Source of the DNA: an uncultured Kiloniellaceae bacterium
Lineage (GTDB): Bacteria > Pseudomonadota > Alphaproteobacteria > Kiloniellales > Kiloniellaceae
Length of the DNA: 64,000 nt
Assembly: GCA_947500035.1 (NCBI GenBank)
Contig: CANMQP010000004.1
Span: 158,071 to 222,070 of the forward strand
Direction: 5' to 3'
Under the pieces are notes generated by a model. That model had not been told where the DNA came from and searched no databases. It worked only from the letters and a program-made list of their open reading frames with translations. The position numbers and the translations under genes were made by a program. Shown one piece after another: positions 1-64,000 of this stretch. Numbering within the stretch: position 1 is the first letter of the stretch; each line of letters opens with the position of its first letter.

Positions 1-475
1 CGACGACCAGCGGTAGGTTCGCTCCGCGCCTCAAAATAGATATTCTGTGCCAGACAGAAGAGTTCGTCCTCAACCTTGGCCAGGGTCGGCGCCCGCGACG
101 CCTTTACGCTCGCCAGGTTTACACCGCGTCCGACCGCTGTGACCTTCGGCAGCACGGGCTCCGCGGCACCGGGCTTCTTGAAGCTCTCAACCGTCGTGGA
201 GACATCGGCCGTCCCGGCAAAGGCTCCCGACGCAGCGTTACCGCTGGTCAGATGAAGAAGCTGCCCGGAGTCGACGGGTTGGGCGATAGGGGTCGCAGCG
301 GATGCGTCGACAGACGTCTTAGAAGCCTCGAAGGCCATGACAGCTGGCGCACGGTCGGAAGCGGCCGCGCCCATGAACACAGCCCCCGCCAGAAAGCTGG
401 CGGAGATCGCTACCCATGGGGTCCGCTGGATCCGGCCCAGCATTTCTGTCTTCTTCGCAAGAACGTTAATCATCG
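1..475 (-). CDS. Cell-wall hydrolase, SleB/CwlJ-like (partial; the C-terminus runs off the window start)
   Basis: Minus-strand ORF opening at ATG (475-473), MINVLAKK..., with a signal-like segment. The in-window C-terminal part reads EDELFCLAQNIYFEARSEP, which resembles the SleB-domain motif. It is not in the ORF track because it has no stop inside the window. Confidence 0.45.
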
Positions 476-1288
476 GTCTTCACCACAGTGTTATTTCCGT
501 GACAAGGCCACCGCTAGGACCTCTGCACCGTTACCAATTTCGTTAAGAAACTGACCCCAACCCGATGCGTGAGAAATCCTTTACAAGAGATTAACATGCA
601 ATGTCAAAAAGAATTATCGCGAATTAATATCGAATGCGGTACAAATTTTTTTGGAAAAATCAAATATAATTACTTATTTACTTTTGTTATTTATCGAATT
701 GCATTTACATAAATAAGTTATTTCGCGTTAACGTATTTGCTCGCCATAAAATTGCCTTAATTAAGACAAGGCCAAATAGTATATATACTACTTGAAATCT
801 CAGTGTCGGAATTTTATACATGTTGACATATGAGGCATCTGAGGTGACCACAAACCTCAATGAATCAATGTCCTTACACTATGGTTCCTGAGGTGATTTA
901 AGAGGCACGCTGCGCGCAAGTTACGGCGGCGAGTCACCCCGTTCAATTTGCCGACGGCAAGCATTCGTTTGCCATGCGGAAAACGCAATCCTGCTAGTCG
1001 GAAAGGGATAAAATTTTTGTGCTTAAGCAATTAAGGATTTTTATTAACCATACCGGGCAAAACTTAAGGTTAACAGCTACCCATCCCGCACGCGATTCCC
1101 GCTCACTTTTGTTAACCATGATCGCTGAATTTCTGGGTCCGGGCGCCCGGCGCACCTCGCGCCGCCGGCCAGACCCACCGCCAGACCGAAATGAGGAAAT
1201 TTCAGGCCTTTGGCCCCAGACGCACACCGCGTCCGGAACCCGGCTTTGGCACGGGCGTCCTGCTGTGGTTGATGCCTTCACTGTCGAC

Positions 1289-1326
1289 AGAAAAAAAAAC
1301 GAGAGGCCTGAAGCCTCTCGTTTCTT
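1289..1326. terminator. Bidirectional rho-independent terminator downstream of gcdH
   Basis: A9 run, then an 8-bp GC-rich stem (cgagaggc / gcctctcg, 1300-1320) with a 5-nt loop, then tttctt. On the minus strand the hairpin is followed by a T9 run, 45 bp after the gcdH stop. Confidence 0.6.
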
Positions 1327-1369
1327 GATGCACAGCCTTAAAAAGCTGGCAAAAATAGCACAACTTTTA

Positions 1370-2554
1370 TTAGAAAAATGCCTGAATTCCGGTTTGCGCG
1401 CGCCCAAGGATCAGCGCGTGCACGTCGTGGGTACCTTCATAGGTGTTGACGGCTTCCAGATTCATGACGTGGCGGATCACGTGATACTCGTCAGACACAC
1501 CGTTGCCACCGTGCATGTCACGCGCGACTCGGGCGATATCCAGGGCTTTACCGCAGGAATTGCGTTTGGCCAGGGAGATGGCCTCTGGCGCCGCCCGGCC
1601 CTCGTCGAACAGGCGGCCGATGCGCAGGCAGGTCTGCAAGCCCAGGGTGATTTCGGTCTGCATATCGGCCAGCTTCTTCTGGATCAGCTGGTTCGCCGCC
1701 AGGGGCCGGCCGAACTGCGTGCGCTCCATGGTATAGCTGCGCGCCGCGTGCCAGCAGAATTCCGCAGCACCCAGCGCGCCCCAGGAAATACCGTAGCGGG
1801 CACGGTTCAGGCAGCCGAAGGGACCTTTCAGGCCCTGGACGTTGGGAAGCAGATTCTCGTCCGGCACAAAAACGTCATCCATCACGATTTCACCGGTAAC
1901 CGAGGCCCGCAGCGAGAACTTACCCTCGATCTTGGGCGCGGACAGGCCGTCCATCCCCTTCTCAAGGACAAATCCGCGGATTGCGTTGTCCGGATCGGAC
2001 TTGGCCCAGACCACGAAGATATCGGCGATCGGAGAATTGGTGATCCACATCTTCGCGCCTTTGAGGATGTAGCCGCCGTCGACCTTGCGCGCCATAGTCT
2101 TCATGCCGCCGGGATCGGAGCCGTGATCCGGCTCGGTCAGCCCGAAGCAGCCCACCATCTCGCCGCTGGCGAGCTTCGGCAGGTACTTCATGCGCTGCTC
2201 TTCATTGCCGTAAGCGTAGATCGGATGCATCACCAGCGAAGACTGCACGGACATGGCCGAGCGATAGCCGCTGTCGACCCGCTCGACTTCGCGCGCCACC
2301 AGGCCGTAGCTGACGTAATTGGCGCCGGCGCAGCCGTATTTCTCGGGAATTGTCGAGCCAAGCAGGCCCAGTTCCCCAAGTTCGTTCATGATTTCGCGGT
2401 GAAAGAGCTCATGCCGGTTCGCCTCCAGCACCCGCGGCATCAGCTTGTCCTGGCAGTACGAGTGGGCGGCATCACGGATCATCCGCTCTTCATCACTGAG
2501 CTGGTCGTCCAGCAAAAGAGGATCGTCCCACTTGAAGTCCGGCTTCGATGACAT
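1370..2554 (-). CDS. gcdH: Glutaryl-CoA dehydrogenase (acyl-CoA dehydrogenase family)
   Basis: 395 aa starting at [23 protein letters not shown] motifs are present ([37 protein letters not shown]). The upstream in-frame extension in the ORF track has no conservation. Confidence 0.88.
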
Positions 2555-2730
2555 GGCAATCTCCATTAATTCCGCTATGCGAAATATTTTTCCGCAAATC
2601 TTGACGTTATGTGTAAAGCGTGAGACCGTTAGGTTCAATGTTTTTGTGAGAGTCGCAGGCTCAGGATGCGCGAGTAGAGATGCTTTTGCCGGGAAGGCGA
2701 TGCTCTCTATCGATGAGACTGCAATCAGGA

Positions 2731-3597
2731 ATGGACGAAAGCGTGCGAAAGAGACGCGACGGAAATCCAAAGCTCGACGGAGCGCTGAAGGACCAGCTTC
2801 AGGCCGATGGCGTCATCAAAGGCGTGGCCGGTGACCGGCAGTTTGTGACCGCGTTGGCGCGCGGCCTCGAAATTCTGCGCGCTTTCGAACCCGGCGACGG
2901 CCCGCTCGGCAATCAGGAGTTGGCCGAACGCACCGGGCTGCCCAAGGCCACGATCTCGCGCCTGACTTACACCCTCAGCGCCCTCGGCTACATCAGCTAT
3001 TTGGAACGGCTGGGCAAGTACCAGCTCGGCACGCCTGTGCTGGCGCTCGGTTACGCGAGCCTGGCGGGTATGGAGATCCGTCAGACCGCGCGGGCGGCCA
3101 TGCAGGAACTGGCGGACAAGGAGAGCGTTTCGGTCGCTCTGGGCGGACGCGACCGCATGAGCATGCGCTACCTGCAGACCTGTCACCCGGAGAGCCTGGC
3201 CACCCTGCGCCTGGAGATCGGCGCCCGGGTGCCGATCGAAAGCACATCGATCGGCCTGGCGTTTCTCTGCGCCCTGCCCGAAGGCGAGCGGGGTTATCTG
3301 CTCGAGCGGATAGAGGAACGCAGCGGCGGGGAGTGGCCCGAGATCAGAGACGGCATTGCCCAGGCGGAAGAGGACATCGCGCAAAAAGGCTTCTGCACCT
3401 CCTTCGGCAAATGGCGCTCGGACGTGCATGCCGTCGGCGTGCCGCTCGTTCAGCGCGACGGCGCGCCTGTCATGGCCTTTAACTGCGGTGGTCCCGCCTT
3501 CATGCTCGACCAGGACCGCATGGAGCAGGAAGTCGGCCCCAGGCTGGTCGATCTGGTCCGCAGAGTCGCCACGAACCGCGGCGACATCAGCTTCTGA
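2731..3597 (+). CDS. IclR-family transcriptional regulator
   Basis: N-terminal IclR HTH ([33 protein letters not shown]) and a C-terminal IclR effector domain. It is divergent from gcdH, and the ATG at 2731 is preceded by agga. Confidence 0.82.
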
Positions 3598-3639
3598 CAG
3601 CGCCGGGCCTCCTCCCGGCCAGCCTCGCCTTTGTACCTC

Positions 3640-4287
3640 TTAAACCCGCTTGCGCCGGCGGCCATAGGCGAAGGCCGCGAGACCGGAGAGCAGCAGCAGC
3701 GCACTGCCCGGTTCGGGAACCGGCACGGCGACGGGCGTGGAACTGCGGAACAGGAAACTGCCCACGGTCAGCTCCGCCTGATCGAGTGGAAGACCGTTAT
3801 CGTCTACGGTCGCGCGTGACGCGGCGGCGTCGCCGAAGGGAAGCAATGGCTCCAGACTCCCCAGCCCTGCATTCAAAGATGGAATATCGAGCAGGTAATG
3901 ACCGAAGGAAACGAAGAAGAAGGGCTCGGTGATGCCCAACAGGTTGGCCAGGTCCCAAACCGCGACTTCACCCGGCCCTTGAAAGCCCGGTGTGATGCCT
4001 GCCGAAGTGAAGAAAAGAGTCTCAACATCGCTACGCGTTGCGTAACTGAAACCCTCGTAGAGTCCGCCCGCGCCGAGTTCCGCCTGAACCTGATTGACCG
4101 ACAACCCGGTGCTCTCGGTCAGGTCCAGCCACTCCAGACCAGTGTCCGTGTCATAGGTAATGGTGTCGGTGCCAAAGCTGGAGTCCTGTGAAATGAAAGC
4201 GGCCTGCGCGCTTGAGATATTGAGACTAAAAACCAACGCCGCTGCAGTCGCGGAAAAACCCGCCAGGACTTTTTTTGTATCAAACAT
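3640..4287 (-). CDS. PEP-CTERM sorting-domain protein (secreted, exosortase substrate)
   Basis: Signal peptide, and a C-terminus VPVPEPGSALLLLSGLAAFAYGRRRKRV (PEP motif, TM helix, basic tail). Confidence 0.8.
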   Translation of the reverse strand: MFDTKKVLAGFSATAAALVFSLNISSAQAAFISQDSSFGTDTITYDTDTGLEWLDLTESTGLSVNQVQAELGAGGLYEGFSYATRSDVETLFFTSAGITPGFQGPGEVAVWDLANLLGITEPFFFVSFGHYLLDIPSLNAGLGSLEPLLPFGDAAASRATVDDNGLPLDQAELTVGSFLFRSSTPVAVPVPEPGSALLLLSGLAAFAYGRRRKRV

Positions 4288-4317
4288 GAAAGTCGCCTTT
4301 GTTGAAATGAAACCGCT

Positions 4318-4995
4318 TTAAATACTTCTCGCACGCAAATTCCGAGACCGAACTCTTCTCGAGGCCCGCCTCGCTACAGCAAACCCGGCCAGGCCCAGCC
4401 CGAACAGCATCAGACTGCCGGGTTCAGGGACCTCGGCATGCGTAGCAACGATGTCGAAATCCTGGAACAATGTGAGTTCGTTGGGGAAAAAGATGCTGCC
4501 CGCGACGGAGAACAAGCCCCACTCAAAGGTAATGGAGTCGTGCGTGAAACTGATCACCTCAAAGTAGCTCGTCGTGCCGCCGACATGAAGCACGTCCACG
4601 ATCTCACCGGGCCCGTCAAGCCATGCGATGTCGCTCAGTGTCACCGCTACGGTGGGGTAGACATGAGTATGTGAGTCATTCAGGTTGATCGATTGCGCCG
4701 TGAGCCGCAGGCTGTCGTTGTCCAGGGCCTCCACCGACATGTTGAAGGCATCCTGATCGATGGTACCGCTATTGTTATTGAATTCCGTCTCCATAAAACC
4801 GCTGAAAAAGGACGTGGTCCCGCAAGCATCGAAGCCCGGAGCCTCGAAGGTCGGCGTAACCGTCTGATTCTCACGCGGAAACTCAGTCCAATCGGTCGAA
4901 ATGGATACGCCGCAGAGACCGGCCTCGACTGTACCGGCCGAGGTCAGCAAAAGGGCACCCGCCGCAACCGCTATCGACTTAAAGCCTTCAAACAT
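4318..4995 (-). CDS. PEP-CTERM sorting-domain protein
   Basis: Signal peptide, and a C-terminal VPEPGSLMLFGLGLAGFAVARRASRR motif. Confidence 0.78.
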   Translation of the reverse strand: MFEGFKSIAVAAGALLLTSAGTVEAGLCGVSISTDWTEFPRENQTVTPTFEAPGFDACGTTSFFSGFMETEFNNNSGTIDQDAFNMSVEALDNDSLRLTAQSINLNDSHTHVYPTVAVTLSDIAWLDGPGEIVDVLHVGGTTSYFEVISFTHDSITFEWGLFSVAGSIFFPNELTLFQDFDIVATHAEVPEPGSLMLFGLGLAGFAVARRASRRVRSRNLRARSI

Positions 4996-5067
4996 CGCGC
5001 TGCTCCTTGTACCCGAAGCTCCCGGGCTGACTCAATCGCGCCGGAACTTGAAGGTTTGCTGATGGCG

Positions 5068-5772
5068 TTACCGGAAGTTTCCGGCGCGTTTGCGGCGTGC
5101 CGCAGCGAAGCCCAGCAGACCCGCACCAAAAAGAGCAAGCGTGCCCGGCTCCGGTACGACGGTCGGACTGGCAATGCCGAAAACCACATTGTCGATCACA
5201 TCATCGGCCAGGTTTTCATTGATGCTGAACTCGAGGAGCAGGTTGCTGTCGTCGATCACACCGAAGAAACTGCCCAGCGGTCCTGCGCTGACAAAGGCTT
5301 CAGCGACGAACTCATCAAAGACATCGCGCATCGAGATCCTGAACATCTCTTCACCCTCCCCGAGATTAAAGAGATCGAAGCCAAAGGCGTTGACGTCGGT
5401 CTGAAAGCTGACAAGCAGGTTGTTCTCTAGGCTCGCAGGGCCGATAGCCGCCCCGGTCGAGGCCGGCGAAAAGCCACCGGCTACCGCGACCAGATCTCCG
5501 GTACCACCTGAAAACCGGATGCCTTCCGCAATATCGCCCGGACTGAACACTGAATCATCGCTGTCGCTGTCCCAACTTGACTCAGGCATGCTGGTCGCGG
5601 GGTTGGTGTTGGCGGCCTCGAAGTCCTCGAAACCCGCCAGCGCACCGGCCGCTGCCATGAAAGCTTCACGGTCGTCGAAAAAAATCGGCGCTGCGGATAG
5701 TTCTACAGTCGAAAGAAACGGCAGAGCTGCGATGCAGGCCACACCCGTAAGTCGTGTCGTTCTCGCCCACAT
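5068..5772 (-). CDS. PEP-CTERM sorting-domain protein
   Basis: Start taken at MWARTTRLTGVACIAALPFL (signal peptide). C-terminus VVPEPGTLALFGAGLLGFAAARRKRA. Third member of a tandem array. Confidence 0.72.
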   Translation of the reverse strand: MWARTTRLTGVACIAALPFLSTVELSAAPIFFDDREAFMAAAGALAGFEDFEAANTNPATSMPESSWDSDSDDSVFSPGDIAEGIRFSGGTGDLVAVAGGFSPASTGAAIGPASLENNLLVSFQTDVNAFGFDLFNLGEGEEMFRISMRDVFDEFVAEAFVSAGPLGSFFGVIDDSNLLLEFSINENLADDVIDNVVFGIASPTVVPEPGTLALFGAGLLGFAAARRKRAGNFR

Positions 5773-6431
5773 GATTGAGATCCTCTCAAATCGCTTAAAA
5801 ACAAAAAAACATTTGAATGTAAAATCAGCCTGCACGACCCGCAGTCGGAACCGGTCTGCGAAAGACTTTGTTCGCTTACAAGCATCAGGCTGCGATGTAC
5901 CTAACAACTGGCGTAGCCGCAGGGAACCCGTATGCCCGCACAAGGCATATGTAGTTTTCCCCGTACAATGGATGGCGCCGCAGAGATCAGGGGCTAACTG
6001 GGACTAGAGGAATGTTTGCACAGCCCGCTGAAGCAAGGCAGCGAGAAGTTCGCACAGGGCTTGCGAGAAAATCTCGGTGGTCTGGAAAGCCGGGAAGGAA
6101 ACGACCCGAGGAGGACAGATAGGAATAGCTCTCGGGCAGACACGGTCGTTGGCTGGTCAAGCCTGTGCCTGCCGGACACGCCATGTTCAAAGGGCCGATG
6201 GAGTCATGAGGTCGTGACGGCTTGCCGGCGTCAGTCCTGGCAGCCCTACCGCCGATGCAGCGGAAAAAAAGGCCTTACACCCTGTATAAGAGCAAGACTA
6301 ACGAGCGCCGCCAGACCCGCCGGAAACTTCGCTCATGTCATAGGGCCCGCTCGTGTCACAAGGAACAGGTAGTCAGACTCCGTCTTTGATGAAAGGCCAT
6401 GAACTTTCCGGGGCGCAGTTCCCGCCCGGCC

Positions 6432-6809
6432 TCAGCCTTCCATCTCCAGCTCGCTGTCCAGCTCGTTCTGAAGACGCGAGACATCGGAAGAGACCTCTTC
6501 CAAAAGAGAGGAAACCGCGACCTGCATCGCCATGGCCCGCTCCAGCTTCTGCGATATCCCCATGGTCTCCTGGAAATCGAAGCCACGCTTCATTTCCTTC
6601 GGCGCATCGCCGGTCAAGAGCCAGGTCGAGGGAATGTTCAGGACGCCGGCCATCATCACCAGCTTGTTTGCGCGCGGCTCGCTGCGGTCCTCTTCCCAGT
6701 TCTCGAGGGTCCTGGTGGTCACGGCCAGACGGGTCGCCAGTTGCCGCTGGCTGAGTCCGGCTTCACTGCGGGCCTGTCGGATGCGACCGCCGATGGTATC
6801 TGAAATCAT
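6432..6809 (-). CDS. XRE-family (Cro/C1-type HTH) transcriptional regulator
   Basis: IRQARSEAGLSQRQLATRLAVTTRTLENWE is a typical HTH_XRE. It has an acidic C-terminal tail. Confidence 0.8.
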   Translation of the reverse strand: MISDTIGGRIRQARSEAGLSQRQLATRLAVTTRTLENWEEDRSEPRANKLVMMAGVLNIPSTWLLTGDAPKEMKRGFDFQETMGISQKLERAMAMQVAVSSLLEEVSSDVSRLQNELDSELEMEG

Positions 6810-6969
6810 AATCTGGAACGTTCCTACTTACATGATCGTTTACAGTTTTTTTTTCACGCCGGCGCTGGATGCCATCTCCACAGTTTCCCAGCAGCAAAGC
6901 GGCAGTTTTAGCGCTTTTGCGGCTGAATTCTGTGGAGCTTGCGACAGCTTGGTCTTTTCTGCGACGTTT

Positions 6970-7026
6970 AGGTTGAGAATTCAGAAGCGACGATGGCCGT
7001 GATCGTAGTTTCTGAATTCTCAACCT
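6970..7026. promoter_or_regulatory. Perfect 17-bp inverted repeat (aggttgagaattcagaa - 23-nt spacer - ttctgaattctcaacct) in the XRE / P450 divergent intergenic region
   Basis: Read directly from the sequence. Its position between the divergent genes suggests an operator or attenuator. Confidence 0.5.
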
Positions 7027-7218
7027 GAAATGACAAACCCAGGACCGTTTTGTGACGTCACAGGGTCACGAAGTGGCGCAGAAGCCGGCGACGGGGCCGT
7101 CGCCGGGCGGAACCCTGGGCAACGACTGGAAGCTCCATCATAAGGTTTTTCGCAGTTGCAGCAACCTGCAGATGGTAAAGCGATTATGAACAGAAGATTA
7201 TGAAGGCATGATTAAGCT

Positions 7219-8433
7219 ATGACCGCAAACAGCCGTGGATTCGAGTTGGCCAACCTGAGCACTGAGTTTTACCAGTCTCCTTACGGCGTCTACCGTGAGG
7301 TTCGCGACAGTGCACCACTCTGTCAGCAATCGGACGGCAGCTTCTTCATTAGCCGCTACGAGGACGCCGCTTCGATCCTGAAGGATCATCAAAGCTATAG
7401 CTCGGACAAAAAGATCGACTTCAAACCAAAGTTCGGCGACGGCCCTTTATATGAACACCACACCACGTCCCTGGTCTTCAACGACCCGCCCTATCACACC
7501 CGGGTCAGGCGTCTTCTGGCGCCTTTCTTCACACCGCGCACCCTCAAGGCTCTGGAAGCCAACGTCGCCGCCATGATCGACGAACTGCTGGACCAGGCAG
7601 AGTCCGCCGGGACTGTCGATCTGGTCAACGACTTCGCCAACGCCATCCCGCTCAATCTGATCGGCGATATGCTGGGCATCCCCAAGGACGAACGCGAACC
7701 CCTGCGCAATTGGGCGAACGTGATCCTGGGCGGATTGGAACCGAGCCTGACTCCGGAACAGCTCGCAACGGGCAATGCCTCTGTGGACGCCTTCAAGGAT
7801 TACCTGCGTGACCTGATCGCCTGGAAGCGCGCAAGATTAAGTGAGCGCGCGGAGACCGACATCCTCTCCGCGCTGTTGGCGGATCACGACAGCCCGGACG
7901 GCCTGACCGAACTTGAACTGATGCACAACTGCATCTTCCTGTTGAACGCCGGCCATGACACCACCACAACGCTGATCTCCAATGGCATGGACCTGCTGCT
8001 GCGCTTTCCGGATCAAATGATACTGCTGCGGAACGACCCGGCGCTCATGAAGACCGCGGTCGAGGAAATGCTGCGCTACGAGAGCCCCCTTCAGATCGGC
8101 AACCGGCGCGCGACAGTCGAGGTTACCCTGCACGACCAGCTTCTGCCTGCGGGCACCTTCCTGCACGTCGGCATTGCCGCTGCCAATCACGACGAACGGC
8201 AATTCCCGGAACCTGAGGCCTTCGACATCACCCGGACTCCGAACCGCCACCTGGCGTTCGGAAACGGCATCCACATCTGTGCCGGCAATTCCCTGGCCCG
8301 CATGGAAGCCAGTCTCGCTTTTTCCAAACTGCTCGCGCGCTTTGCCAGGATCGAGCGAGCCGGGCTGACCCTGCGGCCGGACCGGGCCCGCTTCCGGGTG
8401 ATTTCGAAACTCCCGCTCAGCCTTGCGGCTTAA
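7219..8433 (+). CDS. Cytochrome P450
   Basis: Heme-binding loop FGNGIHICAGNSLAR (FxxGxHxCxG), the I-helix AGHDTTT, and the EMLRYESP EXXR motif. Confidence 0.9.
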   Translation: MTANSRGFELANLSTEFYQSPYGVYREVRDSAPLCQQSDGSFFISRYEDAASILKDHQSYSSDKKIDFKPKFGDGPLYEHHTTSLVFNDPPYHTRVRRLLAPFFTPRTLKALEANVAAMIDELLDQAESAGTVDLVNDFANAIPLNLIGDMLGIPKDEREPLRNWANVILGGLEPSLTPEQLATGNASVDAFKDYLRDLIAWKRARLSERAETDILSALLADHDSPDGLTELELMHNCIFLLNAGHDTTTTLISNGMDLLLRFPDQMILLRNDPALMKTAVEEMLRYESPLQIGNRRATVEVTLHDQLLPAGTFLHVGIAAANHDERQFPEPEAFDITRTPNRHLAFGNGIHICAGNSLARMEASLAFSKLLARFARIERAGLTLRPDRARFRVISKLPLSLAA

Positions 8434-8611
8434 GGTTGATGCTATGGGACTGCGTCCAACGAACGGGAGGCCCAATCAACTTTTCCGGCCTTACGGCGTG
8501 GCTCCGACGTACCCGACATGATACAAATCCGGTGGAATCTGATCGTGAGGCAGAGCTGTCCGCAGGTGCGCCGGCGTGCTGCCTTTACCGGAAGAGCGAG
8601 ACGCGGCGGTT

Positions 8612-9628
8612 ATGGCATCGAAGAAATCGAGATCTAAGAGCGGGCCGGCAGAGTCATCGGACGACAGTGCTGTGACCACTGGAGATCTCAGCTTGATCGC
8701 GGATATAGGCGGTACAAACGCCCGCTTCGCCATCATGACCGCAGACGGCAAAATCGTGAAAGCCCGCACGCTCGCCTGTGCCGACTACCGCGATCCGGCC
8801 CACGCCGCGCAATCCTATTTGGAAGGCGCAGGACTTCCGCAACCGCGCGACGCCTGTTTTGCCTTCGCCTGCCCCACCCACGAAGACCGTATCCGCATGA
8901 CCAACAACGGTTGGGATTTCTCGCGGGCACGCACCAAGGAGCAGCTTGGACTGCGGCGTCTCGAAATCATCAACGACTTCATGGCGCTCGCGCTCTCCCT
9001 GCCGCACCTCCCCGCCAGCAGCCTGCGGCAGGTCGGCGGCGTCCGGCAGGTCGGCAAATTGCCGGTCGGCGTGGTTGGGCCGGGAACAGGTCTCGGGGTT
9101 TCAGGGCTCATCCCCCACAAGGGAGGTTGGATTCCGCTGGACTCGGAGGGTGGCCATGCGTCACTCGCCGTTGCCGGCAGCCGCGAGACCAGCATCCTGC
9201 TGCATCTGGAGCACCACTACGGCCGCGTATCGGCGGAGCGGGTTCTTTCAGGTCCGGGGCTGCAAGCCCTCTATCAGTCGATCAGCCTGCTGGACGCCAA
9301 GGCGCCGCAGGAACTCGCACCGGCCGAGATCGTGGCACGCGCCACTTCAGACGATGACGGGGCCTGCCGGGAAGCTCTGGGAATATTCTGCGCGCTCCTC
9401 GGCAGTTTTGCCGGTGACTTCGCGCTTACCCTGGGCGCCAGAGGCGGCATATACATCGGCGGAGGGATCATCCCGCAGCTCGGCGAGGTCTTCACCCGCA
9501 GCGACTTTCGCAAGCGCTTTGAAGATAAAGGCCGTCTCTCGAGTTACGTCGCCGCGATTCCCTGTTACGTCATCACGGCGGACTATCCTGCGCTCACCGG
9601 CGCGGCCGCTTATCTCCAACACTCCTGA
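8612..9628 (+). CDS. glk: Glucokinase
   Basis: LIADIGGTNARFA is the N-terminal glucokinase signature. Start chosen at MASKKS; the ORF track begins at a GTG 12 codons upstream. Confidence 0.82.
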   Translation: MASKKSRSKSGPAESSDDSAVTTGDLSLIADIGGTNARFAIMTADGKIVKARTLACADYRDPAHAAQSYLEGAGLPQPRDACFAFACPTHEDRIRMTNNGWDFSRARTKEQLGLRRLEIINDFMALALSLPHLPASSLRQVGGVRQVGKLPVGVVGPGTGLGVSGLIPHKGGWIPLDSEGGHASLAVAGSRETSILLHLEHHYGRVSAERVLSGPGLQALYQSISLLDAKAPQELAPAEIVARATSDDDGACREALGIFCALLGSFAGDFALTLGARGGIYIGGGIIPQLGEVFTRSDFRKRFEDKGRLSSYVAAIPCYVITADYPALTGAAAYLQHS

Positions 9629-9645
9629 AAGTCTTGCGCGTCCCT

Positions 9646-10284
9646 CTATTCGGCATCCGGCTGCAAGGCGGGAACCGTTGCGGCGATGGCTTCCTGCGCC
9701 AGACAAGCCGCGTTGACAGCCCGAACCTTCGGAAAGGCCGAGAGATCTACGTTAAAGCGCTCGGCATTAAAGACCTGAGGAACGAGACAGGCGTCCGCAA
9801 GTGTTGGTTCAGCGCCGAAACAGTAAGGACCGTCATTCCCTTCCAACAGTTTTTCGACTGGCCGGAAGCCCTCCTGGATCCAGTGCGCGTACCAGGCAAG
9901 TTTTGCTTCCTCGTCGCACCCCAGTTCGCGCACCAGATATCTCAAAACCCGCAGGTTGTTGAGCGGATGGATCTCGCAGGCAATGGTTTGGCAGAAAGCA
10001 CGGATCCTGGCACGGCATTTGGCGTCGCCGGGCAAGAGGCAAGGCGTGGGATGGGTTTCCTCCAGGTACTCCATGATCGCCAGCGACTGCGCGAACACCG
10101 CCCCGTCTTCTTCCAAGGCCGGTACCAGACCCTGCGGATTGGTTTTCGCGTATTCGGCTCCCAGGTGTTCACCGCCGCCGCGCAACAGGTGAACCGGGAC
10201 GAGGTCGAAGTCCAGCCCCTTGAGGGCAAGCACGATCCGGACTCGCCAGCCTGCCGAGCTGCGGAAATAACTGTAGAGTTTCAT
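9646..10284 (-). CDS. maiA: Maleylacetoacetate / maleylpyruvate isomerase (zeta-class GST)
   Basis: MKLYSYFRSSAGWRVRIVLALKG..., a GST N-terminal thioredoxin fold plus a C-terminal domain. About 212 aa. Confidence 0.82.
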   Translation of the reverse strand: MKLYSYFRSSAGWRVRIVLALKGLDFDLVPVHLLRGGGEHLGAEYAKTNPQGLVPALEEDGAVFAQSLAIMEYLEETHPTPCLLPGDAKCRARIRAFCQTIACEIHPLNNLRVLRYLVRELGCDEEAKLAWYAHWIQEGFRPVEKLLEGNDGPYCFGAEPTLADACLVPQVFNAERFNVDLSAFPKVRAVNAACLAQEAIAATVPALQPDAE

Positions 10285-10452
10285 GCGGCACCTGCTTTCT
10301 TGGACGTGGACCGGGCGTGGACAAAGACCGAGCTTGGACATGGATCGGTTTTCGCGCGTCACAGAGCCATGATAGTTTCACTTGAAACTATGTAAACCAT
10401 CGTTTGATATCCCGCGGGGGGTATGAACAGAGAAGCCGGCGCCGGCAGATCG

Positions 10453-11046
10453 TCAGACGCCGCTGTAGATGGCCGACATGCCGATGGTTTTCTTGTACTG
10501 CGGCACCAGTTTCAGTGCAGCGCGTACCTTCGAAACTTCCACCGCAACAGCCGCTGCATTCTTCTTCCCGATGATCGCCACCGCCGCGGCGTAGGCTGCG
10601 GCATAAAGCCGGTCTGCAGCGGGATTTCCCTTATCTTTTAAACGATCCGTCTTCACGGGGTGATTGCGATAGAGATAGAGCGCCTGCGCGATATAGGCTG
10701 CGGCCTCGTCATCGATGTTCGGAGTCCGGCCGAGTTTGCGCATATCGTTGATGGCATGTGTCGCCTCATGGACGATGAGTGCACGCTCAAGGAGACCGGG
10801 CGCCGAGACGTTACGCTTCAGTTGAAGCTGATTGCTCTTCGCATTGTAAATCGCGTCATGGGAAATGGTCGGATCGATGACGACCTTAATCTTTCCGGCT
10901 GCCACCGCTTTCCCGACGTCAGCCAACAGCGCCGCTGTCACCTGGATTGGGCCCAGGGTGAAGTTGACCAGGCTGGTGGCGGAACGGTCCTTCAAAAGTT
11001 TTTCGATCGCGCTCACGGTCGCGGGCGACGCAGGGGAAGCGGCCAT
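10453..11046 (-). CDS. Hypothetical protein with an HExxH motif (possible zincin-like or DUF4157-like domain)
   Basis: It carries LIVHEATHAINDM. There is no signal peptide, and it is Ala-rich. Confidence 0.45.
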   Translation of the reverse strand: MAASPASPATVSAIEKLLKDRSATSLVNFTLGPIQVTAALLADVGKAVAAGKIKVVIDPTISHDAIYNAKSNQLQLKRNVSAPGLLERALIVHEATHAINDMRKLGRTPNIDDEAAAYIAQALYLYRNHPVKTDRLKDKGNPAADRLYAAAYAAAVAIIGKKNAAAVAVEVSKVRAALKLVPQYKKTIGMSAIYSGV

Positions 11047-11147
11047 GGAACTTGCCTCTTAAATGCAATCCGTCGGAGAGCATTATCATCACATATTATA
11101 CGTAAACATACAATATGCCTATGCCTGAACCTGCGGAACCGCCAGTT

Positions 11148-11813
11148 TTAGGGGGCGTTCAGGAGACGTAGCAAAGGGTGAAGCTCCTGGAAGACTTTCA
11201 TGCAGAATCCAACCGCGCCACGCCCTATCAGCCCCTGGTGACCCGTGAAATCACGCCAGAGCGTCAAGCTTTTACGGCGCAGCAGGGCCGCACGCGGATG
11301 GTCCTTGTCAAAACCGGCAGGGACCCGTTTTAGCTCCGAGGGCTCCAAACGGTATCCGTTTTGAACCAGCCCGGACACCAAGGAATCGATCGCCGGTCCT
11401 TGTGTCTGATCGAGAAGCTGGTGCCTGAAGCGCTCCAGGCCGGAAGGAGAAAACCCCATCGCGCCGCCACCCAGAACGAAACCTTCCGGCTCCAGCGAGA
11501 AATAGAAGCCCTGGCCTGCACGCGCATGGCCGTCGGGAAAAAATGCCATGCGGAGATGGCTGTTGTAGGGCGTTTTGTCTTTTGAGAAACGCAGGTCCCG
11601 GTGCAGACGAAAGATCTTTCCGGTGAAGGCGCCACCGAAACACCGCATCAGTTCCTGCTCCATCTCGTTCAGAAACAGCTTGGCCGGCGCCTCAAGCGCT
11701 TCCTTGTAGCGGGCGCGGTTTTGCGCGAACCAGGGCCGGCTATTGTTCTCCAAAAGCTCCTGCAGGAAGATGATCCCGCCTGCAGGAAAGCCGTCGAATC
11801 CGCGCTCCATCAT
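11148..11813 (-). CDS. TIGR02453 / DUF2461 family conserved hypothetical protein
   Basis: Start taken at MMERGFDGFP. The region from FLQELLENNSRPWFAQNRARYKEA onwards matches the family. The ORF-track N-terminal extension is high-GC frame noise. Confidence 0.68.
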   Translation of the reverse strand: MMERGFDGFPAGGIIFLQELLENNSRPWFAQNRARYKEALEAPAKLFLNEMEQELMRCFGGAFTGKIFRLHRDLRFSKDKTPYNSHLRMAFFPDGHARAGQGFYFSLEPEGFVLGGGAMGFSPSGLERFRHQLLDQTQGPAIDSLVSGLVQNGYRLEPSELKRVPAGFDKDHPRAALLRRKSLTLWRDFTGHQGLIGRGAVGFCMKVFQELHPLLRLLNAP

Positions 11814-11848
11814 CACATTTCCCTGGAGATTTTGGCTGCTTAGGGGCT

Positions 11849-12175
11849 TTACTTCGGCGGCAGCGAGCCGGCGAACTGCGAGGCCAGATCGATCCAGCTC
11901 TCCAGTCCGGTCTCCAGGCAGGCGTCGGCCTCGACCCAGACGATGCCGCCCATGCGGCGCCCGCTGAAAACCACCTGCTCGGCCCCCGGACGCTTTTTGG
12001 CTTCGGCTTCCAGCTCTTTGCCGACCCGGAACATGAAGCGGCCGACCTCGACACCACAGAGCATATTGCCGTTCAGAAACCAGCAGAATCCGCCGAACAT
12101 GGCTTTCTCGGTGATGCCGCGGCGCAGCTCCAAAGCCGCACGCATGAGATCGGCAAGATGAGGATCGTAAGGCAT
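11849..12175 (-). CDS. TfoX N-terminal domain protein
   Basis: 108 aa. KAMFGGFCWFLNGNMLCGV matches the TfoX_N fold. Confidence 0.65.
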   Translation of the reverse strand: MPYDPHLADLMRAALELRRGITEKAMFGGFCWFLNGNMLCGVEVGRFMFRVGKELEAEAKKRPGAEQVVFSGRRMGGIVWVEADACLETGLESWIDLASQFAGSLPPK

Positions 12176-12184
12176 AGCGTTTCC

Positions 12185-12589
12185 CTAACTCACGAAAGCC
12201 GGCGAGGTCAGCACGGACCAAACCAGAAAAGCCCCAAAGGCCGCCATGGGCAGGGTCGTCATCGCCATACCGATGGCCCGGCCGGGCGCCGTGCCGTACG
12301 TCACGATCGTGTAGGCATGAAGCATACGGCCCGCGAGCAGCGCTGCACCGCCTGACCATAGCAGTATAGCCGGCGCTCCGCTGAGTTCAGCCAAAACCAT
12401 GACCAATAACGCGATAGGAACGGTCTCGATGAAGTTACCATGGGCGCGCATGCGACGGGTCATGGTTATGTCTCCGCCATCAAGAAATTCGATGCCGGAT
12501 TTAACGCGGTACAGTCCGACAAAGGCGGTCATGAAAACCTGCAGCACGATCAGAAGTCCCGCGAAGAGGGGTGAGATGGCAAGCGTCAT
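12185..12589 (-). CDS. MAPEG-family membrane protein (YecN-like)
   Basis: 134 aa from MTLAISPLFAG, with 3-4 TM helices. The ORF-track extension is not conserved. Confidence 0.62.
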   Translation of the reverse strand: MTLAISPLFAGLLIVLQVFMTAFVGLYRVKSGIEFLDGGDITMTRRMRAHGNFIETVPIALLVMVLAELSGAPAILLWSGGAALLAGRMLHAYTIVTYGTAPGRAIGMAMTTLPMAAFGAFLVWSVLTSPAFVS

Positions 12590-12771
12590 AGCGATGTTCT
12601 CCTCTGTTGCGTTGCAGCCGGTCCAGTACAGCCGGCCCGCGGACCTTGTGGGACGGCGTTCGCTTGAGGACTGGCTCACATGGTAGACGCGGACCAGGCT
12701 TGAAATCCGACAGCCGGCAAAAGTTTTATTTCCCGAACCCATTGTCGTAGTCTGCCCTTTTCCCGGAGCAG

Positions 12772-13215
12772 ATGGATCTCAGCGACATGACAGAAAGACC
12801 GATTCCGGCGGCGCTCGCCGTCGTCGTTCGGGACACACAACTGCTTCTGGTGCGCAGAAACAACAGGCCCAACGCCGGCCTCTGGGGCTTTCCCGGCGGC
12901 AAGATCGAACTGGGCGAAACCGTCATGGAAGCCGCAATCCGGGAACTACAGGAAGAAACCGGCATTGAAGCCGAAGCGCGCGAGACTCTGACCTCAGTCG
13001 ACGTGATTATTCACAACGATGAAGGTGGTCTCGAGCATCACTATGTTCTGGTTGCCATCCTATGCGAGTACATCAGCGGCGCTCCCCTGGCCGCCGACGA
13101 TGTCTCGGAGGCCGAATGGTTCGATTACGAAGCTATCCTCGCAAACCCTGACGCCCAGAGCCCCGCCGTGGGCGAGGTGGCGCGGCAAGCGATGATGCGG
13201 TTACGGGGCTGCTGA
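12772..13215 (+). CDS. NUDIX hydrolase
   Basis: Nudix box GFPGGKIELGETVMEAAIRELQEETG. The true start may be MTERPIP at 12787. Confidence 0.8.
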   Translation: MDLSDMTERPIPAALAVVVRDTQLLLVRRNNRPNAGLWGFPGGKIELGETVMEAAIRELQEETGIEAEARETLTSVDVIIHNDEGGLEHHYVLVAILCEYISGAPLAADDVSEAEWFDYEAILANPDAQSPAVGEVARQAMMRLRGC

Positions 13216-13245
13216 TTGCAGTTCTACTGACATCTTCAACACCTG

Positions 13246-13980
13246 CTAAAGTGACCAACCTTCGCTATCAGCCACGTGGAAAGTGCCATCCTTGATCCAG
13301 AGCGTCCGCTTATGTTCGGCACGATAACTCTCTGAGACCAAGCCATATCGGCTGCCATGACCGATCTTAGAGCCGGTTTTTATTGCAATTTCATCCTGCG
13401 AGAGGCCCGTATCCTTTTTGTTCTTCTTCTTAGGTTGCGCATAGAGAGTGTTGTCTTTGGGTTGATACGGTAAAGCCGAAATAAAACTGTCCCAGCCGAT
13501 GATCTTGGGACGGACACCTGCCTCATTCAGCGCCAATGCTGCCGAGAGCAGAAAACCGCGTTCGTTCATGTCCTGGACGTTAGCTACCGTTTTCCCGGCA
13601 ACCTCGGTTTTCAGCTTCCGCTTCGACGGCGCCAACATACAGGCAACGAATACGACGCGGCCGAGCCTCGTAAAGTCATCCCCCAGCGCCGGTCGGATCA
13701 CCTGCTGAACATACTCTTCGCCCGAGAGAAGGTGAGCCGCCATCTCTAGATCGGCGACCGCCAGATTGTGAAACACGCCGTAGAAGCCAACCTCATGCGC
13801 GTAGGGACCGTTGTTGACCTCATCTCCAGAGTTCTTGACCTCCTGGGGCGGATTGCCCTTGTGCAGCGTAACCCGACCACATCTTGCACTGTATTTTGTA
13901 AAGAGACCCTCACAGACATTCTTGGTTTCCGCGTTGTTATCATATTGATCGCCCGCGATATAGAGCCTGTTGACGCGCAT
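13246..13980 (-). CDS. Hypothetical protein (lower-GC gene)
   Basis: A 244-aa ORF with no motif I recognise. Its composition is more AT-rich than the flanks. Confidence 0.45.
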   Translation of the reverse strand: MRVNRLYIAGDQYDNNAETKNVCEGLFTKYSARCGRVTLHKGNPPQEVKNSGDEVNNGPYAHEVGFYGVFHNLAVADLEMAAHLLSGEEYVQQVIRPALGDDFTRLGRVVFVACMLAPSKRKLKTEVAGKTVANVQDMNERGFLLSAALALNEAGVRPKIIGWDSFISALPYQPKDNTLYAQPKKKNKKDTGLSQDEIAIKTGSKIGHGSRYGLVSESYRAEHKRTLWIKDGTFHVADSEGWSL

Positions 13981-14291
13981 AACTGACCCCCCGGTGCCTG
14001 CTTTTATTATCTATATCCCCCCATCGTATCAAAGGTTCCCCCAAAACGAGATCTAATTTTTCTTTCTCTCGTCAAAAGGGAGTTTTCGAAACAGATATTC
14101 GAGAAGCTATGCGAGATACAGGTGTGCAGTCTTCAGCACTCGGGCTCACAAGCTTGCATCAGCTGCGCCACATCTCTATAGTCGATATATATATTCGTAT
14201 ACATATAATATTTTTTGACTGGCCCGCCCCTTTCAGGCGGCCCTATCCACCGCATCGGCGTGCGTGACAAGACTGTTTAAAGGAGATTTCC

Positions 14292-14828
14292 ATGCAGGCC
14301 GTTGGTCCCACCATGATGACCCCCACGAACTTCAGCCGCTTCCCCTGGATGGAGCATGCGCTCGGGGAATACGGCGTCAAGGAGCTGCCCGGCAACGCCC
14401 ATAATCCGCGGATCGTCGAATATTTCTCGACCATGAAACACAAGTGGCAGTTTCAGAACGACGAGTCCGAATGGTGCTCGGCCTTCGTCAATTGGGTTAT
14501 GGAAAAAACCTCGATCCCCGGCACCGACAAACCCACCGCGCGCTCGTGGAAAAAATGGGGCAATCCCCTGCCGGACGACGCGCCGATGTATGGTGCGGTC
14601 ACCGTCCTTTGGCGCGGCTCGCGCCAAGGCTGGCAAGGGCATGTGGCTTTTTGTGTCGGCGTCGATGGAAATGACATCATTCTGTTAGGCGGAAACCAAC
14701 GCGGCGACACAGGGCCCGGAGAGACCGGAAGGCGCAGCAACCAGGTTTCGATCCGCCCCTACCCCAAGCGCCGGCTGCTCGGCTTTCGCTGGCCGACCGC
14801 CTACGCCCGCGAAATCGTCTGCCGCTGA
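14292..14828 (+). CDS. CHAP / NlpC-P60-like amidase domain protein (TIGR02594-like conserved hypothetical)
   Basis: A Cys (EWCSAFVNWVM) and a His (GHVAFCVG) are spaced as in a papain-like peptidoglycan amidase. Pattern PWMEHALGEYGVKE..GNAHNPRIVEYF. Confidence 0.65.
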   Translation: MQAVGPTMMTPTNFSRFPWMEHALGEYGVKELPGNAHNPRIVEYFSTMKHKWQFQNDESEWCSAFVNWVMEKTSIPGTDKPTARSWKKWGNPLPDDAPMYGAVTVLWRGSRQGWQGHVAFCVGVDGNDIILLGGNQRGDTGPGETGRRSNQVSIRPYPKRRLLGFRWPTAYAREIVCR

Positions 14829-14845
14829 CCAGGGGAGATCATGAC

Positions 14846-15370
14846 ATGAAGAAGATACCCCTTATCTCGTTATCGGCGCTGTTCCTCGGTTTCTATCTGG
14901 TCGGCTGCGCCGGCCCGGAGGAAGCGCCGCCTGCACCCGAGAGCAAGGCCGACGCAGGGGCACCGGCCCTGACGGAAAACGAGCAAAAGGCGCTGCAGTA
15001 TGCCATGAACCGCTTCGTCGCCGCGCTGAAAGCCGCGGACACCGATGCCTTTACCACGCTCTTCCCCCAGCGCGGAGTCTGGACCTTTGAGAGCACCATC
15101 GGCGACGCAGACGCCCGCAGCGTCCACAGCACGCTCGATCTGCGCCGGGATTTGAAAGACCGCAGCGGGCTGTACGAGAGCTTTTTCGAAGGCGACGGCG
15201 ACAGCATCCGGGACTTTGTGCAAAGCACCCACGGCCGCCCCTGGCAACGCGCCGAGGACACACGCTTCTCGCCCCCGGACCGGCCGGATATGCGTGAGCT
15301 GATGTTCATCCGCTGGCGGCTCGAGGACGGCCAATGGGTCGTCGACGCGGTCGCTGCGCCCTTTGCTTAG
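14846..15370 (+). CDS. Lipoprotein, hypothetical
   Basis: A lipoprotein signal peptide (MKKIPLISLSALFLGFYLVGC), a GGAG RBS upstream, and an 18-bp gap after the amidase gene. Confidence 0.6.
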   Translation: MKKIPLISLSALFLGFYLVGCAGPEEAPPAPESKADAGAPALTENEQKALQYAMNRFVAALKAADTDAFTTLFPQRGVWTFESTIGDADARSVHSTLDLRRDLKDRSGLYESFFEGDGDSIRDFVQSTHGRPWQRAEDTRFSPPDRPDMRELMFIRWRLEDGQWVVDAVAAPFA

Positions 15371-15380
15371 AGGACGATAT

Positions 15381-16157
15381 TTAGTTGGAAGAGCCTAGCT
15401 GATCGTCTTCGCCGCTTACTTCCGCATCAATCAAGCGCTCGTAGTTGGAAAGGATGTGATCAGGTAAAGACAGCGAGTTTTCGTCACCATGGTCCACGGA
15501 TACACACTCGCAAGCCAGGTTCTTCCGGGCTTTGAGGTTGCGACATTTTCGGACCGCAAAATACTTGCTGGTAGGCCAATCCCCACCCTGTTCGGCGGCC
15601 CAGCCTCTGTAACTCAAAGCTCCGTTCTCGTGATCCCACAACAAGCAGGCCGCGAGGCTTTTATAACCTCCTCCACGAGCCCCTACACTTCGATAAGTGC
15701 TGATATGTTTAAGCAATCTGCCGCGCCGGTCACTGCTCCACATGGCGTCTTTTGCCAGGATGCTGGCCATGATGTCTGTGTAGATCCGCTCAAGCGCAGC
15801 CTGCTTGTCCTCATCAGTGAGCGGAATGTTAGACTCAGAATTCGGAGCATCGTTCGCCCGCTCTTTTTTGAGGAATTCCTCCAGGTTTTTCTTGAGGTCA
15901 CCGCACGCAAGCCGCACCCGGTCGTATCTCTGGAGGTCGTTCTTTTGACGTCCGGTCCTGAAGTCCCGATAGTCGCCATAGCGGGCCTGAAGTTCAGAGA
16001 CGAGATCGCGGTGACCACAGTGACTGGCATAGGCGGCGGCACGGCCGATCTTATAGAGGTTGGACTCCTCCGCTTGAAGCTGCCCTGGAGTCACCCCTGC
16101 AAAAATCGCGCATAAAAAGAGCGCCAGAGAAACCTGACGCGACCTCGCCGAAAACAT
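15381..16157 (-). CDS. Secreted hypothetical protein
   Basis: N-terminal signal peptide (MFSARSRQVSLALFLCAIFAGVTPGQLQA) and several Cys. No known motif. Confidence 0.5.
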   Translation of the reverse strand: MFSARSRQVSLALFLCAIFAGVTPGQLQAEESNLYKIGRAAAYASHCGHRDLVSELQARYGDYRDFRTGRQKNDLQRYDRVRLACGDLKKNLEEFLKKERANDAPNSESNIPLTDEDKQAALERIYTDIMASILAKDAMWSSDRRGRLLKHISTYRSVGARGGGYKSLAACLLWDHENGALSYRGWAAEQGGDWPTSKYFAVRKCRNLKARKNLACECVSVDHGDENSLSLPDHILSNYERLIDAEVSGEDDQLGSSN

Positions 16158-16262
16158 AGGCCACCCTCGCCAAAATCAATCAAAAATCGAATTTCTACTC
16201 AAACAATATCGCCGAAATGCAGAAATACAAGTCGTTATGACATACAAATGCCACAGCTTTCG

Positions 16263-16865
16263 CTATTCCCGGATGCGTTTGTCCAGCTTGGCCAGAATTT
16301 TGTCGAAGGCGGCAATTTCGCGCGCGCTGAGCACCGAAAGAAATTCCTGCTCCCAGGCCAGGGCCATGGGCGCGATCTTGTCGTAGATGCGTTTGCCCTT
16401 AGCGGAGAGCCTCAGACTGCTGACCCGGTGATCGCGCGGATCGGTCTCGCGCTTTAAGAGACCCGCGCTCTGCATCCGCGAGATCGCGCGGCTGACCTTG
16501 ACCTTGTCCATGGAGGTGCGCTCGGCGACCTCATTGGCGGACAGGGGCGCGGCGCGGCCCAGATTGGCCATCACCCGCCACTCGGGGATCGAGAGGCCGA
16601 AGCGCGCCTGATACTGCTCGGCCAGCGCCCGGCTGACCATATTGTTCAGGACCGAAAGCCGGTAGGGCAGGAAGCTGTCGAGCTCCAACGCTGCGCTCGG
16701 CGCCTGTTCGCTGGATTGGCCATTAGACTGGCCCGCCGTCTTACGCCCGCGCGGCGCCGCCGTCTCGCGGACAGCCCTCGAGCGCCCGCCGCGCCCCCGT
16801 TCGCCCCGCCCGCGCTTTTCACCACTGCGGTCGCGTTTTTCGCCTGGCGCTGCTTTGCCGGTCAT
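16263..16865 (-). CDS. MarR-family transcriptional regulator
   Basis: Winged HTH (PEWRVMANLGRAAPLSANEVAERTSMDKVKVSRAISRMQSAGLLKRETDPRDHR) preceded by an Arg/Gly-rich N-terminal tail. Start ATG at 16865 with GGAG upstream. Divergent from hmgA. Confidence 0.75.
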   Translation of the reverse strand: MTGKAAPGEKRDRSGEKRGRGERGRGGRSRAVRETAAPRGRKTAGQSNGQSSEQAPSAALELDSFLPYRLSVLNNMVSRALAEQYQARFGLSIPEWRVMANLGRAAPLSANEVAERTSMDKVKVSRAISRMQSAGLLKRETDPRDHRVSSLRLSAKGKRIYDKIAPMALAWEQEFLSVLSAREIAAFDKILAKLDKRIRE

Positions 16866-17491
16866 GAAGTCTCCGAGTTCCGAAAATTTTATATGAGCCG
16901 AGCATAAGCGCGAATCCGGCCCTCTCTCAACAGGATAGAGGGCAAGTCCCCAGCTTAACAGCCCCAAACCAAAGCGGTAACTGCAGTCCCCATGCCTGTG
17001 GGAACCATCATGGCCTGGGCAAAATCTATCCGTCAACACAACGCACAACTTGACAATAGTTTCATTTGAAACCATTTTGACAGCAAGAAACAATGGGCGG
17101 AAATCAGCTCAGACGCAGGCCCTCGATTGAGGCCGCAAAGGGAGAGCCCCCAAGTGGGAATAACCGGGCGCAGTCAATTCGCGCCCCTTTCCTGAAAAGC
17201 GTCTGGCAGGCACGGAAATATCAGGCCGGACTTTCTGGCCCGAGCCAGGTCCGATCAGAAAAAGCCGGTCAGGTTTTCGTCAAACAAAAGACTGGTGCGT
17301 ACCGCCAAGCGACCCGACGGGATTTACCGGGCTTGGCTCCCGGACGCAGCTGACCGATCAGGTCGGACCGGGCGGCCCCTAGCCGGACGGCACCGGACTG
17401 GGCGAAAACGGGCCGAGCGAGAAATGACCGGACGCGAATACGCCGGATGAAAGATTGAAGGCCGGAGTAAAGAACGAAGGAACGTGAGAGC

Positions 17492-18646
17492 ATGAAAAAC
17501 TACATTTCCTTTCCCCGGGTCGAGGGGCTGTCTTCCCGGCAGGCCCATACCAATCTGCCCGAAGGCACCTATGAGCGGGAGATGGGCAAGGAGGGTTTCT
17601 TCGGCCCGGCCGCCCACATCTATCACAAGAACCCGCCGACCGGCTGGATCGACTGGGAAGGTCCGCTGCGTCCGCGCGCCTTCGACCTGACCCTGCTCAA
17701 CCAGATCGAGGCCTCGCCCTGGGACGCAAAGACCGTCCTTCACAACGCCTCGGTCCAGGTACGTTTCTGGCGTGTCCCTGAGACTATGGACGAACTTGCG
17801 CGCAACGGCGACGGCGACGAGCTGATCTTCCTGCACCAGGGCAAGGGCGACCTCTTCTGCGACTTCGGGCATCTGGCGGTCGAGGCAGGCGACTACATCA
17901 TGATCCCGCGCGGCACCATGTGGCGGCTGGAATCCTCAGAGCCCATGACCGCCCTGCTGATCGAGGCCACCAACGGCAGCTACATGCTGCCCGACAAGGG
18001 CATGCTCGGCCCCCACGCGATCTTCGATCCGGCCATGCTGGACATCCCGAGCCTGAACGAGACCTTCAAGGACCAGCAGGAAGACATGAATGGTTCAGGC
18101 GAAAACGGCTCCGGTAAGACCTGGCAGGTCGCGATCAAGCGCCGCAACGCGGTCAGCACCGTGACCTTCCCCTTCAACCCGCTGGATGCGGTGGGCTGGA
18201 AAGGCGATCTGGCGCCGGTGCGTATCAATGTGCGCGACATCCGCCCGCTGCTGAGCGACCGCTATCACCTGCCGCCCTCGGCCCACACCACCTTCGTGGG
18301 CAACCGCTTCGTGGTCTGTACCTTCGCACCGCGTCCCTTCGAGAGCGATCCGGACGCGCTGAAGGTGCCCTTCTACCACAACAACGACGACTACGATGAG
18401 GTGCTGTTCTATCACGCCGGAGATTTCTTCAGCCGGGACAACATCCATCCGGGCATGATGACCTTCCACCCCTGCGGCTTCACCCACGGCCCGCACCCGA
18501 AAGCCCTGGCCGGCGCCTTCAAACCCAAGAAGGCCGCGACCGACGAATACGCCGTGATGATCGACACCCGCGACGCGCTGGAGGTCGGCGACCTGCCCAG
18601 CGGCATCGAACAGCCGGACTACGTGAAGAGCTGGCGCGTCACTTAA
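17492..18646 (+). CDS. hmgA: Homogentisate 1,2-dioxygenase-family cupin dioxygenase (short form)
   Basis: C-terminal cupin with HgmA-like motifs (YHNNDDYDEVLFYHAG ... FHPCGFTHGPHP). It is 384 aa, shorter than canonical HmgA. Confidence 0.7.
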   Translation: MKNYISFPRVEGLSSRQAHTNLPEGTYEREMGKEGFFGPAAHIYHKNPPTGWIDWEGPLRPRAFDLTLLNQIEASPWDAKTVLHNASVQVRFWRVPETMDELARNGDGDELIFLHQGKGDLFCDFGHLAVEAGDYIMIPRGTMWRLESSEPMTALLIEATNGSYMLPDKGMLGPHAIFDPAMLDIPSLNETFKDQQEDMNGSGENGSGKTWQVAIKRRNAVSTVTFPFNPLDAVGWKGDLAPVRINVRDIRPLLSDRYHLPPSAHTTFVGNRFVVCTFAPRPFESDPDALKVPFYHNNDDYDEVLFYHAGDFFSRDNIHPGMMTFHPCGFTHGPHPKALAGAFKPKKAATDEYAVMIDTRDALEVGDLPSGIEQPDYVKSWRVT

Positions 18647-18727
18647 CGTGTGTCACTTAACGTGCGTCACCTGACGGCCCTCAATAAGAAACAGACTAAA
18701 ACAAACTAAAAACGCAGAGAGATCCCT

Positions 18728-19714
18728 ATGAAACTCGCCAGCATCAAATCCGCCAGCCGTGACGGCACCCTGATCGTGGTCAGCCGCGATCTGACCCAGG
18801 CCGTGGAAGTGCCCGGCATCGCCACCAGCCTGCAGGCCGCCCTGGAAGACTGGGAGACCAAAGCCCCGGAACTGGAAGCGGTCTACGCCAAGTTGAACGC
18901 CGGTGACCTGTCCGCCGCCTTCGAGCTGGACCCGGTGACCCTGGAATCCCCCCTGCCCCGTGCCTATCAGTGGGCCGATGGCTCGGCCTACGTGAACCAC
19001 GTGGAGCTGGTGCGCAAGGCGCGCGGCGCGGAACTGCCCGAGAGTTTCTGGACCGACCCCCTGATGTATCAGGGCGGCTCGGACAACTTCCTCGGCCCGC
19101 GCGACGACATCATCGCGGGCAGCGAGGACTGGGGCATCGACTTCGAGAGCGAGATCGCGGTCATCCTGGACGACACCCCCATGGCCGTGACGTCCGAAAA
19201 CGCCGGGAACCACATCAAGCTGCTGATGCTGGTCAACGACGTTTCCCTGCGCAACCTGATCCCCGCCGAGCTGGCCAAGGGCTTCGGCTTCTTCCATGCC
19301 AAACCCTCCAGTGCCTTTTCGCCCGTGGCGGTCACCCCCGACGAACTGGGCGATGCTTGGGACGGCGGCAAGGTCAACCTGCCCCTGGTCACGCACCTGA
19401 ACGGAGATTTGTTCGGCAAGCCCGACGCGGGCACGGACATGACCTTCACCTTCCCGCAGCTGATCGCCCACGCCGCGAAGTCGCGCAAGCTGATGGCGGG
19501 CTGCATCGTGGGATCGGGCACGGTGTCGAACCTGGACCGCTCCTCCGGGTCCTCCTGCCTCGCCGAAAAGCGTATGCTGGAGATCATCGACGAGGGTGCG
19601 GCCAAGACCCCCTTCATGCAGTTCGGCGACCGGGTCCGCATCGAGATGCTGGCCCAAGACGGCCATTCCATTTTCGGCGCCATCGACCAGAAGGTCGTGA
19701 AGCACGAAGCTTAA
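18728..19714 (+). CDS. Fumarylacetoacetate hydrolase (FAH) family protein
   Basis: FAH-fold motifs (GxDFESEIAVI, GDLFGKPDAGTDMTFTFPQLIAH). At 328 aa it is shorter than a canonical FahA, so it may be a fumarylacetoacetate or fumarylpyruvate hydrolase. Confidence 0.8.
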   Translation: MKLASIKSASRDGTLIVVSRDLTQAVEVPGIATSLQAALEDWETKAPELEAVYAKLNAGDLSAAFELDPVTLESPLPRAYQWADGSAYVNHVELVRKARGAELPESFWTDPLMYQGGSDNFLGPRDDIIAGSEDWGIDFESEIAVILDDTPMAVTSENAGNHIKLLMLVNDVSLRNLIPAELAKGFGFFHAKPSSAFSPVAVTPDELGDAWDGGKVNLPLVTHLNGDLFGKPDAGTDMTFTFPQLIAHAAKSRKLMAGCIVGSGTVSNLDRSSGSSCLAEKRMLEIIDEGAAKTPFMQFGDRVRIEMLAQDGHSIFGAIDQKVVKHEA

Positions 19715-19741
19715 AAGAATACCCCCGCAGGAGAGAGAACA

Positions 19742-20734
19742 ATGACTGATAAATCCGCTTCGCCCACCTTTGCATCACAAGCCGACCTGCAGGAAAAGAA
19801 AATCACCTTCACCGAGCTGGCCGAGGGCGTCTACGCCTACACCGCCGAGGGCGACCCCAACTCGGGCGTGGTCATCGGCGACGACAGCGTGATGGTGATG
19901 GATGCCCAGGCCACCCCGGTCCAGGCCCAGTCCCTGATCAACTGTATTCGGGGCGTCACCGACAAGCCGATCAAGCACGTGGTGCTCAGCCACTATCATG
20001 CCGTGCGCGTCATGGGCGCCTCGGCCTACGGCGCGCAGGAAATCATTGCGAGCCAGGGCACCTACGACCTGATCGTCGAGCGCGGCGCGCAGGATTTCAA
20101 ATCGGAAGTCCAGCGCTTCCCGCGCCTCTTCGAGTCCGTCGAATCCGTGCCCGGCCTGACCTGGCCGACCATGACCTTCGAAAGCGAGATGACGCTGCAC
20201 CTGGGTAAGCGCGAAGTGCAGCTGAAACACATCGGACGCGGCCACACCAAGGGCGACATCATCGCCTGGCTGCCCGAAGACAAGATCTGCTTCTCCGGCG
20301 ATCTGGTCGAGTTCGGCGCGACGCCCTACACCGGCGACGCCTACCTGACCGACTGGCCGACCACTCTCGCCAACCTGCGCAAGTTCGATGCGCAAAAGCT
20401 GATCCCCGGCCGGGGCGACGCGCTGGAGACGCCCGAAGACGTGGCCAAGGCCATCGACGGCACCCAGGCCTTCCTGAGCGATATGTTCGAGGCCGTCAAA
20501 CAGGGCGTGGCCGACAAGAAGGAGCTGAACGCCGTCTACGCCGAGACCTTCGCCAAGCTGTCGGAAAAATACGGCGAGTGGGTGATCTTCGAGCACTGCA
20601 TGCCCTTCGACGTCACCCGCGCCTTCGACGAAGCCCAGGGCATCACCGACCCGCGCATCTGGACGGCGGAACGGGATATCGAAATGTGGGCCGCGCTCGA
20701 GAGGGATAAGGAAGTTAAGTTTGCGGAGGCGTAG
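19742..20734 (+). CDS. MBL-fold metallo-hydrolase
   Basis: HYHAVR / GRGHTKGD / GDLVEFGATPYTGD, spaced as in a metallo-beta-lactamase fold. Confidence 0.72.
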   Translation: MTDKSASPTFASQADLQEKKITFTELAEGVYAYTAEGDPNSGVVIGDDSVMVMDAQATPVQAQSLINCIRGVTDKPIKHVVLSHYHAVRVMGASAYGAQEIIASQGTYDLIVERGAQDFKSEVQRFPRLFESVESVPGLTWPTMTFESEMTLHLGKREVQLKHIGRGHTKGDIIAWLPEDKICFSGDLVEFGATPYTGDAYLTDWPTTLANLRKFDAQKLIPGRGDALETPEDVAKAIDGTQAFLSDMFEAVKQGVADKKELNAVYAETFAKLSEKYGEWVIFEHCMPFDVTRAFDEAQGITDPRIWTAERDIEMWAALERDKEVKFAEA

Positions 20735-20768
20735 TTGATCTAGACCAGCTAACGCTGGTGCGGTGCCG

Positions 20769-20832
20769 GCCCACTCCCCCTCCCGACCACCCACATGATA
20801 ATTCCGATGGGTGGTCGGGAGGGGGAGTGGGC
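20769..20832. repeat. 25-bp perfect inverted repeat hairpin (REP-like or terminator) downstream of the MBL gene
   Basis: gcccactccccctcccgaccaccca - 14-nt loop - tgggtggtcgggagggggagtgggc. A second short hairpin follows (gtttcgcc gcaa ggcgaaac). Confidence 0.55.
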
Positions 20833-20963
20833 TGGAGCCGGTTTCGCCGCAAGGCGAAACTTAATCAAACCAAACCTGGCACCGAACCAAAACAAAAAAG
20901 CTCGGCGGAAAGATCGAGCGGGTAACGAAAAAACAAAGACTCCGTATTAGGGAGACACCCTTT

Positions 20964-22685
20964 ATGACCCAGGGTTCCGAAAACACAACAGCAACCGACT
21001 TCAACTATCAGCCCTCACCGGATCAGTCCGCCGCGACGCCGGTGCGCCATCCGGTGGTGATCATCGGCGCGGGGCCGGTGGGGCTGGCTGCCGCGCTCGA
21101 CCTCGCGCAGCGTGGCCGCAAGGTGGTGGTGCTGGACGACGACAACACGGTCAGTACCGGGTCGCGCGCGATCTGCTGGGCGAAGCGGTCGCTGGAGATC
21201 ATGGACCGGCTGGGCGTCGGGGATGCGCTGGTGGAAAAGGGCGTGACCTGGAAAAAGGGCAAGGTCTTCTTCGGTGAGGAACAGCTCTATGCCTTCGACC
21301 TGCTGCCGGAAGAAGGCCACCGCATGCCCGCCTTCATCAATCTGCAGCAGTACCACTTCGAAGCCTTCACCGTCCGCGAAGTCCTGAAGCATCCCGAGAT
21401 CGACCTGCGCTGGAACAACCGACTCGTCGGTGTCGACAACAAAAAAGATGGCGTCACACTCACCCTGGAGACCCCGGACGGCGAATACCGTCTGACCGCC
21501 GACTACATGCTGGCCGCCGACGGCGCGCGCAGCACCACCCGCCGCCTGCTGGGCCTGGACTTCAAGGGCCAGGTCTTCAAGGACCGCTTCCTGATCGCCG
21601 ACGTGATCATGAAGGCCGACTTCCCGACCGAGCGCTGGTTCTGGTTCGACCCGCCCTTCAACAAGGGCCAGTCCGCCCTGCTGCACAAACAGCCCGACGA
21701 CGTCTGGCGCATCGACCTGCAGCTCGGCTGGGACGCCGACCCGGAGGAAGAACGCAAACCCGAAAAGGTCATCCCGCGCCTGAAGGCCATGCTGGGCGAC
21801 GAAGTGGAGTTCGAGCTGGAGTGGGTCAGCGTCTACACCTTCCAGTGCCGCCGCCTGGAGCAGTTCCGCCACGGCCGCATCTTCTTCATCGGCGATTCCG
21901 CCCACCAGGTCTCCCCCTTCGGCGCCCGCGGCGCCAACAGCGGCCTGCAGGACATCGATAACCTGGCGTGGAAACTGGATCTGGTGCTGGAGGGAAAAGC
22001 CCCCGAAAGCCTGCTCGAAAGCTACCACGAAGAACGCGCCACCGCCGCCGACGAAAACATCCTGAACTCCACTCGCAGCACCGATTTCATCACCCCCAAG
22101 AGCGACGCCAGCCGCGCGTTTCGGGATGCTGTCCTGGATCTGGCGCAGGATCATGATTTCGCGCGGCGGCTGGTGAACAGCGGGCGGCTGTCTTTGCCCT
22201 CGACCTACAGCGAGTCCGCCCTGAACTCCCCCGACAGCCCGGGCTTCATCGGCCAGATGGTCCCGGGCGCGCCCTGCGCCGACGCGCCGGTGACCACGGC
22301 GGAGGGCCAGGAAAGCTGGCTGCTGCACCACCTGGGCGGCGACTTTGTTGGCCTCTACTTCGCCCGCAGCGACGAAACGGCAGAAAGCCTCGCCCAGCTG
22401 CGCGAGAGCCTCGCGGCGCTGGAGGTGCCGGTGCGGTTGGTGTCCATCTTCCCGCCCGGCAGCGATGCCCCGGCGGGTGCCCTGATCGACAGTGCGCAAC
22501 TGATGGCCGAAGCCCGCTACGACGCCCGCCCCGGCAGCTTCTATCTCATCCGCCCCGACCAGCACGTCACCGCCCGCTGGCGCGAAGCCGACCCGCAGGC
22601 GATTAGGGGGGCGTTGCATCGGGCATTGGGGAGAGGTCTGGCGGCTGTGGACACCGAGACGAAAAAGGAAGGAACCGCCGCATGA
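20964..22685 (+). CDS. FAD-dependent aromatic-ring monooxygenase (PheA/TfdB/MhpA family, with C-terminal thioredoxin-like domain)
   Basis: GxGxxG FAD fold (VVIIGAGPVGLAAALDLAQRG), a DG motif (ADGARS), and GDSAHQVSPFGARGANSGLQD. 573 aa. Confidence 0.85.
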   Translation: MTQGSENTTATDFNYQPSPDQSAATPVRHPVVIIGAGPVGLAAALDLAQRGRKVVVLDDDNTVSTGSRAICWAKRSLEIMDRLGVGDALVEKGVTWKKGKVFFGEEQLYAFDLLPEEGHRMPAFINLQQYHFEAFTVREVLKHPEIDLRWNNRLVGVDNKKDGVTLTLETPDGEYRLTADYMLAADGARSTTRRLLGLDFKGQVFKDRFLIADVIMKADFPTERWFWFDPPFNKGQSALLHKQPDDVWRIDLQLGWDADPEEERKPEKVIPRLKAMLGDEVEFELEWVSVYTFQCRRLEQFRHGRIFFIGDSAHQVSPFGARGANSGLQDIDNLAWKLDLVLEGKAPESLLESYHEERATAADENILNSTRSTDFITPKSDASRAFRDAVLDLAQDHDFARRLVNSGRLSLPSTYSESALNSPDSPGFIGQMVPGAPCADAPVTTAEGQESWLLHHLGGDFVGLYFARSDETAESLAQLRESLAALEVPVRLVSIFPPGSDAPAGALIDSAQLMAEARYDARPGSFYLIRPDQHVTARWREADPQAIRGALHRALGRGLAAVDTETKKEGTAA

Positions 22686-22879
22686 GCACGCAATTGAAGA
22701 ACGACGCCCGCCTCGCCCGTCCGGACGACATCTATCAGGTCCTGATCGATGCGCATCGTGATTTATCGGCTGACCAGAGCCAAGCCTTTAACAGCCGATT
22801 GGTGCTGCTGCTGGCAAATCATATCGGGGATGACGGGGTAATTGTGGAAGCCGTCGAGGCGGCGGGGAAGGGTTTGTAA
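22682..22879 (+). CDS. DUF2783-like small protein (65 aa), coupled to the monooxygenase
   Basis: ATGA start/stop overlap with the upstream gene. The size and position are typical for this partner protein. Confidence 0.6.
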   Translation: MSTQLKNDARLARPDDIYQVLIDAHRDLSADQSQAFNSRLVLLLANHIGDDGVIVEAVEAAGKGL

Positions 22880-23190
22880 GGGATAAAGGAAGACTGATTC
22901 GGGGGAACACGTCCCCCCCGCGCCCCCTTAAACTATCTGTAACATATCAACGCACAGCAAATTATGACTTAACCCCAGTCACTTCTTGGGGTTTTACTCC
23001 AACCGCAGGAATTAATTTTGTTCAGCACATTGCCGAACCAATCTACACAGATCGTAGCGTAGCACTGCACAATTTTCGCCATATGAATATGCGTTTTCAT
23101 TTACGCAACTTTGCGTGATAATAACAATCATAGCACCACCCAAGGGATGTACCCTCGATTGCGAGCGCTTGCTCCGAAAAAGGCGTCTGA

Positions 23191-23910
23191 ATGGCAAAAT
23201 ACAGCGGACCGGATGACTACTCTTGGCTTCCTGACAACCCTGAGCTTGGATTTGCGCACCTCCAAAGACAGAGATACGAAAAGCTCCGGGACTACTCGAC
23301 CCGCACAGTAGCCGATAGTAGCTACGACGCTCGCAGTTACGTCAATGAACTGATTGCCTATGACGAAGAACATCAATTAGGCATCTTGCCAGAATCGAAT
23401 TCAATTCCCTATGACGAACAGGGTTTTGAAGAGTTTTTCGACTTCTTTCGCAGCGCCGCAGAAATGGCGGCTACTAAGTTCTTACTTCGAGAGGCTCGGC
23501 GAAAGAATATAGATGCAGGAAATACTGTCCTACTTGATGCGTCTGCTCGGCTTGCCATTCGCAAGTTTATAGACGCCATAAAAACCAAACTTGACGAATT
23601 AGATATACCAGCCAGCAAGCGGGAGGCTTTGTTTAACAGACTCAATGCTTTCTTGTCAGAAGTAGATCGTGACCGAACGCAATTAGAGGCATGGTATGCG
23701 TTTGCCGTTGAAAGCGCACGCGCCGCCAAAGAAGCAGGCACCGAGTTCGCTTCGATCCAAAAAATAATAGATCGCATTTGCGACACTGTTGATAAGGCCG
23801 AACGAATTGTAGATCGTCTCACTTCTCCACAAAAGCGGTCACAGATTGAAGCCCCACCCAAACGGATCACAAACCAAGAATCTGATTTAGATGACGAGCT
23901 TCCCTTCTAA
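23191..23910 (+). CDS. Hypothetical alpha-helical protein (first gene of the AT-rich island)
   Basis: A 239-aa ORF in low-GC DNA with no recognisable motif. It is 113 bp upstream of the ATPase gene on the same strand. Confidence 0.5.
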   Translation: MAKYSGPDDYSWLPDNPELGFAHLQRQRYEKLRDYSTRTVADSSYDARSYVNELIAYDEEHQLGILPESNSIPYDEQGFEEFFDFFRSAAEMAATKFLLREARRKNIDAGNTVLLDASARLAIRKFIDAIKTKLDELDIPASKREALFNRLNAFLSEVDRDRTQLEAWYAFAVESARAAKEAGTEFASIQKIIDRICDTVDKAERIVDRLTSPQKRSQIEAPPKRITNQESDLDDELPF

Positions 23911-24023
23911 TGTGAGCGAGAAATCGGCGAGTGAATAAATGTCATAGCTATTTTGTCATGCAAAGGTACCACCGCTGAATATGGTTTCTAAAACCAAGTG
24001 ATTATTGTGAACATCTACCGAGG

Positions 24024-25574
24024 ATGCATTTCTTGTTGTTCAATATAATAAATCGAGCGGCAATCGTACCGAGTTCCGGCAAAAACCAAGTCTACCTCAA
24101 GATAGATCGTTGGAATGACTACTCCTTTGTCACAATGTTTTATGCTTCTGTTTTCGACGAAAATGGCAAATTTCACGAACTGGGGAATGTCAAAATTGGA
24201 TTTGTGGGCCAGACAAAAGAAGAAGAAACTCATTCGAAGCTAGAACCCCAGTTCGAGAATCTATCCGATATCTACTTTTCCCTTGGAACGGATACAGGAT
24301 ATTACAAGAAACTAGGCAATGAAATGTCGAGAGACTTCGCTGAACAATACTTGAATGCTCTCAATGACATAGTACATGATTCAAGAAATCTGGAGCGGGC
24401 CTCGGGTCAAAATGTATTGAAAACATCCCTCTTGAGAGATGTGAGCATATCCACAATTGAGGGGCAATACAGCAGAGTGCTTAGTGGAGGCGTCCCACTA
24501 ACAAATTTCAACTTCACATTCAAACATCCTCAAGAAGAAAATTTTGCTGAAATTGATCTTCGTTTCGATGTGGAGGCAAGCTCCAAACCTAGCACGAACA
24601 TTCATGCAATTATTGGAAGGAATGGCGCTGGAAAAACGACATTACTTAATCGAATGATTGAAGCTATTACAAATCCCAACGAATCGAAGGGAAATTTTTA
24701 TAGACAGAATACGATTCTTGGACCTCAAAGCATTGGGCCAAACTATTTCAGTAATCTCGTATCAATTTCGTTCAGCGCGTTCGATCCTTTTAGCCCGCCC
24801 GTTGAACAAAACGATCCAGAGATTGGAACATGCTACTACTACATAGGCTTAAAAGATTGCAGTGATGAATCTGGAACTCTACTTAAACCTCTAAGCGATT
24901 TACACGAAGAGTTCATAAAAGGCCTCAGCGAATGCTTTATCTCAACAGGCAAGCGCGAGCGATGGCTTGCTGCAATATCAACGCTAGAGTCTGATGAGAA
25001 TTTTGCAGAAATGAGGCTCTCGGAGCTAAGTAATTTCTCTCGAAGACAGCTCAAAGAAAAAGCTCGTTTTCTTGTAAGAAGCATGAGTTCAGGGCATGCA
25101 ATAGTCCTTTTGACCATCACGAAATTAGTGGCCAAAGTTGAAGAAAAAACACTGGTATTGCTAGACGAGCCAGAGAGTCACCTCCACCCACCACTACTTT
25201 CTGCGCTGACGCGCGCTCTGAGTGAACTTTTGTTCAATCGAAATGGCGTAGCCATTATTGCAACACACTCACCAGTTGTTCTGCAAGAACTACCAAAGTC
25301 ATGCGTCTGGAAAATCACAAGGTCTCGTCTTTCTCTCTCCTCGCAGCGCCCAGAAATTGAAACATTTGGCGAAAATGTCGGAACACTAACTCGCGAAGTT
25401 TTCGGCCTTGAAGTAGTGAAATCGGGTTATCACACCGTATTGGCAAAAGAAGTCCAACGTGGCCTCACTTATGATGAGATAGTAACAAACTTTGGTGAGC
25501 GATTAGGCTTTGAAGCTAAGGCCATACTAAGAGCGATGGTCACCGAACGTGACGCACGGGACCTCGACGCATGA
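24024..25574 (+). CDS. ABC/AAA_21-type ATPase with an extra N-terminal domain (PtuA-like; putative defence-system ATPase)
   Basis: Walker A (GRNGAGKTT, around residue 200) and Walker B (LVLLDEPESHLHP) are separated by an insert of about 180 aa. A candidate H-loop (ATHSP) is present. A domain of about 190 aa precedes the Walker A. Low GC. Confidence 0.78.
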   Translation: MHFLLFNIINRAAIVPSSGKNQVYLKIDRWNDYSFVTMFYASVFDENGKFHELGNVKIGFVGQTKEEETHSKLEPQFENLSDIYFSLGTDTGYYKKLGNEMSRDFAEQYLNALNDIVHDSRNLERASGQNVLKTSLLRDVSISTIEGQYSRVLSGGVPLTNFNFTFKHPQEENFAEIDLRFDVEASSKPSTNIHAIIGRNGAGKTTLLNRMIEAITNPNESKGNFYRQNTILGPQSIGPNYFSNLVSISFSAFDPFSPPVEQNDPEIGTCYYYIGLKDCSDESGTLLKPLSDLHEEFIKGLSECFISTGKRERWLAAISTLESDENFAEMRLSELSNFSRRQLKEKARFLVRSMSSGHAIVLLTITKLVAKVEEKTLVLLDEPESHLHPPLLSALTRALSELLFNRNGVAIIATHSPVVLQELPKSCVWKITRSRLSLSSQRPEIETFGENVGTLTREVFGLEVVKSGYHTVLAKEVQRGLTYDEIVTNFGERLGFEAKAILRAMVTERDARDLDA

Positions 25575-26425
25575 AGCAATTGCCCCTACCTGCATTCGAC
25601 CCGATTGAAGTCTTCTTGGAGTGTGTTGCTGACGTCAAAGATGAGACTCTACAAAATCGGTACATTGAAAACCAAGGTCATATTGAAGAAGCGATAGCAG
25701 TTTTCACCACTGAGGCCGCAAACCATACTTTGTGCAAGCTGCCTAGAGTACCACGTGGTCAAAACAATCGCATCGTAGCAGGTACCTTATCTAAAAACGA
25801 TCTCACTAAGCTATATTCGAAATACATGGTCGGCTCTACAGGTTCGGCTAGAACGATCTATGACGACATCTTTGTCACTGCCAATGGGAAATGTCCTTTT
25901 TGTGGTGGTATCGGCCATGTAAAGACACTTGACCACTATCTGCCAAAGGCCAATTTCCCACTTTACTCAGTCTTACCTGCAAACCTTGTGCCCTGTTGTC
26001 GTGATTGCAACACTGGCTTAGGCGCCACGTTTGCAACTGCTCCCGAGGAACAGACGATTCATCCGTATTTTGACGAAGATCACTTCTTCTCTGAACGATG
26101 GGTTGTAGCAACCATTATGCAAACAGACCCGGTCACTGCGCAATTTAAAGCAGAACCTCCAGTTGGATGGGACCAGATAGATAAGCAAAGAGCAGAAAGC
26201 CATTTTCAAGAGTACGACTTGCCAGCCAGATTCAGTGTTGAGGCCGCAGCCGAAATAGCGATGCTGACTGATCTTAGGCGAACAGCTCTGAGAGACATGC
26301 CAGCTGATACATTTAGCAATATCCTACGAGGCAATGCCAACAGTGGGACACTTCCAATAAATGGCTGGAAAAGAACGACGTATTCGGCGCTAGCCGATGT
26401 TCATTGGTTTTGCGCCGAAATCTAA
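25571..26425 (+). CDS. HNH endonuclease (PtuB-like)
   Basis: CPFCGG ... HVKTLDHYLPKA ... NLVPCCRDCN is a Cys4 zinc finger around an HNH catalytic core. It overlaps the ATPase gene by 4 nt (ATGA), so the two are probably translationally coupled. Confidence 0.75.
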   Translation: MKQLPLPAFDPIEVFLECVADVKDETLQNRYIENQGHIEEAIAVFTTEAANHTLCKLPRVPRGQNNRIVAGTLSKNDLTKLYSKYMVGSTGSARTIYDDIFVTANGKCPFCGGIGHVKTLDHYLPKANFPLYSVLPANLVPCCRDCNTGLGATFATAPEEQTIHPYFDEDHFFSERWVVATIMQTDPVTAQFKAEPPVGWDQIDKQRAESHFQEYDLPARFSVEAAAEIAMLTDLRRTALRDMPADTFSNILRGNANSGTLPINGWKRTTYSALADVHWFCAEI

Positions 26426-26565
26426 TTATTGTGGTCATGTGATCGGGGTCAGTTTGAGCTCTCTTCCCTTTTCGAAGAAGCAAAATCGCTCCGGCACCAA
26501 AGCGGGAGGGGGCTGCATAACCAGCATAGCTAACGGCACCACCCATCAGTTAACCTCCCCCGCCT

Positions 26566-27447
26566 ATGCAGAACCTTTCCGACAATGTCCGCGGCGCGCT
26601 CTTCATGTCCATTTCCATGGCGGGCTTTGCGCTGAACGACGCGACCATCAAGCTGATCTCGGGGGAACTGGGTTTCTATCAGATCATCTTCCTGCGCGGC
26701 ATCTTCGCGACGCTGCTGATCGGCCTGCTCGTGCGGCAGCGGGGCGCGCTTTTCTATCTGCCGTCCCGCCGCGACGCCGGGATCATGGCGGTGCGGGCGG
26801 CGGCGGAGGTCGGCGGCACGCTCTGTTTCCTGACCGCGCTCTTCAACATGCCGATCGCCAATGCCACGGCCATCCTGCAGGCCCTGCCCCTGGCCGTTAC
26901 CCTGGCCGCCGCGCTTTTCATGGGCGAAAAGGTCGGCTGGCGGCGCTATACGGCGATCGCGGTGGGCTTTACCGGCGTGCTGATCATCGTGCGCCCGGGT
27001 GGTGAGGGTTTCAACGCCTATGCGCTCTGGGCCGTGGCGGCGGTCGGCTTCATCGTGCTGCGGGACCTCACGACCCGGCGCCTTTCGGCGGGCATTCCCT
27101 CGGCCTATGTCGCGCTCAGTTCCTCCCTCGTCCTCACCGCGGTCGGCGGCCTGCTCGCCCTGACCGTGCCCTGGCCGCCGGTCAGCGCCAGCGCCCTGGC
27201 GATGCTGGCGGGTGCGGCGGGCTTCCTCTTCTTCGGCTACCTCTTTGCCGTGATGACCATGCGGGTGGGCGAGGTCAGCTTCGTCTCTCCCTTCCGCTAC
27301 TCCGTGCTGATCTGGGCGATCCTGCTGGGCCTGCTGCTGTTCGGCGAGGTGCCCGACGGCTGGACCCTCTTCGGCAGCCTCGTCGTCGTCGGCATGGGGA
27401 TCTATAGCTTCTACCGCGAGCGGCGGGTGAAGGAAGAGAGTTCGTAA
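26566..27447 (+). CDS. EamA/DMT-family transporter
   Basis: A 10-TM protein with duplicated EamA domains. Confidence 0.8.
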   Translation: MQNLSDNVRGALFMSISMAGFALNDATIKLISGELGFYQIIFLRGIFATLLIGLLVRQRGALFYLPSRRDAGIMAVRAAAEVGGTLCFLTALFNMPIANATAILQALPLAVTLAAALFMGEKVGWRRYTAIAVGFTGVLIIVRPGGEGFNAYALWAVAAVGFIVLRDLTTRRLSAGIPSAYVALSSSLVLTAVGGLLALTVPWPPVSASALAMLAGAAGFLFFGYLFAVMTMRVGEVSFVSPFRYSVLIWAILLGLLLFGEVPDGWTLFGSLVVVGMGIYSFYRERRVKEESS

Positions 27448-27522
27448 CTTCGATGGGGGGCGGGATCGGGTCGCCGGTTACCGAGGCCTATCGTTGACGA
27501 GCATCAGGTTTTCGACTGAGTC

Positions 27523-28449
27523 TCAAGTCCCCTCCCCGGCCTCCGGGCGCGCGGTGCGGGCTTCTTCGAGCAGCCAGTTGCGAAAGGCCATGACCTTGGG
27601 CAGCTCGGCGCTGTCATTCGTGCTCAGCAGATAGTAGGCGAAGCTGAGCGGCGTGCTGAGGCTGGGGTCGAAGGGGCGCAGGAGGCGGCCGGCGGCGAGG
27701 TGGTCGGCCACCAGGATGTCGCCGACCAATGCCACACCCTGGCCGTCGAGCGCAGCCTGCACCGCCATGTTCTCCTGGGTGAAGTGCGGCCCGCGCGTCG
27801 GGTCGATGTCGGGCAGGCCGGCGGCGAGCAGCCACATGCGCCAGCTCGCCTCGGCGTCTTTCCAGACGATATGCAGCAGGGTGTGGTCGCGCAGGTCTTC
27901 AGGTTTGTGCAAGGGGGCTGCACCGCGCAAGAGTGCCGGGCTGCAGACCGGTGTGTTGGCCTGGCTGAACAGCCGGTCGACCCGCACCCCGTCGTAACCG
28001 CCGGGACCGTAGCGCAGCGCCACGTCGGCGTCGCCGCGCGTCAGGTCAACCCGGCGGTCGGTGCCGTCGATGCGGGTCTCGATCTCCGGGTGACGCGCCC
28101 GAAAGCGCTCGAGCCGGGGCACCAGCCACATGGCGCCGAAGGAGGGGCTGACGCTGATGGTCAAGAGCCCGCTCTCGCTGTGGGCACGGATCTGCTCGAC
28201 CGCCTGGGACAGCTTTTCAAAGCCCTGGCTGAGGATCGGCAGGGCCGCCTGACCGGCATCGGTCAGGCGCAGCGCCCGCGGCAGGCGACGGAACAGAGGC
28301 ACGCCGAGCTGGTCCTCGAGCGCCTTGATCTGATGGCTGATCGCAGCCGGCGTGACGTTCAGCTCCGCCGCCGCCCTGGTGAAGCTGAGGTGCCGGGCGG
28401 CCGTTTCAAAAGCCCGAAGCGCGTTCAGGGGCGGCAGCGGTCGCGTCAT
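27523..28449 (-). CDS. LysR-family transcriptional regulator (GcvA-like)
   Basis: N-terminal LNALRAFETAARHLSFTRAAAELNVTPAAISHQIKALE. Confidence 0.85.
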   Translation of the reverse strand: MTRPLPPLNALRAFETAARHLSFTRAAAELNVTPAAISHQIKALEDQLGVPLFRRLPRALRLTDAGQAALPILSQGFEKLSQAVEQIRAHSESGLLTISVSPSFGAMWLVPRLERFRARHPEIETRIDGTDRRVDLTRGDADVALRYGPGGYDGVRVDRLFSQANTPVCSPALLRGAAPLHKPEDLRDHTLLHIVWKDAEASWRMWLLAAGLPDIDPTRGPHFTQENMAVQAALDGQGVALVGDILVADHLAAGRLLRPFDPSLSTPLSFAYYLLSTNDSAELPKVMAFRNWLLEEARTARPEAGEGT

Positions 28450-28838
28450 TCTCTAGATCTCTGCCCAGGTCTGTGTCTCTGCCCAGGTCTGCATCTGGGT
28501 ATATAGTTTAGGTTTTCTAACAGATAAGCGCAGATCTTCTCGTTTGCCGGAGATCATGGATATTCCTATCTTTCGGTCAATTCAAGGCCCAATCAAGCCA
28601 AGACAAGGTGCAACACCGGCTGCCTGTTAGGTCAAATATATCTAAACGCCGATATCTCGGCGCAGGGTCAAACCGGAACCCGATGGAGGACTCCATGAAC
28701 CCCACCTGTGAGCTTCCCAGTCCGGACAGGTGTTTCCGGGAGAGACCTGCAGAGCGCCCAGAATCGGCGGACCCGGGATCGGCACATTTGGAATCGGCGC
28801 ACCTGGAACTGGCGTATCTGGAAGCCCTGCTGCAGCGG

Positions 28839-29042
28839 ATGATCGGCGGGATCGTCCGCTGGCGCAGGCGGCGCGCCGCGATCTGCGCGCTCCGGTCCTT
28901 GAACGACCACAGTCTGGCGGATATCGGGCTGGAGCGCGTCCAGACCGTCTGGACGCTGGAAGCGATGATCCGCGAGAGGCCCAGCGGCGCAGGAGGCGCG
29001 ATCATCAAGGGCAAGACCCAGAGCCGCGGCCGGCAGGGATGA
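28839..29042 (+). CDS. DUF1127 small protein
   Basis: ICALRSLNDHSLADIGLER matches the DUF1127 core. The longer ORF-track version is probably an over-extension. Confidence 0.55.
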   Translation: MIGGIVRWRRRRAAICALRSLNDHSLADIGLERVQTVWTLEAMIRERPSGAGGAIIKGKTQSRGRQG

Positions 29043-29890
29043 GTCGATCACCGCGCTCCGAGCATAGCATCGGCGTCTTTCTTCTCGTGATTTCGGCGAT
29101 CACCTTCAGTACGGCGGGTCTCTTCACCAAGGGCGTCGAGGCCGGGTCGTGGGAGGTGATCTTCTGGCGGGGCCTCTTTGCCGCTGCCTTCACGACCTTC
29201 TGGACAGCAAAGCGGGGAAGCCTGCGGCAGAACTTTCTGGGCATGGGTTACAGCGGATTGGCCATAGCCGTCGTCGGCGCACTGGGAACGGCGGCCTTTA
29301 TCCCGTCCTTCAAACTCACATCCATTGCCAATGTTTCGCTGATCTACGCGGTCTCCCCCTTGATTGCCGCGCTATTCGCGTGGCTTTTCATTGGCGAAAG
29401 AGTCACCGCAAGAACGCTGGCGGGATCTGTCGGCGCGCTTTCGGGCGTGGCCATCATCGTCGCGGGTTCTCTTGGAGAGATCAGCCTCACCGGCGATTTT
29501 CTGGCCTTGTGGATGACCGCCGCCATGGCCGCGATCATGGTCATTTACCGGAAATATCCGGCGACGCCGGGGGCGGGTCCCCAGGTGCTGCAGTCGTTAC
29601 TCTTGCTGCCGTTTGCCGGGATGCTTGGAAACCCGCTCAATGTCGAACGCGCGGAGATCTTTGTTCTTGCGGCCTTCGGACTGCTCTTCGCCATTGCATC
29701 CGTCACCCTGGCGGAAGGCGCCAAACGGATTCCCTCCGGACAGACCGCTCTATTAAGTGCTTTGGAAACCCCACTTGCGCCGGTTTTCGCATTTCTGGTC
29801 TTTACGGAAATTCCAACCGGCGCGACATTTCTCGGCGGTTCGGTCGTACTTTTTGCCGTGCTGTTCTCGATAAGAAACAAGACGCAGTGA
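29039..29890 (+). CDS. EamA/DMT-family transporter
   Basis: Start at MSRSPRSEHS (ATGA overlap with the DUF1127 gene), then 10 TM helices. The upstream in-frame part of the ORF-track entry is Gly-rich noise. Confidence 0.78.
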   Translation: MSRSPRSEHSIGVFLLVISAITFSTAGLFTKGVEAGSWEVIFWRGLFAAAFTTFWTAKRGSLRQNFLGMGYSGLAIAVVGALGTAAFIPSFKLTSIANVSLIYAVSPLIAALFAWLFIGERVTARTLAGSVGALSGVAIIVAGSLGEISLTGDFLALWMTAAMAAIMVIYRKYPATPGAGPQVLQSLLLLPFAGMLGNPLNVERAEIFVLAAFGLLFAIASVTLAEGAKRIPSGQTALLSALETPLAPVFAFLVFTEIPTGATFLGGSVVLFAVLFSIRNKTQ

Positions 29891-30117
29891 TCCAGGGTTT
29901 GTCTTGACCGGGGTGAGGTCTAAATTTTTGCGTCACACCAACAGGCAAGACCCACCTCATTTAGGACCGGGATCATGTTCGATTTTACCGGCCACAGGTC
30001 AGGTCTTGTTTTCTTCATCACCTACGATAGGCCACTGGGAGCAGACTGCGTTGCAATACCGGCCCCGCAGGGGAGCTGACCAAGGTCACCGGTCGCAAAC
30101 AAAGCGATGCGGAAATT

Positions 30118-30522
30118 CTATCCCTGCAACACACACGCGCAGGCGTAAACGACCGTCAAGACGACATAACTCGCAAAACCGAACGCGCTCGCGTAACACA
30201 TAATGTTCACCCGCGAAATTCGCCGCACGAAATCCGCCGGGAACCCCTGTGTCGCCAGTCTTTTTACAGAGCCGAAGCCAGGTCCGACGAAAATGATCAC
30301 GGGCAGGAATATCAGAAGCAGTTTCCAAAGCGGATCATCCACCCAGACCCCAGCCAAAATCGTCGCGACGAGCGGAAGCAAAATCCACCTGGGCCCAGCG
30401 CTCTGTAAAAAACTCGCGCGCTCGTCAGTGCTCAAGGCCCTGACGCCGGCATAGCCATAGAAGAGCGCGGACTGGAACAGAACCAAAGCCACGACAAGAG
30501 TTACGAAGTGTACAGTCGACAT
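30118..30522 (-). CDS. Small integral membrane protein, hypothetical
   Basis: 4 predicted TM helices. Start chosen at MSTVHFVTL. Confidence 0.45.
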   Translation of the reverse strand: MSTVHFVTLVVALVLFQSALFYGYAGVRALSTDERASFLQSAGPRWILLPLVATILAGVWVDDPLWKLLLIFLPVIIFVGPGFGSVKRLATQGFPADFVRRISRVNIMCYASAFGFASYVVLTVVYACACVLQG

Positions 30523-30969
30523 CAAATCACCCACACGCAATGAGTTGCAACATCTCACTCTTCTTCAGTGACAATAAGAATTTGTTAACTGCACAATTTG
30601 ACGGAAATTCATGTCAAAACAGGTTTTAGGAGCGTCGAGCCCGCTCCTGCCTGAAGCCTGTCAAAATACCATCGAGACCATCAAGGAATAGGAGTCCTCA
30701 AGCTAGAGGTTGATTATCCCATCGATCCGCAGGACCGCGCGGCACTGATCGAGACCGTGAAAATCTGGCTGGGCGAGCGAGAGACCGCAGCTGTGCGGTG
30801 ACCGGGATGAGGGGTCGAGGGTCAGGGCCTGGTTGCCATAGCGCAGCGGTGACCGCCTCCGGTGAGATCTTGAAATTTTCCAGCATTTAGAGCACCTTGG
30901 TTTAGAGCACCTTGGGTTGAAAATTCTGTGCCGGGCACCCACGTCTAAGGCCCGCAGGGAGGGCATCGC

Positions 30970-31272
30970 ATGAGCGATCGAGAGCGAGAAAACAACCCGG
31001 TGATCTATTACACGGGAATGGGTCTGGCCGTCGGCATGGCGGTTGGCCTGGTGTTCGGGGCGGCCATCGGCGATACCAGCATCGGCCTGGCCCTGGGCTT
31101 GACCTTCGGCCTGATCATCGGGGCGGGGATCGGGAAATCCAAGAAGCAGCAGCAGGCTGGGGCTGGAACTGGGTTTGGGGCCGGGGTTGGGGCCGGGTCT
31201 GGCACTGGGGCTCAGACTGGCGCTCCGACGGGGGTTCCGGCCGGAAGCCGGACGGATAAGCCGCAGGACTGA
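30970..31272 (+). CDS. Glycine-zipper (2TM-like) small membrane protein
   Basis: GxxxG repeats (GMGLAVGMAVGLVFGAAIGD, GLALGLTFGLIIGAGIG) and a Gly/Ala-rich tail. Confidence 0.5.
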   Translation: MSDRERENNPVIYYTGMGLAVGMAVGLVFGAAIGDTSIGLALGLTFGLIIGAGIGKSKKQQQAGAGTGFGAGVGAGSGTGAQTGAPTGVPAGSRTDKPQD

Positions 31273-31500
31273 ACCGCGCCCCGGCGCTCGGCTTCGTGCC
31301 TCCTCAAGCTAACTTTTGCGCGCCTGAATCACACCACTCCGGCCGTTCTCGCACGCCTCCATTAATAAAAAAACGCCTTTCCGCGAACCTTTTTCCGCGC
31401 CTCTCGTTATAGCGGTTGAGGTGTTGCGGCTGACTTGGGTCACGTCGGAAACGCCTCCGATAGAGTGATCGGAGTCTCAAGCAGAGAAGCAGTGAAGGCG

Positions 31501-32046
31501 ATGAAACGAAAAAAAATTAAGACCAAACCGGCCGGAAGCCCGAAAACCGCGCCCCTCAACGGCGCCGGTGCCAACGGAGCCGGGGCCAATGCCAGCAACG
31601 CCTCGAAGAAGAGCCGGCGTGAGGCCATGCGGCGCTTTGGCGAGTGGGGCCTGCTGGGCGCGGTGATTGCCGGCGGCGGGATCTATGCCATCGGGCATGT
31701 CAGCGCCACAATCGGCGAGCTGGATCTCTCGAAGCTCGGCAACGGCAGGCCGACCATCGTTCAGATCCATGACCCCAATTGCCCGCGCTGCGTGGAGCTG
31801 CAGGGCGAGACCCGGGATGCGCTGGCGGAATTCGACGGCGAGCTGCAGTACCTGGTCGCGAACATCCGCAGCGAAAAGGGCCGCGACTTCGCCCAGGAAC
31901 ACGGCGTGGGCCACGTCACGCTGATCCTCTTCGACGGCAAGGGACGCAAGCGCGACGTCCTGGTCGGCAACAATTCCAGCGCGACCCTGACCCGCGAATT
32001 CCGCCGCCTGCTGCGCTCGAGCAACGCGGCTAAGGCGTCCGGGTAG
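31501..32046 (+). CDS. Thioredoxin-fold protein (membrane-anchored, CPRC motif)
   Basis: IHDPNCPRCVELQ resembles a Cxx C active site, and a TM segment lies upstream. The ATG at 31501 follows a gaagg RBS. Confidence 0.55.
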   Translation: MKRKKIKTKPAGSPKTAPLNGAGANGAGANASNASKKSRREAMRRFGEWGLLGAVIAGGGIYAIGHVSATIGELDLSKLGNGRPTIVQIHDPNCPRCVELQGETRDALAEFDGELQYLVANIRSEKGRDFAQEHGVGHVTLILFDGKGRKRDVLVGNNSSATLTREFRRLLRSSNAAKASG

Positions 32047-32068
32047 CGCAGCGGCGGAGACGCCGACG

Positions 32069-33274
32069 TCAGCGAAGCGTTACAGATTGCGGGGCATCCT
32101 GCGCTTTTTGCATCAGCGCTAAAATCGCGCCGAGCGCCAGACAACTCGCGGACAGAGCAAATCCGCTGGTGAAGGAGTCCGACCGGTCGGCCAAGACGCC
32201 GGCGATCATCGGACCGATGGTCTGGCCAATGGAAAACAGCAGCGTGAACAGAGCTATCCCGCTGGCCCAGTCATGGGCCGGCAGGGCGCATCTGGCGATA
32301 TTGGTCACCGCTGTGACCACGGTCAGAAACGCGCCGCCGAACAACAGGCCAGAGATCAGCACGGCGGGAAGGGACGTGGAAAACAAGGGCAGCGCCGTCC
32401 CCAATGCCACCACCGCCAGGACGCTCGCCAGCGCATAACCCGCTGCCCTGGCTTTATCGAGCAAGCCTTGCCACACGAAGGCCGACGCAAAAACACTGCC
32501 CCCGAGCAGCAGCCAGAACGCAGTGATGGCCCAGGTCGACACCGCCCCCGAGCGCAGATAGGCGATGATAAAGGTCATGTAGCTGATGTAACCCAGGCCG
32601 AACAAAAAGTAGGCGGCGAGTGCGGGCAAGAGCTGCGCCGGGAAGCGCCAGGGTGCGGCTTTTGCAGCGTGATGGCTGCCGGTGGGCACCTTGAGCGCGA
32701 CAGGACGCGCCAGATAAACCGCGATGAAGGTGAGGAGGCCCATCGCCAGCCAGGGATAGGGCCAGAGCCCGGCGTCGTATTCCATCGCCTGCGGCAAGCC
32801 AAGGCCAGCCAGAAAAATGCCGGTGCCGACACCGCCGAAATAAAGCCCGAGCACCAGGCCGCCATGCCCGTCCCTGGCCAAATGGGACGCCAGAGTCGCG
32901 CCCGATATGAAGGTGAAGGCACAGGTGACGCCGGTGAGCAGGCGAATGATCAGCAAGGCGGTGAAATTTTCGGTCAGGCCGGTGGCGCACAAACCGGCGC
33001 CGGTCAAGAGCAGGGAGATCCAGAAACACTGCCCGATCCCCATGCGCGCCGCCATCCGCGCCGTACTCAAGGTACCGATCAGATAGCCCAGTGCGTTGGC
33101 GGTATTGAGGCTTCCCGCCTCGGCATAGCTCCATTCCAAGGTCGTGCGCATGGCAGGCAGCAGCAGGGCGTAACTGAAGCGCGAAAAGCCCAGGGCAACG
33201 GCGGCGCCGAGAGAAAGGATCAGCGCCTGAAATATCAGTTCGCGTGACGGGGATGCGGAAACCGGTTGCTTCAT
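32069..33274 (-). CDS. MFS transporter (YbfB/YjiJ, DUF1228-like)
   Basis: 12 TM helices. Start at MKQPVSASP. Confidence 0.75.
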   Translation of the reverse strand: MKQPVSASPSRELIFQALILSLGAAVALGFSRFSYALLLPAMRTTLEWSYAEAGSLNTANALGYLIGTLSTARMAARMGIGQCFWISLLLTGAGLCATGLTENFTALLIIRLLTGVTCAFTFISGATLASHLARDGHGGLVLGLYFGGVGTGIFLAGLGLPQAMEYDAGLWPYPWLAMGLLTFIAVYLARPVALKVPTGSHHAAKAAPWRFPAQLLPALAAYFLFGLGYISYMTFIIAYLRSGAVSTWAITAFWLLLGGSVFASAFVWQGLLDKARAAGYALASVLAVVALGTALPLFSTSLPAVLISGLLFGGAFLTVVTAVTNIARCALPAHDWASGIALFTLLFSIGQTIGPMIAGVLADRSDSFTSGFALSASCLALGAILALMQKAQDAPQSVTLR

Positions 33275-33888
33275 GATCTGTAGTCTATTGACCCAAACGG
33301 GCGCAGGAAACAATCCCTACGTTCGGCAAACGCGGTTTGCTTCCCCCGCTGCTGCTGTTCTTGCCCCGGGCAATCAACCGCACCGCTTCCCCCTCCCCCA
33401 CGCAAGATTCCTCAAGCCGCGCGCGCCCAAACTTTCACAATCGGTCTTTTCGCACCGCTCACCCAATTCAGAGTTGATTTCGGAATCGCTTCCGGATTAT
33501 ACCCTGCCTCCCGGTCGCAATAACGCGGTCGGTCACAGTGTTTTGCCAATCGCAAAACGCATCCAACGCGCAAGAGAAAGCCCGCAAATGATACGGGAAT
33601 TATCTATTTGCCCAGCGAACTGGGCCACAACAACCGGGGTCTAGACCCGCGTTCCGCGCGTGTCCTGTCCCGGCTTGAACAAAGCAACGGAGGCAGGACC
33701 ATGATGAAACATTTACAGACATAAAAGACCTATCCCTCGCGAGAGGATCAGGAGCCTTCATTCGTTTGGTACTTTTTACCGGCAAACGCCGGTAACAAAC
33801 CGCTCTATGGTTCGGGTTCAAAAGCCCGGCCGGCGCGCTCGGTGTTGGTAATATGCTGTGCGTGTATCGAGCATTAAGTACTTGGTTG

Positions 33889-33964
33889 GCCAGACTAGCT
33901 CAGATGGTGAGAGCGCCGGACATTAATCCGGAGGTCGCGGGTTCGATTCCCGTGTTTGGCACCA
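33889..33964 (+). tRNA. tRNA gene with an atypical 6-nt anticodon loop (cattaa); isotype unresolved
   Basis: The acceptor stem (gccagac / gtttggc), D arm (gctc-agatggtga-gagc), T arm (gcggg-ttcgatt-cccgt) and CCA end are all well formed. The anticodon stem ccgga / tccgg encloses only 6 nt. Confidence 0.6.
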
Positions 33965-34035
33965 CGATGTAGCTCATTTGGTAGAGCACTAGACTGTGAA
34001 TCTAGGGGTAAAGGGTTCAACTCCCTTCATCACTC
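33963..34035 (+). tRNA. tRNA-His (GTG)-like, possibly 5'-degenerate or a pseudogene
   Basis: The D arm, the anticodon arm (ctaga-ctGTGaa-tctag) and the T arm (aaggg-ttcaact-ccctt) are good. Only 4 of 7 acceptor pairs form, and the 5' three nucleotides overlap the CCA of the upstream tRNA. Confidence 0.5.
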
Positions 34036-34463
34036 TCAGCCTTAAAAGCTGATCTGAAACGAAGGATACCGGAAGAGCGCCAGGCCGGCCCGGCCGGTTG
34101 CGGGTGGCATTGCCATTCCTTGCCGCCCCGGGTGCGGGCCAGGTGGCGGGTTGCTTCGTGCGGCCTCTCCACGCTCCCCGACGTCCCCCGAAAGGAACTT
34201 CGGCACGCCGAATCGCCGCAGCGGATTTGTCTTACGAGACGGGTCCGGACGGCGGACAGCACCCCGGAGTTCCGCCCGGATGACTGAGGGGGAGTGCCGG
34301 GGCCGTCCAGAGCCCAAAGCCGGGGCTCTTCCGGTCATCCTGACTCAGCCTGACTTTAAACAGGCCTCGAAAATTATTTTTAGGAACTTTCTTCGGTTCC
34401 GGTCCCTCGCGGGGAACGCAAAAGAAAAAGACGAAAGAAAGAAGAAAAGAAAGGACAAGTTCG

Positions 34464-35585
34464 ATGGTTTACAAGACCGAGAAAATTGCTGACTTCGAGC
34501 TCGGTCTCCTGTTTCGGGACCGGGCGTTCCAGCAGGTACTGGAGCCGGGCGTGCACCGCTTTGTGCGGGGCCGGGGCAAGCTTGAAGTGATCAAGCTGGA
34601 CCTGCGGGCCATGCCGGTGAAGGAGCCCGCTCTGGCGGCGCTCTACCTGACCCACCGGGCGGTGGTCGAGGACCGCTTCGCGGTTGCCGACATGGGCGAC
34701 GGCGAGATGGGCCTGGTCTATGCCGACGGTAAGCTGACGGGGCTCGTCGCGCCGCGCAGCGTGGCCTTCTACGCCAAGGCGCTGCGGGACATGACCATCG
34801 ACGTCCTGGACGCGGCCAACGACATCGAGCTGCCCGAGCGGCTGGTCGCACCCCTGGTGCGGCTGGGAGCAAAGGAGCTGGTGGCGGTGGCCGAGGTGGT
34901 CTCCGACCATGTCGGACTGCTCTACGTCGACGGCGTGCTGACGAAGCAGCTCACGCCGGGCCGTTACGCCTTCGTGAAGGCGCTGCGGCGCATCGATGTC
35001 GTGACCTTCGATCTGCGGCTGCAGAGCCTGGAGGTCACCGGTCAGGAGGTGCTGACCAAGGACCGGATCGGCCTGCGGGCCAACGTGACGGCTGTCTACC
35101 GGGTCGCTGACCCGGTCAAGGCCGTGGCGCTGACCGCGGACCTGAAGGACTTCCTGTACAAGGAGCTTCAGTTCGCTCTGCGGCAGGTGATCGGCACCCG
35201 GACGCTGGAAGAGGTGCTCGGCGATAAGCTGGGCATCAACGCGGCGGTGGCGGAACTTCTGCTGCCGAAGCTCGGCGACGCGGGCCTTGAGGTCCCCTCC
35301 GTCGGTGTGAAGGACATCATCCTGCCCGGAGACGTGCGGGAGCTGATGAACCGGGTCATCGAGGCGGAGAAGACCGCACAGGCCAACGTCATCAAGCGGC
35401 GCGAGGAAACCGCGGCAACGCGGTCGCTTCTGAACACCGCAAAGCTGATGGAGGACAACCCCATCCTGCTGCGGCTGAAGGAACTCGAGGCGCTTGAGAA
35501 GGTGTCCGAGAAGGTCGGCAACGTCATCGTCGGAAACGGCATGGATGGCGTGCTGGACGACCTGGTGCGGATCCGGCCGCGCTAG
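34464..35585 (+). CDS. SPFH / band-7 domain protein
   Basis: 373 aa with band-7-like repeats and a C-terminal coiled coil (EAEKTAQANVIKRREETAA). The assignment is by overall pattern only. Confidence 0.55.
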   Translation: MVYKTEKIADFELGLLFRDRAFQQVLEPGVHRFVRGRGKLEVIKLDLRAMPVKEPALAALYLTHRAVVEDRFAVADMGDGEMGLVYADGKLTGLVAPRSVAFYAKALRDMTIDVLDAANDIELPERLVAPLVRLGAKELVAVAEVVSDHVGLLYVDGVLTKQLTPGRYAFVKALRRIDVVTFDLRLQSLEVTGQEVLTKDRIGLRANVTAVYRVADPVKAVALTADLKDFLYKELQFALRQVIGTRTLEEVLGDKLGINAAVAELLLPKLGDAGLEVPSVGVKDIILPGDVRELMNRVIEAEKTAQANVIKRREETAATRSLLNTAKLMEDNPILLRLKELEALEKVSEKVGNVIVGNGMDGVLDDLVRIRPR

Positions 35586-35714
35586 TATCCCGAATCTGAA
35601 ATTCATTTCATTGAATTTCAGATTCAACGGGACACTAGCTCATAGAATCTAGTGTGATTCAGTCTCTTAAATTCGCCGCATATTATGCGGCGAACTTCAG
35701 AAACATCACACTAG
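35582..35714 (+). repeat. 133-bp structured repeat element, copy A (nested hairpins, CTAG termini)
   Basis: About 90% identical to the reverse complement of 57254-57386. It contains a 14-bp-stem hairpin (gaatctgaaattca..tgaatttcagattc) and an 11-bp-stem hairpin (ttcgccgcata t tatgcggcgaa). The first CTAG supplies the TAG stop of the SPFH gene. Confidence 0.8.
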
Positions 35715-35992
35715 AGCCTGATCGTCTTTCGCTGCTTCAGTGAAAGACGTGAATCAGCCTCTTGACTGAGAGCTAGTCTCTTGCCTGTGCCGGTGACCCT
35801 GCGCGCTCTCATGGCTCCGGGTCAGGCAGACCCGGCTCCGGAGAAGGCAAACCAGGGAGTCCGGATGGCCGGAGGGGCCGGGGGCGGAAAAGCTCCCGGC
35901 CCCGATGGCCATGCCATTGTAGGGACATAATTACGACTAAGATAAGAATGAACTGCGGCAGGTAGCGGCCGCACGCAGGCTGGAATTGATCG

Positions 35993-36541
35993 ATGAAGGA
36001 CACACGGGATCTGATCACTTACCTGGGCACGGGCAACCGGGTGAAGTACGTCTACTTCTGGGGCCACAGGAAAACGGAAGGCCTGGTCACCAAGACCTGT
36101 TTCAGCCAATGGTACGACGCGCCCTTCACCCATGACGGCGATCTTTATATGACGGTCGAGCACTTCATGATGGCCGCGAAGGCGCGGCTTTTCGGAGATG
36201 CAGCCAAAGCAGCCGAGATTCTGGCGGCGGAGAACCCCGGCAAAGCCAAGGCGCTGGGGCGGCAGGTGCGTGACTTCGAGCAATCCCTCTGGGACGAAAG
36301 GAAGTTCGAGATCGTAGTGCGCGGCAATATCGAGAAGTTCGGTCAGAACGCCGAGCTACGGGAATTTCTGCTCAAGACCGGCGCCCGCGTTCTGGTCGAG
36401 GCCAGCCCGCTGGACCAGGTCTGGGGCGTCGGTCTGGCCGCGGATGATCCCTTGATCGAAGATCCGCGCAACTGGCAGGGCGAAAACCTGCTGGGCTTCG
36501 CCCTGATGGAAACGCGCCGGCGGCTGAAAAGCACGATGTGA
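35993..36541 (+). CDS. NADAR-domain protein (DUF1768, YbiA-like)
   Basis: FYFWGHRKTEGLVTKTCFSQWYDAPFTHDGDLYMTVEHFMMAAKARLFGD matches the NADAR core. Confidence 0.72.
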   Translation: MKDTRDLITYLGTGNRVKYVYFWGHRKTEGLVTKTCFSQWYDAPFTHDGDLYMTVEHFMMAAKARLFGDAAKAAEILAAENPGKAKALGRQVRDFEQSLWDERKFEIVVRGNIEKFGQNAELREFLLKTGARVLVEASPLDQVWGVGLAADDPLIEDPRNWQGENLLGFALMETRRRLKSTM

Positions 36542-36654
36542 CACCGGGGATAAAGCTGTTCCCGGAACCGGGAATCCGGCTTCGGAAAGAGACCTGCGTG
36601 GGCACGATCATGGCAGGAGCCGGAGGTGGCACAAGACCTAACGCCGGCCCCGGC

Positions 36655-38007
36655 TCATTGCGCCGTAGAGTTGCTCCAACTCAAACTGCCGTCCTGACGA
36701 TAGAAAGCCTCCGTGAGGGAGCCGCCGCTCCCAAGCGTCAAGGTCGCGAAACCGTTGGCAACGAAGTAGTTCGAACCGGGCCCCTCGACCGTCTTTTCAT
36801 ACCACTCGACATGAGGTGAGTTTAGATTGGTCGCCACGCCCCAGGGAATGCAGCTGTGTCCGCAACATCTGCCATTGAGGAAAACAGGCGTTTTGTCTTT
36901 ATAAGTCTTGTAAACGGCGCCGATATGCACATGCCCCCAATACCAGGTCACGCACCCGTTGTAAGGCGCGATCTGCTGCATGACCTGCTTGCCGAAGACC
37001 GATCTCTTCGATCCGTCAAACGTCAATCCCGTGTGGTGGGAGAGGATGATCAACTCCGTTCCCATGTGCTGCGTCAGGCGGGCCTGGTCGCTCAAGAACT
37101 GGGCCTGCGTTCCCGGCCCGGTCGGCCCGATGTCCCCGACCATGAATCCGTCGGGCCACCCGCTCTGCTCCTTATCGTAGTAGGCGGAGTCCAGCCCCAC
37201 GATACGGTAGGAATCGTTGTAAAGCGCGAAATAGCTGCAGCCGGCCTGAGCTTGAAACAGAGGTGACGTCAAGGCGGTATTGAAATACCCGGTTCCATGG
37301 GCATACATGTCATGGTTGGAGTTGAGGGCGAAGGACCTTCCGGCCGGGCCCGGCCAGGGCTTTAAGAAGTTTTCCCTCTGGTAATCCCGTTCGATCTCGC
37401 CCTTCTGGTCGGTCCCAGCGTAGTAGACATCCCCCAGATGGATGACCAGATCCTCACTCCCCGGCGTGACCTGCCGTGCGCAATCCTGCGCCGCCGCATT
37501 GTCACCACCCCAATCGCCCAGCAGGTAGATTTTGACGTCGTTCGGGATTTCAATGGTCTTGGGCTGGTTATTGAAAGGGGGCGTCGGTCCGGTCTCGTCC
37601 CAGGCGAAGGGACAGTAGATCCACCTGGGGTCAGTCTCGTCGTAGTCCACGTGCCCGAAGTACACCAGGCCGTCACCGTCGACATAGGTCGGAGAACTCC
37701 CGGCATCTCGCAGCAGATTATCCGAATCGCCGTGGAGGAGACTGTAGGCGAGCAACATCTCCCGCTCCCGCTTCAGTTTCGGTTCCGCTGCCGGTCTATT
37801 GCCGTCGCGGATAGTGAGCAGATAGGCGTGACCTTCCCGAATGAGAGGCTCAAGCCTGTTCCTCTCCGCCGCCGGCAATTTGTTCCATTGGTCTTTGAAA
37901 TGCGCGCTCAGTCTCTCCAGATCAGACACTGTCATCTCCTTCATCGGACCATCGCTATAAATGAGAGTATGATATGGAATTATTGCACGTTTAAGTGGTT
38001 TTTGCAA
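36655..38007 (-). CDS. Calcineurin-like metallophosphoesterase
   Basis: GDWGGD ... HLGDVYY ... GHVH motifs. The true start may be the internal MKEMTVS at 37944. Confidence 0.72.
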   Translation of the reverse strand: MQKPLKRAIIPYHTLIYSDGPMKEMTVSDLERLSAHFKDQWNKLPAAERNRLEPLIREGHAYLLTIRDGNRPAAEPKLKREREMLLAYSLLHGDSDNLLRDAGSSPTYVDGDGLVYFGHVDYDETDPRWIYCPFAWDETGPTPPFNNQPKTIEIPNDVKIYLLGDWGGDNAAAQDCARQVTPGSEDLVIHLGDVYYAGTDQKGEIERDYQRENFLKPWPGPAGRSFALNSNHDMYAHGTGYFNTALTSPLFQAQAGCSYFALYNDSYRIVGLDSAYYDKEQSGWPDGFMVGDIGPTGPGTQAQFLSDQARLTQHMGTELIILSHHTGLTFDGSKRSVFGKQVMQQIAPYNGCVTWYWGHVHIGAVYKTYKDKTPVFLNGRCCGHSCIPWGVATNLNSPHVEWYEKTVEGPGSNYFVANGFATLTLGSGGSLTEAFYRQDGSLSWSNSTAQ

Positions 38008-38130
38008 TGCACCTGCCAGTAACTCCCGGAAGGCTGTGGTGATCGCGGACTCGCCCTTCGGTCAGGCACGCATAAACGCTGGCGCAATCTCAGGCGGACA
38101 GAAAGGCCACCCAGGGTCCTGCGCGGCGCG

Positions 38131-38406
38131 TTACCCGCAGTAAACCCGCGTGATTGTGCCTTGCCCATCAAGCTCGAAGTTGATCCGGTCCTCGGCATAG
38201 TCCTGTGTCACCAGATCGCCGGGCTGAATGATACGGCTGTTCAGTGACGCGGGCAGGGTCACGGCGGCCAGCGAGGTTCCGATCAGAGACTGATAGCCCT
38301 CCGCGCCGCAGGCGTCTTTTGCTTCTGTCGCCGTGCAGCCGGACAGGGCAGTCACAGCGAGGAGAGTAACGGCGGTGGGCAGCGATCGCTTCGTCAAGAA
38401 CTTCAT
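38131..38406 (-). CDS. Lipoprotein of the peptidase-inhibitor I78 family
   Basis: Lipobox LSGC, then IQPGDLVTQDYAEDRINFELDGQGTITRVYCG, the typical I78 C-terminal motif. A strong aagga RBS precedes the ATG at 38406. Confidence 0.62.
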   Translation of the reverse strand: MKFLTKRSLPTAVTLLAVTALSGCTATEAKDACGAEGYQSLIGTSLAAVTLPASLNSRIIQPGDLVTQDYAEDRINFELDGQGTITRVYCG

Positions 38407-38487
38407 GCCGGGTGTTTCCTTTTTTACTTGAATTGCGTTTCGGCCAAACAGGAGGCACGTAACTCGAAAGCCCAAAACCTCGGCCCA

Positions 38488-39462
38488 TCATTCGATCTCC
38501 TCAAGGTCGAGCCTGTACCAGTCCTTCCTGGTAAAGAGGTGCAGCGACGAACCGCGGCCGATCAGGGTTGCCTGCTTGGGGATCTTGCCAGCGGGCAAGA
38601 GTAAGCGGCCTTTCCGGGACTTCGCGCTTTCGTTTCCTTGGAGCGACAGCAGGTAGATGCGATCGGGCGGGTCGTTGTATTGCCCGGAGAAGAGGACTCT
38701 ATCCGGCGAGATTGCAAAGGCGTGCGCGCCTCTGATATCCGTCTTTCGGTAGAGGGTCGTAAAGTCACCCGAAACCTGTCCCAGATCAAAGTCCGAGTAG
38801 AAATAGAAGTGGGTCGCGTCCCGGGTCACGTTCAGGGCATAGCAGTCGTCGATAAATTGCTGCTCCTGATCGTGCCGCCAGACGATGTCGCCACGCCGGT
38901 CGAAACAGTTGAGACCAGAGGCGCCGACAGGCGCAGCCGTGCGCTCCCCATTCGGATCAAGATTTCCCCAGCCAAAATTACCGTAGACTCCCTCGTCGAA
39001 GTAGGAGATCCAGATGCGGTCGTTTCCGTCCACGCCAATATCCTGAATGCCGTCGCCGGCGAGGAAGCGTATTTCCTGTCCGCTCGCCTTATCGAAAATC
39101 ATGCCGTTTACATCGTAGTCGTTCTCCGATCGCCACTCACAACGGCTGCCCACAATGACGGCGGATCCGTCCGCAAAAACATCGACCATGGGGAAGGCAA
39201 ACTCAAAGGGCGGGAAGTCGATTTCGCGCGCCTGTTCGCCATCCGTCGTGACGAGTTTGTAGTGAAACGCAGCCCCCATGTCAGGCACCGGAAACACCGC
39301 GAAGCCAGGGTCTTCCCGTTGCCGGTGCACCAGGCTTTCCGCCTTCTCCTCGACATAGAGAAGCTGTGCCGCGCCCTGAAGCGAGACGGAGACCGAAACG
39401 AATTTGAATCCTCTCGGCGGCGGCGGGATTTTGGCCACATGCTGTAGTGCGATCTCTTTCAT
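38488..39462 (-). CDS. Hypothetical protein (beta-rich), downstream of cutA
   Basis: 324-aa ORF. Its start overlaps the cutA stop by 4 nt. No known motifs. Confidence 0.5.
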   Translation of the reverse strand: MKEIALQHVAKIPPPPRGFKFVSVSVSLQGAAQLLYVEEKAESLVHRQREDPGFAVFPVPDMGAAFHYKLVTTDGEQAREIDFPPFEFAFPMVDVFADGSAVIVGSRCEWRSENDYDVNGMIFDKASGQEIRFLAGDGIQDIGVDGNDRIWISYFDEGVYGNFGWGNLDPNGERTAAPVGASGLNCFDRRGDIVWRHDQEQQFIDDCYALNVTRDATHFYFYSDFDLGQVSGDFTTLYRKTDIRGAHAFAISPDRVLFSGQYNDPPDRIYLLSLQGNESAKSRKGRLLLPAGKIPKQATLIGRGSSLHLFTRKDWYRLDLEEIE

Positions 39463-39812
39463 GTCAGACGATCATCCACCCCCGCGCTCTCTGCGATCCA
39501 GGCGGCATAGGCCGGCGTGGTCTGCGCGATGTCGATCTGCAGCAGCGGCGGCAGGTCGTAGGGGTGCAACTTATCGACCAGTGCTTCTATCGCCGCAAAG
39601 CGCGCCGCGAGCGTTTTCGCGGTCAGGACGATCTCCGGCCCCCGCTGGACTGCGCCCTGCCAGCGGTAGACCGAGGCGATCTCGGCCACGTGAACGGCGG
39701 CGGCCAGGTGCCGTTCGACCAATGCCGTCGCGATCACCCCGGCCACCGTTTGGTCGGGCACGGTTATCTGGATCAAAACCGGGCGGGATCCGCCCTCTTC
39801 ACTTGCCGTCAT
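39459..39812 (-). CDS. cutA: Divalent-cation tolerance protein CutA
   Basis: 117 aa from MTASEEGG. The CutA1 fold is recognisable (PVLIQITVPDQTVAGVIATALVERHLAAAVHV ... WQGAV). The long 571-aa ORF-track entry is the antisense read-through of the next gene. Confidence 0.78.
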   Translation of the reverse strand: MTASEEGGSRPVLIQITVPDQTVAGVIATALVERHLAAAVHVAEIASVYRWQGAVQRGPEIVLTAKTLAARFAAIEALVDKLHPYDLPPLLQIDIAQTTPAYAAWIAESAGVDDRLT

Positions 39813-39914
39813 AGCACCGAGCCCCCTGTCTCTTCCGGATGATTTCACCCAAGACGCATTATTCGGAGTGACGCAACCAGAGATACATCGGTAGGATGCG
39901 CCAATCACAGCGTA

Positions 39915-41159
39915 TTGGACAGTGGGAATCGTGAGCGAGGGGACTTTATGAGCGGGGATTTCTGGCGTTCCGTCACGGAAGACCACAAGCTGGCCGTGCG
40001 GATCTGGTGGGCGGAATTCGAGAGGAACCAGGATAACATCCTGACCTATTTTACGGCAGTCGGTAAATCCCCACCGCAAGAGGGCCGGTTCGACCTGCCC
40101 CACTGGATGCAGGAAAATCTGCAGGCCATCGACGCTGACCTGATGTGGGAGTTCGGGCCGGGGATCTCCAAAGACCATCGGCTTGTCATTACGCCTGAAG
40201 CCAGCCGGGCGCTGCGGCCCCTTGTGCGCTATATCCTGGACCAGGCACCGGAGTTCGAGAAGTTCGAGTTCTACGAATACCGGCTGCCGGAAAATCTGGA
40301 ACGCGCAACACAAATGATGACCCATCGGGCCGGCTGGCGGGATCTCTCCGGAATCAGGTTCAGGACCGAGATTGGCGAGAGCAACCGGATCGATATCGTC
40401 TTCCACACGCCCTTCAAAGAGCCGCAGGATGACCAGCTCGGAAAACTCTGGCTCCTGACCGAACAGCTCCTGGGCGAAGAGCTTGCGGAAAAGTGGGTCG
40501 GATACATCGATCAGCAGGCCGCGGCAAAAGGCGGACTCTTCGGCCTGCTGAAGAAACCAGACGATCACCTGCTTCCACTGGAAGAGCTGGCATCCGATTT
40601 CGGGAACCGGATCGCGGAAATCAAAAGCTCGCTGCCTGACCGGCCCTACTTCGAGATTGGAGAAGAACAGGACTGGGTTATGTTGAAACTGACGCCCGAG
40701 GAACAGGAGGACTACGACTTCAAGGACGACCTCTTTGTCGCACCCTTTCTCTCCGCCCCGATGTTCACAGCCATGCACGGAGGCCGAAGGAATTTCTGCC
40801 CCGAGCGCTTTTCGAACCACGGCGAAGCTTTCCTGTTCCTCAAAATGGATGGCGCCGCCGAGGATCTGGATCAGGAGACTTTCGAGGACCGCGCGAGCAT
40901 CGAAGACGCACTCAATGAGGCGCTCAAGAGTCTGGGTTGCATGATCGGTGGCGGCACGGGTTTGCGCTATTCCTACATCGACCTGGCCGTGACGGACCTG
41001 AAGGCCGCCGTGCCGATCATCCAAAGAACACTGCAAGCCGGTAACCTGACCCGGCGCAGCTGGCTCTTTCATCATGATCCCGACCACCAGGCCGAATGGA
41101 TCGGGATCTGGCCGGACAGTCCGGCGCCCTACATGGAAAGCGACCGCGAGCCCTCGTAA
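39915..41159 (+). CDS. Hypothetical protein
   Basis: A 414-aa ORF with coding-like composition. No recognisable motif. Confidence 0.5.
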   Translation: MDSGNRERGDFMSGDFWRSVTEDHKLAVRIWWAEFERNQDNILTYFTAVGKSPPQEGRFDLPHWMQENLQAIDADLMWEFGPGISKDHRLVITPEASRALRPLVRYILDQAPEFEKFEFYEYRLPENLERATQMMTHRAGWRDLSGIRFRTEIGESNRIDIVFHTPFKEPQDDQLGKLWLLTEQLLGEELAEKWVGYIDQQAAAKGGLFGLLKKPDDHLLPLEELASDFGNRIAEIKSSLPDRPYFEIGEEQDWVMLKLTPEEQEDYDFKDDLFVAPFLSAPMFTAMHGGRRNFCPERFSNHGEAFLFLKMDGAAEDLDQETFEDRASIEDALNEALKSLGCMIGGGTGLRYSYIDLAVTDLKAAVPIIQRTLQAGNLTRRSWLFHHDPDHQAEWIGIWPDSPAPYMESDREPS

Positions 41160-41189
41160 ACACCGAATGGCCATGATCCCGTCCGGGCC

Positions 41190-42005
41190 TCAGGCCTTCC
41201 GGCCGAGCGCCTGCACCAGTGGCAAGCCGGAGCAGCCGAAGGGATCACGGGCGAGGTCGCGCCAGGCCTCGACGATTTCATCGCGCTCCTCGCGCGTGCA
41301 CCAGCCCTTTTCCAAGGCGCGCACGCCGAGACTGCCGCTCGCCAGCGTTTCGGCCAGATTGCAGAAGTAGTCCGCACGCTGCTCGCCCCTGGGCGCCTGC
41401 TCCCAGTCCAGCGAAACCTCGATATCAACGAAGCCGTTGTGCTGTAGCAGAGGGCCGAGAACACGCCCGACATCCGGGTCGCCGCCGGTCGAGATAATGC
41501 CCTGGCGGACGATCCGGTTCAGCCTCTGCAATCGCGCGTCCCCGGGCAGGATGACGACCTGCTCATTGATGATGTCGCGGAGGGCGACGTGGCCACCAGG
41601 CTTGAGAACACGATGGATCTCCCGCATCGCCCTGTCCCGGTTCGGAATGTGGCAAAGGACGGTCTGGGCAAAGACGAAATCGAAGCTCTCGTCGGCAAAA
41701 GGCAATTCGAAGAGGTTGGCTTCGCGAAAGGAAACATTCTCGACGCCCATGGCCTGCGCCATGGCCTGCGCGCCGACCAGCTGCGCCCCATTGATGTCGA
41801 TCCCGACGGTTTCTCCCTTCGGCGCCCAGTCCGCGAGACCGACCGTGATGGAACCGGGGCCGCATCCACAATCCAGAATCCGGCTATCCTCCCTGATCCG
41901 GTCCCGGGCGAATTGCACCGAAGTCTCGGCATTCCTGAACCGCAGATAGCCGAGAAAAGCGCTCTCGTGACCCAGACTGTAATCGGATAGGGATGCTTCA
42001 GACAT
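41190..42005 (-). CDS. Class I SAM-dependent methyltransferase
   Basis: Motif I (VLDCGCGPGSITVGLAD) and motif post-I (LKPGGHVAL). The ATG at 42005 has a gaggaa RBS. Confidence 0.8.
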   Translation of the reverse strand: MSEASLSDYSLGHESAFLGYLRFRNAETSVQFARDRIREDSRILDCGCGPGSITVGLADWAPKGETVGIDINGAQLVGAQAMAQAMGVENVSFREANLFELPFADESFDFVFAQTVLCHIPNRDRAMREIHRVLKPGGHVALRDIINEQVVILPGDARLQRLNRIVRQGIISTGGDPDVGRVLGPLLQHNGFVDIEVSLDWEQAPRGEQRADYFCNLAETLASGSLGVRALEKGWCTREERDEIVEAWRDLARDPFGCSGLPLVQALGRKA

Positions 42006-43462
42006 AGCTGTTCCTCTTTTTCTTGACGACAAAGCCGCGCAGCGGAGCGGCAAAATTCAGATCGACAGGGCTGCAAAGTCATGAATTAAAGGCGACTCCG
42101 CCGCTTATCTCAAATAACACAAAGATCTTTCTCAAGTAACAACATTCATACATGATGATTTTGTTAATTTTAATGTTATTTTTCAATTTGTTATGAATCT
42201 CTTTAAAATCGGATTTTTTTCGAAAAAAAAAAATGATGCAGCTATAGTCAAGTCAACGATCAAGGCCCTGCTTTCGGCAAAGAGGTCTCGCCGCACCACA
42301 GGATGGGAAGTCTGTGTTTAATTTTCTATCCGGAAGCTCTTGGTTATAAGGCGTCCATTTTTTATTATTATTTTCTAACGCTTTAAATATCTTTTTCCAA
42401 CAACTAAGATGCAGAAACCCCTGCGCTCCGAGATGCGGCGACACTGCGGCAGCCAGGTTCAAGGGTGGCAAGCGTTTCAGCAAATGACGGCTGTGCGATG
42501 CTCGATTCCGCAGGGCAGTCGATCAGATTTTGAAGCGATATTTAAAATATTAAACATGTAAAAATAATAATCTATATTTCAATGCTATATACTTTCGAAT
42601 TTTATATTTAAAGAAAATGTCCCGGAACGCTCCGCAACGATGTCACGGCCCGCCACAACAGCGTCATCACCAGCCGTTTAAACTCTATTGCGGCGCATCT
42701 GCCGCATAACCCGACAGAGTCAAATCACGGAACCGGGCGATCAAGAAGCCACGACTGCGCGGCAAGAAAAATTGCGGAGGTCATCGTCTTTTCTGTCCTT
42801 GATCAGAAATACTCCGGAGCAGCGGCGAGTCCCGGGCGCGCGAGGGGGCCTTCCAACGCAATATTGCAGCAATGAATTTGCGCCGAGCCTCCGTAGTCAC
42901 AAGTAACCCGAGACGAACGGCGTCGGAATTTCTGGAGCCAGACGTTACTTGACTTTCGAAGCAATACTGAAGACCTGAACAGGGCGCTGCAGCGAGACGA
43001 CGCGGAAAAACTCTTCCAGTGGCTCCTGGTATGATTTGGTCTTGCCCAAATTCGCCGGATATCGGTAAAGTTTCCGTCCTGTCTTTCTGAAAGCAAACAG
43101 CCGGAGCCGCGCTTTGCCATCATAACCACCGGTCTCACCCAGGTCATGAACCCATGACCTAAACCCACCCGATACACGACCGCGCCCTTCTTCGGGGCGG
43201 CGGCCAGGTATTTTCACTGCTTCGCCCGGGTGGCGGTTCGAGACCGGTATGGCATGCTCCGACAGATTCTCCGGACCGCTGCGCTCATGTATTTTTAGTG
43301 AGCCCCCCGGCACTCATCCCGCTCTCTTTGCAGAACGCCGGCCGCGGGAGTAAAGCGCCAACCAGCGTCGCGTGATCAGACCTCCATGCCGCTCATCAGG
43401 AACTCAGCAAAGATTCCCTGACCGTCACCTCGGCGGACTTCCAACAGGAAGACCGAAACGAG

Positions 43463-44122
43463 ATGACTCGCCTTTTTTGCGCCGACTGGCTTTCCGTCCG
43501 CTGGACGGTAACACCCCTTACCGCGCCGCGGCCCCGGCTGTTCTGCAGGGACTGCGGAGAAACCCAAGCCTTCGAGAGCAGCGGCAAATTCCGGCTCAAT
43601 GCAAACGGCAAGCGCCTCGACGCCTGGTTGCTGTACCGCTGCCTCATCTGCGAGACCACCTGGAAACGCCCGGTCGTCGAGCGCCAGCCTCTGCAAGCGC
43701 TGGACCCGGGACTCCTGGGTGCCTTGCAATCCAACGACGCGGCCTTGGCTGAGTCTTTCGCCTTCGACCTGGCGGGTTTGCGCCGCTTCGCCGGAGAGAT
43801 CGAGATCTGCAGCGACGTCAAGGTGCAGAAAGCCGTGATCTCAGGCCCCATCTGCACCCCATCGCGCATCGCGATCGAGTTCTCCCTGCCCCACCCGACC
43901 GCGGTGCGGGCCGACCGTCTGCTGGCCCGGGAACTGGGCCTCTCCCGCACGCGGATCGCAGGATTGGCGAGGCAGGACAAAGTGAGAGCGGCTTTGAAGG
44001 GAGCGTATCAGCTGCGCAAGCCGGTGACCGACGGGTTGCAGGTTCATATCGACCTCCCGGATCTTCAGGATGCCGCGCGGGTTCTCTCCCTGGCATCCGG
44101 ACAGCGTCCGCGGGACCGTTAA
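43463..44122 (+). CDS. DUF1062 domain protein
   Basis: CRDCGETQAFESSGKFRLNANGKRLDAWLLYRCLICETTW is the Cys4 N-terminal region characteristic of DUF1062. Confidence 0.6.
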   Translation: MTRLFCADWLSVRWTVTPLTAPRPRLFCRDCGETQAFESSGKFRLNANGKRLDAWLLYRCLICETTWKRPVVERQPLQALDPGLLGALQSNDAALAESFAFDLAGLRRFAGEIEICSDVKVQKAVISGPICTPSRIAIEFSLPHPTAVRADRLLARELGLSRTRIAGLARQDKVRAALKGAYQLRKPVTDGLQVHIDLPDLQDAARVLSLASGQRPRDR

Positions 44123-44359
44123 AGGGCAGTGGGCCGCTCATGTTACTGCCCGTTTACATTGCAAGACATCACTCTAATTCTTTTATGGCGAAGACCAGCA
44201 GTCTGAGCACGGGCTGTGCATGCTCATCCAAGCTTGGGGCCAGCGTCCGTGTAAACCTGAGGAAAGACTGCGCAAGGGGGACAGAACGGAGCAAGGGGGC
44301 GGATGGGGCTCCCACGCTGTATCAGATAAAGGCAAAACCCGGAGAAGGAGACGGCCTCG

Positions 44360-44755
44360 ATGAAACAGAGTGTAATTCTTGCAGGATTGACCCTGCTGCT
44401 GACGGCCACCGGCCTATCGCACGCCACGGCGCAATCCGAAAATGAACCCGCGACACGCGCCGCTTTCGAGGCAGCCGATCAGAATGGCGACGGCCTGATC
44501 GACGAGGCGGAATTGGCGCACGATACCATTGAGGGCTTCGTCGCAATCGACAGCGACGGTAACCGCAGTCTCGAAAGCGGCGAGCTCGGAGCAGATTTTC
44601 AGGATGCGATCGCCCCGATGGACGGAGACGGCAACGGCAGCCTCTCTTTCGAGGAAGTCATGAAGCGCAAACTCAATCAGTTCAAACAGGCCGACAGCAA
44701 TGCGGACGGCGCACTCACGATAGAGGAGGTCTTGACCCATGACGGCGTTCAATAG
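44360..44755 (+). CDS. Periplasmic EF-hand calcium-binding protein
   Basis: Signal peptide, then four EF-hand loops (DQNGDGLIDEAE, DSDGNRSLESGE, DGDGNGSLSFEE, DSNADGALTIEE). Confidence 0.75.
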   Translation: MKQSVILAGLTLLLTATGLSHATAQSENEPATRAAFEAADQNGDGLIDEAELAHDTIEGFVAIDSDGNRSLESGELGADFQDAIAPMDGDGNGSLSFEEVMKRKLNQFKQADSNADGALTIEEVLTHDGVQ

Positions 44756-45491
44756 TGCGAGCCGGCAAAGCAGATCTTGGCTGTCTCCATCTCCAGCGCG
44801 CGCGGTGGCGGAGCGACCACATTCAAAGCCGTGCGCACGCGCTGCCGTCGTCACCGCGGGACTGATCGCCGCTCTCGCACTCGCGGGTTGCGCCTCGGAC
44901 TCAGGTGAGAGCGAACCTGCCGCCCCGGCGCTTGGAACGATCGGCGGAGCAGCCGCAGGCGGCGTTCTGGGCTCGACCATTGGAAAAGGCAAGGGCCAGT
45001 TGGCGGCGATTGTCGGCGGCGCCATTCTGGGCGGGGTGATCGGAAATCAGGTCGTGGACCGCCCGGTGGAAGAGCGCAAGAGCAAGGAACGAGAGGCCTC
45101 GCGTGACCGCGAAATGGAGCGGCAGCTCGAACTGGAGCGTCAGCGCGATGCCCGGGCGGAGGACGCGCGAGACCGCGACGTGCAGCGCCAACTCGACTTC
45201 GACCGCCAGAGCACCCTGCAGGAAGAGGAATTGCGGCGTGAACTCCGCGAGCGGGAACTTTTCGAGCAGTGGAAATCCCAACGGGTGGGCGGTGCGCCGC
45301 TTGTGGCCGCACCCGATATCCAGGCCGCGCAGCGGCTGCTGGTGGCGCTGGGGCATTATCAGGGCCCGATCGATGGTATCGAAGGCGGCGGCACGCGCGC
45401 GGCAACCCGGGCGTTTCAGCAGAGCAAGGGCTTGCCGCAGAACGGCGTCTTGACCGAGGATCTCGTCAATCTGATGCGCGCCAGCCTTTAG
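44739..45491 (+). CDS. Lipoprotein with a glycine-zipper segment and a C-terminal peptidoglycan-binding (PG_binding_1-like) domain
   Basis: Lipobox LAGC, GxxxG repeats, a charged coiled-coil region, and a C-terminal AAQRLLVALGHYQGPIDGIEGGGTRAATRAFQQSKGLPQNGVLTEDL. The ORF-track start overlaps the preceding gene, so the real start is probably further in. Confidence 0.6.
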   Translation: MTAFNSASRQSRSWLSPSPARAVAERPHSKPCARAAVVTAGLIAALALAGCASDSGESEPAAPALGTIGGAAAGGVLGSTIGKGKGQLAAIVGGAILGGVIGNQVVDRPVEERKSKEREASRDREMERQLELERQRDARAEDARDRDVQRQLDFDRQSTLQEEELRRELRERELFEQWKSQRVGGAPLVAAPDIQAAQRLLVALGHYQGPIDGIEGGGTRAATRAFQQSKGLPQNGVLTEDLVNLMRASL

Positions 45492-45591
45492 CGCCCCGGC
45501 AGGGAGCGAACGGGTTCTGCTCTTCAGGTCCCGCCCGCTTTGCGTTGCACCCGGCGGTTTGTCGCGGGCGCGGTTATCAGTCCTGCGACCT

Positions 45592-46002
45592 TCAGATCAC
45601 CACCTGCGCGCCGATCGCCAGGATGGCGGCCCAGGAGACCAGATAGGTCGGGGTGCGCAGGTAAGGAATGCCGAGGGTATAGACCACCGCATGCGCCAGG
45701 CGGGCGACGAAGAAGATCTGCGCCCAGAGCCCGACGGTCGGACCAGCCGCTTCACCACCGAAGAAGGCAACACCCAAAACGACCGCGATGAAGGCGGGCA
45801 TGGTCTCGACCAGATTGAGGTGCGCGCGCTTGGCCCGTTCCGCCCAGAGCGGCGGCGCCGGCTGCTCGACCGGGAAACCGGCGGGGTAGTTGTTGAGAAA
45901 GGTCGGCAGGCCCCAGACGAACACCCGCGCCAGAATGTAGGGCGTCCAGAGCAGAACCGTGAGCATCCCGCTCAGGGCGAGATAGAAATAAGCTGTTTCC
46001 AT
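45592..46002 (-). CDS. MAPEG-family membrane protein
   Basis: Start at METAYFYLAL (aagga RBS). MGST-like spacing, 4 TM helices. Confidence 0.6.
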   Translation of the reverse strand: METAYFYLALSGMLTVLLWTPYILARVFVWGLPTFLNNYPAGFPVEQPAPPLWAERAKRAHLNLVETMPAFIAVVLGVAFFGGEAAGPTVGLWAQIFFVARLAHAVVYTLGIPYLRTPTYLVSWAAILAIGAQVVI

Positions 46003-46373
46003 GAGTCGTGTCCTTGTCATGCGAAGCGCGTGTTCAACGCTTCAAATCCGTTGATCCAAAAAGGCCGCGCAGAGGGACAGACGACACCCGGAAAGCGATT
46101 CCCGGGGAAAGCTTCGATGCGCCTCTCAGCGCGGCTGTCTGACGAGTTGCGCAGCGCCGGACGGCAAATCAAGTTTCCGCGCGAGATCTGAACTCTCTGC
46201 ACAGACTGGTGGACGATCTGCATGGAATTGGACGCTTTGCCTGAAGTGACCGAGGCTTGATCCGTCGCACGGCGGTGCGGCAAGCATCCGGGCAGCGCCG
46301 TCTTTACCCTAAATAAGGGAAGGCCATTTATCGTTCCGGTTGCAGCTTATCTTCAATCCGGAATTGGCAGATC

Positions 46374-47447
46374 ATGACGCGTAACAGCGCCCCGACGATG
46401 CGGCCGAAGCTTTCCTTGCGCGTGACCTTCCGCGAGGCCTTTTCGCAGGTCTTTGGGCAATTCAGAGGTCTAGCGAAGCTGGCGATTTTGCCGATGGTCC
46501 TGAGCCTCGGGATTTCGGCGATTATTTTCGCCCTCACAGCCGCCGACCCCAAGATCAAGGGGCTGCCTCTCTACACGACCTCGTTACACCTCTTGGGGTT
46601 TTTGCCCTTCACAATCTTTGGCATTGCCTGTTGCCGACAGATGCTCCTTGGCGAAAAGGCCGAACTGATACCACGTCCGCTACTGGGTCGGCGACAACGT
46701 ATCTGGTTCACCTACAGCCTATTGTCTATTGTTATCCTCGCTTTACCCTTTACGGCGTTGTTCCTGCCCGCAATCGTGTTTGTCTTCGCTGCGAATCCAA
46801 TGTTTGCGCTGGTGCAGCTGATGACGCTTCCGGTACGCGTGATCATGCCCTGGCAGCTTTTCATGATGACGTTCTTGAAGGACGATCCTCTGTTCGCAGT
46901 GCGCTTCGTCCCTCACGCAGGATACTTTGGCCCCTTCTTCCCTTACTCAGGAGAGATTAGTCTTATGGTTACCGAGCAATACCTATGGTTTTGGTCGGTT
47001 TTTCTGGTGCTCATGCTGTTGCTGATGCGCTTTAGCCTCGCGCTCCCAGGGCTAGCAGTGGACAACCGACAGGGCGAGGCCGACGATTACCGCTTGGGCC
47101 TATTCGGGGCCTGGCGACTGGCCAGCGGAAGTGGCCTGAAGCTCATTGCCATATTGCTTGTGCTAGCAACGCTGGCAATGGCCGTAAGATCATTCTTCCT
47201 GTTTGCCAGTCCCAAAGTCTATTACTTCATCAACAGCCTGATCGGCTTTCTTCCAAGGTTTGGAGACGATCACTTCACACTGGTCTTCATGGTCCCAGTT
47301 CACGTGGGCGAGTTCGCGGTTATCTATCTCTGCATCGCCGTGGTCTGCGCGGCCCTCTGTTCCGCCTATGCGCAACTTCGCGGCTGGGACATGCAGAGGA
47401 CCAATCCCTCGGAAACTAAAAAAAGTCCCGGCGCCCGCCCCGCGTAA
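46374..47447 (+). CDS. Polytopic membrane protein, hypothetical
   Basis: About 8 TM helices and lower GC. No motif. Confidence 0.5.
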   Translation: MTRNSAPTMRPKLSLRVTFREAFSQVFGQFRGLAKLAILPMVLSLGISAIIFALTAADPKIKGLPLYTTSLHLLGFLPFTIFGIACCRQMLLGEKAELIPRPLLGRRQRIWFTYSLLSIVILALPFTALFLPAIVFVFAANPMFALVQLMTLPVRVIMPWQLFMMTFLKDDPLFAVRFVPHAGYFGPFFPYSGEISLMVTEQYLWFWSVFLVLMLLLMRFSLALPGLAVDNRQGEADDYRLGLFGAWRLASGSGLKLIAILLVLATLAMAVRSFFLFASPKVYYFINSLIGFLPRFGDDHFTLVFMVPVHVGEFAVIYLCIAVVCAALCSAYAQLRGWDMQRTNPSETKKSPGARPA

Positions 47448-47482
47448 CGGAGCAAGCGCCGGGATCTCTAACGCAAGCGAGG

Positions 47483-48703
47483 TTAGTGCGCTTTTTCGAT
47501 CTTGCTGAAGTCGACCTCGCGGCCTTCCGGTGAGGTGCGGATCGCCATGACTTCACCGCGCTTGGCATAGACGATGTAGCCAAGGCAAGCGAAGTAGAGG
47601 CCGATCACGATCGCGCCGATCCACTGGATCTGCAGGAAGTCGAGCTTGAACAGCAGGGTCAGCCCAAAGAGCAGCGCCACGTGAATGCCGATGTACTTCA
47701 AACGTCCCAAGCGGGCCACGGTCAGCGAGAGGTTGTCCGAATAGAGCCGGGTCAGGGAATCCAGCGAGTTGATCACGAAGGTGACACCCACGATGATCAT
47801 GGCGATGCTAAAGAGGCCGGCGATCTCCAGGCTGTTGAGGTGGTAGTAGTAGAGCACCGAGAACCAGATCGCGAGCGGGATCGAAGGGAAGACCACCAGA
47901 GCCACCAGCACCTGCCAGGTCTTAAGCCCGCCGACGAAGCGCGAGGTAAACTGGCCGATCATGATGCTCCAGGCGAACCACCAGAAGAGATAGAACTCGT
48001 GGTAGTCGTTGATCGGCAGAACGAACTTGTGAATGTTCGTAAAGTAGCCGCCGATCAGCCCGGCGCTCTCGGCAATGGCCGTACCGCCCATGCCCGCGGC
48101 AATCGCCATCAGCGCAATTAGGCCCAGGAAGAGCCAGGTAGACGCCAGACTGAGGATCTTCACGTACTTGATGTCGGTGCTGGAATAGACCGACGCCAGG
48201 ATCACCACGAAGACGATGACATGGAAAGTGGCCGTAATACTCTCCCCGTCACCGATCTGCGGTGCATACCAGGGCAGATGTTTCAAAAAGAGAAAAGCCG
48301 TGAAGGCGCAGGTGCCGATGATGACAATGTTGTTCAGCAGCTTCACCCAGGGAATCTCAAAGAAGCCGACCCGCGGCTCGATGACACAGAAGTAAAAGCT
48401 GGTCAGGAAGTAAAAGCCCCAGATCATGAAACCCCAGAACCCGAACTCGATGGCGAGGGGGTTGGTGAAGGCATACTCAGGGCTCGCGGCGGTGTCCGCG
48501 TAGCCCGGGAACTCGGTCAGCGGGAACATGATCAGGCCGACATCCAGGCCCGAGGTAAAGAGAATCGCGATAAAGGTGAAAAGCGGCACCGGCGTCACAC
48601 CGATGCATTCGAGGTTCCCCCATTTGACGAGGCTAAACACCACCATCGCCAGAGCGAGCAGCACGCCCGCGGATAAAACTAAAGTCACGGCTTTCTCCCA
48701 CAT
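47483..48703 (-). CDS. BCCT-family (betaine/carnitine/choline) transporter-like protein, atypically short
   Basis: FLFWWFAWSIMIGQFTSRFVGG resembles the BCCT signature helix. At 406 aa it lacks the usual first two TM helices and the C-terminal tail. AT-richer than neighbours. Confidence 0.6.
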   Translation of the reverse strand: MWEKAVTLVLSAGVLLALAMVVFSLVKWGNLECIGVTPVPLFTFIAILFTSGLDVGLIMFPLTEFPGYADTAASPEYAFTNPLAIEFGFWGFMIWGFYFLTSFYFCVIEPRVGFFEIPWVKLLNNIVIIGTCAFTAFLFLKHLPWYAPQIGDGESITATFHVIVFVVILASVYSSTDIKYVKILSLASTWLFLGLIALMAIAAGMGGTAIAESAGLIGGYFTNIHKFVLPINDYHEFYLFWWFAWSIMIGQFTSRFVGGLKTWQVLVALVVFPSIPLAIWFSVLYYYHLNSLEIAGLFSIAMIIVGVTFVINSLDSLTRLYSDNLSLTVARLGRLKYIGIHVALLFGLTLLFKLDFLQIQWIGAIVIGLYFACLGYIVYAKRGEVMAIRTSPEGREVDFSKIEKAH

Positions 48704-48796
48704 GCGGGGCGCGATCGCTCTTGCGTGCAGCGACTCAGAGCGAAGACCGCCCTCCCCCGGTTTATGAAGGCGCTGATTCCCGACCCGCTTTGAGTT

Positions 48797-48960
48797 AAAC
48801 GAGACGATCAGGCTCTTGTTATTTACGAGACTGATTCACGCTCCATTCTCAAACGAATGGAACGATCAGGCTCCGGTTTCTTGGGAGACTGATTCACGCT
48901 CCATTTGGTGCAAACGAAACGATCAGGCTCCGGTTCACCCCAAGTCTCAGAGAATCATAG
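48797..48960. repeat. About 2.5 imperfect tandem copies of a 54-61-bp repeat (aaacga..acgatcaggctcc...gagactgattcacgctccat) in the BCCT-like / TetR divergent promoter region
   Basis: Seen directly. The unit starts at 48797, 48851 and 48912. Confidence 0.7.
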
Positions 48961-49162
48961 TCTCCTCTGAATACCCCAGTGTGTAAAATTTATATCTTAA
49001 TATGCCAAATTTTGCACGGTCGTGCAATTTAAATATCGCTTGTACAACTTGAAGCAGGATATGCAGGGGTGTAAGCTATCCTTGCCTCGTCATTTTTCTT
49101 CGAGTGAAGCGAGAGAGTCCGGCGCAACTGTGATGAGTTCGAGTGGCGTCACGAGGGAGACT

Positions 49163-49738
49163 ATGGGCCGACAGCGCATCAAGGATGTCCGCCGCGAGGA
49201 ACTGATCGACGCCGCCATTTCCGCGGTCGCGGAGCACGGCTTTGCGGCGGTCACGGTCAATCAGATCGCCGCGCGGGCCGGGGCCTCGGCGGGCAGCATC
49301 CACTATTACTTCGGCGGCAAGGAAGAGCTGCTGGAAGCCACCATGCGCCGGTTCCTGGCCGCCCTGAAGCGCGAGACCCTCGAGCGCCTGTCAAAGGCCC
49401 AGGACCACCGCGCGCGTTTGAGCGCGCTGATCCTGGCCAACTTCAGCGACACGCTTTTTACCGGCGAAACCTGTAACGTCTGGATGCAGTTCTGGGCCTA
49501 TGCGCCTTACAGCAAACCCCTGGCGCGCCTGCAGCGGATCAACCGGAGCCGGGTCCGCACGAACCTGAACGCGGAACTCGGCCAGTTGCTGCCGCCTGAC
49601 CAAAAAGACACGGCCCGGCGCGCCCTGCAGGCCTATATGGACGGCGCCTGGCTGCGCAAGGCCCATAGCGCCGATGACTCCGGCGGCGAAACCGCCCGCC
49701 AGGAAGCAGAGCGGGTCATTACCATGCTGATCGGCTAA
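49163..49738 (+). CDS. TetR-family regulator (BetI-like)
   Basis: HTH (FAAVTVNQIAARAGASAGSIHYYFGGKEELLEATM). Start at MGRQRIK with a gaggga RBS. Confidence 0.78.
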   Translation: MGRQRIKDVRREELIDAAISAVAEHGFAAVTVNQIAARAGASAGSIHYYFGGKEELLEATMRRFLAALKRETLERLSKAQDHRARLSALILANFSDTLFTGETCNVWMQFWAYAPYSKPLARLQRINRSRVRTNLNAELGQLLPPDQKDTARRALQAYMDGAWLRKAHSADDSGGETARQEAERVITMLIG

Positions 49739-49802
49739 TATCAAAAGCCCCGCAGCACGGCCCAAGCGATAGAAAATCACGAGAGACATCAGGAGCCCCC
49801 GC

Positions 49803-50711
49803 ATGACTGACCGGCGCGTTACTTTCGACTTCGAGGTCGATTTCTCCAATGGCGGCGGAATTCAGGGTCAGGACTTTCGTCTCGATATCGAAGGCGAGGA
49901 AATAAGCGACGACGCGCTCGCCGCCGCCATCATCAAGGACCTGCGCCTGCTGATGGTGGGTGAGGTCCGCATTCTCAACAAACGGATCATCGAGGAACGG
50001 CATAAGCGCGCAAAACACGCCACGGAAAGAAGAGAAACCGGGGCCGATGCTTTCGTCGATCTCAGCCACAGCATCGTCGAGGGCATGATCACCTACAAGG
50101 GTCTGCCCGCGCCGCTGATCTGCGACCATCTTTCCTTTCCCGACTCTCATGCTCACTACGCAGAGGGAACGGAGTTTCAGATCGGAAAGATCGAGATGGT
50201 AGCGAACACCGGCACCTATATCGACACGCCGGCGCACCGCTACCGTGACGGCCACGATCTGGAAGGCCTGATGCTGGAGAAGGTTTCGAACCTGCCGGGC
50301 CTGGTGGTGCGGGTGCCCGGTGCGAAAGACCGCGCCATCGACTGGCAGGTCTTCGCCGCCAGCGAAGTGAGCGGCCGCGCGGTCCTGGTGGAAACCGGCT
50401 GGGACCGGCATTGGGGCAGCGACCGGTACTTCGAAGGTCATCCCTTCCTGACCGAGGCGGCGGCGGTTTACCTCCGCGATCAGGGCGCAACCCTTGTCGG
50501 GATCGACTCTTTGAACATCGACGATACCAGCGGCGGCACCCGCCCGGTCCACTCGGTGCTTCTCAAGGCGGAGATTCCCATCGTCGAGCACATGACCAAT
50601 CTCGCCGCCCTGCCCGTCGAAGGCTTCCGCTTCTTCGCCGCCCCGCCGAAAGTGCGCGGCATGGGCACCTTCCCGGTGCGAGCCCATGCGCGGCTGGAGG
50701 CAGTCTCTTAA
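49803..50711 (+). CDS. Cyclase-family protein (kynurenine formamidase-like)
   Basis: DLSHSI..G..Y and the downstream His/Asp pattern match the putative cyclase family. The N-terminal 50 aa may be an over-extension (alternative start MVGEVRIL at 49953). Confidence 0.72.
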   Translation: MTDRRVTFDFEVDFSNGGGIQGQDFRLDIEGEEISDDALAAAIIKDLRLLMVGEVRILNKRIIEERHKRAKHATERRETGADAFVDLSHSIVEGMITYKGLPAPLICDHLSFPDSHAHYAEGTEFQIGKIEMVANTGTYIDTPAHRYRDGHDLEGLMLEKVSNLPGLVVRVPGAKDRAIDWQVFAASEVSGRAVLVETGWDRHWGSDRYFEGHPFLTEAAAVYLRDQGATLVGIDSLNIDDTSGGTRPVHSVLLKAEIPIVEHMTNLAALPVEGFRFFAAPPKVRGMGTFPVRAHARLEAVS

Positions 50712-50727
50712 AAGAGACCGCCGGTCA

Positions 50728-51843
50728 TCAACCTGACGCCTTCTCGCGCATGGCCAGGAAGCGCTGATCGCCCACGACGCTCCACTTGCGCGCGCCTTCC
50801 AGATATTCGCTGTAGGAGGCATGGATCTTCTTGGTGGTGGCATCTGTCGCGGCCAGCTCCGTGATCACCTCCTGGGTCGCCTCACCAAGGGCAACCACGA
50901 TCTCCTCCGGCCATTCGCGCAGAATCACACCCTGGTCCCGCACCAGCGGTTCGAGGGACACAATATTGTGGCGGGTGAAGTCGGCCAGAGTTTCGTTGGC
51001 GGTCGCGGAGCAGGCCGCCGCGACGATAGCCTGCAGGTCGCCGGGCAGAGCTTCATAGAGCTCCTTGTTGACAATGGCCTCCAGGGCCGGGCCGCCCTCA
51101 TGAAACGCGGGCAGGTAGTAGTTTTTCGCGACCTTGTGCAGGCCGAAGGCCAGATCGTTCCAGGGGCCGACCCACTCGGCGGCATCGACGACACCGCTCT
51201 GCATGGCTGGGAAGATCTCGCCCGGCGGAGTGAGGACGACCGTGACACCGAGACGCCGCAGGGCCTCGCCACCGATGCCCGCGATGCGCATCTTCAGGCC
51301 CTGGAGGTCGGCGAGGCCGGTGATCTCCTCACGGAACCAGCCGCCCGCCTGCACGCCGCTGCTGCCGGCGTAAAAGCCCTTCAGGCCGAATCCACTATAG
51401 ACCTCGTCCCAGAGCTCCTGCCCGCCGCCATAGTAGAGCCAGCCGGTCATTTCCCAGGCGGTCAGGCCAAACGGCAGACCGGTGAAATAGTGCAGCGCTT
51501 TGCTCTTGCCCTGCCAGTAATAGGGCGTCGCATGCGCCATCTCGGCAGCCCCGTTGCGCACCGCATCGAAAACCTCGAAGGGCGGCACCAGTTCGCCCCC
51601 GGCGAAAAGCTTCACGGTCAGGCGCCCGCCGCTCATCGCCGTGATACGGTCGGCGAGCCGCTGCGCATTGACGCCGACCCCCGGTGCGTTTTTCGGCCAG
51701 GGCATCGCCATGCGCCATTCGATCCGTTCCTGTGCGATGGCGGGAGCGCCCAGGATACCCGTCGCGGCTGCGGCGGCCGTGGTGGCGGCGGCGCCCGCAA
51801 CGGCGCCTTTTGCAGCGGTTTTCAGAAAGCGGCGTCGTTTCAT
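50728..51843 (-). CDS. TRAP transporter substrate-binding protein (DctP family), Tat-signal
   Basis: MKRRRFLKTAAKGAVAGAAA twin-arginine signal and a DctP fold. No dctQM partner genes are adjacent in the window. Confidence 0.82.
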   Translation of the reverse strand: MKRRRFLKTAAKGAVAGAAATTAAAAATGILGAPAIAQERIEWRMAMPWPKNAPGVGVNAQRLADRITAMSGGRLTVKLFAGGELVPPFEVFDAVRNGAAEMAHATPYYWQGKSKALHYFTGLPFGLTAWEMTGWLYYGGGQELWDEVYSGFGLKGFYAGSSGVQAGGWFREEITGLADLQGLKMRIAGIGGEALRRLGVTVVLTPPGEIFPAMQSGVVDAAEWVGPWNDLAFGLHKVAKNYYLPAFHEGGPALEAIVNKELYEALPGDLQAIVAAACSATANETLADFTRHNIVSLEPLVRDQGVILREWPEEIVVALGEATQEVITELAATDATTKKIHASYSEYLEGARKWSVVGDQRFLAMREKASG

Positions 51844-52086
51844 CTTGTGTCCCCTTTTGCGTTGCGCAAAGAAATTCCACACCCCGGATGCTGCCGTAAA
51901 ACGCCGCCCGGTTCCAGTTCAGACTGGGGAGCGCGTAGATGCGCGATGTGTTTTACCTCCTGCCGGGCAGGAAAAAATTCGATAGCGACCGGCGCCGTCT
52001 TTTACGTTAGATTGCGAATGATTTTATAAAGGGGCGCCTCTTCAGCTCCAAAGGAATTTCCTCGGCAAAGAATTAGGGAGACCAGC

Positions 52087-53061
52087 ATGCTGTTCATCAC
52101 CAATCGATTTCCCAAGCAAAGCATTCGAACCACGAAAGGCCGCAGCTTCGATTTTGACCTGAAAAACAACGCGGCCAGCAACTCGGTGTTCTTTTGCGAG
52201 TATCACAAGAAGGGCGACTGCACAGAGCTCGGCAGCATTCCCTTTCTGCAGAGGCTCAAGGATGCCAAGTACCGGCAGGTCCTGATCTACATCCACGGTT
52301 TTTCGAACCTGCCCGAAGCGGTGTTCGATGGCGCCATGGAGTTTCAGAAACTCTGCGATCAAAAGAAGAAGGGCGAAATCCTGGTCATCCCCCTGATCTG
52401 GCCCTGCGACGACGACCTGGGTATCGTTCAGGACTACTGGGACGACCAGAAGGCCGCCGACCAGAGTGCCTTCGCCTTCGCGCGCGTGCTGGAGAAATTC
52501 ATGAGCTGGCGCAGCGATGAAAAGCACAATCCGCAGTCTGATCCCTGCCTGAAGCGGATCAACGTTCTGGCGCATTCCATGGGCAACCGGGTCCTGCGCC
52601 AGACACTCGCCGCCTGGAACAAATACGACCTGGCCAATGGCGTTCCGCTGCTGATGCGCAACACCTTCCTGGTGGCCGCCGACGTGGTGAACGAAACCCT
52701 GCATGTGGGCGAACGGGGCGAGCTGATCTGCCATGCCTCCCGCAACGTGGTGGTTTACTACGCCTCCGACGATCTGGCGCTGCGCGCGAGCAAGGCGTCG
52801 AACCTGAAGAACAAGATTGCCTCCCGGCGCCTGGGCCACAGCGGTCCGGAAAACATGGACCTGACACCGCGCAACGTCTATGCCGTCGAATGCGACGACG
52901 TGAACAACGCCTACGATAGTCCCAAGGGCCATTCCTACTTCAGATCGGGCCGCAAGAAGGGCAAGCCCGGCTTGGTTTTCGATCACATCTTCGCAACCCT
53001 GCTCTCGGGCCGGGTCTTCCCGGAAGACGAGTTTCGGCGCACCACCATTATCCGGGAGTAA
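52087..53061 (+). CDS. Alpha/beta-hydrolase (DUF900-like) with GxSxG (AHSMGN)
   Basis: The serine-nucleophile elbow AHSMGNRV and the overall size fit the family. Confidence 0.6.
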   Translation: MLFITNRFPKQSIRTTKGRSFDFDLKNNAASNSVFFCEYHKKGDCTELGSIPFLQRLKDAKYRQVLIYIHGFSNLPEAVFDGAMEFQKLCDQKKKGEILVIPLIWPCDDDLGIVQDYWDDQKAADQSAFAFARVLEKFMSWRSDEKHNPQSDPCLKRINVLAHSMGNRVLRQTLAAWNKYDLANGVPLLMRNTFLVAADVVNETLHVGERGELICHASRNVVVYYASDDLALRASKASNLKNKIASRRLGHSGPENMDLTPRNVYAVECDDVNNAYDSPKGHSYFRSGRKKGKPGLVFDHIFATLLSGRVFPEDEFRRTTIIRE

Positions 53062-53134
53062 ATCCGCGACAGACCGGCTACGGCAATGTGCGTTTAAACA
53101 GACACAGAACTCGCTATAGGCGGCACGGCCTGAT

Positions 53135-53830
53135 TTAGGCAATCGGAAGAGAGGCGAGAGTCTCGACGAAGGTTTCGGTTCTTGTCCGCCGGTAGAAGAC
53201 CAGTTCGGCGGCCTCCGGCGTGAAGGTCCCGAACTCCCGCTCGCGGTTTTGGTCGATGAAATCCACGAAGCCGGCCGGGTCCGCCAGAGGCGCATTGAGC
53301 AGCAGAAGCGAAGCGTGCGCGGTGTTGCGCACCCGCTCCGCCGAAATCTCGCCGCCGGGCACGGAAATCTCGATCCCTTCGAGGGCCTGGAACAGAGCCA
53401 CGCGAAAAGCTCGCAGATCGACGCTCGGCCAGCCCTGCACCAGCACCGATGAATTGCCGCAGGTCAGTCCCTGCAAGATAATGGATAGCCCGCGCAGTTG
53501 CGGCAGCAGCTCTGCGACCCGTTCGGCATAGATCCGTGCGCGCCGGTCTCCGGTTGGAATGTCGCCCCGATAGCCCTCGATCGAGCGCAGAGTCATGTGA
53601 AAGTTGCTGCGGTCGTAGCAGAACTGCCCGCCTCCCGCGCGCGCGATCAGGTCAGGGCAGATCCCGGCAATGGACTCGCGGAAGGGAACGCGCAGGATCA
53701 GACTCAGGCCCCAACGCGTCTCACCGATCTCAGGCGGCAGGTCACAGGCCATCGCGTTGCCGAGCGCCCTGTCCCGCGCGCCCGACCAGATGCGGTCGTA
53801 GATCGTTTTAAGAGTGTGATTTTGGGTCAT
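53135..53830 (-). CDS. 2H-phosphoesterase superfamily protein (LigT-like)
   Basis: Two H-x-[ST]-x motifs (FHMTL and AHASLL) about 95 aa apart. Start at MTQNHTL. Confidence 0.5.
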   Translation of the reverse strand: MTQNHTLKTIYDRIWSGARDRALGNAMACDLPPEIGETRWGLSLILRVPFRESIAGICPDLIARAGGGQFCYDRSNFHMTLRSIEGYRGDIPTGDRRARIYAERVAELLPQLRGLSIILQGLTCGNSSVLVQGWPSVDLRAFRVALFQALEGIEISVPGGEISAERVRNTAHASLLLLNAPLADPAGFVDFIDQNREREFGTFTPEAAELVFYRRTRTETFVETLASLPIA

Positions 53831-53901
53831 AGCCTGGATGCTTGATTGGGGCGGCAAGCTATCCCGCAAAGCCGCTGGACTTCAACAGGGAAGAAGACGT
53901 T

Positions 53902-54450
53902 TCAACCATATTCATCGACAAACGGCAGGTGTGCCCCAAAGTAGAAAGGCGTTTCGTAAAAACCCCAGACACCGTCTCTGCGGGCGGCCCTGGTCTCGAC
54001 GTAGCCCTTCCACCAGAGTGCCTCGCGCTCCTTGACCGTAAGATGCCCGAACTGATCGAGGACGACCTGCGCCGGATCGTAGTAAAGGATCACGAAGGTC
54101 TCTGTATCTGGTTCTGGGGCATCTGCTGCTTCGGACAACTCCGAAAGCGGCCCATAGACTTTCACTCTGATACCGGGTTGCGAGAGCAGAGTTCTGATGA
54201 CACTCGACCGGCCGTCCTGACCGAAAACATAGTCGGCCTGCGCTTCGCCATTGCAGTCGTTGGGAACACAAGGCAGAGCCCGAAACGCCTCGATACGCCC
54301 TTCCACGATCACGCTTCTCAGGTCTGCTGCGAAATCCTGCGCCGTCTCCCTGTCCGACTTCGGCCAGGCGTAGGCCACGACGACCAGGCCCAAGGACAGA
54401 ATCGCGAAGGCCAGTTTGAGCCACCTATGATGCTTCTGCCAAATCTTCAT
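53902..54450 (-). CDS. Membrane-anchored hypothetical protein
   Basis: N-terminal TM (WLKLAFAILSLGLVVVAYAW). No motif. Confidence 0.45.
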   Translation of the reverse strand: MKIWQKHHRWLKLAFAILSLGLVVVAYAWPKSDRETAQDFAADLRSVIVEGRIEAFRALPCVPNDCNGEAQADYVFGQDGRSSVIRTLLSQPGIRVKVYGPLSELSEAADAPEPDTETFVILYYDPAQVVLDQFGHLTVKEREALWWKGYVETRAARRDGVWGFYETPFYFGAHLPFVDEYG

Positions 54451-54586
54451 CGGAAAATCGCCTCAAACAGCGCCCTTGGTGCAGTGGGCAGCCCTAACAG
54501 TTCCAAAAAGCCTCACCATTTGATAACTGCCGGGAATGGTCATTCTGAGGCGGAACCTCACCAGAAAGATCCTTAACCTCTACCAC

Positions 54587-54858
54587 TTAGTGTGGTGATC
54601 GGGGAATTCGTGTCATTAATGATCGCTTTTGCGGTTCTCTGAGCAGGAAGCGTCGCGCTGGCGATGCCAAAGCATCGGCGAGTGGCGCTGACGCCCTTCA
54701 GAGAGCCGCAAAAGCGACCTTTACGGCGCCTTTGCAAGTCCCGCGGATGTCGTTGCGCGGGCTTTGTGATGCTCCACATCACGGCAGCCCGCGCGCCTAA
54801 CCGCGCAACACGCAAAGGCGTCATAAACGATACGAATTCCTCGATCACCACACCAAAA
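54587..54858. mobile_element. MITE-like non-coding element with about 35-bp imperfect terminal inverted repeats and nested internal inverted repeats
   Basis: Left end ttagtgtggtgatcggggaattcgtgtcattaatgatcg. The right end is its near reverse complement (cgtcataaacgatacgaattcctcgatcaccacaccaa). There is an internal pair gcttttgcggttctctga / tcagagagccgcaaaagc. No ORF. Confidence 0.65.
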
Positions 54859-54885
54859 TAGACGAAACACCAAAGGAATATTTGA

Positions 54886-55209
54886 ATGCTTACGAATCTG
54901 GACCACCTGCCCGGCTGGCGCATTAAAGAACACAAAGGACTGGTGCAAGGCAGCACCGTGCAATCCAAGCACATTGGCCGCGATATCTTTGCGGGTCTCA
55001 AGAACATCGTCGGCGGCGAGCTGAAGGGCTACACCGAACTGCTGGAAGAGGCCCGCAACGAGGCCTTGCGGCGCATGATGGACCAGGCCAAGACCGCGGG
55101 TGCCAACGCCGTCCTGAACATCCGTTTCGCAACTTCGACCATTACCCCCGGCGCGGCGGAAATCCTGGCCTACGGCACCGCGGTGATCGTCGAGCAGGAG
55201 GGCGTCTGA
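54886..55209 (+). CDS. YbjQ / UPF0145 (DUF74) family protein
   Basis: 107 aa. GGELKGYTELLEEARNEALRRMMDQAKTAGANAVLNIRF is typical of the family. Confidence 0.72.
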   Translation: MLTNLDHLPGWRIKEHKGLVQGSTVQSKHIGRDIFAGLKNIVGGELKGYTELLEEARNEALRRMMDQAKTAGANAVLNIRFATSTITPGAAEILAYGTAVIVEQEGV

Positions 55210-55210
55210 C

Positions 55211-55654
55211 GTGGGTATTCTGGAGATTGCCCTCTATTTCGGTACGCCGGCCGTATTGATTGTGATCGGTTTGATCGTCGGAACCTATAATGAGCGGCGG
55301 CACTACCGTTCGATCAGACAGCGGGAAGAGGAATTGCGTTCACTGCCGATCCACTCCGGCGAGACCCTGCCCGAAGGCTTCGAGGCGGCGGAGGTAAAAC
55401 TCGTCAGCGGCGCGACGGTGATCGCGGAAGACCGCTTCAAAGCCCTGCTGGCCGGCATCCGCAACATCTTCGGCGGCCACATGAGAAGCTACGAGAGCCT
55501 GCTGGACCGGGGACGGCGCGAGGCGGTGCTGCGCATGAAGGAAGCGGCCCGCAGCGACGGTTTCTCGGTGATCGTCAACACCCGCTTCGAAACCGCCCGG
55601 ATTGCCCAGGGCATCGAAATCCTCGCCTATGGGACCGCGGCGAAACAGCGTTAG
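55211..55654 (+). CDS. YbjQ / UPF0145 family protein with an N-terminal TM helix
   Basis: A paralog of the upstream gene (FGGHMRSYESLLDRGRREAVLRMKEAARSDGFSVIVNTRF). The gap between the two genes is 1 bp. Confidence 0.68.
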   Translation: MGILEIALYFGTPAVLIVIGLIVGTYNERRHYRSIRQREEELRSLPIHSGETLPEGFEAAEVKLVSGATVIAEDRFKALLAGIRNIFGGHMRSYESLLDRGRREAVLRMKEAARSDGFSVIVNTRFETARIAQGIEILAYGTAAKQR

Positions 55655-55746
55655 CCTATTGCCCGAGACCGCCGCGTGCCCCTCCCCGCGGCGACGGCCC
55701 AGCAGCGACGGTCCAGTGGCCCCAAAAGACCGGAGCGCGGCCTCTC

Positions 55747-57138
55747 TCAGGCCGCCCGGATGCTTGCCAGAAATTCCTGCACGGCCCCACGCAGGCTCTC
55801 CGATTGCCGATCGAGGCCCTTGGAGGCTTCCAGCATTTGAGCGGAGGCGTCGCCGGCCTGCTGAGCGGTCTGGGTCACGCCCCCGATGCTGCCGGAGACG
55901 CTTCGGGTCCCGGCCGCCGCTTCCTGGATATTGCGCGAGATCTCACCGGTCGCCGCGCTCTGCTGCTCGACCGCCGAAGAGATGCCGGTCGATATCTCGC
56001 TGACGGATTCAATGGTGCCGACAATTTGCCCGATCGCTTCGGCGGAGCTCTCTGTCGCCGCCTGTATCTCGGCGACCTGGGCCGCGATCTGATCGGTTGC
56101 CTGCGCGGTCTGGTTGGCCAGCAGCTTGACCTCGCTGGCCACCACGGCGAAGCCTTTGCCAGCCTCGCCCGCACGCGCGGCCTCGATGGTCGCATTCAGG
56201 GCCAGCAGATTGGTCTGTTCGGCGATCTCCTGAATCAGATTGACGACCTGGTCGATTTTCCGGGCCGCGCCGGTCAGGCCCTCGACCTGTGTGTTGGTAT
56301 GGCGGGCCTTTTCCATGGCCTCGCCGGAAATCCTGCTGGAACTTGTCACCTGCCGGCCGATTTCTTCGATCGAGGATGTCAGCTCCTCCGAGGCGGCGGC
56401 CACGGTTTCCACATTCTCCATGGCCTTCTGGGAGGTCTCTTCGACCGACGAGGCCTGGTCGCGGGTTTGCCCGGCGATGGCGGACATTTCCTGAGCCGTC
56501 GAGAGAACCTCCGCCGAAGCCGAGGCGACCCCCTCGACCACAGCCTTGATGCTGCTCTCGAACTGCTGCGCCAGGGACTCGAGCGCCTCCTCTCGCGCCC
56601 TCTTGCCTTCATCCAGGTAGATCGAAATCGCCAGGTTCATGTCGAGCAGCGCTGCCTGATTGATCGCCGCCAGTGCATCCGCGCGTCTGGCCCTGATCCG
56701 GCTGTTGGACAAACGGCTGTCGAAGTGATCGCTGATACGGCGCTGCAGCTCGGTGGTGATATAGGCGTAGCCGCCGATGTACCACTCCGGCTCCAACCCG
56801 ATCTTGTTGTGAACCCGCCCGACCACGCGTACGGACTCGATATAATCCTGATCGAAATGTCCCGACGCGATCAACAGCCAGTGCTTTAATTGCTGTGCTT
56901 CGGCGTGTTTCTTTGCGTCTTCGCCGTCGAAGAGCCCGTCGGGCACAGAATAGCCGGAGATGTGCCGATAAAAGTCTCGAAGAATTGACGGGAGCTCTTG
57001 CTCCAAAAAGGGTTTTATTTGCCTGAGGGTATGCTTTGTCTCTTCGCTGATGCGGTTAAATTGAAGCAGCTCTTGATGAGTACCTGAAGTGGTCACGCCT
57101 AAGCCCCGTATTCCGATAATGTCAATAGGATCAAGCAC
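55747..57138 (-). CDS. Globin-coupled sensor / methyl-accepting chemotaxis protein (HemAT-like)
   Basis: An N-terminal sensor-globin-like domain of about 150 aa, then an MCP signalling domain (highly conserved region [34 protein letters not shown]). No TM helices. Confidence 0.75.
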
Positions 57139-57253
57139 CTAGTTAAAGAGCAAAATTCCTAAGTATTTGTGAAAAATCCCCGATTAGTTTGTAATTGCGC
57201 CACAAATATGGAAGCGGTGCGCGCTTAAAACCAAAGCCCTACAAAGGTGGCGC

Positions 57254-57386
57254 CTAGTGTGATGTTTCTGAAGTTCGCCGCATAATCTGCGGCGAGTTTT
57301 AGAGACTGAATCACACTAGATTCAATGAGGTGGTGTCCCGTTGAATCTGAAATTCAATGAAGTGAATTTCAGATTCGGGATACTAG
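57254..57386 (-). repeat. 133-bp structured repeat element, copy B (inverted relative to copy A)
   Basis: Its reverse complement is about 90% identical to 35582-35714, with compensatory changes in the stems. Its terminal CTAG supplies the TAG stop of the minus-strand gene 57383-57910. Confidence 0.8.
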
Positions 57387-57910
57387 GACATTTCCTTCAG
57401 CCGGTCCTGTGCCCATTTCAGTGCGTCGAGATTGTCTTCCCATACGAAATCATAATCTTGTCCGCGGTCAATTTCATGCTGCGCGGCGAGGACCATGGCT
57501 TCCAGTACCGGCTTGCGTTCGTTTTCCGGCCAAGCATCGAAGTCGGCGCGGTCCAGTCTGTTGACGATCACCAGAGGTTCCGCAGTCCAACCGTAATCTG
57601 GTTCGGAAAAATACGCGGCGAAAAAACGCGGCAGAAGGAATTTTATCGTCTCCTGCGATCCGATGGTTGTCATCACGCAGAACATGAGCCTGTTGATGTC
57701 ACTGTTATCGAGATTATCAAAACCCTTTTCGCGCACTTCCTTGAGTTCGTCGAAGCGCAGGTAGGATGCATGGTAGGTCTCGCCCGACCAAAGGCCATGC
57801 TGCCGCGACGCAAAGACCCGCGCCAACTCAATGACGACGCTCCTTTGAGGCTCCGGCAAATACGCGTGGCGCTCCTGGAGGCGGCGCAGGTTTTTATCCG
57901 ATCTGCTCAT
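57383..57910 (-). CDS. Hypothetical protein
   Basis: 175-aa ORF with no motif. Confidence 0.5.
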   Translation of the reverse strand: MSRSDKNLRRLQERHAYLPEPQRSVVIELARVFASRQHGLWSGETYHASYLRFDELKEVREKGFDNLDNSDINRLMFCVMTTIGSQETIKFLLPRFFAAYFSEPDYGWTAEPLVIVNRLDRADFDAWPENERKPVLEAMVLAAQHEIDRGQDYDFVWEDNLDALKWAQDRLKEMS

Positions 57911-58034
57911 CTCCCGACTATTTCAAGCCAACTCTTCCTCAGCAACAACTCAGTTCATCAGCCAGAGAATTGTCTGCCGAGAATTGCGCCGCCAAAAGCT
58001 TTCGCCGCTCCGTCGTGAAAGCTATTCTTCCGCC

Positions 58035-59516
58035 ATGAACATTAGCGTCAGCCATATTTTCCTGAGCGAGAACGCCGCGATCAGCCTGCAGATGCGCCTG
58101 CGCGAGACCATCTCCGGGGCGATCTGGTCCGGACGTTTCGCGCCGGGCGACAAGCTGCCGTCTACGCGGGCGCTGGCGCAGCACCTCAAGATCGCGCGGA
58201 TCACGGTCTCGGCGGCCTATCAGGAGCTGGTCGCCGATGGCTATCTGGTTTCCGCGCCGCGCAGCGGTTATCTGATTGCCGAGACCTCGCCCAGCCTGCG
58301 TCTGGCAGCCGAGGAGAAGACGCAGGACGACAGGCTGAAAGTCGACTGGTCTCAGCATCTGCCGGGCGATTACGCGGCGGTGGCCGAGAAGGTCAAGCCG
58401 GCGAACTGGCGGGCCTACCGCTATCCCTTTGTCTATGGCCAGGCGGACCAAAGCCTCTTTCCCCACGACGCCTGGCGGGACTGCGCGCGCCGGGCCCTGG
58501 GTAAGCGGGACTTCGATGCGGCGGCGGGCGATTTCCGGGACTCGGACGATCCCATGCTGGTCAAGCAGATCGTGATGCGCAGCCTGCCCGGCCGTGGGGT
58601 CGCGGCCCGGCCGGAAGAGGTTCTGGTCACCCTGGGCGCGCAGAATGCGCTTTGGATCGTCGCCCACCTGCTGATGGCCCACCGGGCGCAGGCCTGTGCC
58701 GCCATCGAGGAACCGGGCTATCCGGAACTGCGCGAAATGCTGCGCCGCTCACAGGTGAAGGTCGCGCCCATCCCGGTGGACCGGGAGGGTATGTGCGTGG
58801 AGCAGATCCCGCAGGCTGTGCAGGTGGTCTTCATCACCCCCAGCCATCACGCGCCGACCGGCGTCAATATGTCGAGGGCCCGGCGGCGGCGCTTGCTGGA
58901 GCTGGCGGAGGAGCGCGACTTCCTGGTGGTCGAGGACGACTACGACTACGAAATGAATTACCTCAAGCCGCCCCTGCCCGCGCTCAAATCCATCGACAGC
59001 CAGGACCGGGTCATCTACCTGGGCAGCTTTTCCAAGACCCTCTTTCCCGGCCTGCGCCTGGGCTACATCGCCGCCGCCGAACCCCTGATCACGGAAGCGC
59101 GCGGCCTGCGCACCCTGGTCACGCGGCACCCGCCCGGCATCACCCAGCGCGCCACCGCCTATTTTCTGGCGCTGGGCCATTACAATGCCCATGCCGCCCG
59201 CCAGCGCAGCGAGTTCAAAGCCCGCTGGCTGATTCTGGAAAAAGCACTGACGGATGCAGGCCTGAAGGTCGCGAACAAGGACAGCATCGGCGGCGCCAGT
59301 GTCTGGCTGGAACTGCCGGAAGAGATCGACAGCGGCGCCCTGGCCGAGGAGTTGAAGAACGACAGCGTCCTGATCGAACCGGGCGCGCGTTTCTTCGCCT
59401 CGAAAAGCCCGCCGCGGAACTTCGTGCGCGTTGCCTATTCCGTGATCCAGAAAGACCGGATCGAACAGGGCGTGAAGCTGATTGCAGGTGCCATCGGGCG
59501 CTACAAGACGGCCTGA
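58035..59516 (+). CDS. MocR/GabR-type regulator (GntR HTH fused to a PLP-dependent aminotransferase domain)
   Basis: GntR HTH (LPSTRALAQHLKIARITVSAAYQELVADGYL) plus an aminotransferase class I/II fold with a PLP-lysine region (YLGSFSKTLFPGLRLGY). Confidence 0.8.
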   Translation: MNISVSHIFLSENAAISLQMRLRETISGAIWSGRFAPGDKLPSTRALAQHLKIARITVSAAYQELVADGYLVSAPRSGYLIAETSPSLRLAAEEKTQDDRLKVDWSQHLPGDYAAVAEKVKPANWRAYRYPFVYGQADQSLFPHDAWRDCARRALGKRDFDAAAGDFRDSDDPMLVKQIVMRSLPGRGVAARPEEVLVTLGAQNALWIVAHLLMAHRAQACAAIEEPGYPELREMLRRSQVKVAPIPVDREGMCVEQIPQAVQVVFITPSHHAPTGVNMSRARRRRLLELAEERDFLVVEDDYDYEMNYLKPPLPALKSIDSQDRVIYLGSFSKTLFPGLRLGYIAAAEPLITEARGLRTLVTRHPPGITQRATAYFLALGHYNAHAARQRSEFKARWLILEKALTDAGLKVANKDSIGGASVWLELPEEIDSGALAEELKNDSVLIEPGARFFASKSPPRNFVRVAYSVIQKDRIEQGVKLIAGAIGRYKTA

Positions 59517-59535
59517 GACTGAGACCTGACGTGGT

Positions 59536-60750
59536 TCAACGTCGGGCTCCATGATCGATCTTCCTGCCGATGGCGGTCCCCGTTAGAAGCGTGATACAGA
59601 GCACCCCACCCAGCAGATACCAGATCAGGATGTCCTGGATTTCGTGATAGGGCATGGGCGCGGCCTCCCGCGCCGACCCCGAAGCCAGGATCAGGGTTCC
59701 GGCAAAAATCAAACGCCCACAGAAGCTCTGAAGCGACATGTAAGTCGCCCGGTTCTGGTTGCCCAGCAGGGGCTGGATTCGGGCCAAGATGAAGGGCCTG
59801 GACAGAGAGTCCGGAACCATGCGCAGAAACAGCAACACAATGGCAATCGCCTCGTTGGTCAGCGCGAGCAGGCCGCAGAGCCCGATCTGCATGGCGAAGG
59901 CAAGCAGCAGGATCGCGGGCAGCCCCAGCCGGTTGCGCAGTCTGAGCGCAAAGAGCGAGGTGATGACCGAGAGAATCATCATCGCCGCGGACACCAGGCC
60001 GCTGACGATCGGCGTGCCGGCCTCGAAACCTGTACCCTTTAAGGCATCCAGGATAAAGGGTTGGCCGAAGACAAAGGGGACGTGGCTGAAAATGTAGAGC
60101 GCGATGCTCAGCCAGAAGAACCAGATCAGAACCGGCTCGCTCAGGGCCGTTTTCATGGCTGAAAACCATGGACGGCCCGGATCTTTCTGTCGGCGTTCGG
60201 TTGTCTTTCCCGGCTCCTGAAATCGCAGCGATATGACCAGAAGAACCGCACAGGCCGCGGCGGTGGCGAAGAAAGGAAGGGCCGCGCCGTAAAGTGCCAT
60301 AATACCGCCCAGGACTGCGGACAGCGCCAGGGAGGAAAAAGAAAACCGCCACGCCCGCAATTCCTGCCGCTCGATCTCACCCTTCCGCCCGGTCGCTGCG
60401 AGGGATTCATAAAGCAAGGCGTTGTCCGTACCGGACGCAAAAGCTGTGCCGGTTCCGATGAGGACCTGCGCGAGCGCAAAGATCAGGAAAGACTCGCCGA
60501 GCGCCAGTAGGGCGGCCCCCGCAAGACCTGCCGCCGCCGAAGCGATGAGGGTAAGCCGGCGCCCTAGCCGATCGGACATGTAGCCGGACGGCACCTCAAG
60601 GAGCGTCGTGGCAACGTCGTAGACCGCGTAGAGCAGGATCGCTTCCGCTGCCGAGAGCTCGTTTTGAAAGTAAAGAAACCAAACCGCCTGCCAGAATACC
60701 AGATTCTGGCAAAACTTGAACCAGGGATAAAGCGAGACATTCTTCGCCAT
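59536..60750 (-). CDS. MFS transporter
   Basis: 12 TM helices. Start at MAKNVSLYPW (alternative MESSARS at 60777). Confidence 0.72.
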   Translation of the reverse strand: MAKNVSLYPWFKFCQNLVFWQAVWFLYFQNELSAAEAILLYAVYDVATTLLEVPSGYMSDRLGRRLTLIASAAAGLAGAALLALGESFLIFALAQVLIGTGTAFASGTDNALLYESLAATGRKGEIERQELRAWRFSFSSLALSAVLGGIMALYGAALPFFATAAACAVLLVISLRFQEPGKTTERRQKDPGRPWFSAMKTALSEPVLIWFFWLSIALYIFSHVPFVFGQPFILDALKGTGFEAGTPIVSGLVSAAMMILSVITSLFALRLRNRLGLPAILLLAFAMQIGLCGLLALTNEAIAIVLLFLRMVPDSLSRPFILARIQPLLGNQNRATYMSLQSFCGRLIFAGTLILASGSAREAAPMPYHEIQDILIWYLLGGVLCITLLTGTAIGRKIDHGARR

Positions 60751-60922
60751 CCCAGAACTGCGCGCCGACGACTCCATAAAGAGAAGTCTAATGCTTTTTC
60801 GCGCCGGTGGCGAAAGCCTCGAAATCGAAGGGCGGAGTGGATCGCGAAAACTCGTGACGGCAAGGAAAACGGCGGCTCCCACTTGAGCCGCCGCATTTAT
60901 CATTACAGAGCGTCTATGCCCT

Positions 60923-61579
60923 TTATGCAGCCTTGCGTCGCCGCATGAAACCGAGCCCGGCAAGGCCCAGACCCAGAATCGCCAGGGACCCGGGTTCCGA
61001 AACCGCAACGGCGTCCGATACGATCGTCAATTTGGCAAAGTCCAGGCCCATACCATTGCCGCCCTCTTGCTCTTCCGGCACGGCCTGCATGGTCAGGGAC
61101 ATATTGACGATACCGTCTGCGAGATCGCCAAGGATTGACCCGAGATCAAGCGTCACGATGTCATAAGAGGCATTGGTGAAGGTGCCCGTTGTCTGGAGGG
61201 CCGCATTCAAAGCGCCGGTCAAGTCGGTGCCGTCCACTTCGAAGGAGCCGACCGGGGTACAGATTGCACTTCGGCAGTCATGATCGAACAGCCCCAGCAT
61301 AAGGTTGGCCGCTGTGATCGAGGCATCCGGGGCAAAATTGAAGCTCCAGCTTTGACTGAAAAAAGACCCTCGCTGATTGTCACGGCCCCTGAAGGCGTTG
61401 AAGGGCCGTGGCTCACCGCTCTGCGCCCGGTTATAGACGGTAAGATTGATGGTATCCCCGTCGTTGAAATCCTGTTCTCCCAAAGTGATCACGGTGGCCG
61501 TGGAGACGCCCGCGGTCGAAAAAAGAATGAGCGCGGCCAGCAGCGCGCTCTGCAAACAAGATGAAATCCGATTGAACAC
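60923..61579 (-). CDS. PEP-CTERM sorting-domain protein (fourth in the window)
   Basis: Signal peptide, and a C-terminal VSEPGSLAILGLGLAGLGFMRRRKAA. Confidence 0.8.
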   Translation of the reverse strand: MFNRISSCLQSALLAALILFSTAGVSTATVITLGEQDFNDGDTINLTVYNRAQSGEPRPFNAFRGRDNQRGSFFSQSWSFNFAPDASITAANLMLGLFDHDCRSAICTPVGSFEVDGTDLTGALNAALQTTGTFTNASYDIVTLDLGSILGDLADGIVNMSLTMQAVPEEQEGGNGMGLDFAKLTIVSDAVAVSEPGSLAILGLGLAGLGFMRRRKAA

Positions 61580-61998
61580 TCAAAACACTCCCCAATTTAC
61601 ATCCGTTCCGCGGATCGGGATATCTCACCGCGGCCGGACAGCCGATTTTGTAATTACACATACACTTCAGGTTGACGAAACCTGCACGATGGGCCGTTAC
61701 TGCGAAGGAGTCATAGCAAGGATTTAACTGTTTTAAGTCATATAGATATAAAACAATCGAGACTTCATCTCGCCTGAAATGCGAAACAAAGCAACGGAAT
61801 TCTGACGACCCCAGCGGAAACAGTAAATTCAACCAAAAGTTATTGCAAGTCTGTGGGAAACTCGATCAGCCGGTCCAGGCAGGGCTTGCTCAACAGGAGT
61901 TTAGGAGGCGTTAACCCCGTCTCTTAGAAACATCCTAATGGTTTTTATCTAAAATTTTCGAGATGCACCGACAGTTTCACCTTTGAGAGGCGCAGGCC

Positions 61999-62352
61999 AT
62001 GGCCGCAAATGATCAGTATCTCCAGACCTTGCAAGAGACCCGAAACGCCGACAGACGAGCATTTGAGCGGGCTTGCGTCCTTGTTTCGGCACAAATGTCG
62101 GATCCGGGTGAAACGGATCAGGTCACCGACTGCGTCGTTTTCGATCTCTCCGCCAACGGTGCGAAAATCCGGATCGCCAGACCTCTGGCGGGCGGTCCGA
62201 TCAAACAGCTCACGCTCTATGGTCTTGTCGATTTTGAAGTGCGGCCGGCATGGAACCATGGGGGCTTTGCAGGTCTGCAATTTATGGCGAAACCCGAGAC
62301 TGTAGCGGAAACGCTGGCCGGGGTTCTTCCGGGCAGATGTCTGGAACTTTAG
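61999..62352 (+). CDS. PilZ-domain protein (putative c-di-GMP receptor)
   Basis: RRAFER ... DLSANGAKI (RxxxR and D/NxSxxG motifs). Confidence 0.65.
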   Translation: MAANDQYLQTLQETRNADRRAFERACVLVSAQMSDPGETDQVTDCVVFDLSANGAKIRIARPLAGGPIKQLTLYGLVDFEVRPAWNHGGFAGLQFMAKPETVAETLAGVLPGRCLEL

Positions 62353-62678
62353 TCTTCCCGGCGCAATCCGCAGAGAGAGAATTAGAGAATCCCCTAAGTT
62401 CAAACGTCACGTGAAACGCGTCGAAGCCCCGGTGCCGACTGTCTCGCCGGGAAACCATCCTTAACGCTGTCTGCTTCGTTTAAGAGACTGCTTCTTCCGT
62501 CCTTAAAAATACCGACGGTGATGCATCACGGCTCGTGGGAGCGGATGACAATGGGGTTGGTGGTTATTTAGATCACTTCCCAGGAGCATCCCACCGCATT
62601 TTCGCTGGAAGTCTGACCCCAATCATCATAGGTTCCGTCCCGTCCACAATACAACGATGCATTTGGCATCGAGACACC

Positions 62679-63389
62679 ATGTCCCCTGAAAATATGATTG
62701 AAGCGATCCTCGCAGGCGAGGACGTTGACGCGTTCAAACTCATTGGCGCGTTTCGCAGAGGCTACCCGGTCAAAAATTTATCCAGGCTGCTTTGCTCGAG
62801 CAACAAGCGAGCTGTTGCGGCAGGCGCGTATATCGCCAATCAGATTGGATACATGCTCAGGCCTTGCATCACGGAGCTGACGGCACTGCTCGACAGCGAG
62901 TCGGCGCAGATCCGGTCAGATGTGATTCATGGTTTGGGAGCTTGCGCGACTGTAAAACATACAGAAACACTCGGAAAACTAATCCTGGCGCTGGATGACC
63001 CCGATCCTTTCGTCCACCGCGCGGCGATACTCTCCATTGCGAGGAGCCGGGATGACACGCGCCTGGCATACGGAGTGCGGGCGGCCGCGGAACTTGCACC
63101 TGGAACAGTTTTCGAAGATCTCGCGCAGGTGTTTCGATCCTCGGAAAGGGTCGACACAGAAACGCTGGTGTGGCTCATCGAGCATCAGAACCCAATCGCA
63201 AGAAGATTTGCCGTCGGGGTGGCCTGCAGGGCCGAGATCATTTTAGACGCGGAACGCCTTGCAATTGCTGAACACTGCGATGACGAAAAAGGACAGTCGG
63301 TCCTCGACGAAATGCGCAGACGCCCCAAGCCAATGGGGGCAAGAATCGCTTGGATCAACTTTGTTCCGGAAGACTCCCCCACACACTAG
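62679..63389 (+). CDS. HEAT-repeat protein
   Basis: Repeated alpha-helical pairs with a D-P-D/V-R signature (DDPDPFVHRAAILSIARS, IRSDVIHGLGAC). Confidence 0.55.
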   Translation: MSPENMIEAILAGEDVDAFKLIGAFRRGYPVKNLSRLLCSSNKRAVAAGAYIANQIGYMLRPCITELTALLDSESAQIRSDVIHGLGACATVKHTETLGKLILALDDPDPFVHRAAILSIARSRDDTRLAYGVRAAAELAPGTVFEDLAQVFRSSERVDTETLVWLIEHQNPIARRFAVGVACRAEIILDAERLAIAEHCDDEKGQSVLDEMRRRPKPMGARIAWINFVPEDSPTH

Positions 63390-63432
63390 ATATGTGCGCA
63401 TGACGATGACGCCGCTCAAACGACGCCGCGCG

Positions 63433-63801
63433 TCACGGCTCGTGCGATCGGATCACGAAGTGCTTGGTGGTGGTTTCGATCACGTCCCAGAAGCCGCGGA
63501 AGCCGTTGGGAATCAGGAAAGCGTCGCCGGCCTTGAATTCACGGGCGAAGCCTTCGCTGTCGATCAGGCGGCAGTGGCCGGAGACGATGTAGCAGAATTC
63601 GTCGCGGTCGGTGAAGGCATGCCACTTGCCGGGCGTGCTGGTCCAGGTGCCGCAGACCAGGGATCCGTCCTCGCTCTCGAAGAAAAACCGGGTGTGATGT
63701 TGCGGGTCGCCGGAGACGACACGCTCGGCATCGAGGGTCCGGTGGACTTCGCGTTTGGGTTCGTCGGTGAAGACGGCAACGGCGAAGGGATTGTCGGTCA
63801 T
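63433..63801 (-). CDS. Cupin-domain protein (DUF861-like)
   Basis: 122 aa. GTWTSTPGKWHAF ... EFCYIVSGHCRL ... GDAFLIPNGFRGFWDV is a typical small single-domain cupin. Confidence 0.62.
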   Translation of the reverse strand: MTDNPFAVAVFTDEPKREVHRTLDAERVVSGDPQHHTRFFFESEDGSLVCGTWTSTPGKWHAFTDRDEFCYIVSGHCRLIDSEGFAREFKAGDAFLIPNGFRGFWDVIETTTKHFVIRSHEP

Positions 63802-63842
63802 GGCTTTTTGTTCCGATGAAAAGGGTCTCAGAATGACGAAGG

Positions 63843-63870
63843 CGGGATTTCTCCCGCCTTCGTTTTATCG
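63843..63870 (+). terminator. Hairpin ggcggga-tttc-tcccgcc followed by ttcgtttta (terminator-like)
   Basis: A 7-bp GC stem with a U-rich tail on the plus strand. No obvious plus-strand gene ends upstream of it, so its function is uncertain. Confidence 0.3.
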
Positions 63871-64000
63871 TCACTGCTGCGCGCAGCTTGCAGGCTCGGG
63901 TTCCCTTTAGAGAGAGGGCCCCTTTAGAGAGAAGGCGCCTTACAAAGAAGGCTGGGGCCGCATGTCCTTGGGGTCGATGCCCGCGACGGCGACGGGCTTC

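Follow-up and report, generated by a model that had tools for sequence, protein, structure and literature searches.

Among the described relatives of the locus are the Septu systems, two-gene operons that encode an ATPase of the ABC/AAA_15/AAA_21 type (PtuA) and an HNH nuclease (PtuB). Septu function depends on the Walker motifs as well as on an HNH motif (PMC13096335). The two proteins form a 6:2 PtuA:PtuB assembly that is inhibited by ATP, and the reported activities are DNA nicking, ssDNA cleavage or tRNA-Tyr cleavage (PMC12640716, PMC12819146). In the PADLOC nomenclature, PDC-M01 is a candidate system that comprises the very gene pairs named Septu by DefenseFinder (PMC11811056 and its supplement). 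An ABC-type ATPase gene followed by an HNH nuclease gene is found in E. coli Septu (8EEA/8EE4), Septu Ec-B88, Retron-Eco7/Ec78 and Retron-Eco4/Ec83, as well as at the locus described here.

A second relative is the gene pair ea59-ea31 from the non-essential b region of bacteriophage lambda. Both proteins are made early in the lytic cycle, and we take the purified ssDNA-dependent endonuclease of lambda to be made up of Ea31 and Ea59. The existence of such a lambda-encoded endonuclease is mentioned in a passage of PMC5241400 that cites Benchimol et al. 1982, and ea59 is labelled 'ATP-dependent endonuclease' in the gene table of PMC10695390. In the searchable literature, no paper was found that mentions Ea59 and Septu together or that demonstrates anti-phage activity for any member of the Ea59/Ea31 branch.

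Genomic island and flanking genes

The window, a stretch of 64,000 nucleotides from an uncultured Kiloniellaceae bacterium, contains a two-gene operon of this kind within a segment of low GC content.

22682-22879, DUF2783 gene of the left flank
22926..26565, no strand, AT-rich foreign-DNA island of 3.6 kb, with the DUF2783 operon on its left and the EamA transporter gene on its right
26566-27447, EamA/DMT transporter gene of the right flank

The GC content falls to 0.40-0.49 across approximately 22800-26400 compared to 0.60-0.71 in the flanks. Likewise, GC3 is 0.45, 0.40 and 0.43 in the genes encoding the 239-aa protein, the ATPase and the HNH nuclease, respectively, and 0.86-0.90 in the flanking FAD monooxygenase, EamA and LysR genes. 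Both drops bear out the AT-rich island between the DUF2783 and DMT transporter genes that the initial annotation had described. The three same-strand genes listed there also correspond to open reading frames, namely 23191-23910, 24024-25574 and 25571-26425 (239, 516 and 284 aa).

The left border is defined by three independent relatives (~87% nucleotide identity), in which the homology to the window ends at 22925-22927. Downstream of DUF2783, three close relatives each carry different cargo, none of it with a PADLOC match, and no empty site was found among the close relatives examined. The right border was therefore placed solely on the basis of increasing GC beyond the stop codon of the HNH gene (26425). 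The ATPase-HNH module sits on horizontally acquired DNA.

No tRNA is located near the island, and no meaningful direct repeats were detected at its borders, as had been noted before. The island has no Rfam match, and neither a reverse transcriptase nor an ncRNA accompanies the gene pair. Resolvase-like sequences are absent from the whole window. Promoter and terminator scans of the island returned counts equal to the background level of shuffled controls. Across relatives, the position adjacent to DUF2783 is a variable spot. The pair stands alone in the window, with no phage or plasmid genes close by.

The ATPase and HNH nuclease genes

The features of the gene pair are as follows.

24024..25574, plus strand, Ea59-like ABC-type ATPase (PtuA-class) of 516 aa, assigned by PADLOC, BLASTP, AlphaFold and structure matches
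24024..24488, plus strand, family-wide N-terminal domain of the ATPase (residues 1-155), in which beta strands precede helices
24615..24641, plus strand, Walker A motif GRNGAGKTT (residues 198-206, K204), read from the sequence
25083..25274, plus strand, ABC signature-like MSSGH (354-358), Walker B LVLLDEPE (377-384; D381, E382) and H-loop ATHSP (413-417)
25571..25574, plus strand, ATGA stop/start overlap of 4 nt between the ATPase and HNH genes, indicative of translational coupling
25571..26425, plus strand, Ea31-like HNH nuclease (PtuB-class) of 284 aa, assigned by PADLOC, BLASTP and PHROG
25892..26068, plus strand, HNH catalytic core C108xxC111, D121-H122, N138, C143xxC146-N147, H164

BLASTP shows homology of the two proteins to lambda Ea59 and Ea31 from end to end. 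The ATPase shares 50% identity with Ea59 over 525 aa (E 2e-177, residues 4-510 aligned), a likeness that takes in the N-terminal domain, and the HNH protein is 34% identical to Ea31 across its whole length (E 3e-58, alignment of residues 1-276). The gene order and the 4-nt overlap (lambda 25396-25399) are the same as well. In lambda, the pair is followed downstream by ea47, whereas the window pair is located on a stand-alone chromosomal island of a GC-rich bacterium without phage genes.

The same assignment is obtained with profile collections. The best PADLOC model for the ATPase is PDC-M01A PDLC04235 (E 8e-211, residues 6-511 of 516), and the PtuA1 model PDLC00282 is matched over the full length (E 4e-197). 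The HNH protein matches PDC-M01B PDLC04256 over its full length (E 1e-104), and the best 25 PADLOC matches listed for it are all PDC-M01B models. Lambda Ea59 and Ea31 have the same top PADLOC models as the window pair (PDC-M01A/B and PtuA1 PDLC00282). The family is also modelled in PHROGs as phrog_8066 and phrog_10378, the latter of which ('HNH endonuclease') matches the HNH protein at 6.5e-74. No architectural difference was found between the window pair and the families described by PDC-M01, PDLC00282 and the two PHROGs. The pair is a new, diverged member of a known and catalogued Septu-class family, with at most 66-69% identity between the window proteins and any known relative.

These matches bear on the initial annotation, in which the locus was read as a Septu-like but non-canonical cassette. 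A Septu-like ATPase-HNH pair on acquired DNA is indeed present. The suggestion that the cassette might be a variant or system not described before had to be abandoned, since PADLOC and PHROGs already catalogue the Ea59/Ea31 family as a branch of Septu. What appeared to be a new defence system is clarified as a member of a very large family (its ATPases fall into at least 7,400 clusters) with lambda ea59-ea31 as its textbook representative.

The motifs described earlier were recovered in both proteins. Walker A lies near residue 200 of the ATPase and Walker B follows after a long insert; the CxxC...H...CxxC pattern of the nuclease is read as CPFC (108-111), DH (121-122) and CRDCN (143-147), and the 4-nt gene overlap is present. 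Residues G198, N200, G203 and K204 of Walker A are unchanged across 43 ATPase homologues, and the residues of MSSGH, Walker B and the H-loop are invariant throughout the family. In the nuclease, C108, C111, D121, H122, N138, C143, C146, N147 and H164 are invariant in all 43 HNH homologues. As read from these alignments, the pair has kept every residue for ATP binding, ATP hydrolysis and HNH catalysis.

The two genes are also linked elsewhere. In 77 of 80 related loci the HNH gene is located directly downstream of the ATPase gene, and the other three loci end at contig ends. Where both ORFs were called (76 related loci), the two genes mostly overlap by 4 nt or 1 nt. The related loci span many phyla in addition to phages and plasmids. 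No further conserved neighbor was found in the 80 loci besides the HNH gene. Among the genes directly beside the pair elsewhere are those for type I restriction, AbiEii and MADS, as well as integrase genes.

An assignment of the ATPase to ordinary ABC transporters or to housekeeping proteins of the RecF/SbcC type, which the initial annotation had named as grounds for dropping its reading, has practically no probability. The generic ABC_tran domain is the one exception among transporter and housekeeping models, which otherwise score far below their cut-offs (CcmA 31 bits vs 131.6). Pfam AAA_21 (2.3e-17) and AAA_15 (3.4e-9) are matched above cut-off, and over its full length the ATPase matches only PDC-M01A/PtuA1 models and Ea59. 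It has no permease partner; its obligate partner is the HNH nuclease, and both genes are located on foreign DNA.

Comparison with solved structures and other ATPase systems

The AlphaFold model of the ATPase has a pLDDT of 87. When it was used as a Foldseek query, the top ~40 matches were all PtuA chains, including those of E. coli Septu (8EEA, 8EE4, 8SUX). In a profile search of solved structures, retron and Septu PtuA came out on top (1.6e-9). According to the predicted model, the solved PtuA structures are the nearest structural relatives of the ATPase, through the ABC core only. For the nuclease, an HNH-family profile reaches E-values of 0.016-0.1 with solved PtuB chains, confined to the HNH core.

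In the studied Septu and retron PtuAB proteins, as in the window pair, the ATPase carries a C-terminal helical extension and the nuclease ends in a helical domain. The cores alone align, with 10-19% identity and a TM score of about 0.3. In the window ATPase the lysine of Walker A is K204, compared to K43 in PtuA Ec-B88, the spacing from Walker A to Walker B is 177 and 273 residues, respectively, and the catalytic His/Asn pair is H122/N138 in the window nuclease compared to H75/N91 in Septu Ec-B88. In contrast to the studied PtuAB, the pair does not correspond to the NCBIfam models TIGR02646 and NF041760. TIGR02646 (PtuB family) has no match to the HNH protein at E ≤ 1, and NF041760 (PtuA of the retron Ec78 type) gives the ATPase 45 bits at a cut-off of 500.

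A further difference is the N-terminal domain of about 155 residues in the window ATPase branch. It had been regarded as an extra domain, which holds in comparison with the studied E. coli and retron PtuA; within the Ea59 family it is the rule, as homologue alignments contain it family-wide. Structure comparison yielded no fold relative of this domain, and a domain profile searched against solved structures returned nothing credible (best match SarX, E 0.0095, 46 residues). An identity with GhoS, indicated by a weak Pfam match (E 0.009), was rejected because the order of strands and helices does not fit the prediction.

ATPases of the OLD family and PARIS (GajA, AriA, OLD) belong to the same ABC superfamily (AAA_15/AAA_21), and AriA and OLD appear as weaker matches. 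The window ATPase differs from them in that it lacks a TOPRIM domain and is partnered by an HNH protein instead of AriB or GajB. The scores are far below those for PDC-M01/PtuA.

Proposed mode of action

Taken as a whole, the locus probably harbors a coupled module of the Ea59/Ea31 family, a branch of the Septu class, that acts as a phage-triggered nuclease, with the 239-aa gene being separate. The individual steps are modelled on the Septu systems studied so far, which resemble the window pair in the catalytic cores only. The ABC-type ATPase would oligomerise and hold the HNH nuclease via its C-terminal helices, and the helices predicted at residues 452-515 of the model could be this nuclease-holding extension. 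Bound nucleotide would keep the nuclease quiet until a cue of phage infection frees its activity on DNA or tRNA. Release of the nuclease would stop phage replication at the expense of cell growth. The cue would probably be sensed via the family-specific N-terminal domain and could be single-stranded DNA, because the lambda endonuclease is reported to depend on it.

The pair might instead serve mobile elements, be it in competition between phages or elements during lytic growth, in DNA processing or as an addiction module, and be present here as a stranded remnant without benefit to the host. The location of the best-known member in the lambda b region points in this direction, as do the family's own PHROGs, its 24 phage and 83 plasmid records, and the position of the island at a spot that holds other cargo in three relatives. 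The early lytic expression of Ea59 and Ea31 is as compatible with a service to the phage as with host defence. However, no phage or plasmid genes are near the window pair, and both genes are intact with every family-invariant residue kept. Moreover, most of the 80 related loci are chromosomal with varied neighbors, some of them restriction or Abi genes. Competition between elements and host defence are not mutually exclusive roles, and on balance we regard the remnant explanation as unlikely.

The link between Ea59 and Septu makes the role of the lambda b-region endonuclease, a long-standing puzzle, testable with Septu assays. Conversely, an enzyme with biochemistry dating from 1982 provides a handle on this Septu branch and its unexplained N-terminal domain.

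The 239-aa protein and its SSB-like tail

The first gene of the island encodes a protein with the following features.

23191..23910, plus strand, helical protein of 239 aa, separate mobile-element family, assigned by HMMER relatives and a predicted model
23824..23907, plus strand, disordered C-terminal tail of this protein with the tip DDELPF (23890-23907), a look-alike of the SSB C-terminal tip

A word-indexed homology search returned only the protein itself, suggesting an orphan; this was overturned by an exhaustive HMMER search, which found 505 representative relatives at E ≤ 1e-3. No match was obtained in Pfam, PADLOC, NCBIfam or PHROGs. The predicted model is an all-helical bundle with a pLDDT of 90, in agreement with the helical protein proposed initially, and structure comparison gave generic helical-bundle matches only. 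Past residue 211 the confidence falls, and the proline-containing tail has no secondary structure.

The tail ends in an acidic tip. A terminus of the form [DEN][DE][DE][IVLM]PF is present in 87 of 132 full-length family members vs 0 of 835 background ORFs, and the ending [IVLM]PF does not occur in any of 239 control proteins. The usual tip in the family is DDEIPF or DDDIPF, the latter of which is the conserved SSB-Ct hexapeptide (PMC5872125). As in the 239-aa protein, the SSB-Ct is an acidic tip with I/L-P-F at the extreme C-terminus of a disordered tail. SSB itself has an OB fold, in contrast to the helical bundle of the 239-aa protein, which has no sequence similarity to SSB. The protein was therefore rejected as an SSB: the acidic tip is present, but an all-helical body takes the place of the OB-fold ssDNA-binding domain. 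A conserved SSB-tip look-alike on a non-SSB family is the most unusual feature of the island.

The 239-aa protein was considered as a possible third component, for example a regulator, sensor or antitoxin that links the nuclease to SSB-interacting proteins by its tail. All three genes share the strand and the AT-rich island, a promoter-like site is located upstream of the 239-aa gene, and no terminator is predicted ahead of the ATPase gene; the tail is SSB-like, and the lambda counterpart of the nuclease reportedly depends on ssDNA. The promoter and terminator counts, however, do not differ from shuffled controls, and relatives of the 239-aa protein are found in 0 of the 80 loci carrying the pair, both by tblastn and by the family profile HMM. 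Co-occurrence in other genomes, raised in the initial annotation, thus holds for the ATPase and HNH genes (77/80) and fails for the 239-aa gene (0/80). Conversely, genes resembling ea59 or ea31 are absent from all ~13 distinct contexts examined for the 239-aa family, and no 239-aa relative adjoins lambda ea59. A three-gene system is accordingly very improbable, and the earlier proposal of a third gene was dropped. Judged from these homology searches, the 239-aa gene is cargo in its own right and contributes no third subunit to the ATPase-HNH system.

As a tentative and rather doubtful extension, the island may consist of two independent modules, with the 239-aa protein representing an undescribed mobile-element family composed of a helical bundle, a disordered linker and an SSB-tip mimic. 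By docking at the pockets that accept the SSB tip, the protein could recruit or block genome-maintenance enzymes of the host or phage. Such docking might aid replication or recombination of the element, or act as an anti-defence or defence decoy. In a bolder version, the protein could modulate the neighboring nuclease, given the reported ssDNA dependence of the lambda homologue. If the tip is functional, it would offer mobile elements a novel route into the SSB interaction hub. A motif-pattern search for the family found 13 short metagenomic loci, none of them viral. Typically, the family is found on plasmids, prophages and transposon-like regions, where a resolvase gene often adjoins; this frequent neighbor would fit a role of the 239-aa protein in element replication or recombination.

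Gene content and borders of the island

The AT-rich island described in the initial annotation is borne out by gene calling and base composition. GC content is 0.40-0.49 from about 22800 to 26400, compared with 0.60-0.71 outside. GC3 is 0.45, 0.40 and 0.43 in the 239-aa, ATPase and HNH genes, respectively, versus 0.86-0.90 in the neighboring FAD monooxygenase, EamA and LysR genes. The three genes share one strand and are flanked by a DUF2783 gene and an EamA/DMT transporter gene, as originally reported. The motifs and the 4-nt overlap of the ATPase and HNH genes were likewise recovered where they had been placed.

Features of the island (window coordinates)
23191-23910, + strand: open reading frame of the 239-aa protein
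23824-23907, + strand: tail of the 239-aa protein, with DDELPF at 23890-23907
24024-25574, + strand: open reading frame of the 516-aa ATPase
24024-24488, + strand: N-terminal domain of the ATPase (residues 1-155), beta strands followed by a helical region
ATPase residues 198-206: Walker A, GRNGAGKTT
ATPase residues 377-384: Walker B, LVLLDEPE
25571-25574, + strand: ATGA stop/start overlap of the ATPase and HNH genes
25571-26425, + strand: open reading frame of the 284-aa HNH nuclease
HNH protein residues 108-111, 121-122 and 143-147: CPFC, DH and CRDCN

The island holds an intact, translationally coupled ABC-type ATPase and HNH nuclease on horizontally acquired DNA. In three independent relatives (L081, L083 and L084/L085), which share about 87% nucleotide identity with the operon upstream of the island, homology to the window ends at 22925-22927, directly past a GC-rich hairpin downstream of DUF2783. 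Beyond this break, each relative carries different genes of no known function, one of them encoding a pentapeptide-repeat protein, and PADLOC found no matches in the cargo of the three. Since three relatives share one break point and differ in cargo, the site behaves as a variable spot for foreign DNA and resembles a hotspot of uncharacterised cargo. The right border is defined only by the rise in GC after the HNH stop codon.

No meaningful flanking repeats were found at the island, in agreement with the initial annotation, nor were a nearby tRNA, an Rfam element or any trace of an insertion mechanism. Resolvase-like sequence is absent from the whole window. Elsewhere in the window, ARAGORN reports a 'tRNA-???' with a two-base anticodon at 33889-33964, which shares 2 nt with the beginning of a normal tRNA-His (33963-34035) and is probably a false call.

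The ATPase and nuclease as members of the lambda Ea59/Ea31 family

Both proteins are matched end to end by PADLOC models of the candidate system PDC-M01, the ATPase by PDC-M01A (PDLC04235, E 8e-211) and the nuclease by PDC-M01B (PDLC04256, E 1e-104). The ATPase is also matched end to end by the PtuA1 model PDLC00282 (E 4e-197). Full-length PHROGs families exist for both, namely phrog_8066 (phage family, 1.6e-186) and phrog_10378 ('HNH endonuclease', 6.5e-74). In Pfam, AAA_21 and AAA_15 score above threshold in the ATPase, and the HNH match is weak.

A tblastn search of annotated phage genomes showed Ea59 of phage lambda to be about 50% identical to the ATPase over its whole length. Direct comparison gave 50% identity over 525 aa (E 2e-177), the N-terminal 190 residues included, and 34% identity over the full length between the nuclease and Ea31 (E 3e-58). 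In lambda (NC_001416.1), ea59 (25396-26973) and ea31 (24509-25399) lie in this order on one strand and overlap by 4 nt. The annotation of ea31 is HNH endonuclease, and the two genes together span 24509-26973 (3510-5974 of L091, the lambda locus). The lambda genes score as PDC-M01A/B and PtuA1 in PADLOC. Because the top PADLOC models are common to the lambda and window proteins, which are homologous, the window pair is, judged by sequence, a member of the Ea59/Ea31 family that PADLOC catalogues as PDC-M01. The cassette is Septu-like, as proposed, and foreign; the proposal of an undescribed variant or new system is not borne out. With at most 66-69% identity to the closest protein on record, the window cassette is a diverged family member.

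Among 43-54 homologues, the window proteins included, there is no variation at the Walker A, signature-like, Walker B and H-loop residues of the ATPase, nor at the zinc-binding cysteines and catalytic D-H, N, N and H of the nuclease. With all these motif residues present, both enzymes look active.

The extra N-terminal domain noted initially is present and is absent from the studied E. coli layout, but it is not novel: these approximately 155 residues are kept throughout the Ea59 family and form a subfamily signature rather than a novelty of this locus. The AlphaFold model of the ATPase (mean pLDDT 87, pTM 0.84) places the domain with high confidence. A sequence-profile search of solved structures yielded no credible relative of it, and fold searches with the whole model gave alignments covering the ABC core only. 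The domain may be a sensor. We take the ssDNA-dependent endonuclease of lambda to be Ea31 together with Ea59. PMC5241400, citing Benchimol et al. 1982, names lambda as encoding such an enzyme, and PMC10695390 lists ea59 as an 'ATP-dependent endonuclease'. If the lambda enzyme is indeed Ea31 plus Ea59, the activating ligand may be ssDNA, and the sensor may be the family-specific N-terminal domain.

The public annotation of the ATPase starts at the ATG at 24024, which abuts a GAGG. Homologue alignments open at residues 4-6 of the annotated protein (24024-24038), and 9-12 nt past the GAGG there are TTG codons, at 24033 and 24036, either of which may be the true start in place of the ATG.

Conservation and mobility of the pair

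The pairing of ATPase and nuclease in the initial annotation holds across genomes. Scanning one genome per species gave 80 loci with ATPase relatives at 39-63% identity, which span Alpha-, Beta- and Gammaproteobacteria, Actinobacteria, Firmicutes, Bacteroidetes, Cyanobacteria and others. An Ea31-like gene lies directly downstream on the same strand in 77 of them, and the remaining three are interrupted by contig ends. Most related loci have a 4-nt or 1-nt stop/start overlap. No other neighbor is conserved among the 80 loci; the next most common are integrases (8 loci) and type I restriction subunits (4-5 loci). When 127 immediate neighbors were searched with PADLOC, type I restriction enzymes, AbiEii and MADS genes were found at two or three loci each. 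The family occurs in 24 phage and 83 plasmid records, and at least 7,400 clusters of ATPase relatives are present in the protein database, all under the generic name 'AAA family ATPase'. The two genes form a conserved unit that is mobile.

Three PLSDB 'plasmids' of 48,499-48,502 bp from Stenotrophomonas, Paenibacillus and Salmonella (NZ_CP104294.1, NZ_CP068597.1 and NZ_CP082339.1) and one 'Campylobacter phage' record of 48,361 bp (MW057783.1) also carry an Ea59 gene. Its identity to the query equals that of lambda and the record lengths match the lambda genome; these four records resemble lambda DNA that was entered as host replicons, sequencing control DNA being one possible source.

Relation to Septu

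Septu consists of PtuA, an ABC-type ATPase, and PtuB, an HNH nuclease; retron-linked versions are known as Septu type II (PMC8565338; PMC12640716). Pairs called PDC-M01 by PADLOC are Septu in DefenseFinder, e.g. EOO12777.1/EOO12778.1 of B. cereus HuA3-9 (PMC11811056 and its supplement). In a Foldseek search with the ATPase model, the best approximately 40 matches are all PtuA chains, among them E. coli Septu (8EEA, 8EE4, 8SUX) and the retron Eco7, Ec78 and Ec83 complexes. PtuA also ranks first when the family profile is compared with solved structures (E 1.6e-9). The predicted structure thus supports kinship of the window ATPase to PtuA. This kinship to the studied Septu systems is remote and limited to the catalytic cores: the ATPase reaches 45 bits with the NCBIfam PtuA model, whose cut-off is 500, TIGR02646, the model for the PtuB family, does not match the nuclease, and the nuclease-family profile reaches solved PtuB chains with E 0.016-0.1 only.

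In lambda, the classic endonuclease genes of the b region appear to form a module of the Septu class, and papers naming Ea59 and Septu together are absent from the searchable literature. The family of the pair is already known; this link is worth noting, as is a mobile-element family with a look-alike of the SSB tip beside the pair.

Residue positions also set the architecture of the studied E. coli system apart: PtuA has Walker A K43 and Walker B D316, and PtuB has catalytic H75 and N91 (PMC13096335), against K204, D381, H122 and N138 in the window proteins. Septu systems that have been studied form a 6:2 complex of PtuA and PtuB whose nuclease is inhibited by ATP, with plasmid DNA (nicked), ssDNA and tRNA-Tyr reported as substrates (PMC12640716; PMC12819146; PMC13096335).

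By analogy with Septu, the ATPase would oligomerise and hold the nuclease through its C-terminal helices, modelled at residues 452-515, with nucleotide binding restraining the nuclease. An infection cue would free nuclease activity on DNA or tRNA, which would halt phage replication to the detriment of the cell. In the main alternative, the module would work for its carrier mobile elements, for instance in competition between phages during lytic growth. The lambda Ea proteins are early lytic products. Such a role and host defence are not mutually exclusive.

The 239-aa protein

The 239-aa protein has no match in Pfam, PADLOC, NCBIfam, PHROGs or PDB. A word-indexed search returned only the protein itself, as if it were an orphan; exhaustive HMMER searching overturned this with 505 representative relatives, 200 of them at E <= 1e-10, in full-length alignments of about 240 aa. 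The word-indexed search had missed hundreds of relatives at 25-44% identity, and 'orphan' calls from such fast searches are unreliable for fast-evolving families.

No relative of the protein was found in the 80 pair-bearing loci, either by tblastn or with the family profile HMM, and none of the approximately 13 distinct contexts of the 239-aa family contains the ATPase-HNH pair. The gene is not a third subunit of the system, as had been considered possible. The cassette is neither undescribed nor three-gene, and the initial interpretation is partly supported overall.

Contexts of the family comprise a region with many transposase and toxin-antitoxin genes, a defence island (MmeI-type enzyme, helicase, Fic), a Methylorubrum prophage, a Methylosinus plasmid and short metagenomic contigs. 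In four independent lineages, a small serine recombinase (resolvase) gene directly adjoins the family gene, at times overlapping or nearly abutting it:

L086, 7610-8732: resolvase-adjacent site
L097, 926-2199: resolvase-adjacent site
L098, 679-2054: resolvase-adjacent site (also L093 and L103)
L090, 7998-9363: resolvase-adjacent site

This adjacency suggests that the family travels as cargo of, or acts as a partner to, mobile elements with a resolvase.

The window protein ends in DDELPF. Among 132 full-length family members, 87 end in [DEN][DE][DE][IVLM]PF, most commonly DDEIPF or DDDIPF, and 99 in [IVLM]PF. The [IVLM]PF ending does not occur in any of 239 control proteins, nor does the full acidic motif close any of 835 background ORFs. 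SSB binds its partner proteins through a conserved hexapeptide at its C-terminus, DDDIPF (PMC5872125). AlphaFold (pLDDT 90) predicts a helical bundle for residues 17-211 and an unstructured tail for residues 212-239, and a fold search with this model found generic helical bundles only. The protein resembles SSB in its layout of body, flexible linker and acidic tip but differs in having no OB fold; given its helical-bundle body, it is not an SSB. Literature searches found no described natural protein of this type, although such proteins could still exist.

On the Methylosinus sp. C49 plasmid pMSC49d, the divergent neighbor of the family gene encodes a 253-aa HTH_3 regulator (L090, 6986-7747, - strand) that also ends in ...GIDDDIPF, so that a second, unrelated protein of the same plasmid has a C-terminus like the SSB tip.

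Follow-up and report, generated by a model that had tools for sequence, protein, structure and literature searches.

Two 133-nt segments of the 64,000-nt stretch of DNA analysed here (the window) are very probably copies of a non-autonomous, non-coding transposable element, or MITE, of the marine genus Denitrobaculum (Kiloniellales, Alphaproteobacteria) that targets the tetranucleotide CTAG. The case is made by an insertion polymorphism, the target sequence, a family of dispersed copies, conserved ends and the absence of an orientation bias, each read directly from sequence comparisons. Copy A occupies 35582..35714 on the plus strand and copy B 57254..57386 on the minus strand, with its 5' end at 57386; these lengths count both flanking CTAGs, and the inserted DNA is 129 bp. 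The first-pass annotation had correctly placed the two copies and described their length, their inverted relative orientation and the CTAG at all of their ends, and had put their identity at about 90%; they differ at 7 of 133 positions, which is 95% identity. The outer CTAGs form the exact limits of the similarity between them.

The most direct evidence comes from copy A, which lies at the end of a slipin gene (SPFH/Band_7, PF01145; 34464..35585, plus strand) whose 373-aa product is 92-96% identical to slipins of Denitrobaculum and Pelagibius. The left CTAG of the copy (35582..35585) holds the TAG stop of this gene (35583-35585), as had been noted earlier, and the right CTAG (35711..35714) is followed by AGCCTGATCG. 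At the orthologous site of Denitrobaculum tricleocarpae R148 there is a single CTAG without the element (...CGCTAG|AGCCTG...): the R148 sequence ...CGGCCGCGCTAG|AGCCTGATCG... corresponds in the window to ...CGCTAG, 129 bp, CTAG, AGCCTGATCG.... The R148 tetranucleotide (L003 6119-6122) aligns to both 35582-35585 and 35711-35714, the two halves of a duplicated target, and the BLAST breakpoints at this empty site are exactly CTAG. Because R148 has one CTAG and no element, we infer that 129 bp were inserted at the pre-existing slipin stop, with duplication of CTAG or of the TA at its centre. In R148, too, the slipin orthologue ends in CGC TAG, with AGCCTGATCG directly after it; orthologues at three other loci (L001, L002 and L004) are two codons longer. 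Thus, the earlier proposal that the stop codon comes from the element, or is restored by it, does not hold for copy A, where the empty site shows that the TAG was there before the insertion; lying inside the duplicated target, this TAG has been kept.

Copy B presents a similar arrangement at a conserved hypothetical gene of 175 aa (57383..57910, minus strand), whose TAG stop, as previously described, lies in the CTAG at the 5' end of the copy (57383..57386). The protein has 10 homologues at 38-100% identity, and no Pfam domain was found in them. The gene order GntR/aminotransferase - 175 aa - protoglobin-MCP is kept at loci L021 and L023, and in L021 and L023-L025 no element follows the orthologous 175-aa gene; in more distant orthologues the stop is at the equivalent position but reads TAA or TGA. 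The 175-aa gene is absent from R148. An exact empty site is available for copy A only, and the comparison for copy B is with more distant element-free orthologues, R148 having lost the whole gene. On its other side, copy B sits 115 bp upstream of a globin-coupled sensor gene that starts at 57138.

The two copies belong to a larger family. In R148, at least 14 more copies of the full 133 nt are spread over 8 scaffolds; they are 88-96% identical to copy A and have unrelated flanks, and CTAG is present at the left end of 13 and at the right end of 12 of these 14, the exceptions being single-base differences in L006 and L018. A metagenome contig (L033) holds two diverged (beta) copies, about 75% identical and likewise 133 nt long. 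The idea of a MITE with a CTAG or TA target preference, already raised in the first-pass annotation, is thus borne out by an exact empty site, by at least 18 dispersed copies, almost all of them CTAG-bounded, and by ends far more conserved than the interior. Copies from the two species are up to 97% identical, as against 82-93% for orthologous flanking DNA, which would fit either recent activity or selection on master copies. Beyond the genus, a search for a 20-mer in its element context found no species other than Denitrobaculum among 185,579 genomes. The window also contains a second MITE-like family at 54587-54856, with 43-nt terminal inverted repeats and related termini (TAGTGTGGTG...GAATTCG), and it too is missing from the orthologous R148 site.

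The element is built of four arms of about 24-27 nt that share one related motif, (C/G)TAGTRT...TCTGAARTTCR, in alternating orientations. The arms pair into two foldback hairpins separated by a 10-nt linker, and the two outermost serve as imperfect terminal inverted repeats. In inverted orientation these outermost arms match at 16 of 24 positions, a weakness that we count against the MITE reading. Substitutions per site-copy amount to 0.8% in the right terminal 23 nt, which lay outside the retrieval pattern used to collect the copies, compared with 7.2% in its pairing partner (arm 3) and 5.3% in arm 2. Because this terminus is about 9 times less variable than its partner, its conservation indicates a putative transposase-binding end rather than RNA structure. 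[quoted passage not shown]

A transposase acting in trans would insert the 129-bp unit into the palindromic CTAG. The duplication would comprise either CTAG, as for IS5, or the central TA, as for IS630/Tc1; the sequences fit both sizes. If TA is duplicated, the element would begin with G and end with C. Either way, every copy would be bounded by CTAG because insertion duplicates that sequence or its centre, and an insertion at a C-TAG stop would not alter the protein, since the TAG stays in frame within the duplicated target; as CTAG is a palindrome, this would hold in either orientation. CTAG is three-fold depleted in the window (36 sites versus 116 expected). No gene is interrupted by any of the 18 copies, whereas 31-49% of other CTAGs are located within genes. 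Insertions within genes are presumably purged by selection, such that survivors would build up at C-TAG stop codons and elsewhere in spacers. Landing on a stop without changing the protein would make this a tidy but ordinary kind of selfish DNA.

The distribution of copies agrees in part with what the first-pass annotation had anticipated. In 10 of the 18 copies, one end overlaps the stop of a genuine full-length gene (slipin, the 175-aa protein, TetR, NnrU, PurK, a solute-binding protein, a cyclase, an amidohydrolase, a phosphonate-binding protein and a 239-aa ORF), and the remaining 8 touch no stop codon. A stop-codon bias is present, with 8 of 16 alpha copies abutting a stop compared with 13-18% of other non-coding CTAGs (Fisher p about 0.002). 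The orientation shared by copies A and B relative to their genes does not extend to the family and shows no bias: among the 10 abutting copies, the 5' end of the element faces the stop in 5 and the 3' end in 5. Target choice alone does not fully explain the excess of stops, which needs either selection on insertion sites or some benefit of a hairpin placed right after the stop.

Several known systems share features with this element. RUP of Streptococcus pneumoniae, Correia/NEMIS of Neisseria and ERIC are likewise non-coding, 100-160 bp long and dispersed in dozens of intergenic copies, with inverted-repeat ends, TA at both termini, target duplication and presence/absence polymorphism between close relatives. 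They are attributed to IS630/Tc1-mariner-type transposases, and RUP is partnered by IS630-Spn1, whereas for our element neither the window nor about 130 kb of Denitrobaculum loci revealed a partner IS, meaning an element with matching ends that carries a transposase. It further departs from these families in a target that is strictly CTAG rather than any TA, in two separate foldback hairpins and a linker instead of one end-to-end stem, and in having over half of its copies on a stop codon. Transcripts of TA-ended bacterial MITEs have been described to fold into long stem-loops (PMC2229807). The same tetranucleotide is targeted by IS630 of Shigella, a carrier of a single transposase gene (PMC2170065) whose transposition is CTAG-specific with duplication of TA, according to the title of Tenzen & Ohtsubo 1991 (cited in PMC2170065), and by IS870 of Agrobacterium vitis and ISMt1, which insert into 5'-CTAG-3' (PMC13630536); these likenesses are of target and description, not of end sequences. 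IS630 and IS870 are autonomous and encode transposases, unlike the non-coding element. In the alphaproteobacterial IS870, the target TAG serves as the stop codon of its own large ORF1 (PMC13630536), whereas here it is the pre-existing stop of a host gene. We conclude that the element is a new family of CTAG-specific MITEs, with a resemblance to IS630-type targeting and to the CIR repeats as these are described.

The CIR resemblance raises the possibility, which we consider rather unlikely, that the element is related, as a member or in diverged form, to the CcrM-associated intergenic repeats (CIR1-4) known from Caulobacter, Brucella and other Alphaproteobacteria. Its function would then reside in the clustered GANTC sites, which would bind proteins in a methylation-dependent manner or couple transposition to replication. 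Four GANTC sites occur in the 133 nt of each window copy, whose own base composition predicts 0.47 (P about 0.001), in a window two-fold depleted of the motif (166 versus 307 expected), and the beta copies retain 3-4 sites, partly at different positions in the alignment. CIRs are described as strictly intergenic repeats of about 110 bp in alphaproteobacterial hosts, with two inverted-repeat arms, a linker, TA termini and GANTC motifs (PMC2229807), an architecture that the element matches, the likeness being by description only. However, the GANTC of CIRs is in or at the terminal loop, whereas the sites of the element are in the stems and linker: in copy A at 35592 and 35621 (hairpin 1), 35645 (linker, just upstream of hairpin 2) and 35656 (hairpin 2), and in copy B at 57308, 57319, 57343 and 57372. 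Two of the four are mirror images within one palindrome, leaving about three independent sites. Furthermore, CIRs are said to be highly conserved across alphaproteobacterial species, while the element, at 133 nt, was found in one genus and the 133-mer had no blastn match on 72,556 plasmids, many alphaproteobacterial megaplasmids included. For CIRs (Chen & Shapiro 2003), Brucella copies included, the mechanism of mobility is undescribed (PMC2229807; PMC10969869), whereas insertion of the element with target duplication is directly visible.

Alternatively, the element may be a selected RNA module whose hairpins, on the upstream mRNA, terminate transcription or block 3'-5' exonucleases, and which is kept after stops because it is useful there. 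REP/BIME elements can stabilise upstream mRNA in this way, and they and the RAYT-mobilised REPINs are similarly short, intergenic, palindromic and often just downstream of genes. REPs, however, are 20-40 nt long and GC-rich, occur in hundreds of copies, carry a conserved tetranucleotide head and do not duplicate their target, whereas the element is relatively AT-rich, 133 nt long and bounded by duplicated CTAG with conserved termini. The high stability of the hairpins favours such a module: as RNA, either strand is predicted to fold at -54 to -73 kcal/mol (z-scores -9 to -13), a level matched by none of 200 shuffles. In hairpin 1 of copy A (35586..35638, plus strand), 14 bp pair without a mismatch (GAATCTGAAATTCA/TGAATTTCAGATTC), as they also do in copy B, and beyond a 3-nt bulge the stem continues with TCCCG/CGGGA. 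Hairpin 2 (35649..35714, plus strand) has a 10-bp outer run, CTAGTGTGAT/ATCACACTAG, and a central stem, TTCGCCGCAT/ATGCGGCGAA, of 10 bp in copy A and 8 bp in copy B; the earlier description of two strong hairpins with a 14-bp stem is therefore sound, while its 11-bp second stem is not.

The substitutions in these hairpins had been called largely compensatory, yet none of the 7 differences between copies A and B is a double change: 3 are unpaired (loop, linker and internal loop) and 4 each disrupt base pairing in copy B (columns 55, 57, 91 and 100). Within the young alpha family, stem substitutions likewise mostly break pairs, with a double change at one pair only. With the diverged subfamily added, five base pairs change on both sides between subfamilies, and the covariation score is reached by none of 500 shuffles; because of these five pairs, we infer that the foldback itself is maintained in some way. 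The ten stop-abutting copies start exactly at the stop, and such abutment is about 3-4 times more frequent than among other non-coding CTAGs, which also speaks for a role of the RNA. Against it, the 5:5 orientation means that two different RNAs would be needed for one job, some of the copies away from stops precede gene starts or separate co-directional genes, and a terminal arm more conserved than its partner is the opposite of a purely structural constraint. No T-run follows either hairpin in either orientation, a terminator scan inside the element found nothing, no promoter consensus is present within it, and no Rfam family matched. The native downstream hairpins of slipin, moreover, persist beyond copy A and are present in element-free R148. 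Thus, a terminator or stabiliser module in fixed orientation 3' of genes, as first suggested, is quite improbable.

Very doubtful, too, is mobilisation by a single-strand (HUH/Y1) transposase of the IS200/IS605 or RAYT type, as for PATEs and REPINs, which would insert 3' of CTAG without duplication, the second CTAG being the right-end cleavage site of the element and the two subterminal hairpins its recognition structures; a filled site CTAG-(...CTAG) is formally the same as a duplication, the element has two such hairpins instead of one long foldback, its terminal inverted repeats are weak, and both hairpins fold well as single-stranded DNA (-33 to -38 kcal/mol, z-scores -8 to -12), but the outermost arms are related in inverted orientation, as expected of DDE-type ends, the co-resident second family with related termini is a classical MITE, and a non-exhaustive look at the loci saw no tnpA or RAYT gene. 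In IS200/IS605 elements such as IS608, the hairpin that is recognised lies at some distance from the cleavage site, whereas the conserved block here runs to the last base before TA/CTAG.

Finally, the spurious ORFs beginning MNLKFNE that the first-pass annotation reported as starting inside both copies are indeed present. One (34380..35627, minus strand) starts in copy A and is antisense to the Band_7 gene, and the other (57341..58018, plus strand) starts in copy B and is antisense to the conserved 175-aa gene. GC content by codon position is 0.83/0.36/0.71 in the antisense ORF at copy A, compared with 0.74/0.35/0.88 in the slipin frame.

The best-supported reading of the 133-nt element is that it represents a non-autonomous DDE-type transposable element (a MITE) with CTAG target specificity, a reading drawn from sequence comparison. 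Its two copies in the window, copy A at 35582-35714 on the plus strand and copy B at 57254-57386 on the minus strand, are reverse complements of each other over exactly 133 nt when the outer CTAGs are counted. The first-pass annotation was largely right in its coordinates, inverted arrangement, 133-bp length and CTAG ends, but its figure of about 90% identity was too low: the copies differ at 7 of 133 nt (95% identity). Likeness ends exactly at the outer CTAG on both sides, and the flanks are unrelated. Folding resolves each copy into the two hairpins described earlier, joined by a 10-nt linker, although perfect runs in the second hairpin reach at most 10 bp rather than the 11 bp that had been claimed. 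Folded as RNA, each strand falls between -54 and -73 kcal/mol (z-scores -9 to -13), and single-stranded DNA folding gives -33 to -38 kcal/mol (z-scores -8 to -12). The slipin/SPFH gene (34464..35585, plus strand; PF01145) has its TAG stop inside the left CTAG of copy A, and a conserved 175-aa hypothetical gene (57383..57910, minus strand) has its TAG stop inside the equivalent CTAG of copy B. Antisense ORFs beginning MNLKFNE... do start within both copies and are artefacts, as was suspected. The element itself has no coding capacity, and its size falls below the limit of about 300-500 bp for MITEs.

The insertion of copy A is visible as a polymorphism between two species. At 92-96% identity, the nearest relatives of the slipin belong to Denitrobaculum tricleocarpae and Pelagibius, both Kiloniellales (Alphaproteobacteria), and the window matches orthologous DNA of D. 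tricleocarpae R148 at 82-93% identity; thus, the window belongs to a congeneric species other than D. tricleocarpae. Look-ups of identical proteins returned no record for the window's slipin, 175-aa protein or sensor protein. At the R148 slipin locus (L003), ...CGGCCGCGCTAG runs directly into AGCCTGATCGTCTTTCGC..., with a single CTAG and no element, whereas the window reads ...CGGCCGCGCTAG, then the insert TATCCC...CACACTAG, then AGCCTGATCGTCTTTCGC.... Because the one R148 CTAG (L003 6119-6122) aligns by BLAST to both window CTAGs of copy A, 129 bp must have been inserted and either CTAG or its central TA duplicated. The target-site duplication is seen here by comparing a filled with an empty site, and lengths of 4 bp and 2 bp are both compatible with it.

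This comparison also bears on the earlier proposal that the element supplies the stop codon of the adjacent gene. The TAG does lie inside the CTAG, but in element-free R148 the same TAG is already the slipin stop: the R148 gene has an identical CGC TAG ending and encodes a protein of identical length (373 aa), so the stop predates the insertion of copy A. More distant slipin orthologues (L001, L002, and L004) are two codons longer, ending in RPRK followed by V, G or S where the proteins of the window and R148 end in RPR (L001 2338-2346, L002 4665-4673, and L004 6120-6128, compared with window 35583-35585). Since these orthologues run two codons further, the CTAG at the slipin stop must have emerged within the Denitrobaculum lineage and been struck only afterwards. 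A change of AAG to TAG created both the earlier slipin stop and the CTAG target later used by copy A.

An exact empty site for copy B was likewise sought in R148. There, window 57223-57996 is replaced by 103 bp (L034 5814-5916), the whole distance between a GntR/aminotransferase regulator and a globin-coupled sensor gene. R148 lacks copy B because the whole 175-aa gene is missing, which makes this locus uninformative as an empty site. The gene appears to have been lost in R148, given that the more distant loci L021 and L023 retain it in the same synteny. Orthologues at 75-80% identity (L021 and L023-L025) use TAA or TGA as the stop at the same position and lack the element, and the spacer downstream of them aligns with sequence beyond copy B.

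Beyond the window, a left-arm 20-mer searched against 185,579 species genomes recovered 14 further full-length copies, all from D. tricleocarpae R148 (8 scaffolds), along with a half copy that has been rearranged and, in other organisms, two matches due to chance. A right-end 20-mer added two diverged copies from the metagenome contig L033, each about 75% identical and exactly 133 nt long, for a family of 18 (2 in the window, 14 in R148, and 2 in L033). Apart from one that has a 3-nt deletion, the full-length R148 copies measure 133 nt; they share 88-96% identity with copy A and lie in unrelated surrounding DNA. They are bounded by CTAG...CTAG apart from single-base decay in L006 (CCAG/CGAG) and L018 (TTAG on the right), and across the family CTAG is present at 16/18 left and 16/18 right ends. 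The chance matches (L014 and L016 in the genome scan, L029 and L030 in the metagenome scan) comprise only the 20-21-nt search word. Besides such matches, exact words of the element were found in one genus only among the species genomes, and the family is confined to this one little-studied marine genus. The 133-mer had no blastn match among 72,556 plasmids. At gathering score, Rfam matches in the window were tRNAs only, with nothing at the copies; a relaxed scan of 35540-35760 gave matches of 12-26 bits, against gathering scores of at least 57 bits, nearly all to miRNA-precursor families and the rest to two bacterial sRNA families, as generic hairpins would.

The same searches turned up fragments. 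In the rearranged partial copy (L020 4021-4110), a complete hairpin 2 meets, at a GATTC, the 3' portion of hairpin 1 in opposite relative orientation; this copy may be a product of inversion or recombination or a sign that hairpin 2 is able to stand by itself. Unrelated metagenome contigs hold isolated matches to the final 25-51 nt of the element (...GCGACGAACTTCAGAAACATCACAC), namely L026 1509-1559 and, over 25-31 nt, L027, L028, L031, and L032, and these may be relics of related elements or the common end motif of a wider family. The match in L032 lies just upstream of an ORF beginning MAAKEVKF, in what is presumably a groES-groEL spacer.

Stop codons recur throughout the family. Ten of the 18 copies overlap a gene's stop, and none lies inside a gene, all being intergenic or at stop codons. 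Nine of the abutted genes are full-length and real by homology or Pfam, encoding slipin, the 175-aa protein, TetR, NnrU, PurK, a solute-binding protein, a cyclase, an amidohydrolase C-terminus, and a phosphonate-binding protein; the remaining one, a 239-aa ORF, matched nothing in Pfam. In the window CTAG occurs three-fold less often than expected (36 observed versus 116 expected). A set of 74 other CTAGs from 176 kb of Denitrobaculum DNA was sorted by crude ORF and GC3 gene calls: 5-7 fall on stops, 23-36 within likely genes, and 31-46 in intergenic DNA. Relative to other non-coding CTAGs, the elements are thus enriched at stops by about 3-4 fold (Fisher p about 0.002), in keeping with the stop-codon bias that had been anticipated. 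Selection against insertion into promoters, leaders, and RNA genes would account for most of this excess, and a hairpin directly after a stop may itself be beneficial and add to it. Copies A and B account for 7 of the window's 36 CTAGs and 8 of its 166 GANTCs, and three further CTAGs are held by two adjacent tRNA genes (33889-34031), which lie upstream of the slipin gene by about 430 bp.

A stronger functional claim, that the element is an oriented 3'-end module supplying stop codons, fares less well. Both window copies lie in the same orientation relative to their genes, but over the ten stop-abutting copies the element's 5' end adjoins five genes (window A, window B, L013, L019, and L033b) and its 3' end the other five (L010, L011, L018, L020, and L033a), so the shared orientation of the window pair is a coincidence and there is no orientation bias. 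Either end can abut a stop, since CTAG reads identically on both strands; the decayed TTAG of L018 gives TAA on the gene's strand, and the stop is kept. An intrinsic (Rho-independent) terminator consists of a GC-rich hairpin followed immediately by a T/U run. Scans of copies A and B with terminator and promoter consensus sequences found nothing, and no T-run follows either hairpin, which end in ...CACACTAG or ...GGGATACTAG. With orientation split evenly, the slipin stop already in place, and a terminator absent, we set the module aside.

The pattern of substitution likewise favors a DNA element over a conserved RNA structure. The differences between the window copies had been called largely compensatory; none of the seven is, as three affect bases that are not paired and the other four each disrupt a pair in copy B. 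Across the 16 close copies, a two-sided change occurs at a single pair (columns 95:109, where three copies have UA for CG), and the majority of stem substitutions just disrupt pairing. When the two diverged copies are added there are five such pairs (10:48, 14:41, 15:40, 82:122, and 95:109), and the covariation score over all 18 copies is reached by none of 500 shuffles and exceeds the slid controls; the foldback character has thus been kept over longer divergence. The strongest constraint nevertheless rests on the right end rather than on pairing. The right terminal 23 nt, which were not part of the genome-scan retrieval word, show 0.8% substitutions per site-copy, compared with 7.2% in the arm that pairs with them and 5.3% in arm 2, an asymmetry predicted by a transposase-binding end and not by an RNA helix. 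In one R148 copy (L011 6598-6649), hairpin 1 has lost its 3-nt bulge and become a perfect 23-bp palindrome, with a 3' arm that complements the 5' arm exactly. The change resembles quasi-palindrome correction through template switching, a process at the level of DNA that can also yield seemingly compensatory changes.

The early suggestion of a MITE with a CTAG or TA target preference has accordingly held up, on the filled and empty sites, the CTAG target, the copy family, and the conserved end. As to transposase class, elements of the IS630/Tc1-mariner group insert at TA and duplicate it, and IS630 itself prefers CTAG. A title cited in PMC2170065 describes CTAG-specific insertion of IS630 with duplication of TA; the 133-nt element shares the CTAG target, and TA and CTAG duplications both fit it. 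In IS870 and ISMt1, the target TAG serves as the stop codon of the insertion sequence's own ORF (PMC13630536). Fuzzy matching of both 24-nt ends, and of their initial 12 nt, against the window and every locus, with inverted-repeat scans of 14 R148 loci, returned only the known copies, the rearranged half copy at L020:4021-4094, and a relative of another element in L001; neither the 64-kb window nor about 130 kb of Denitrobaculum loci yielded an autonomous insertion sequence with matching ends. In L033 two inverted copies enclose 1.25 kb, but we rejected them as an insertion sequence or composite transposon because the intervening ORFs (239 and 153 aa) are not transposase-like and each copy abuts a stop, one of the 239-aa ORF between them (the only ORF of the two scanned against Pfam, with no match) and the other of a 268-aa gene outside them.

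The anatomy of the element offers some indication of its origin. It comprises four related arms, (C/G)TAGTRT...TCTGAARTTCR, that alternate in orientation, which is why each hairpin looks like a pure inverted-repeat foldback. Compared as inverted repeats, the outermost 24 nt of the two ends agree at 16 of 24 positions, an imperfect repeat in which each end also lies within its own hairpin. Both hairpins of copy A have CTAG at their own borders, which suggests that the element derives from two neighboring foldback units now moving as one. Its ends read TA/CTAG followed by GTATCCCGAATC... or GTGTGATGTTTC..., and the right end is resembled by the termini (GTGTGGTGATCGG...) of a second MITE-like element, family 2, at 54587-54856 (about 270 bp, with 43-nt TIRs beginning TTAGTGTGGTGATCGGGGAATTCG). 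Family 2 is missing from the orthologous R148 site (L034 about 8302-8309), where the empty site is ACCAC CTAA AATAGA. At this CTAA a TA duplication needs 2 changes versus 3 for a 4-bp duplication, a comparison that slightly prefers TA. The relative of family 2 in L001 lies at about 4100-4260.

Each window copy carries four CcrM sites (GANTC), where its base composition alone predicts 0.47 (P about 0.001), in a window where GANTC is two-fold depleted (166 observed versus 307 expected). The diverged copies have three or four such sites, some at other positions, and several sites of the element lie 8-15 nt from an arm end. REP and REPIN sequences are palindromes of 20-40 nt that carry a conserved tetranucleotide head, come with a RAYT gene, and do not duplicate their target; the element differs from them in its 133-nt unit and its duplicated CTAG at the demonstrated insertion. 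CIR repeats are alike in description: PMC2229807 presents them as intergenic, about 110 bp long, and built of two arms and a linker, with GANTC sites, TA termini, and alphaproteobacterial hosts. Clustered GANTC, the two-arm-plus-linker fold, TA termini, and the host class recur in the 133-nt element, a match at the level of published description. The family itself is new, but it belongs to a known type of mobile element.

It is conceivable, but in our judgment improbable, that the family is more than a passive passenger. Its strict palindromic CTAG target would then provide safe-harbor homing to C-TAG stops, and the GANTC sites would either couple transposase binding or excision to hemimethylation after replication or make the hairpin after the stop methylation-sensitive, tuning mRNA 3' ends. 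GANTC-coupled transposition would be an alphaproteobacterial counterpart of the Dam control under which IS10 and IS50 stand.

Read as a target-specific MITE, the element gives a clean, base-exact case of mobile DNA that seems to provide stop codons yet lands on existing ones, because its palindromic target CTAG contains TAG. It also carries a caveat for annotation, in that its copies seed spurious antisense ORFs and could pass for terminators or sRNAs. Finally, it adds a visible insertion polymorphism to the poorly understood GANTC-rich, two-armed, CIR-like repeats of Alphaproteobacteria, a possible entry point to their mechanism of mobility. Beyond these points it is ordinary selfish DNA of modest interest.

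Two other palindromic sequences occur in the window. An intergenic AT-rich palindrome at 6965-7031, with 28-nt arms that are 89% complementary (GTTTAGGTTGAGAATTCAGAAGCGACGAT...ATCGTAGTTTCTGAATTCTCAACCTGAA), is not bounded by CTAG and has a TTCTGAATTC core faintly like the arms of the 133-nt element. A GC-rich hairpin at 20761-20840 has 33-nt arms that are 91% complementary across a 14-nt gap (CGGTGCCGGCCCACTCCCCCTCCCGACCACCCA / TGGGTGGTCGGGAGGGGGAGTGGGCTGGAGCCG).
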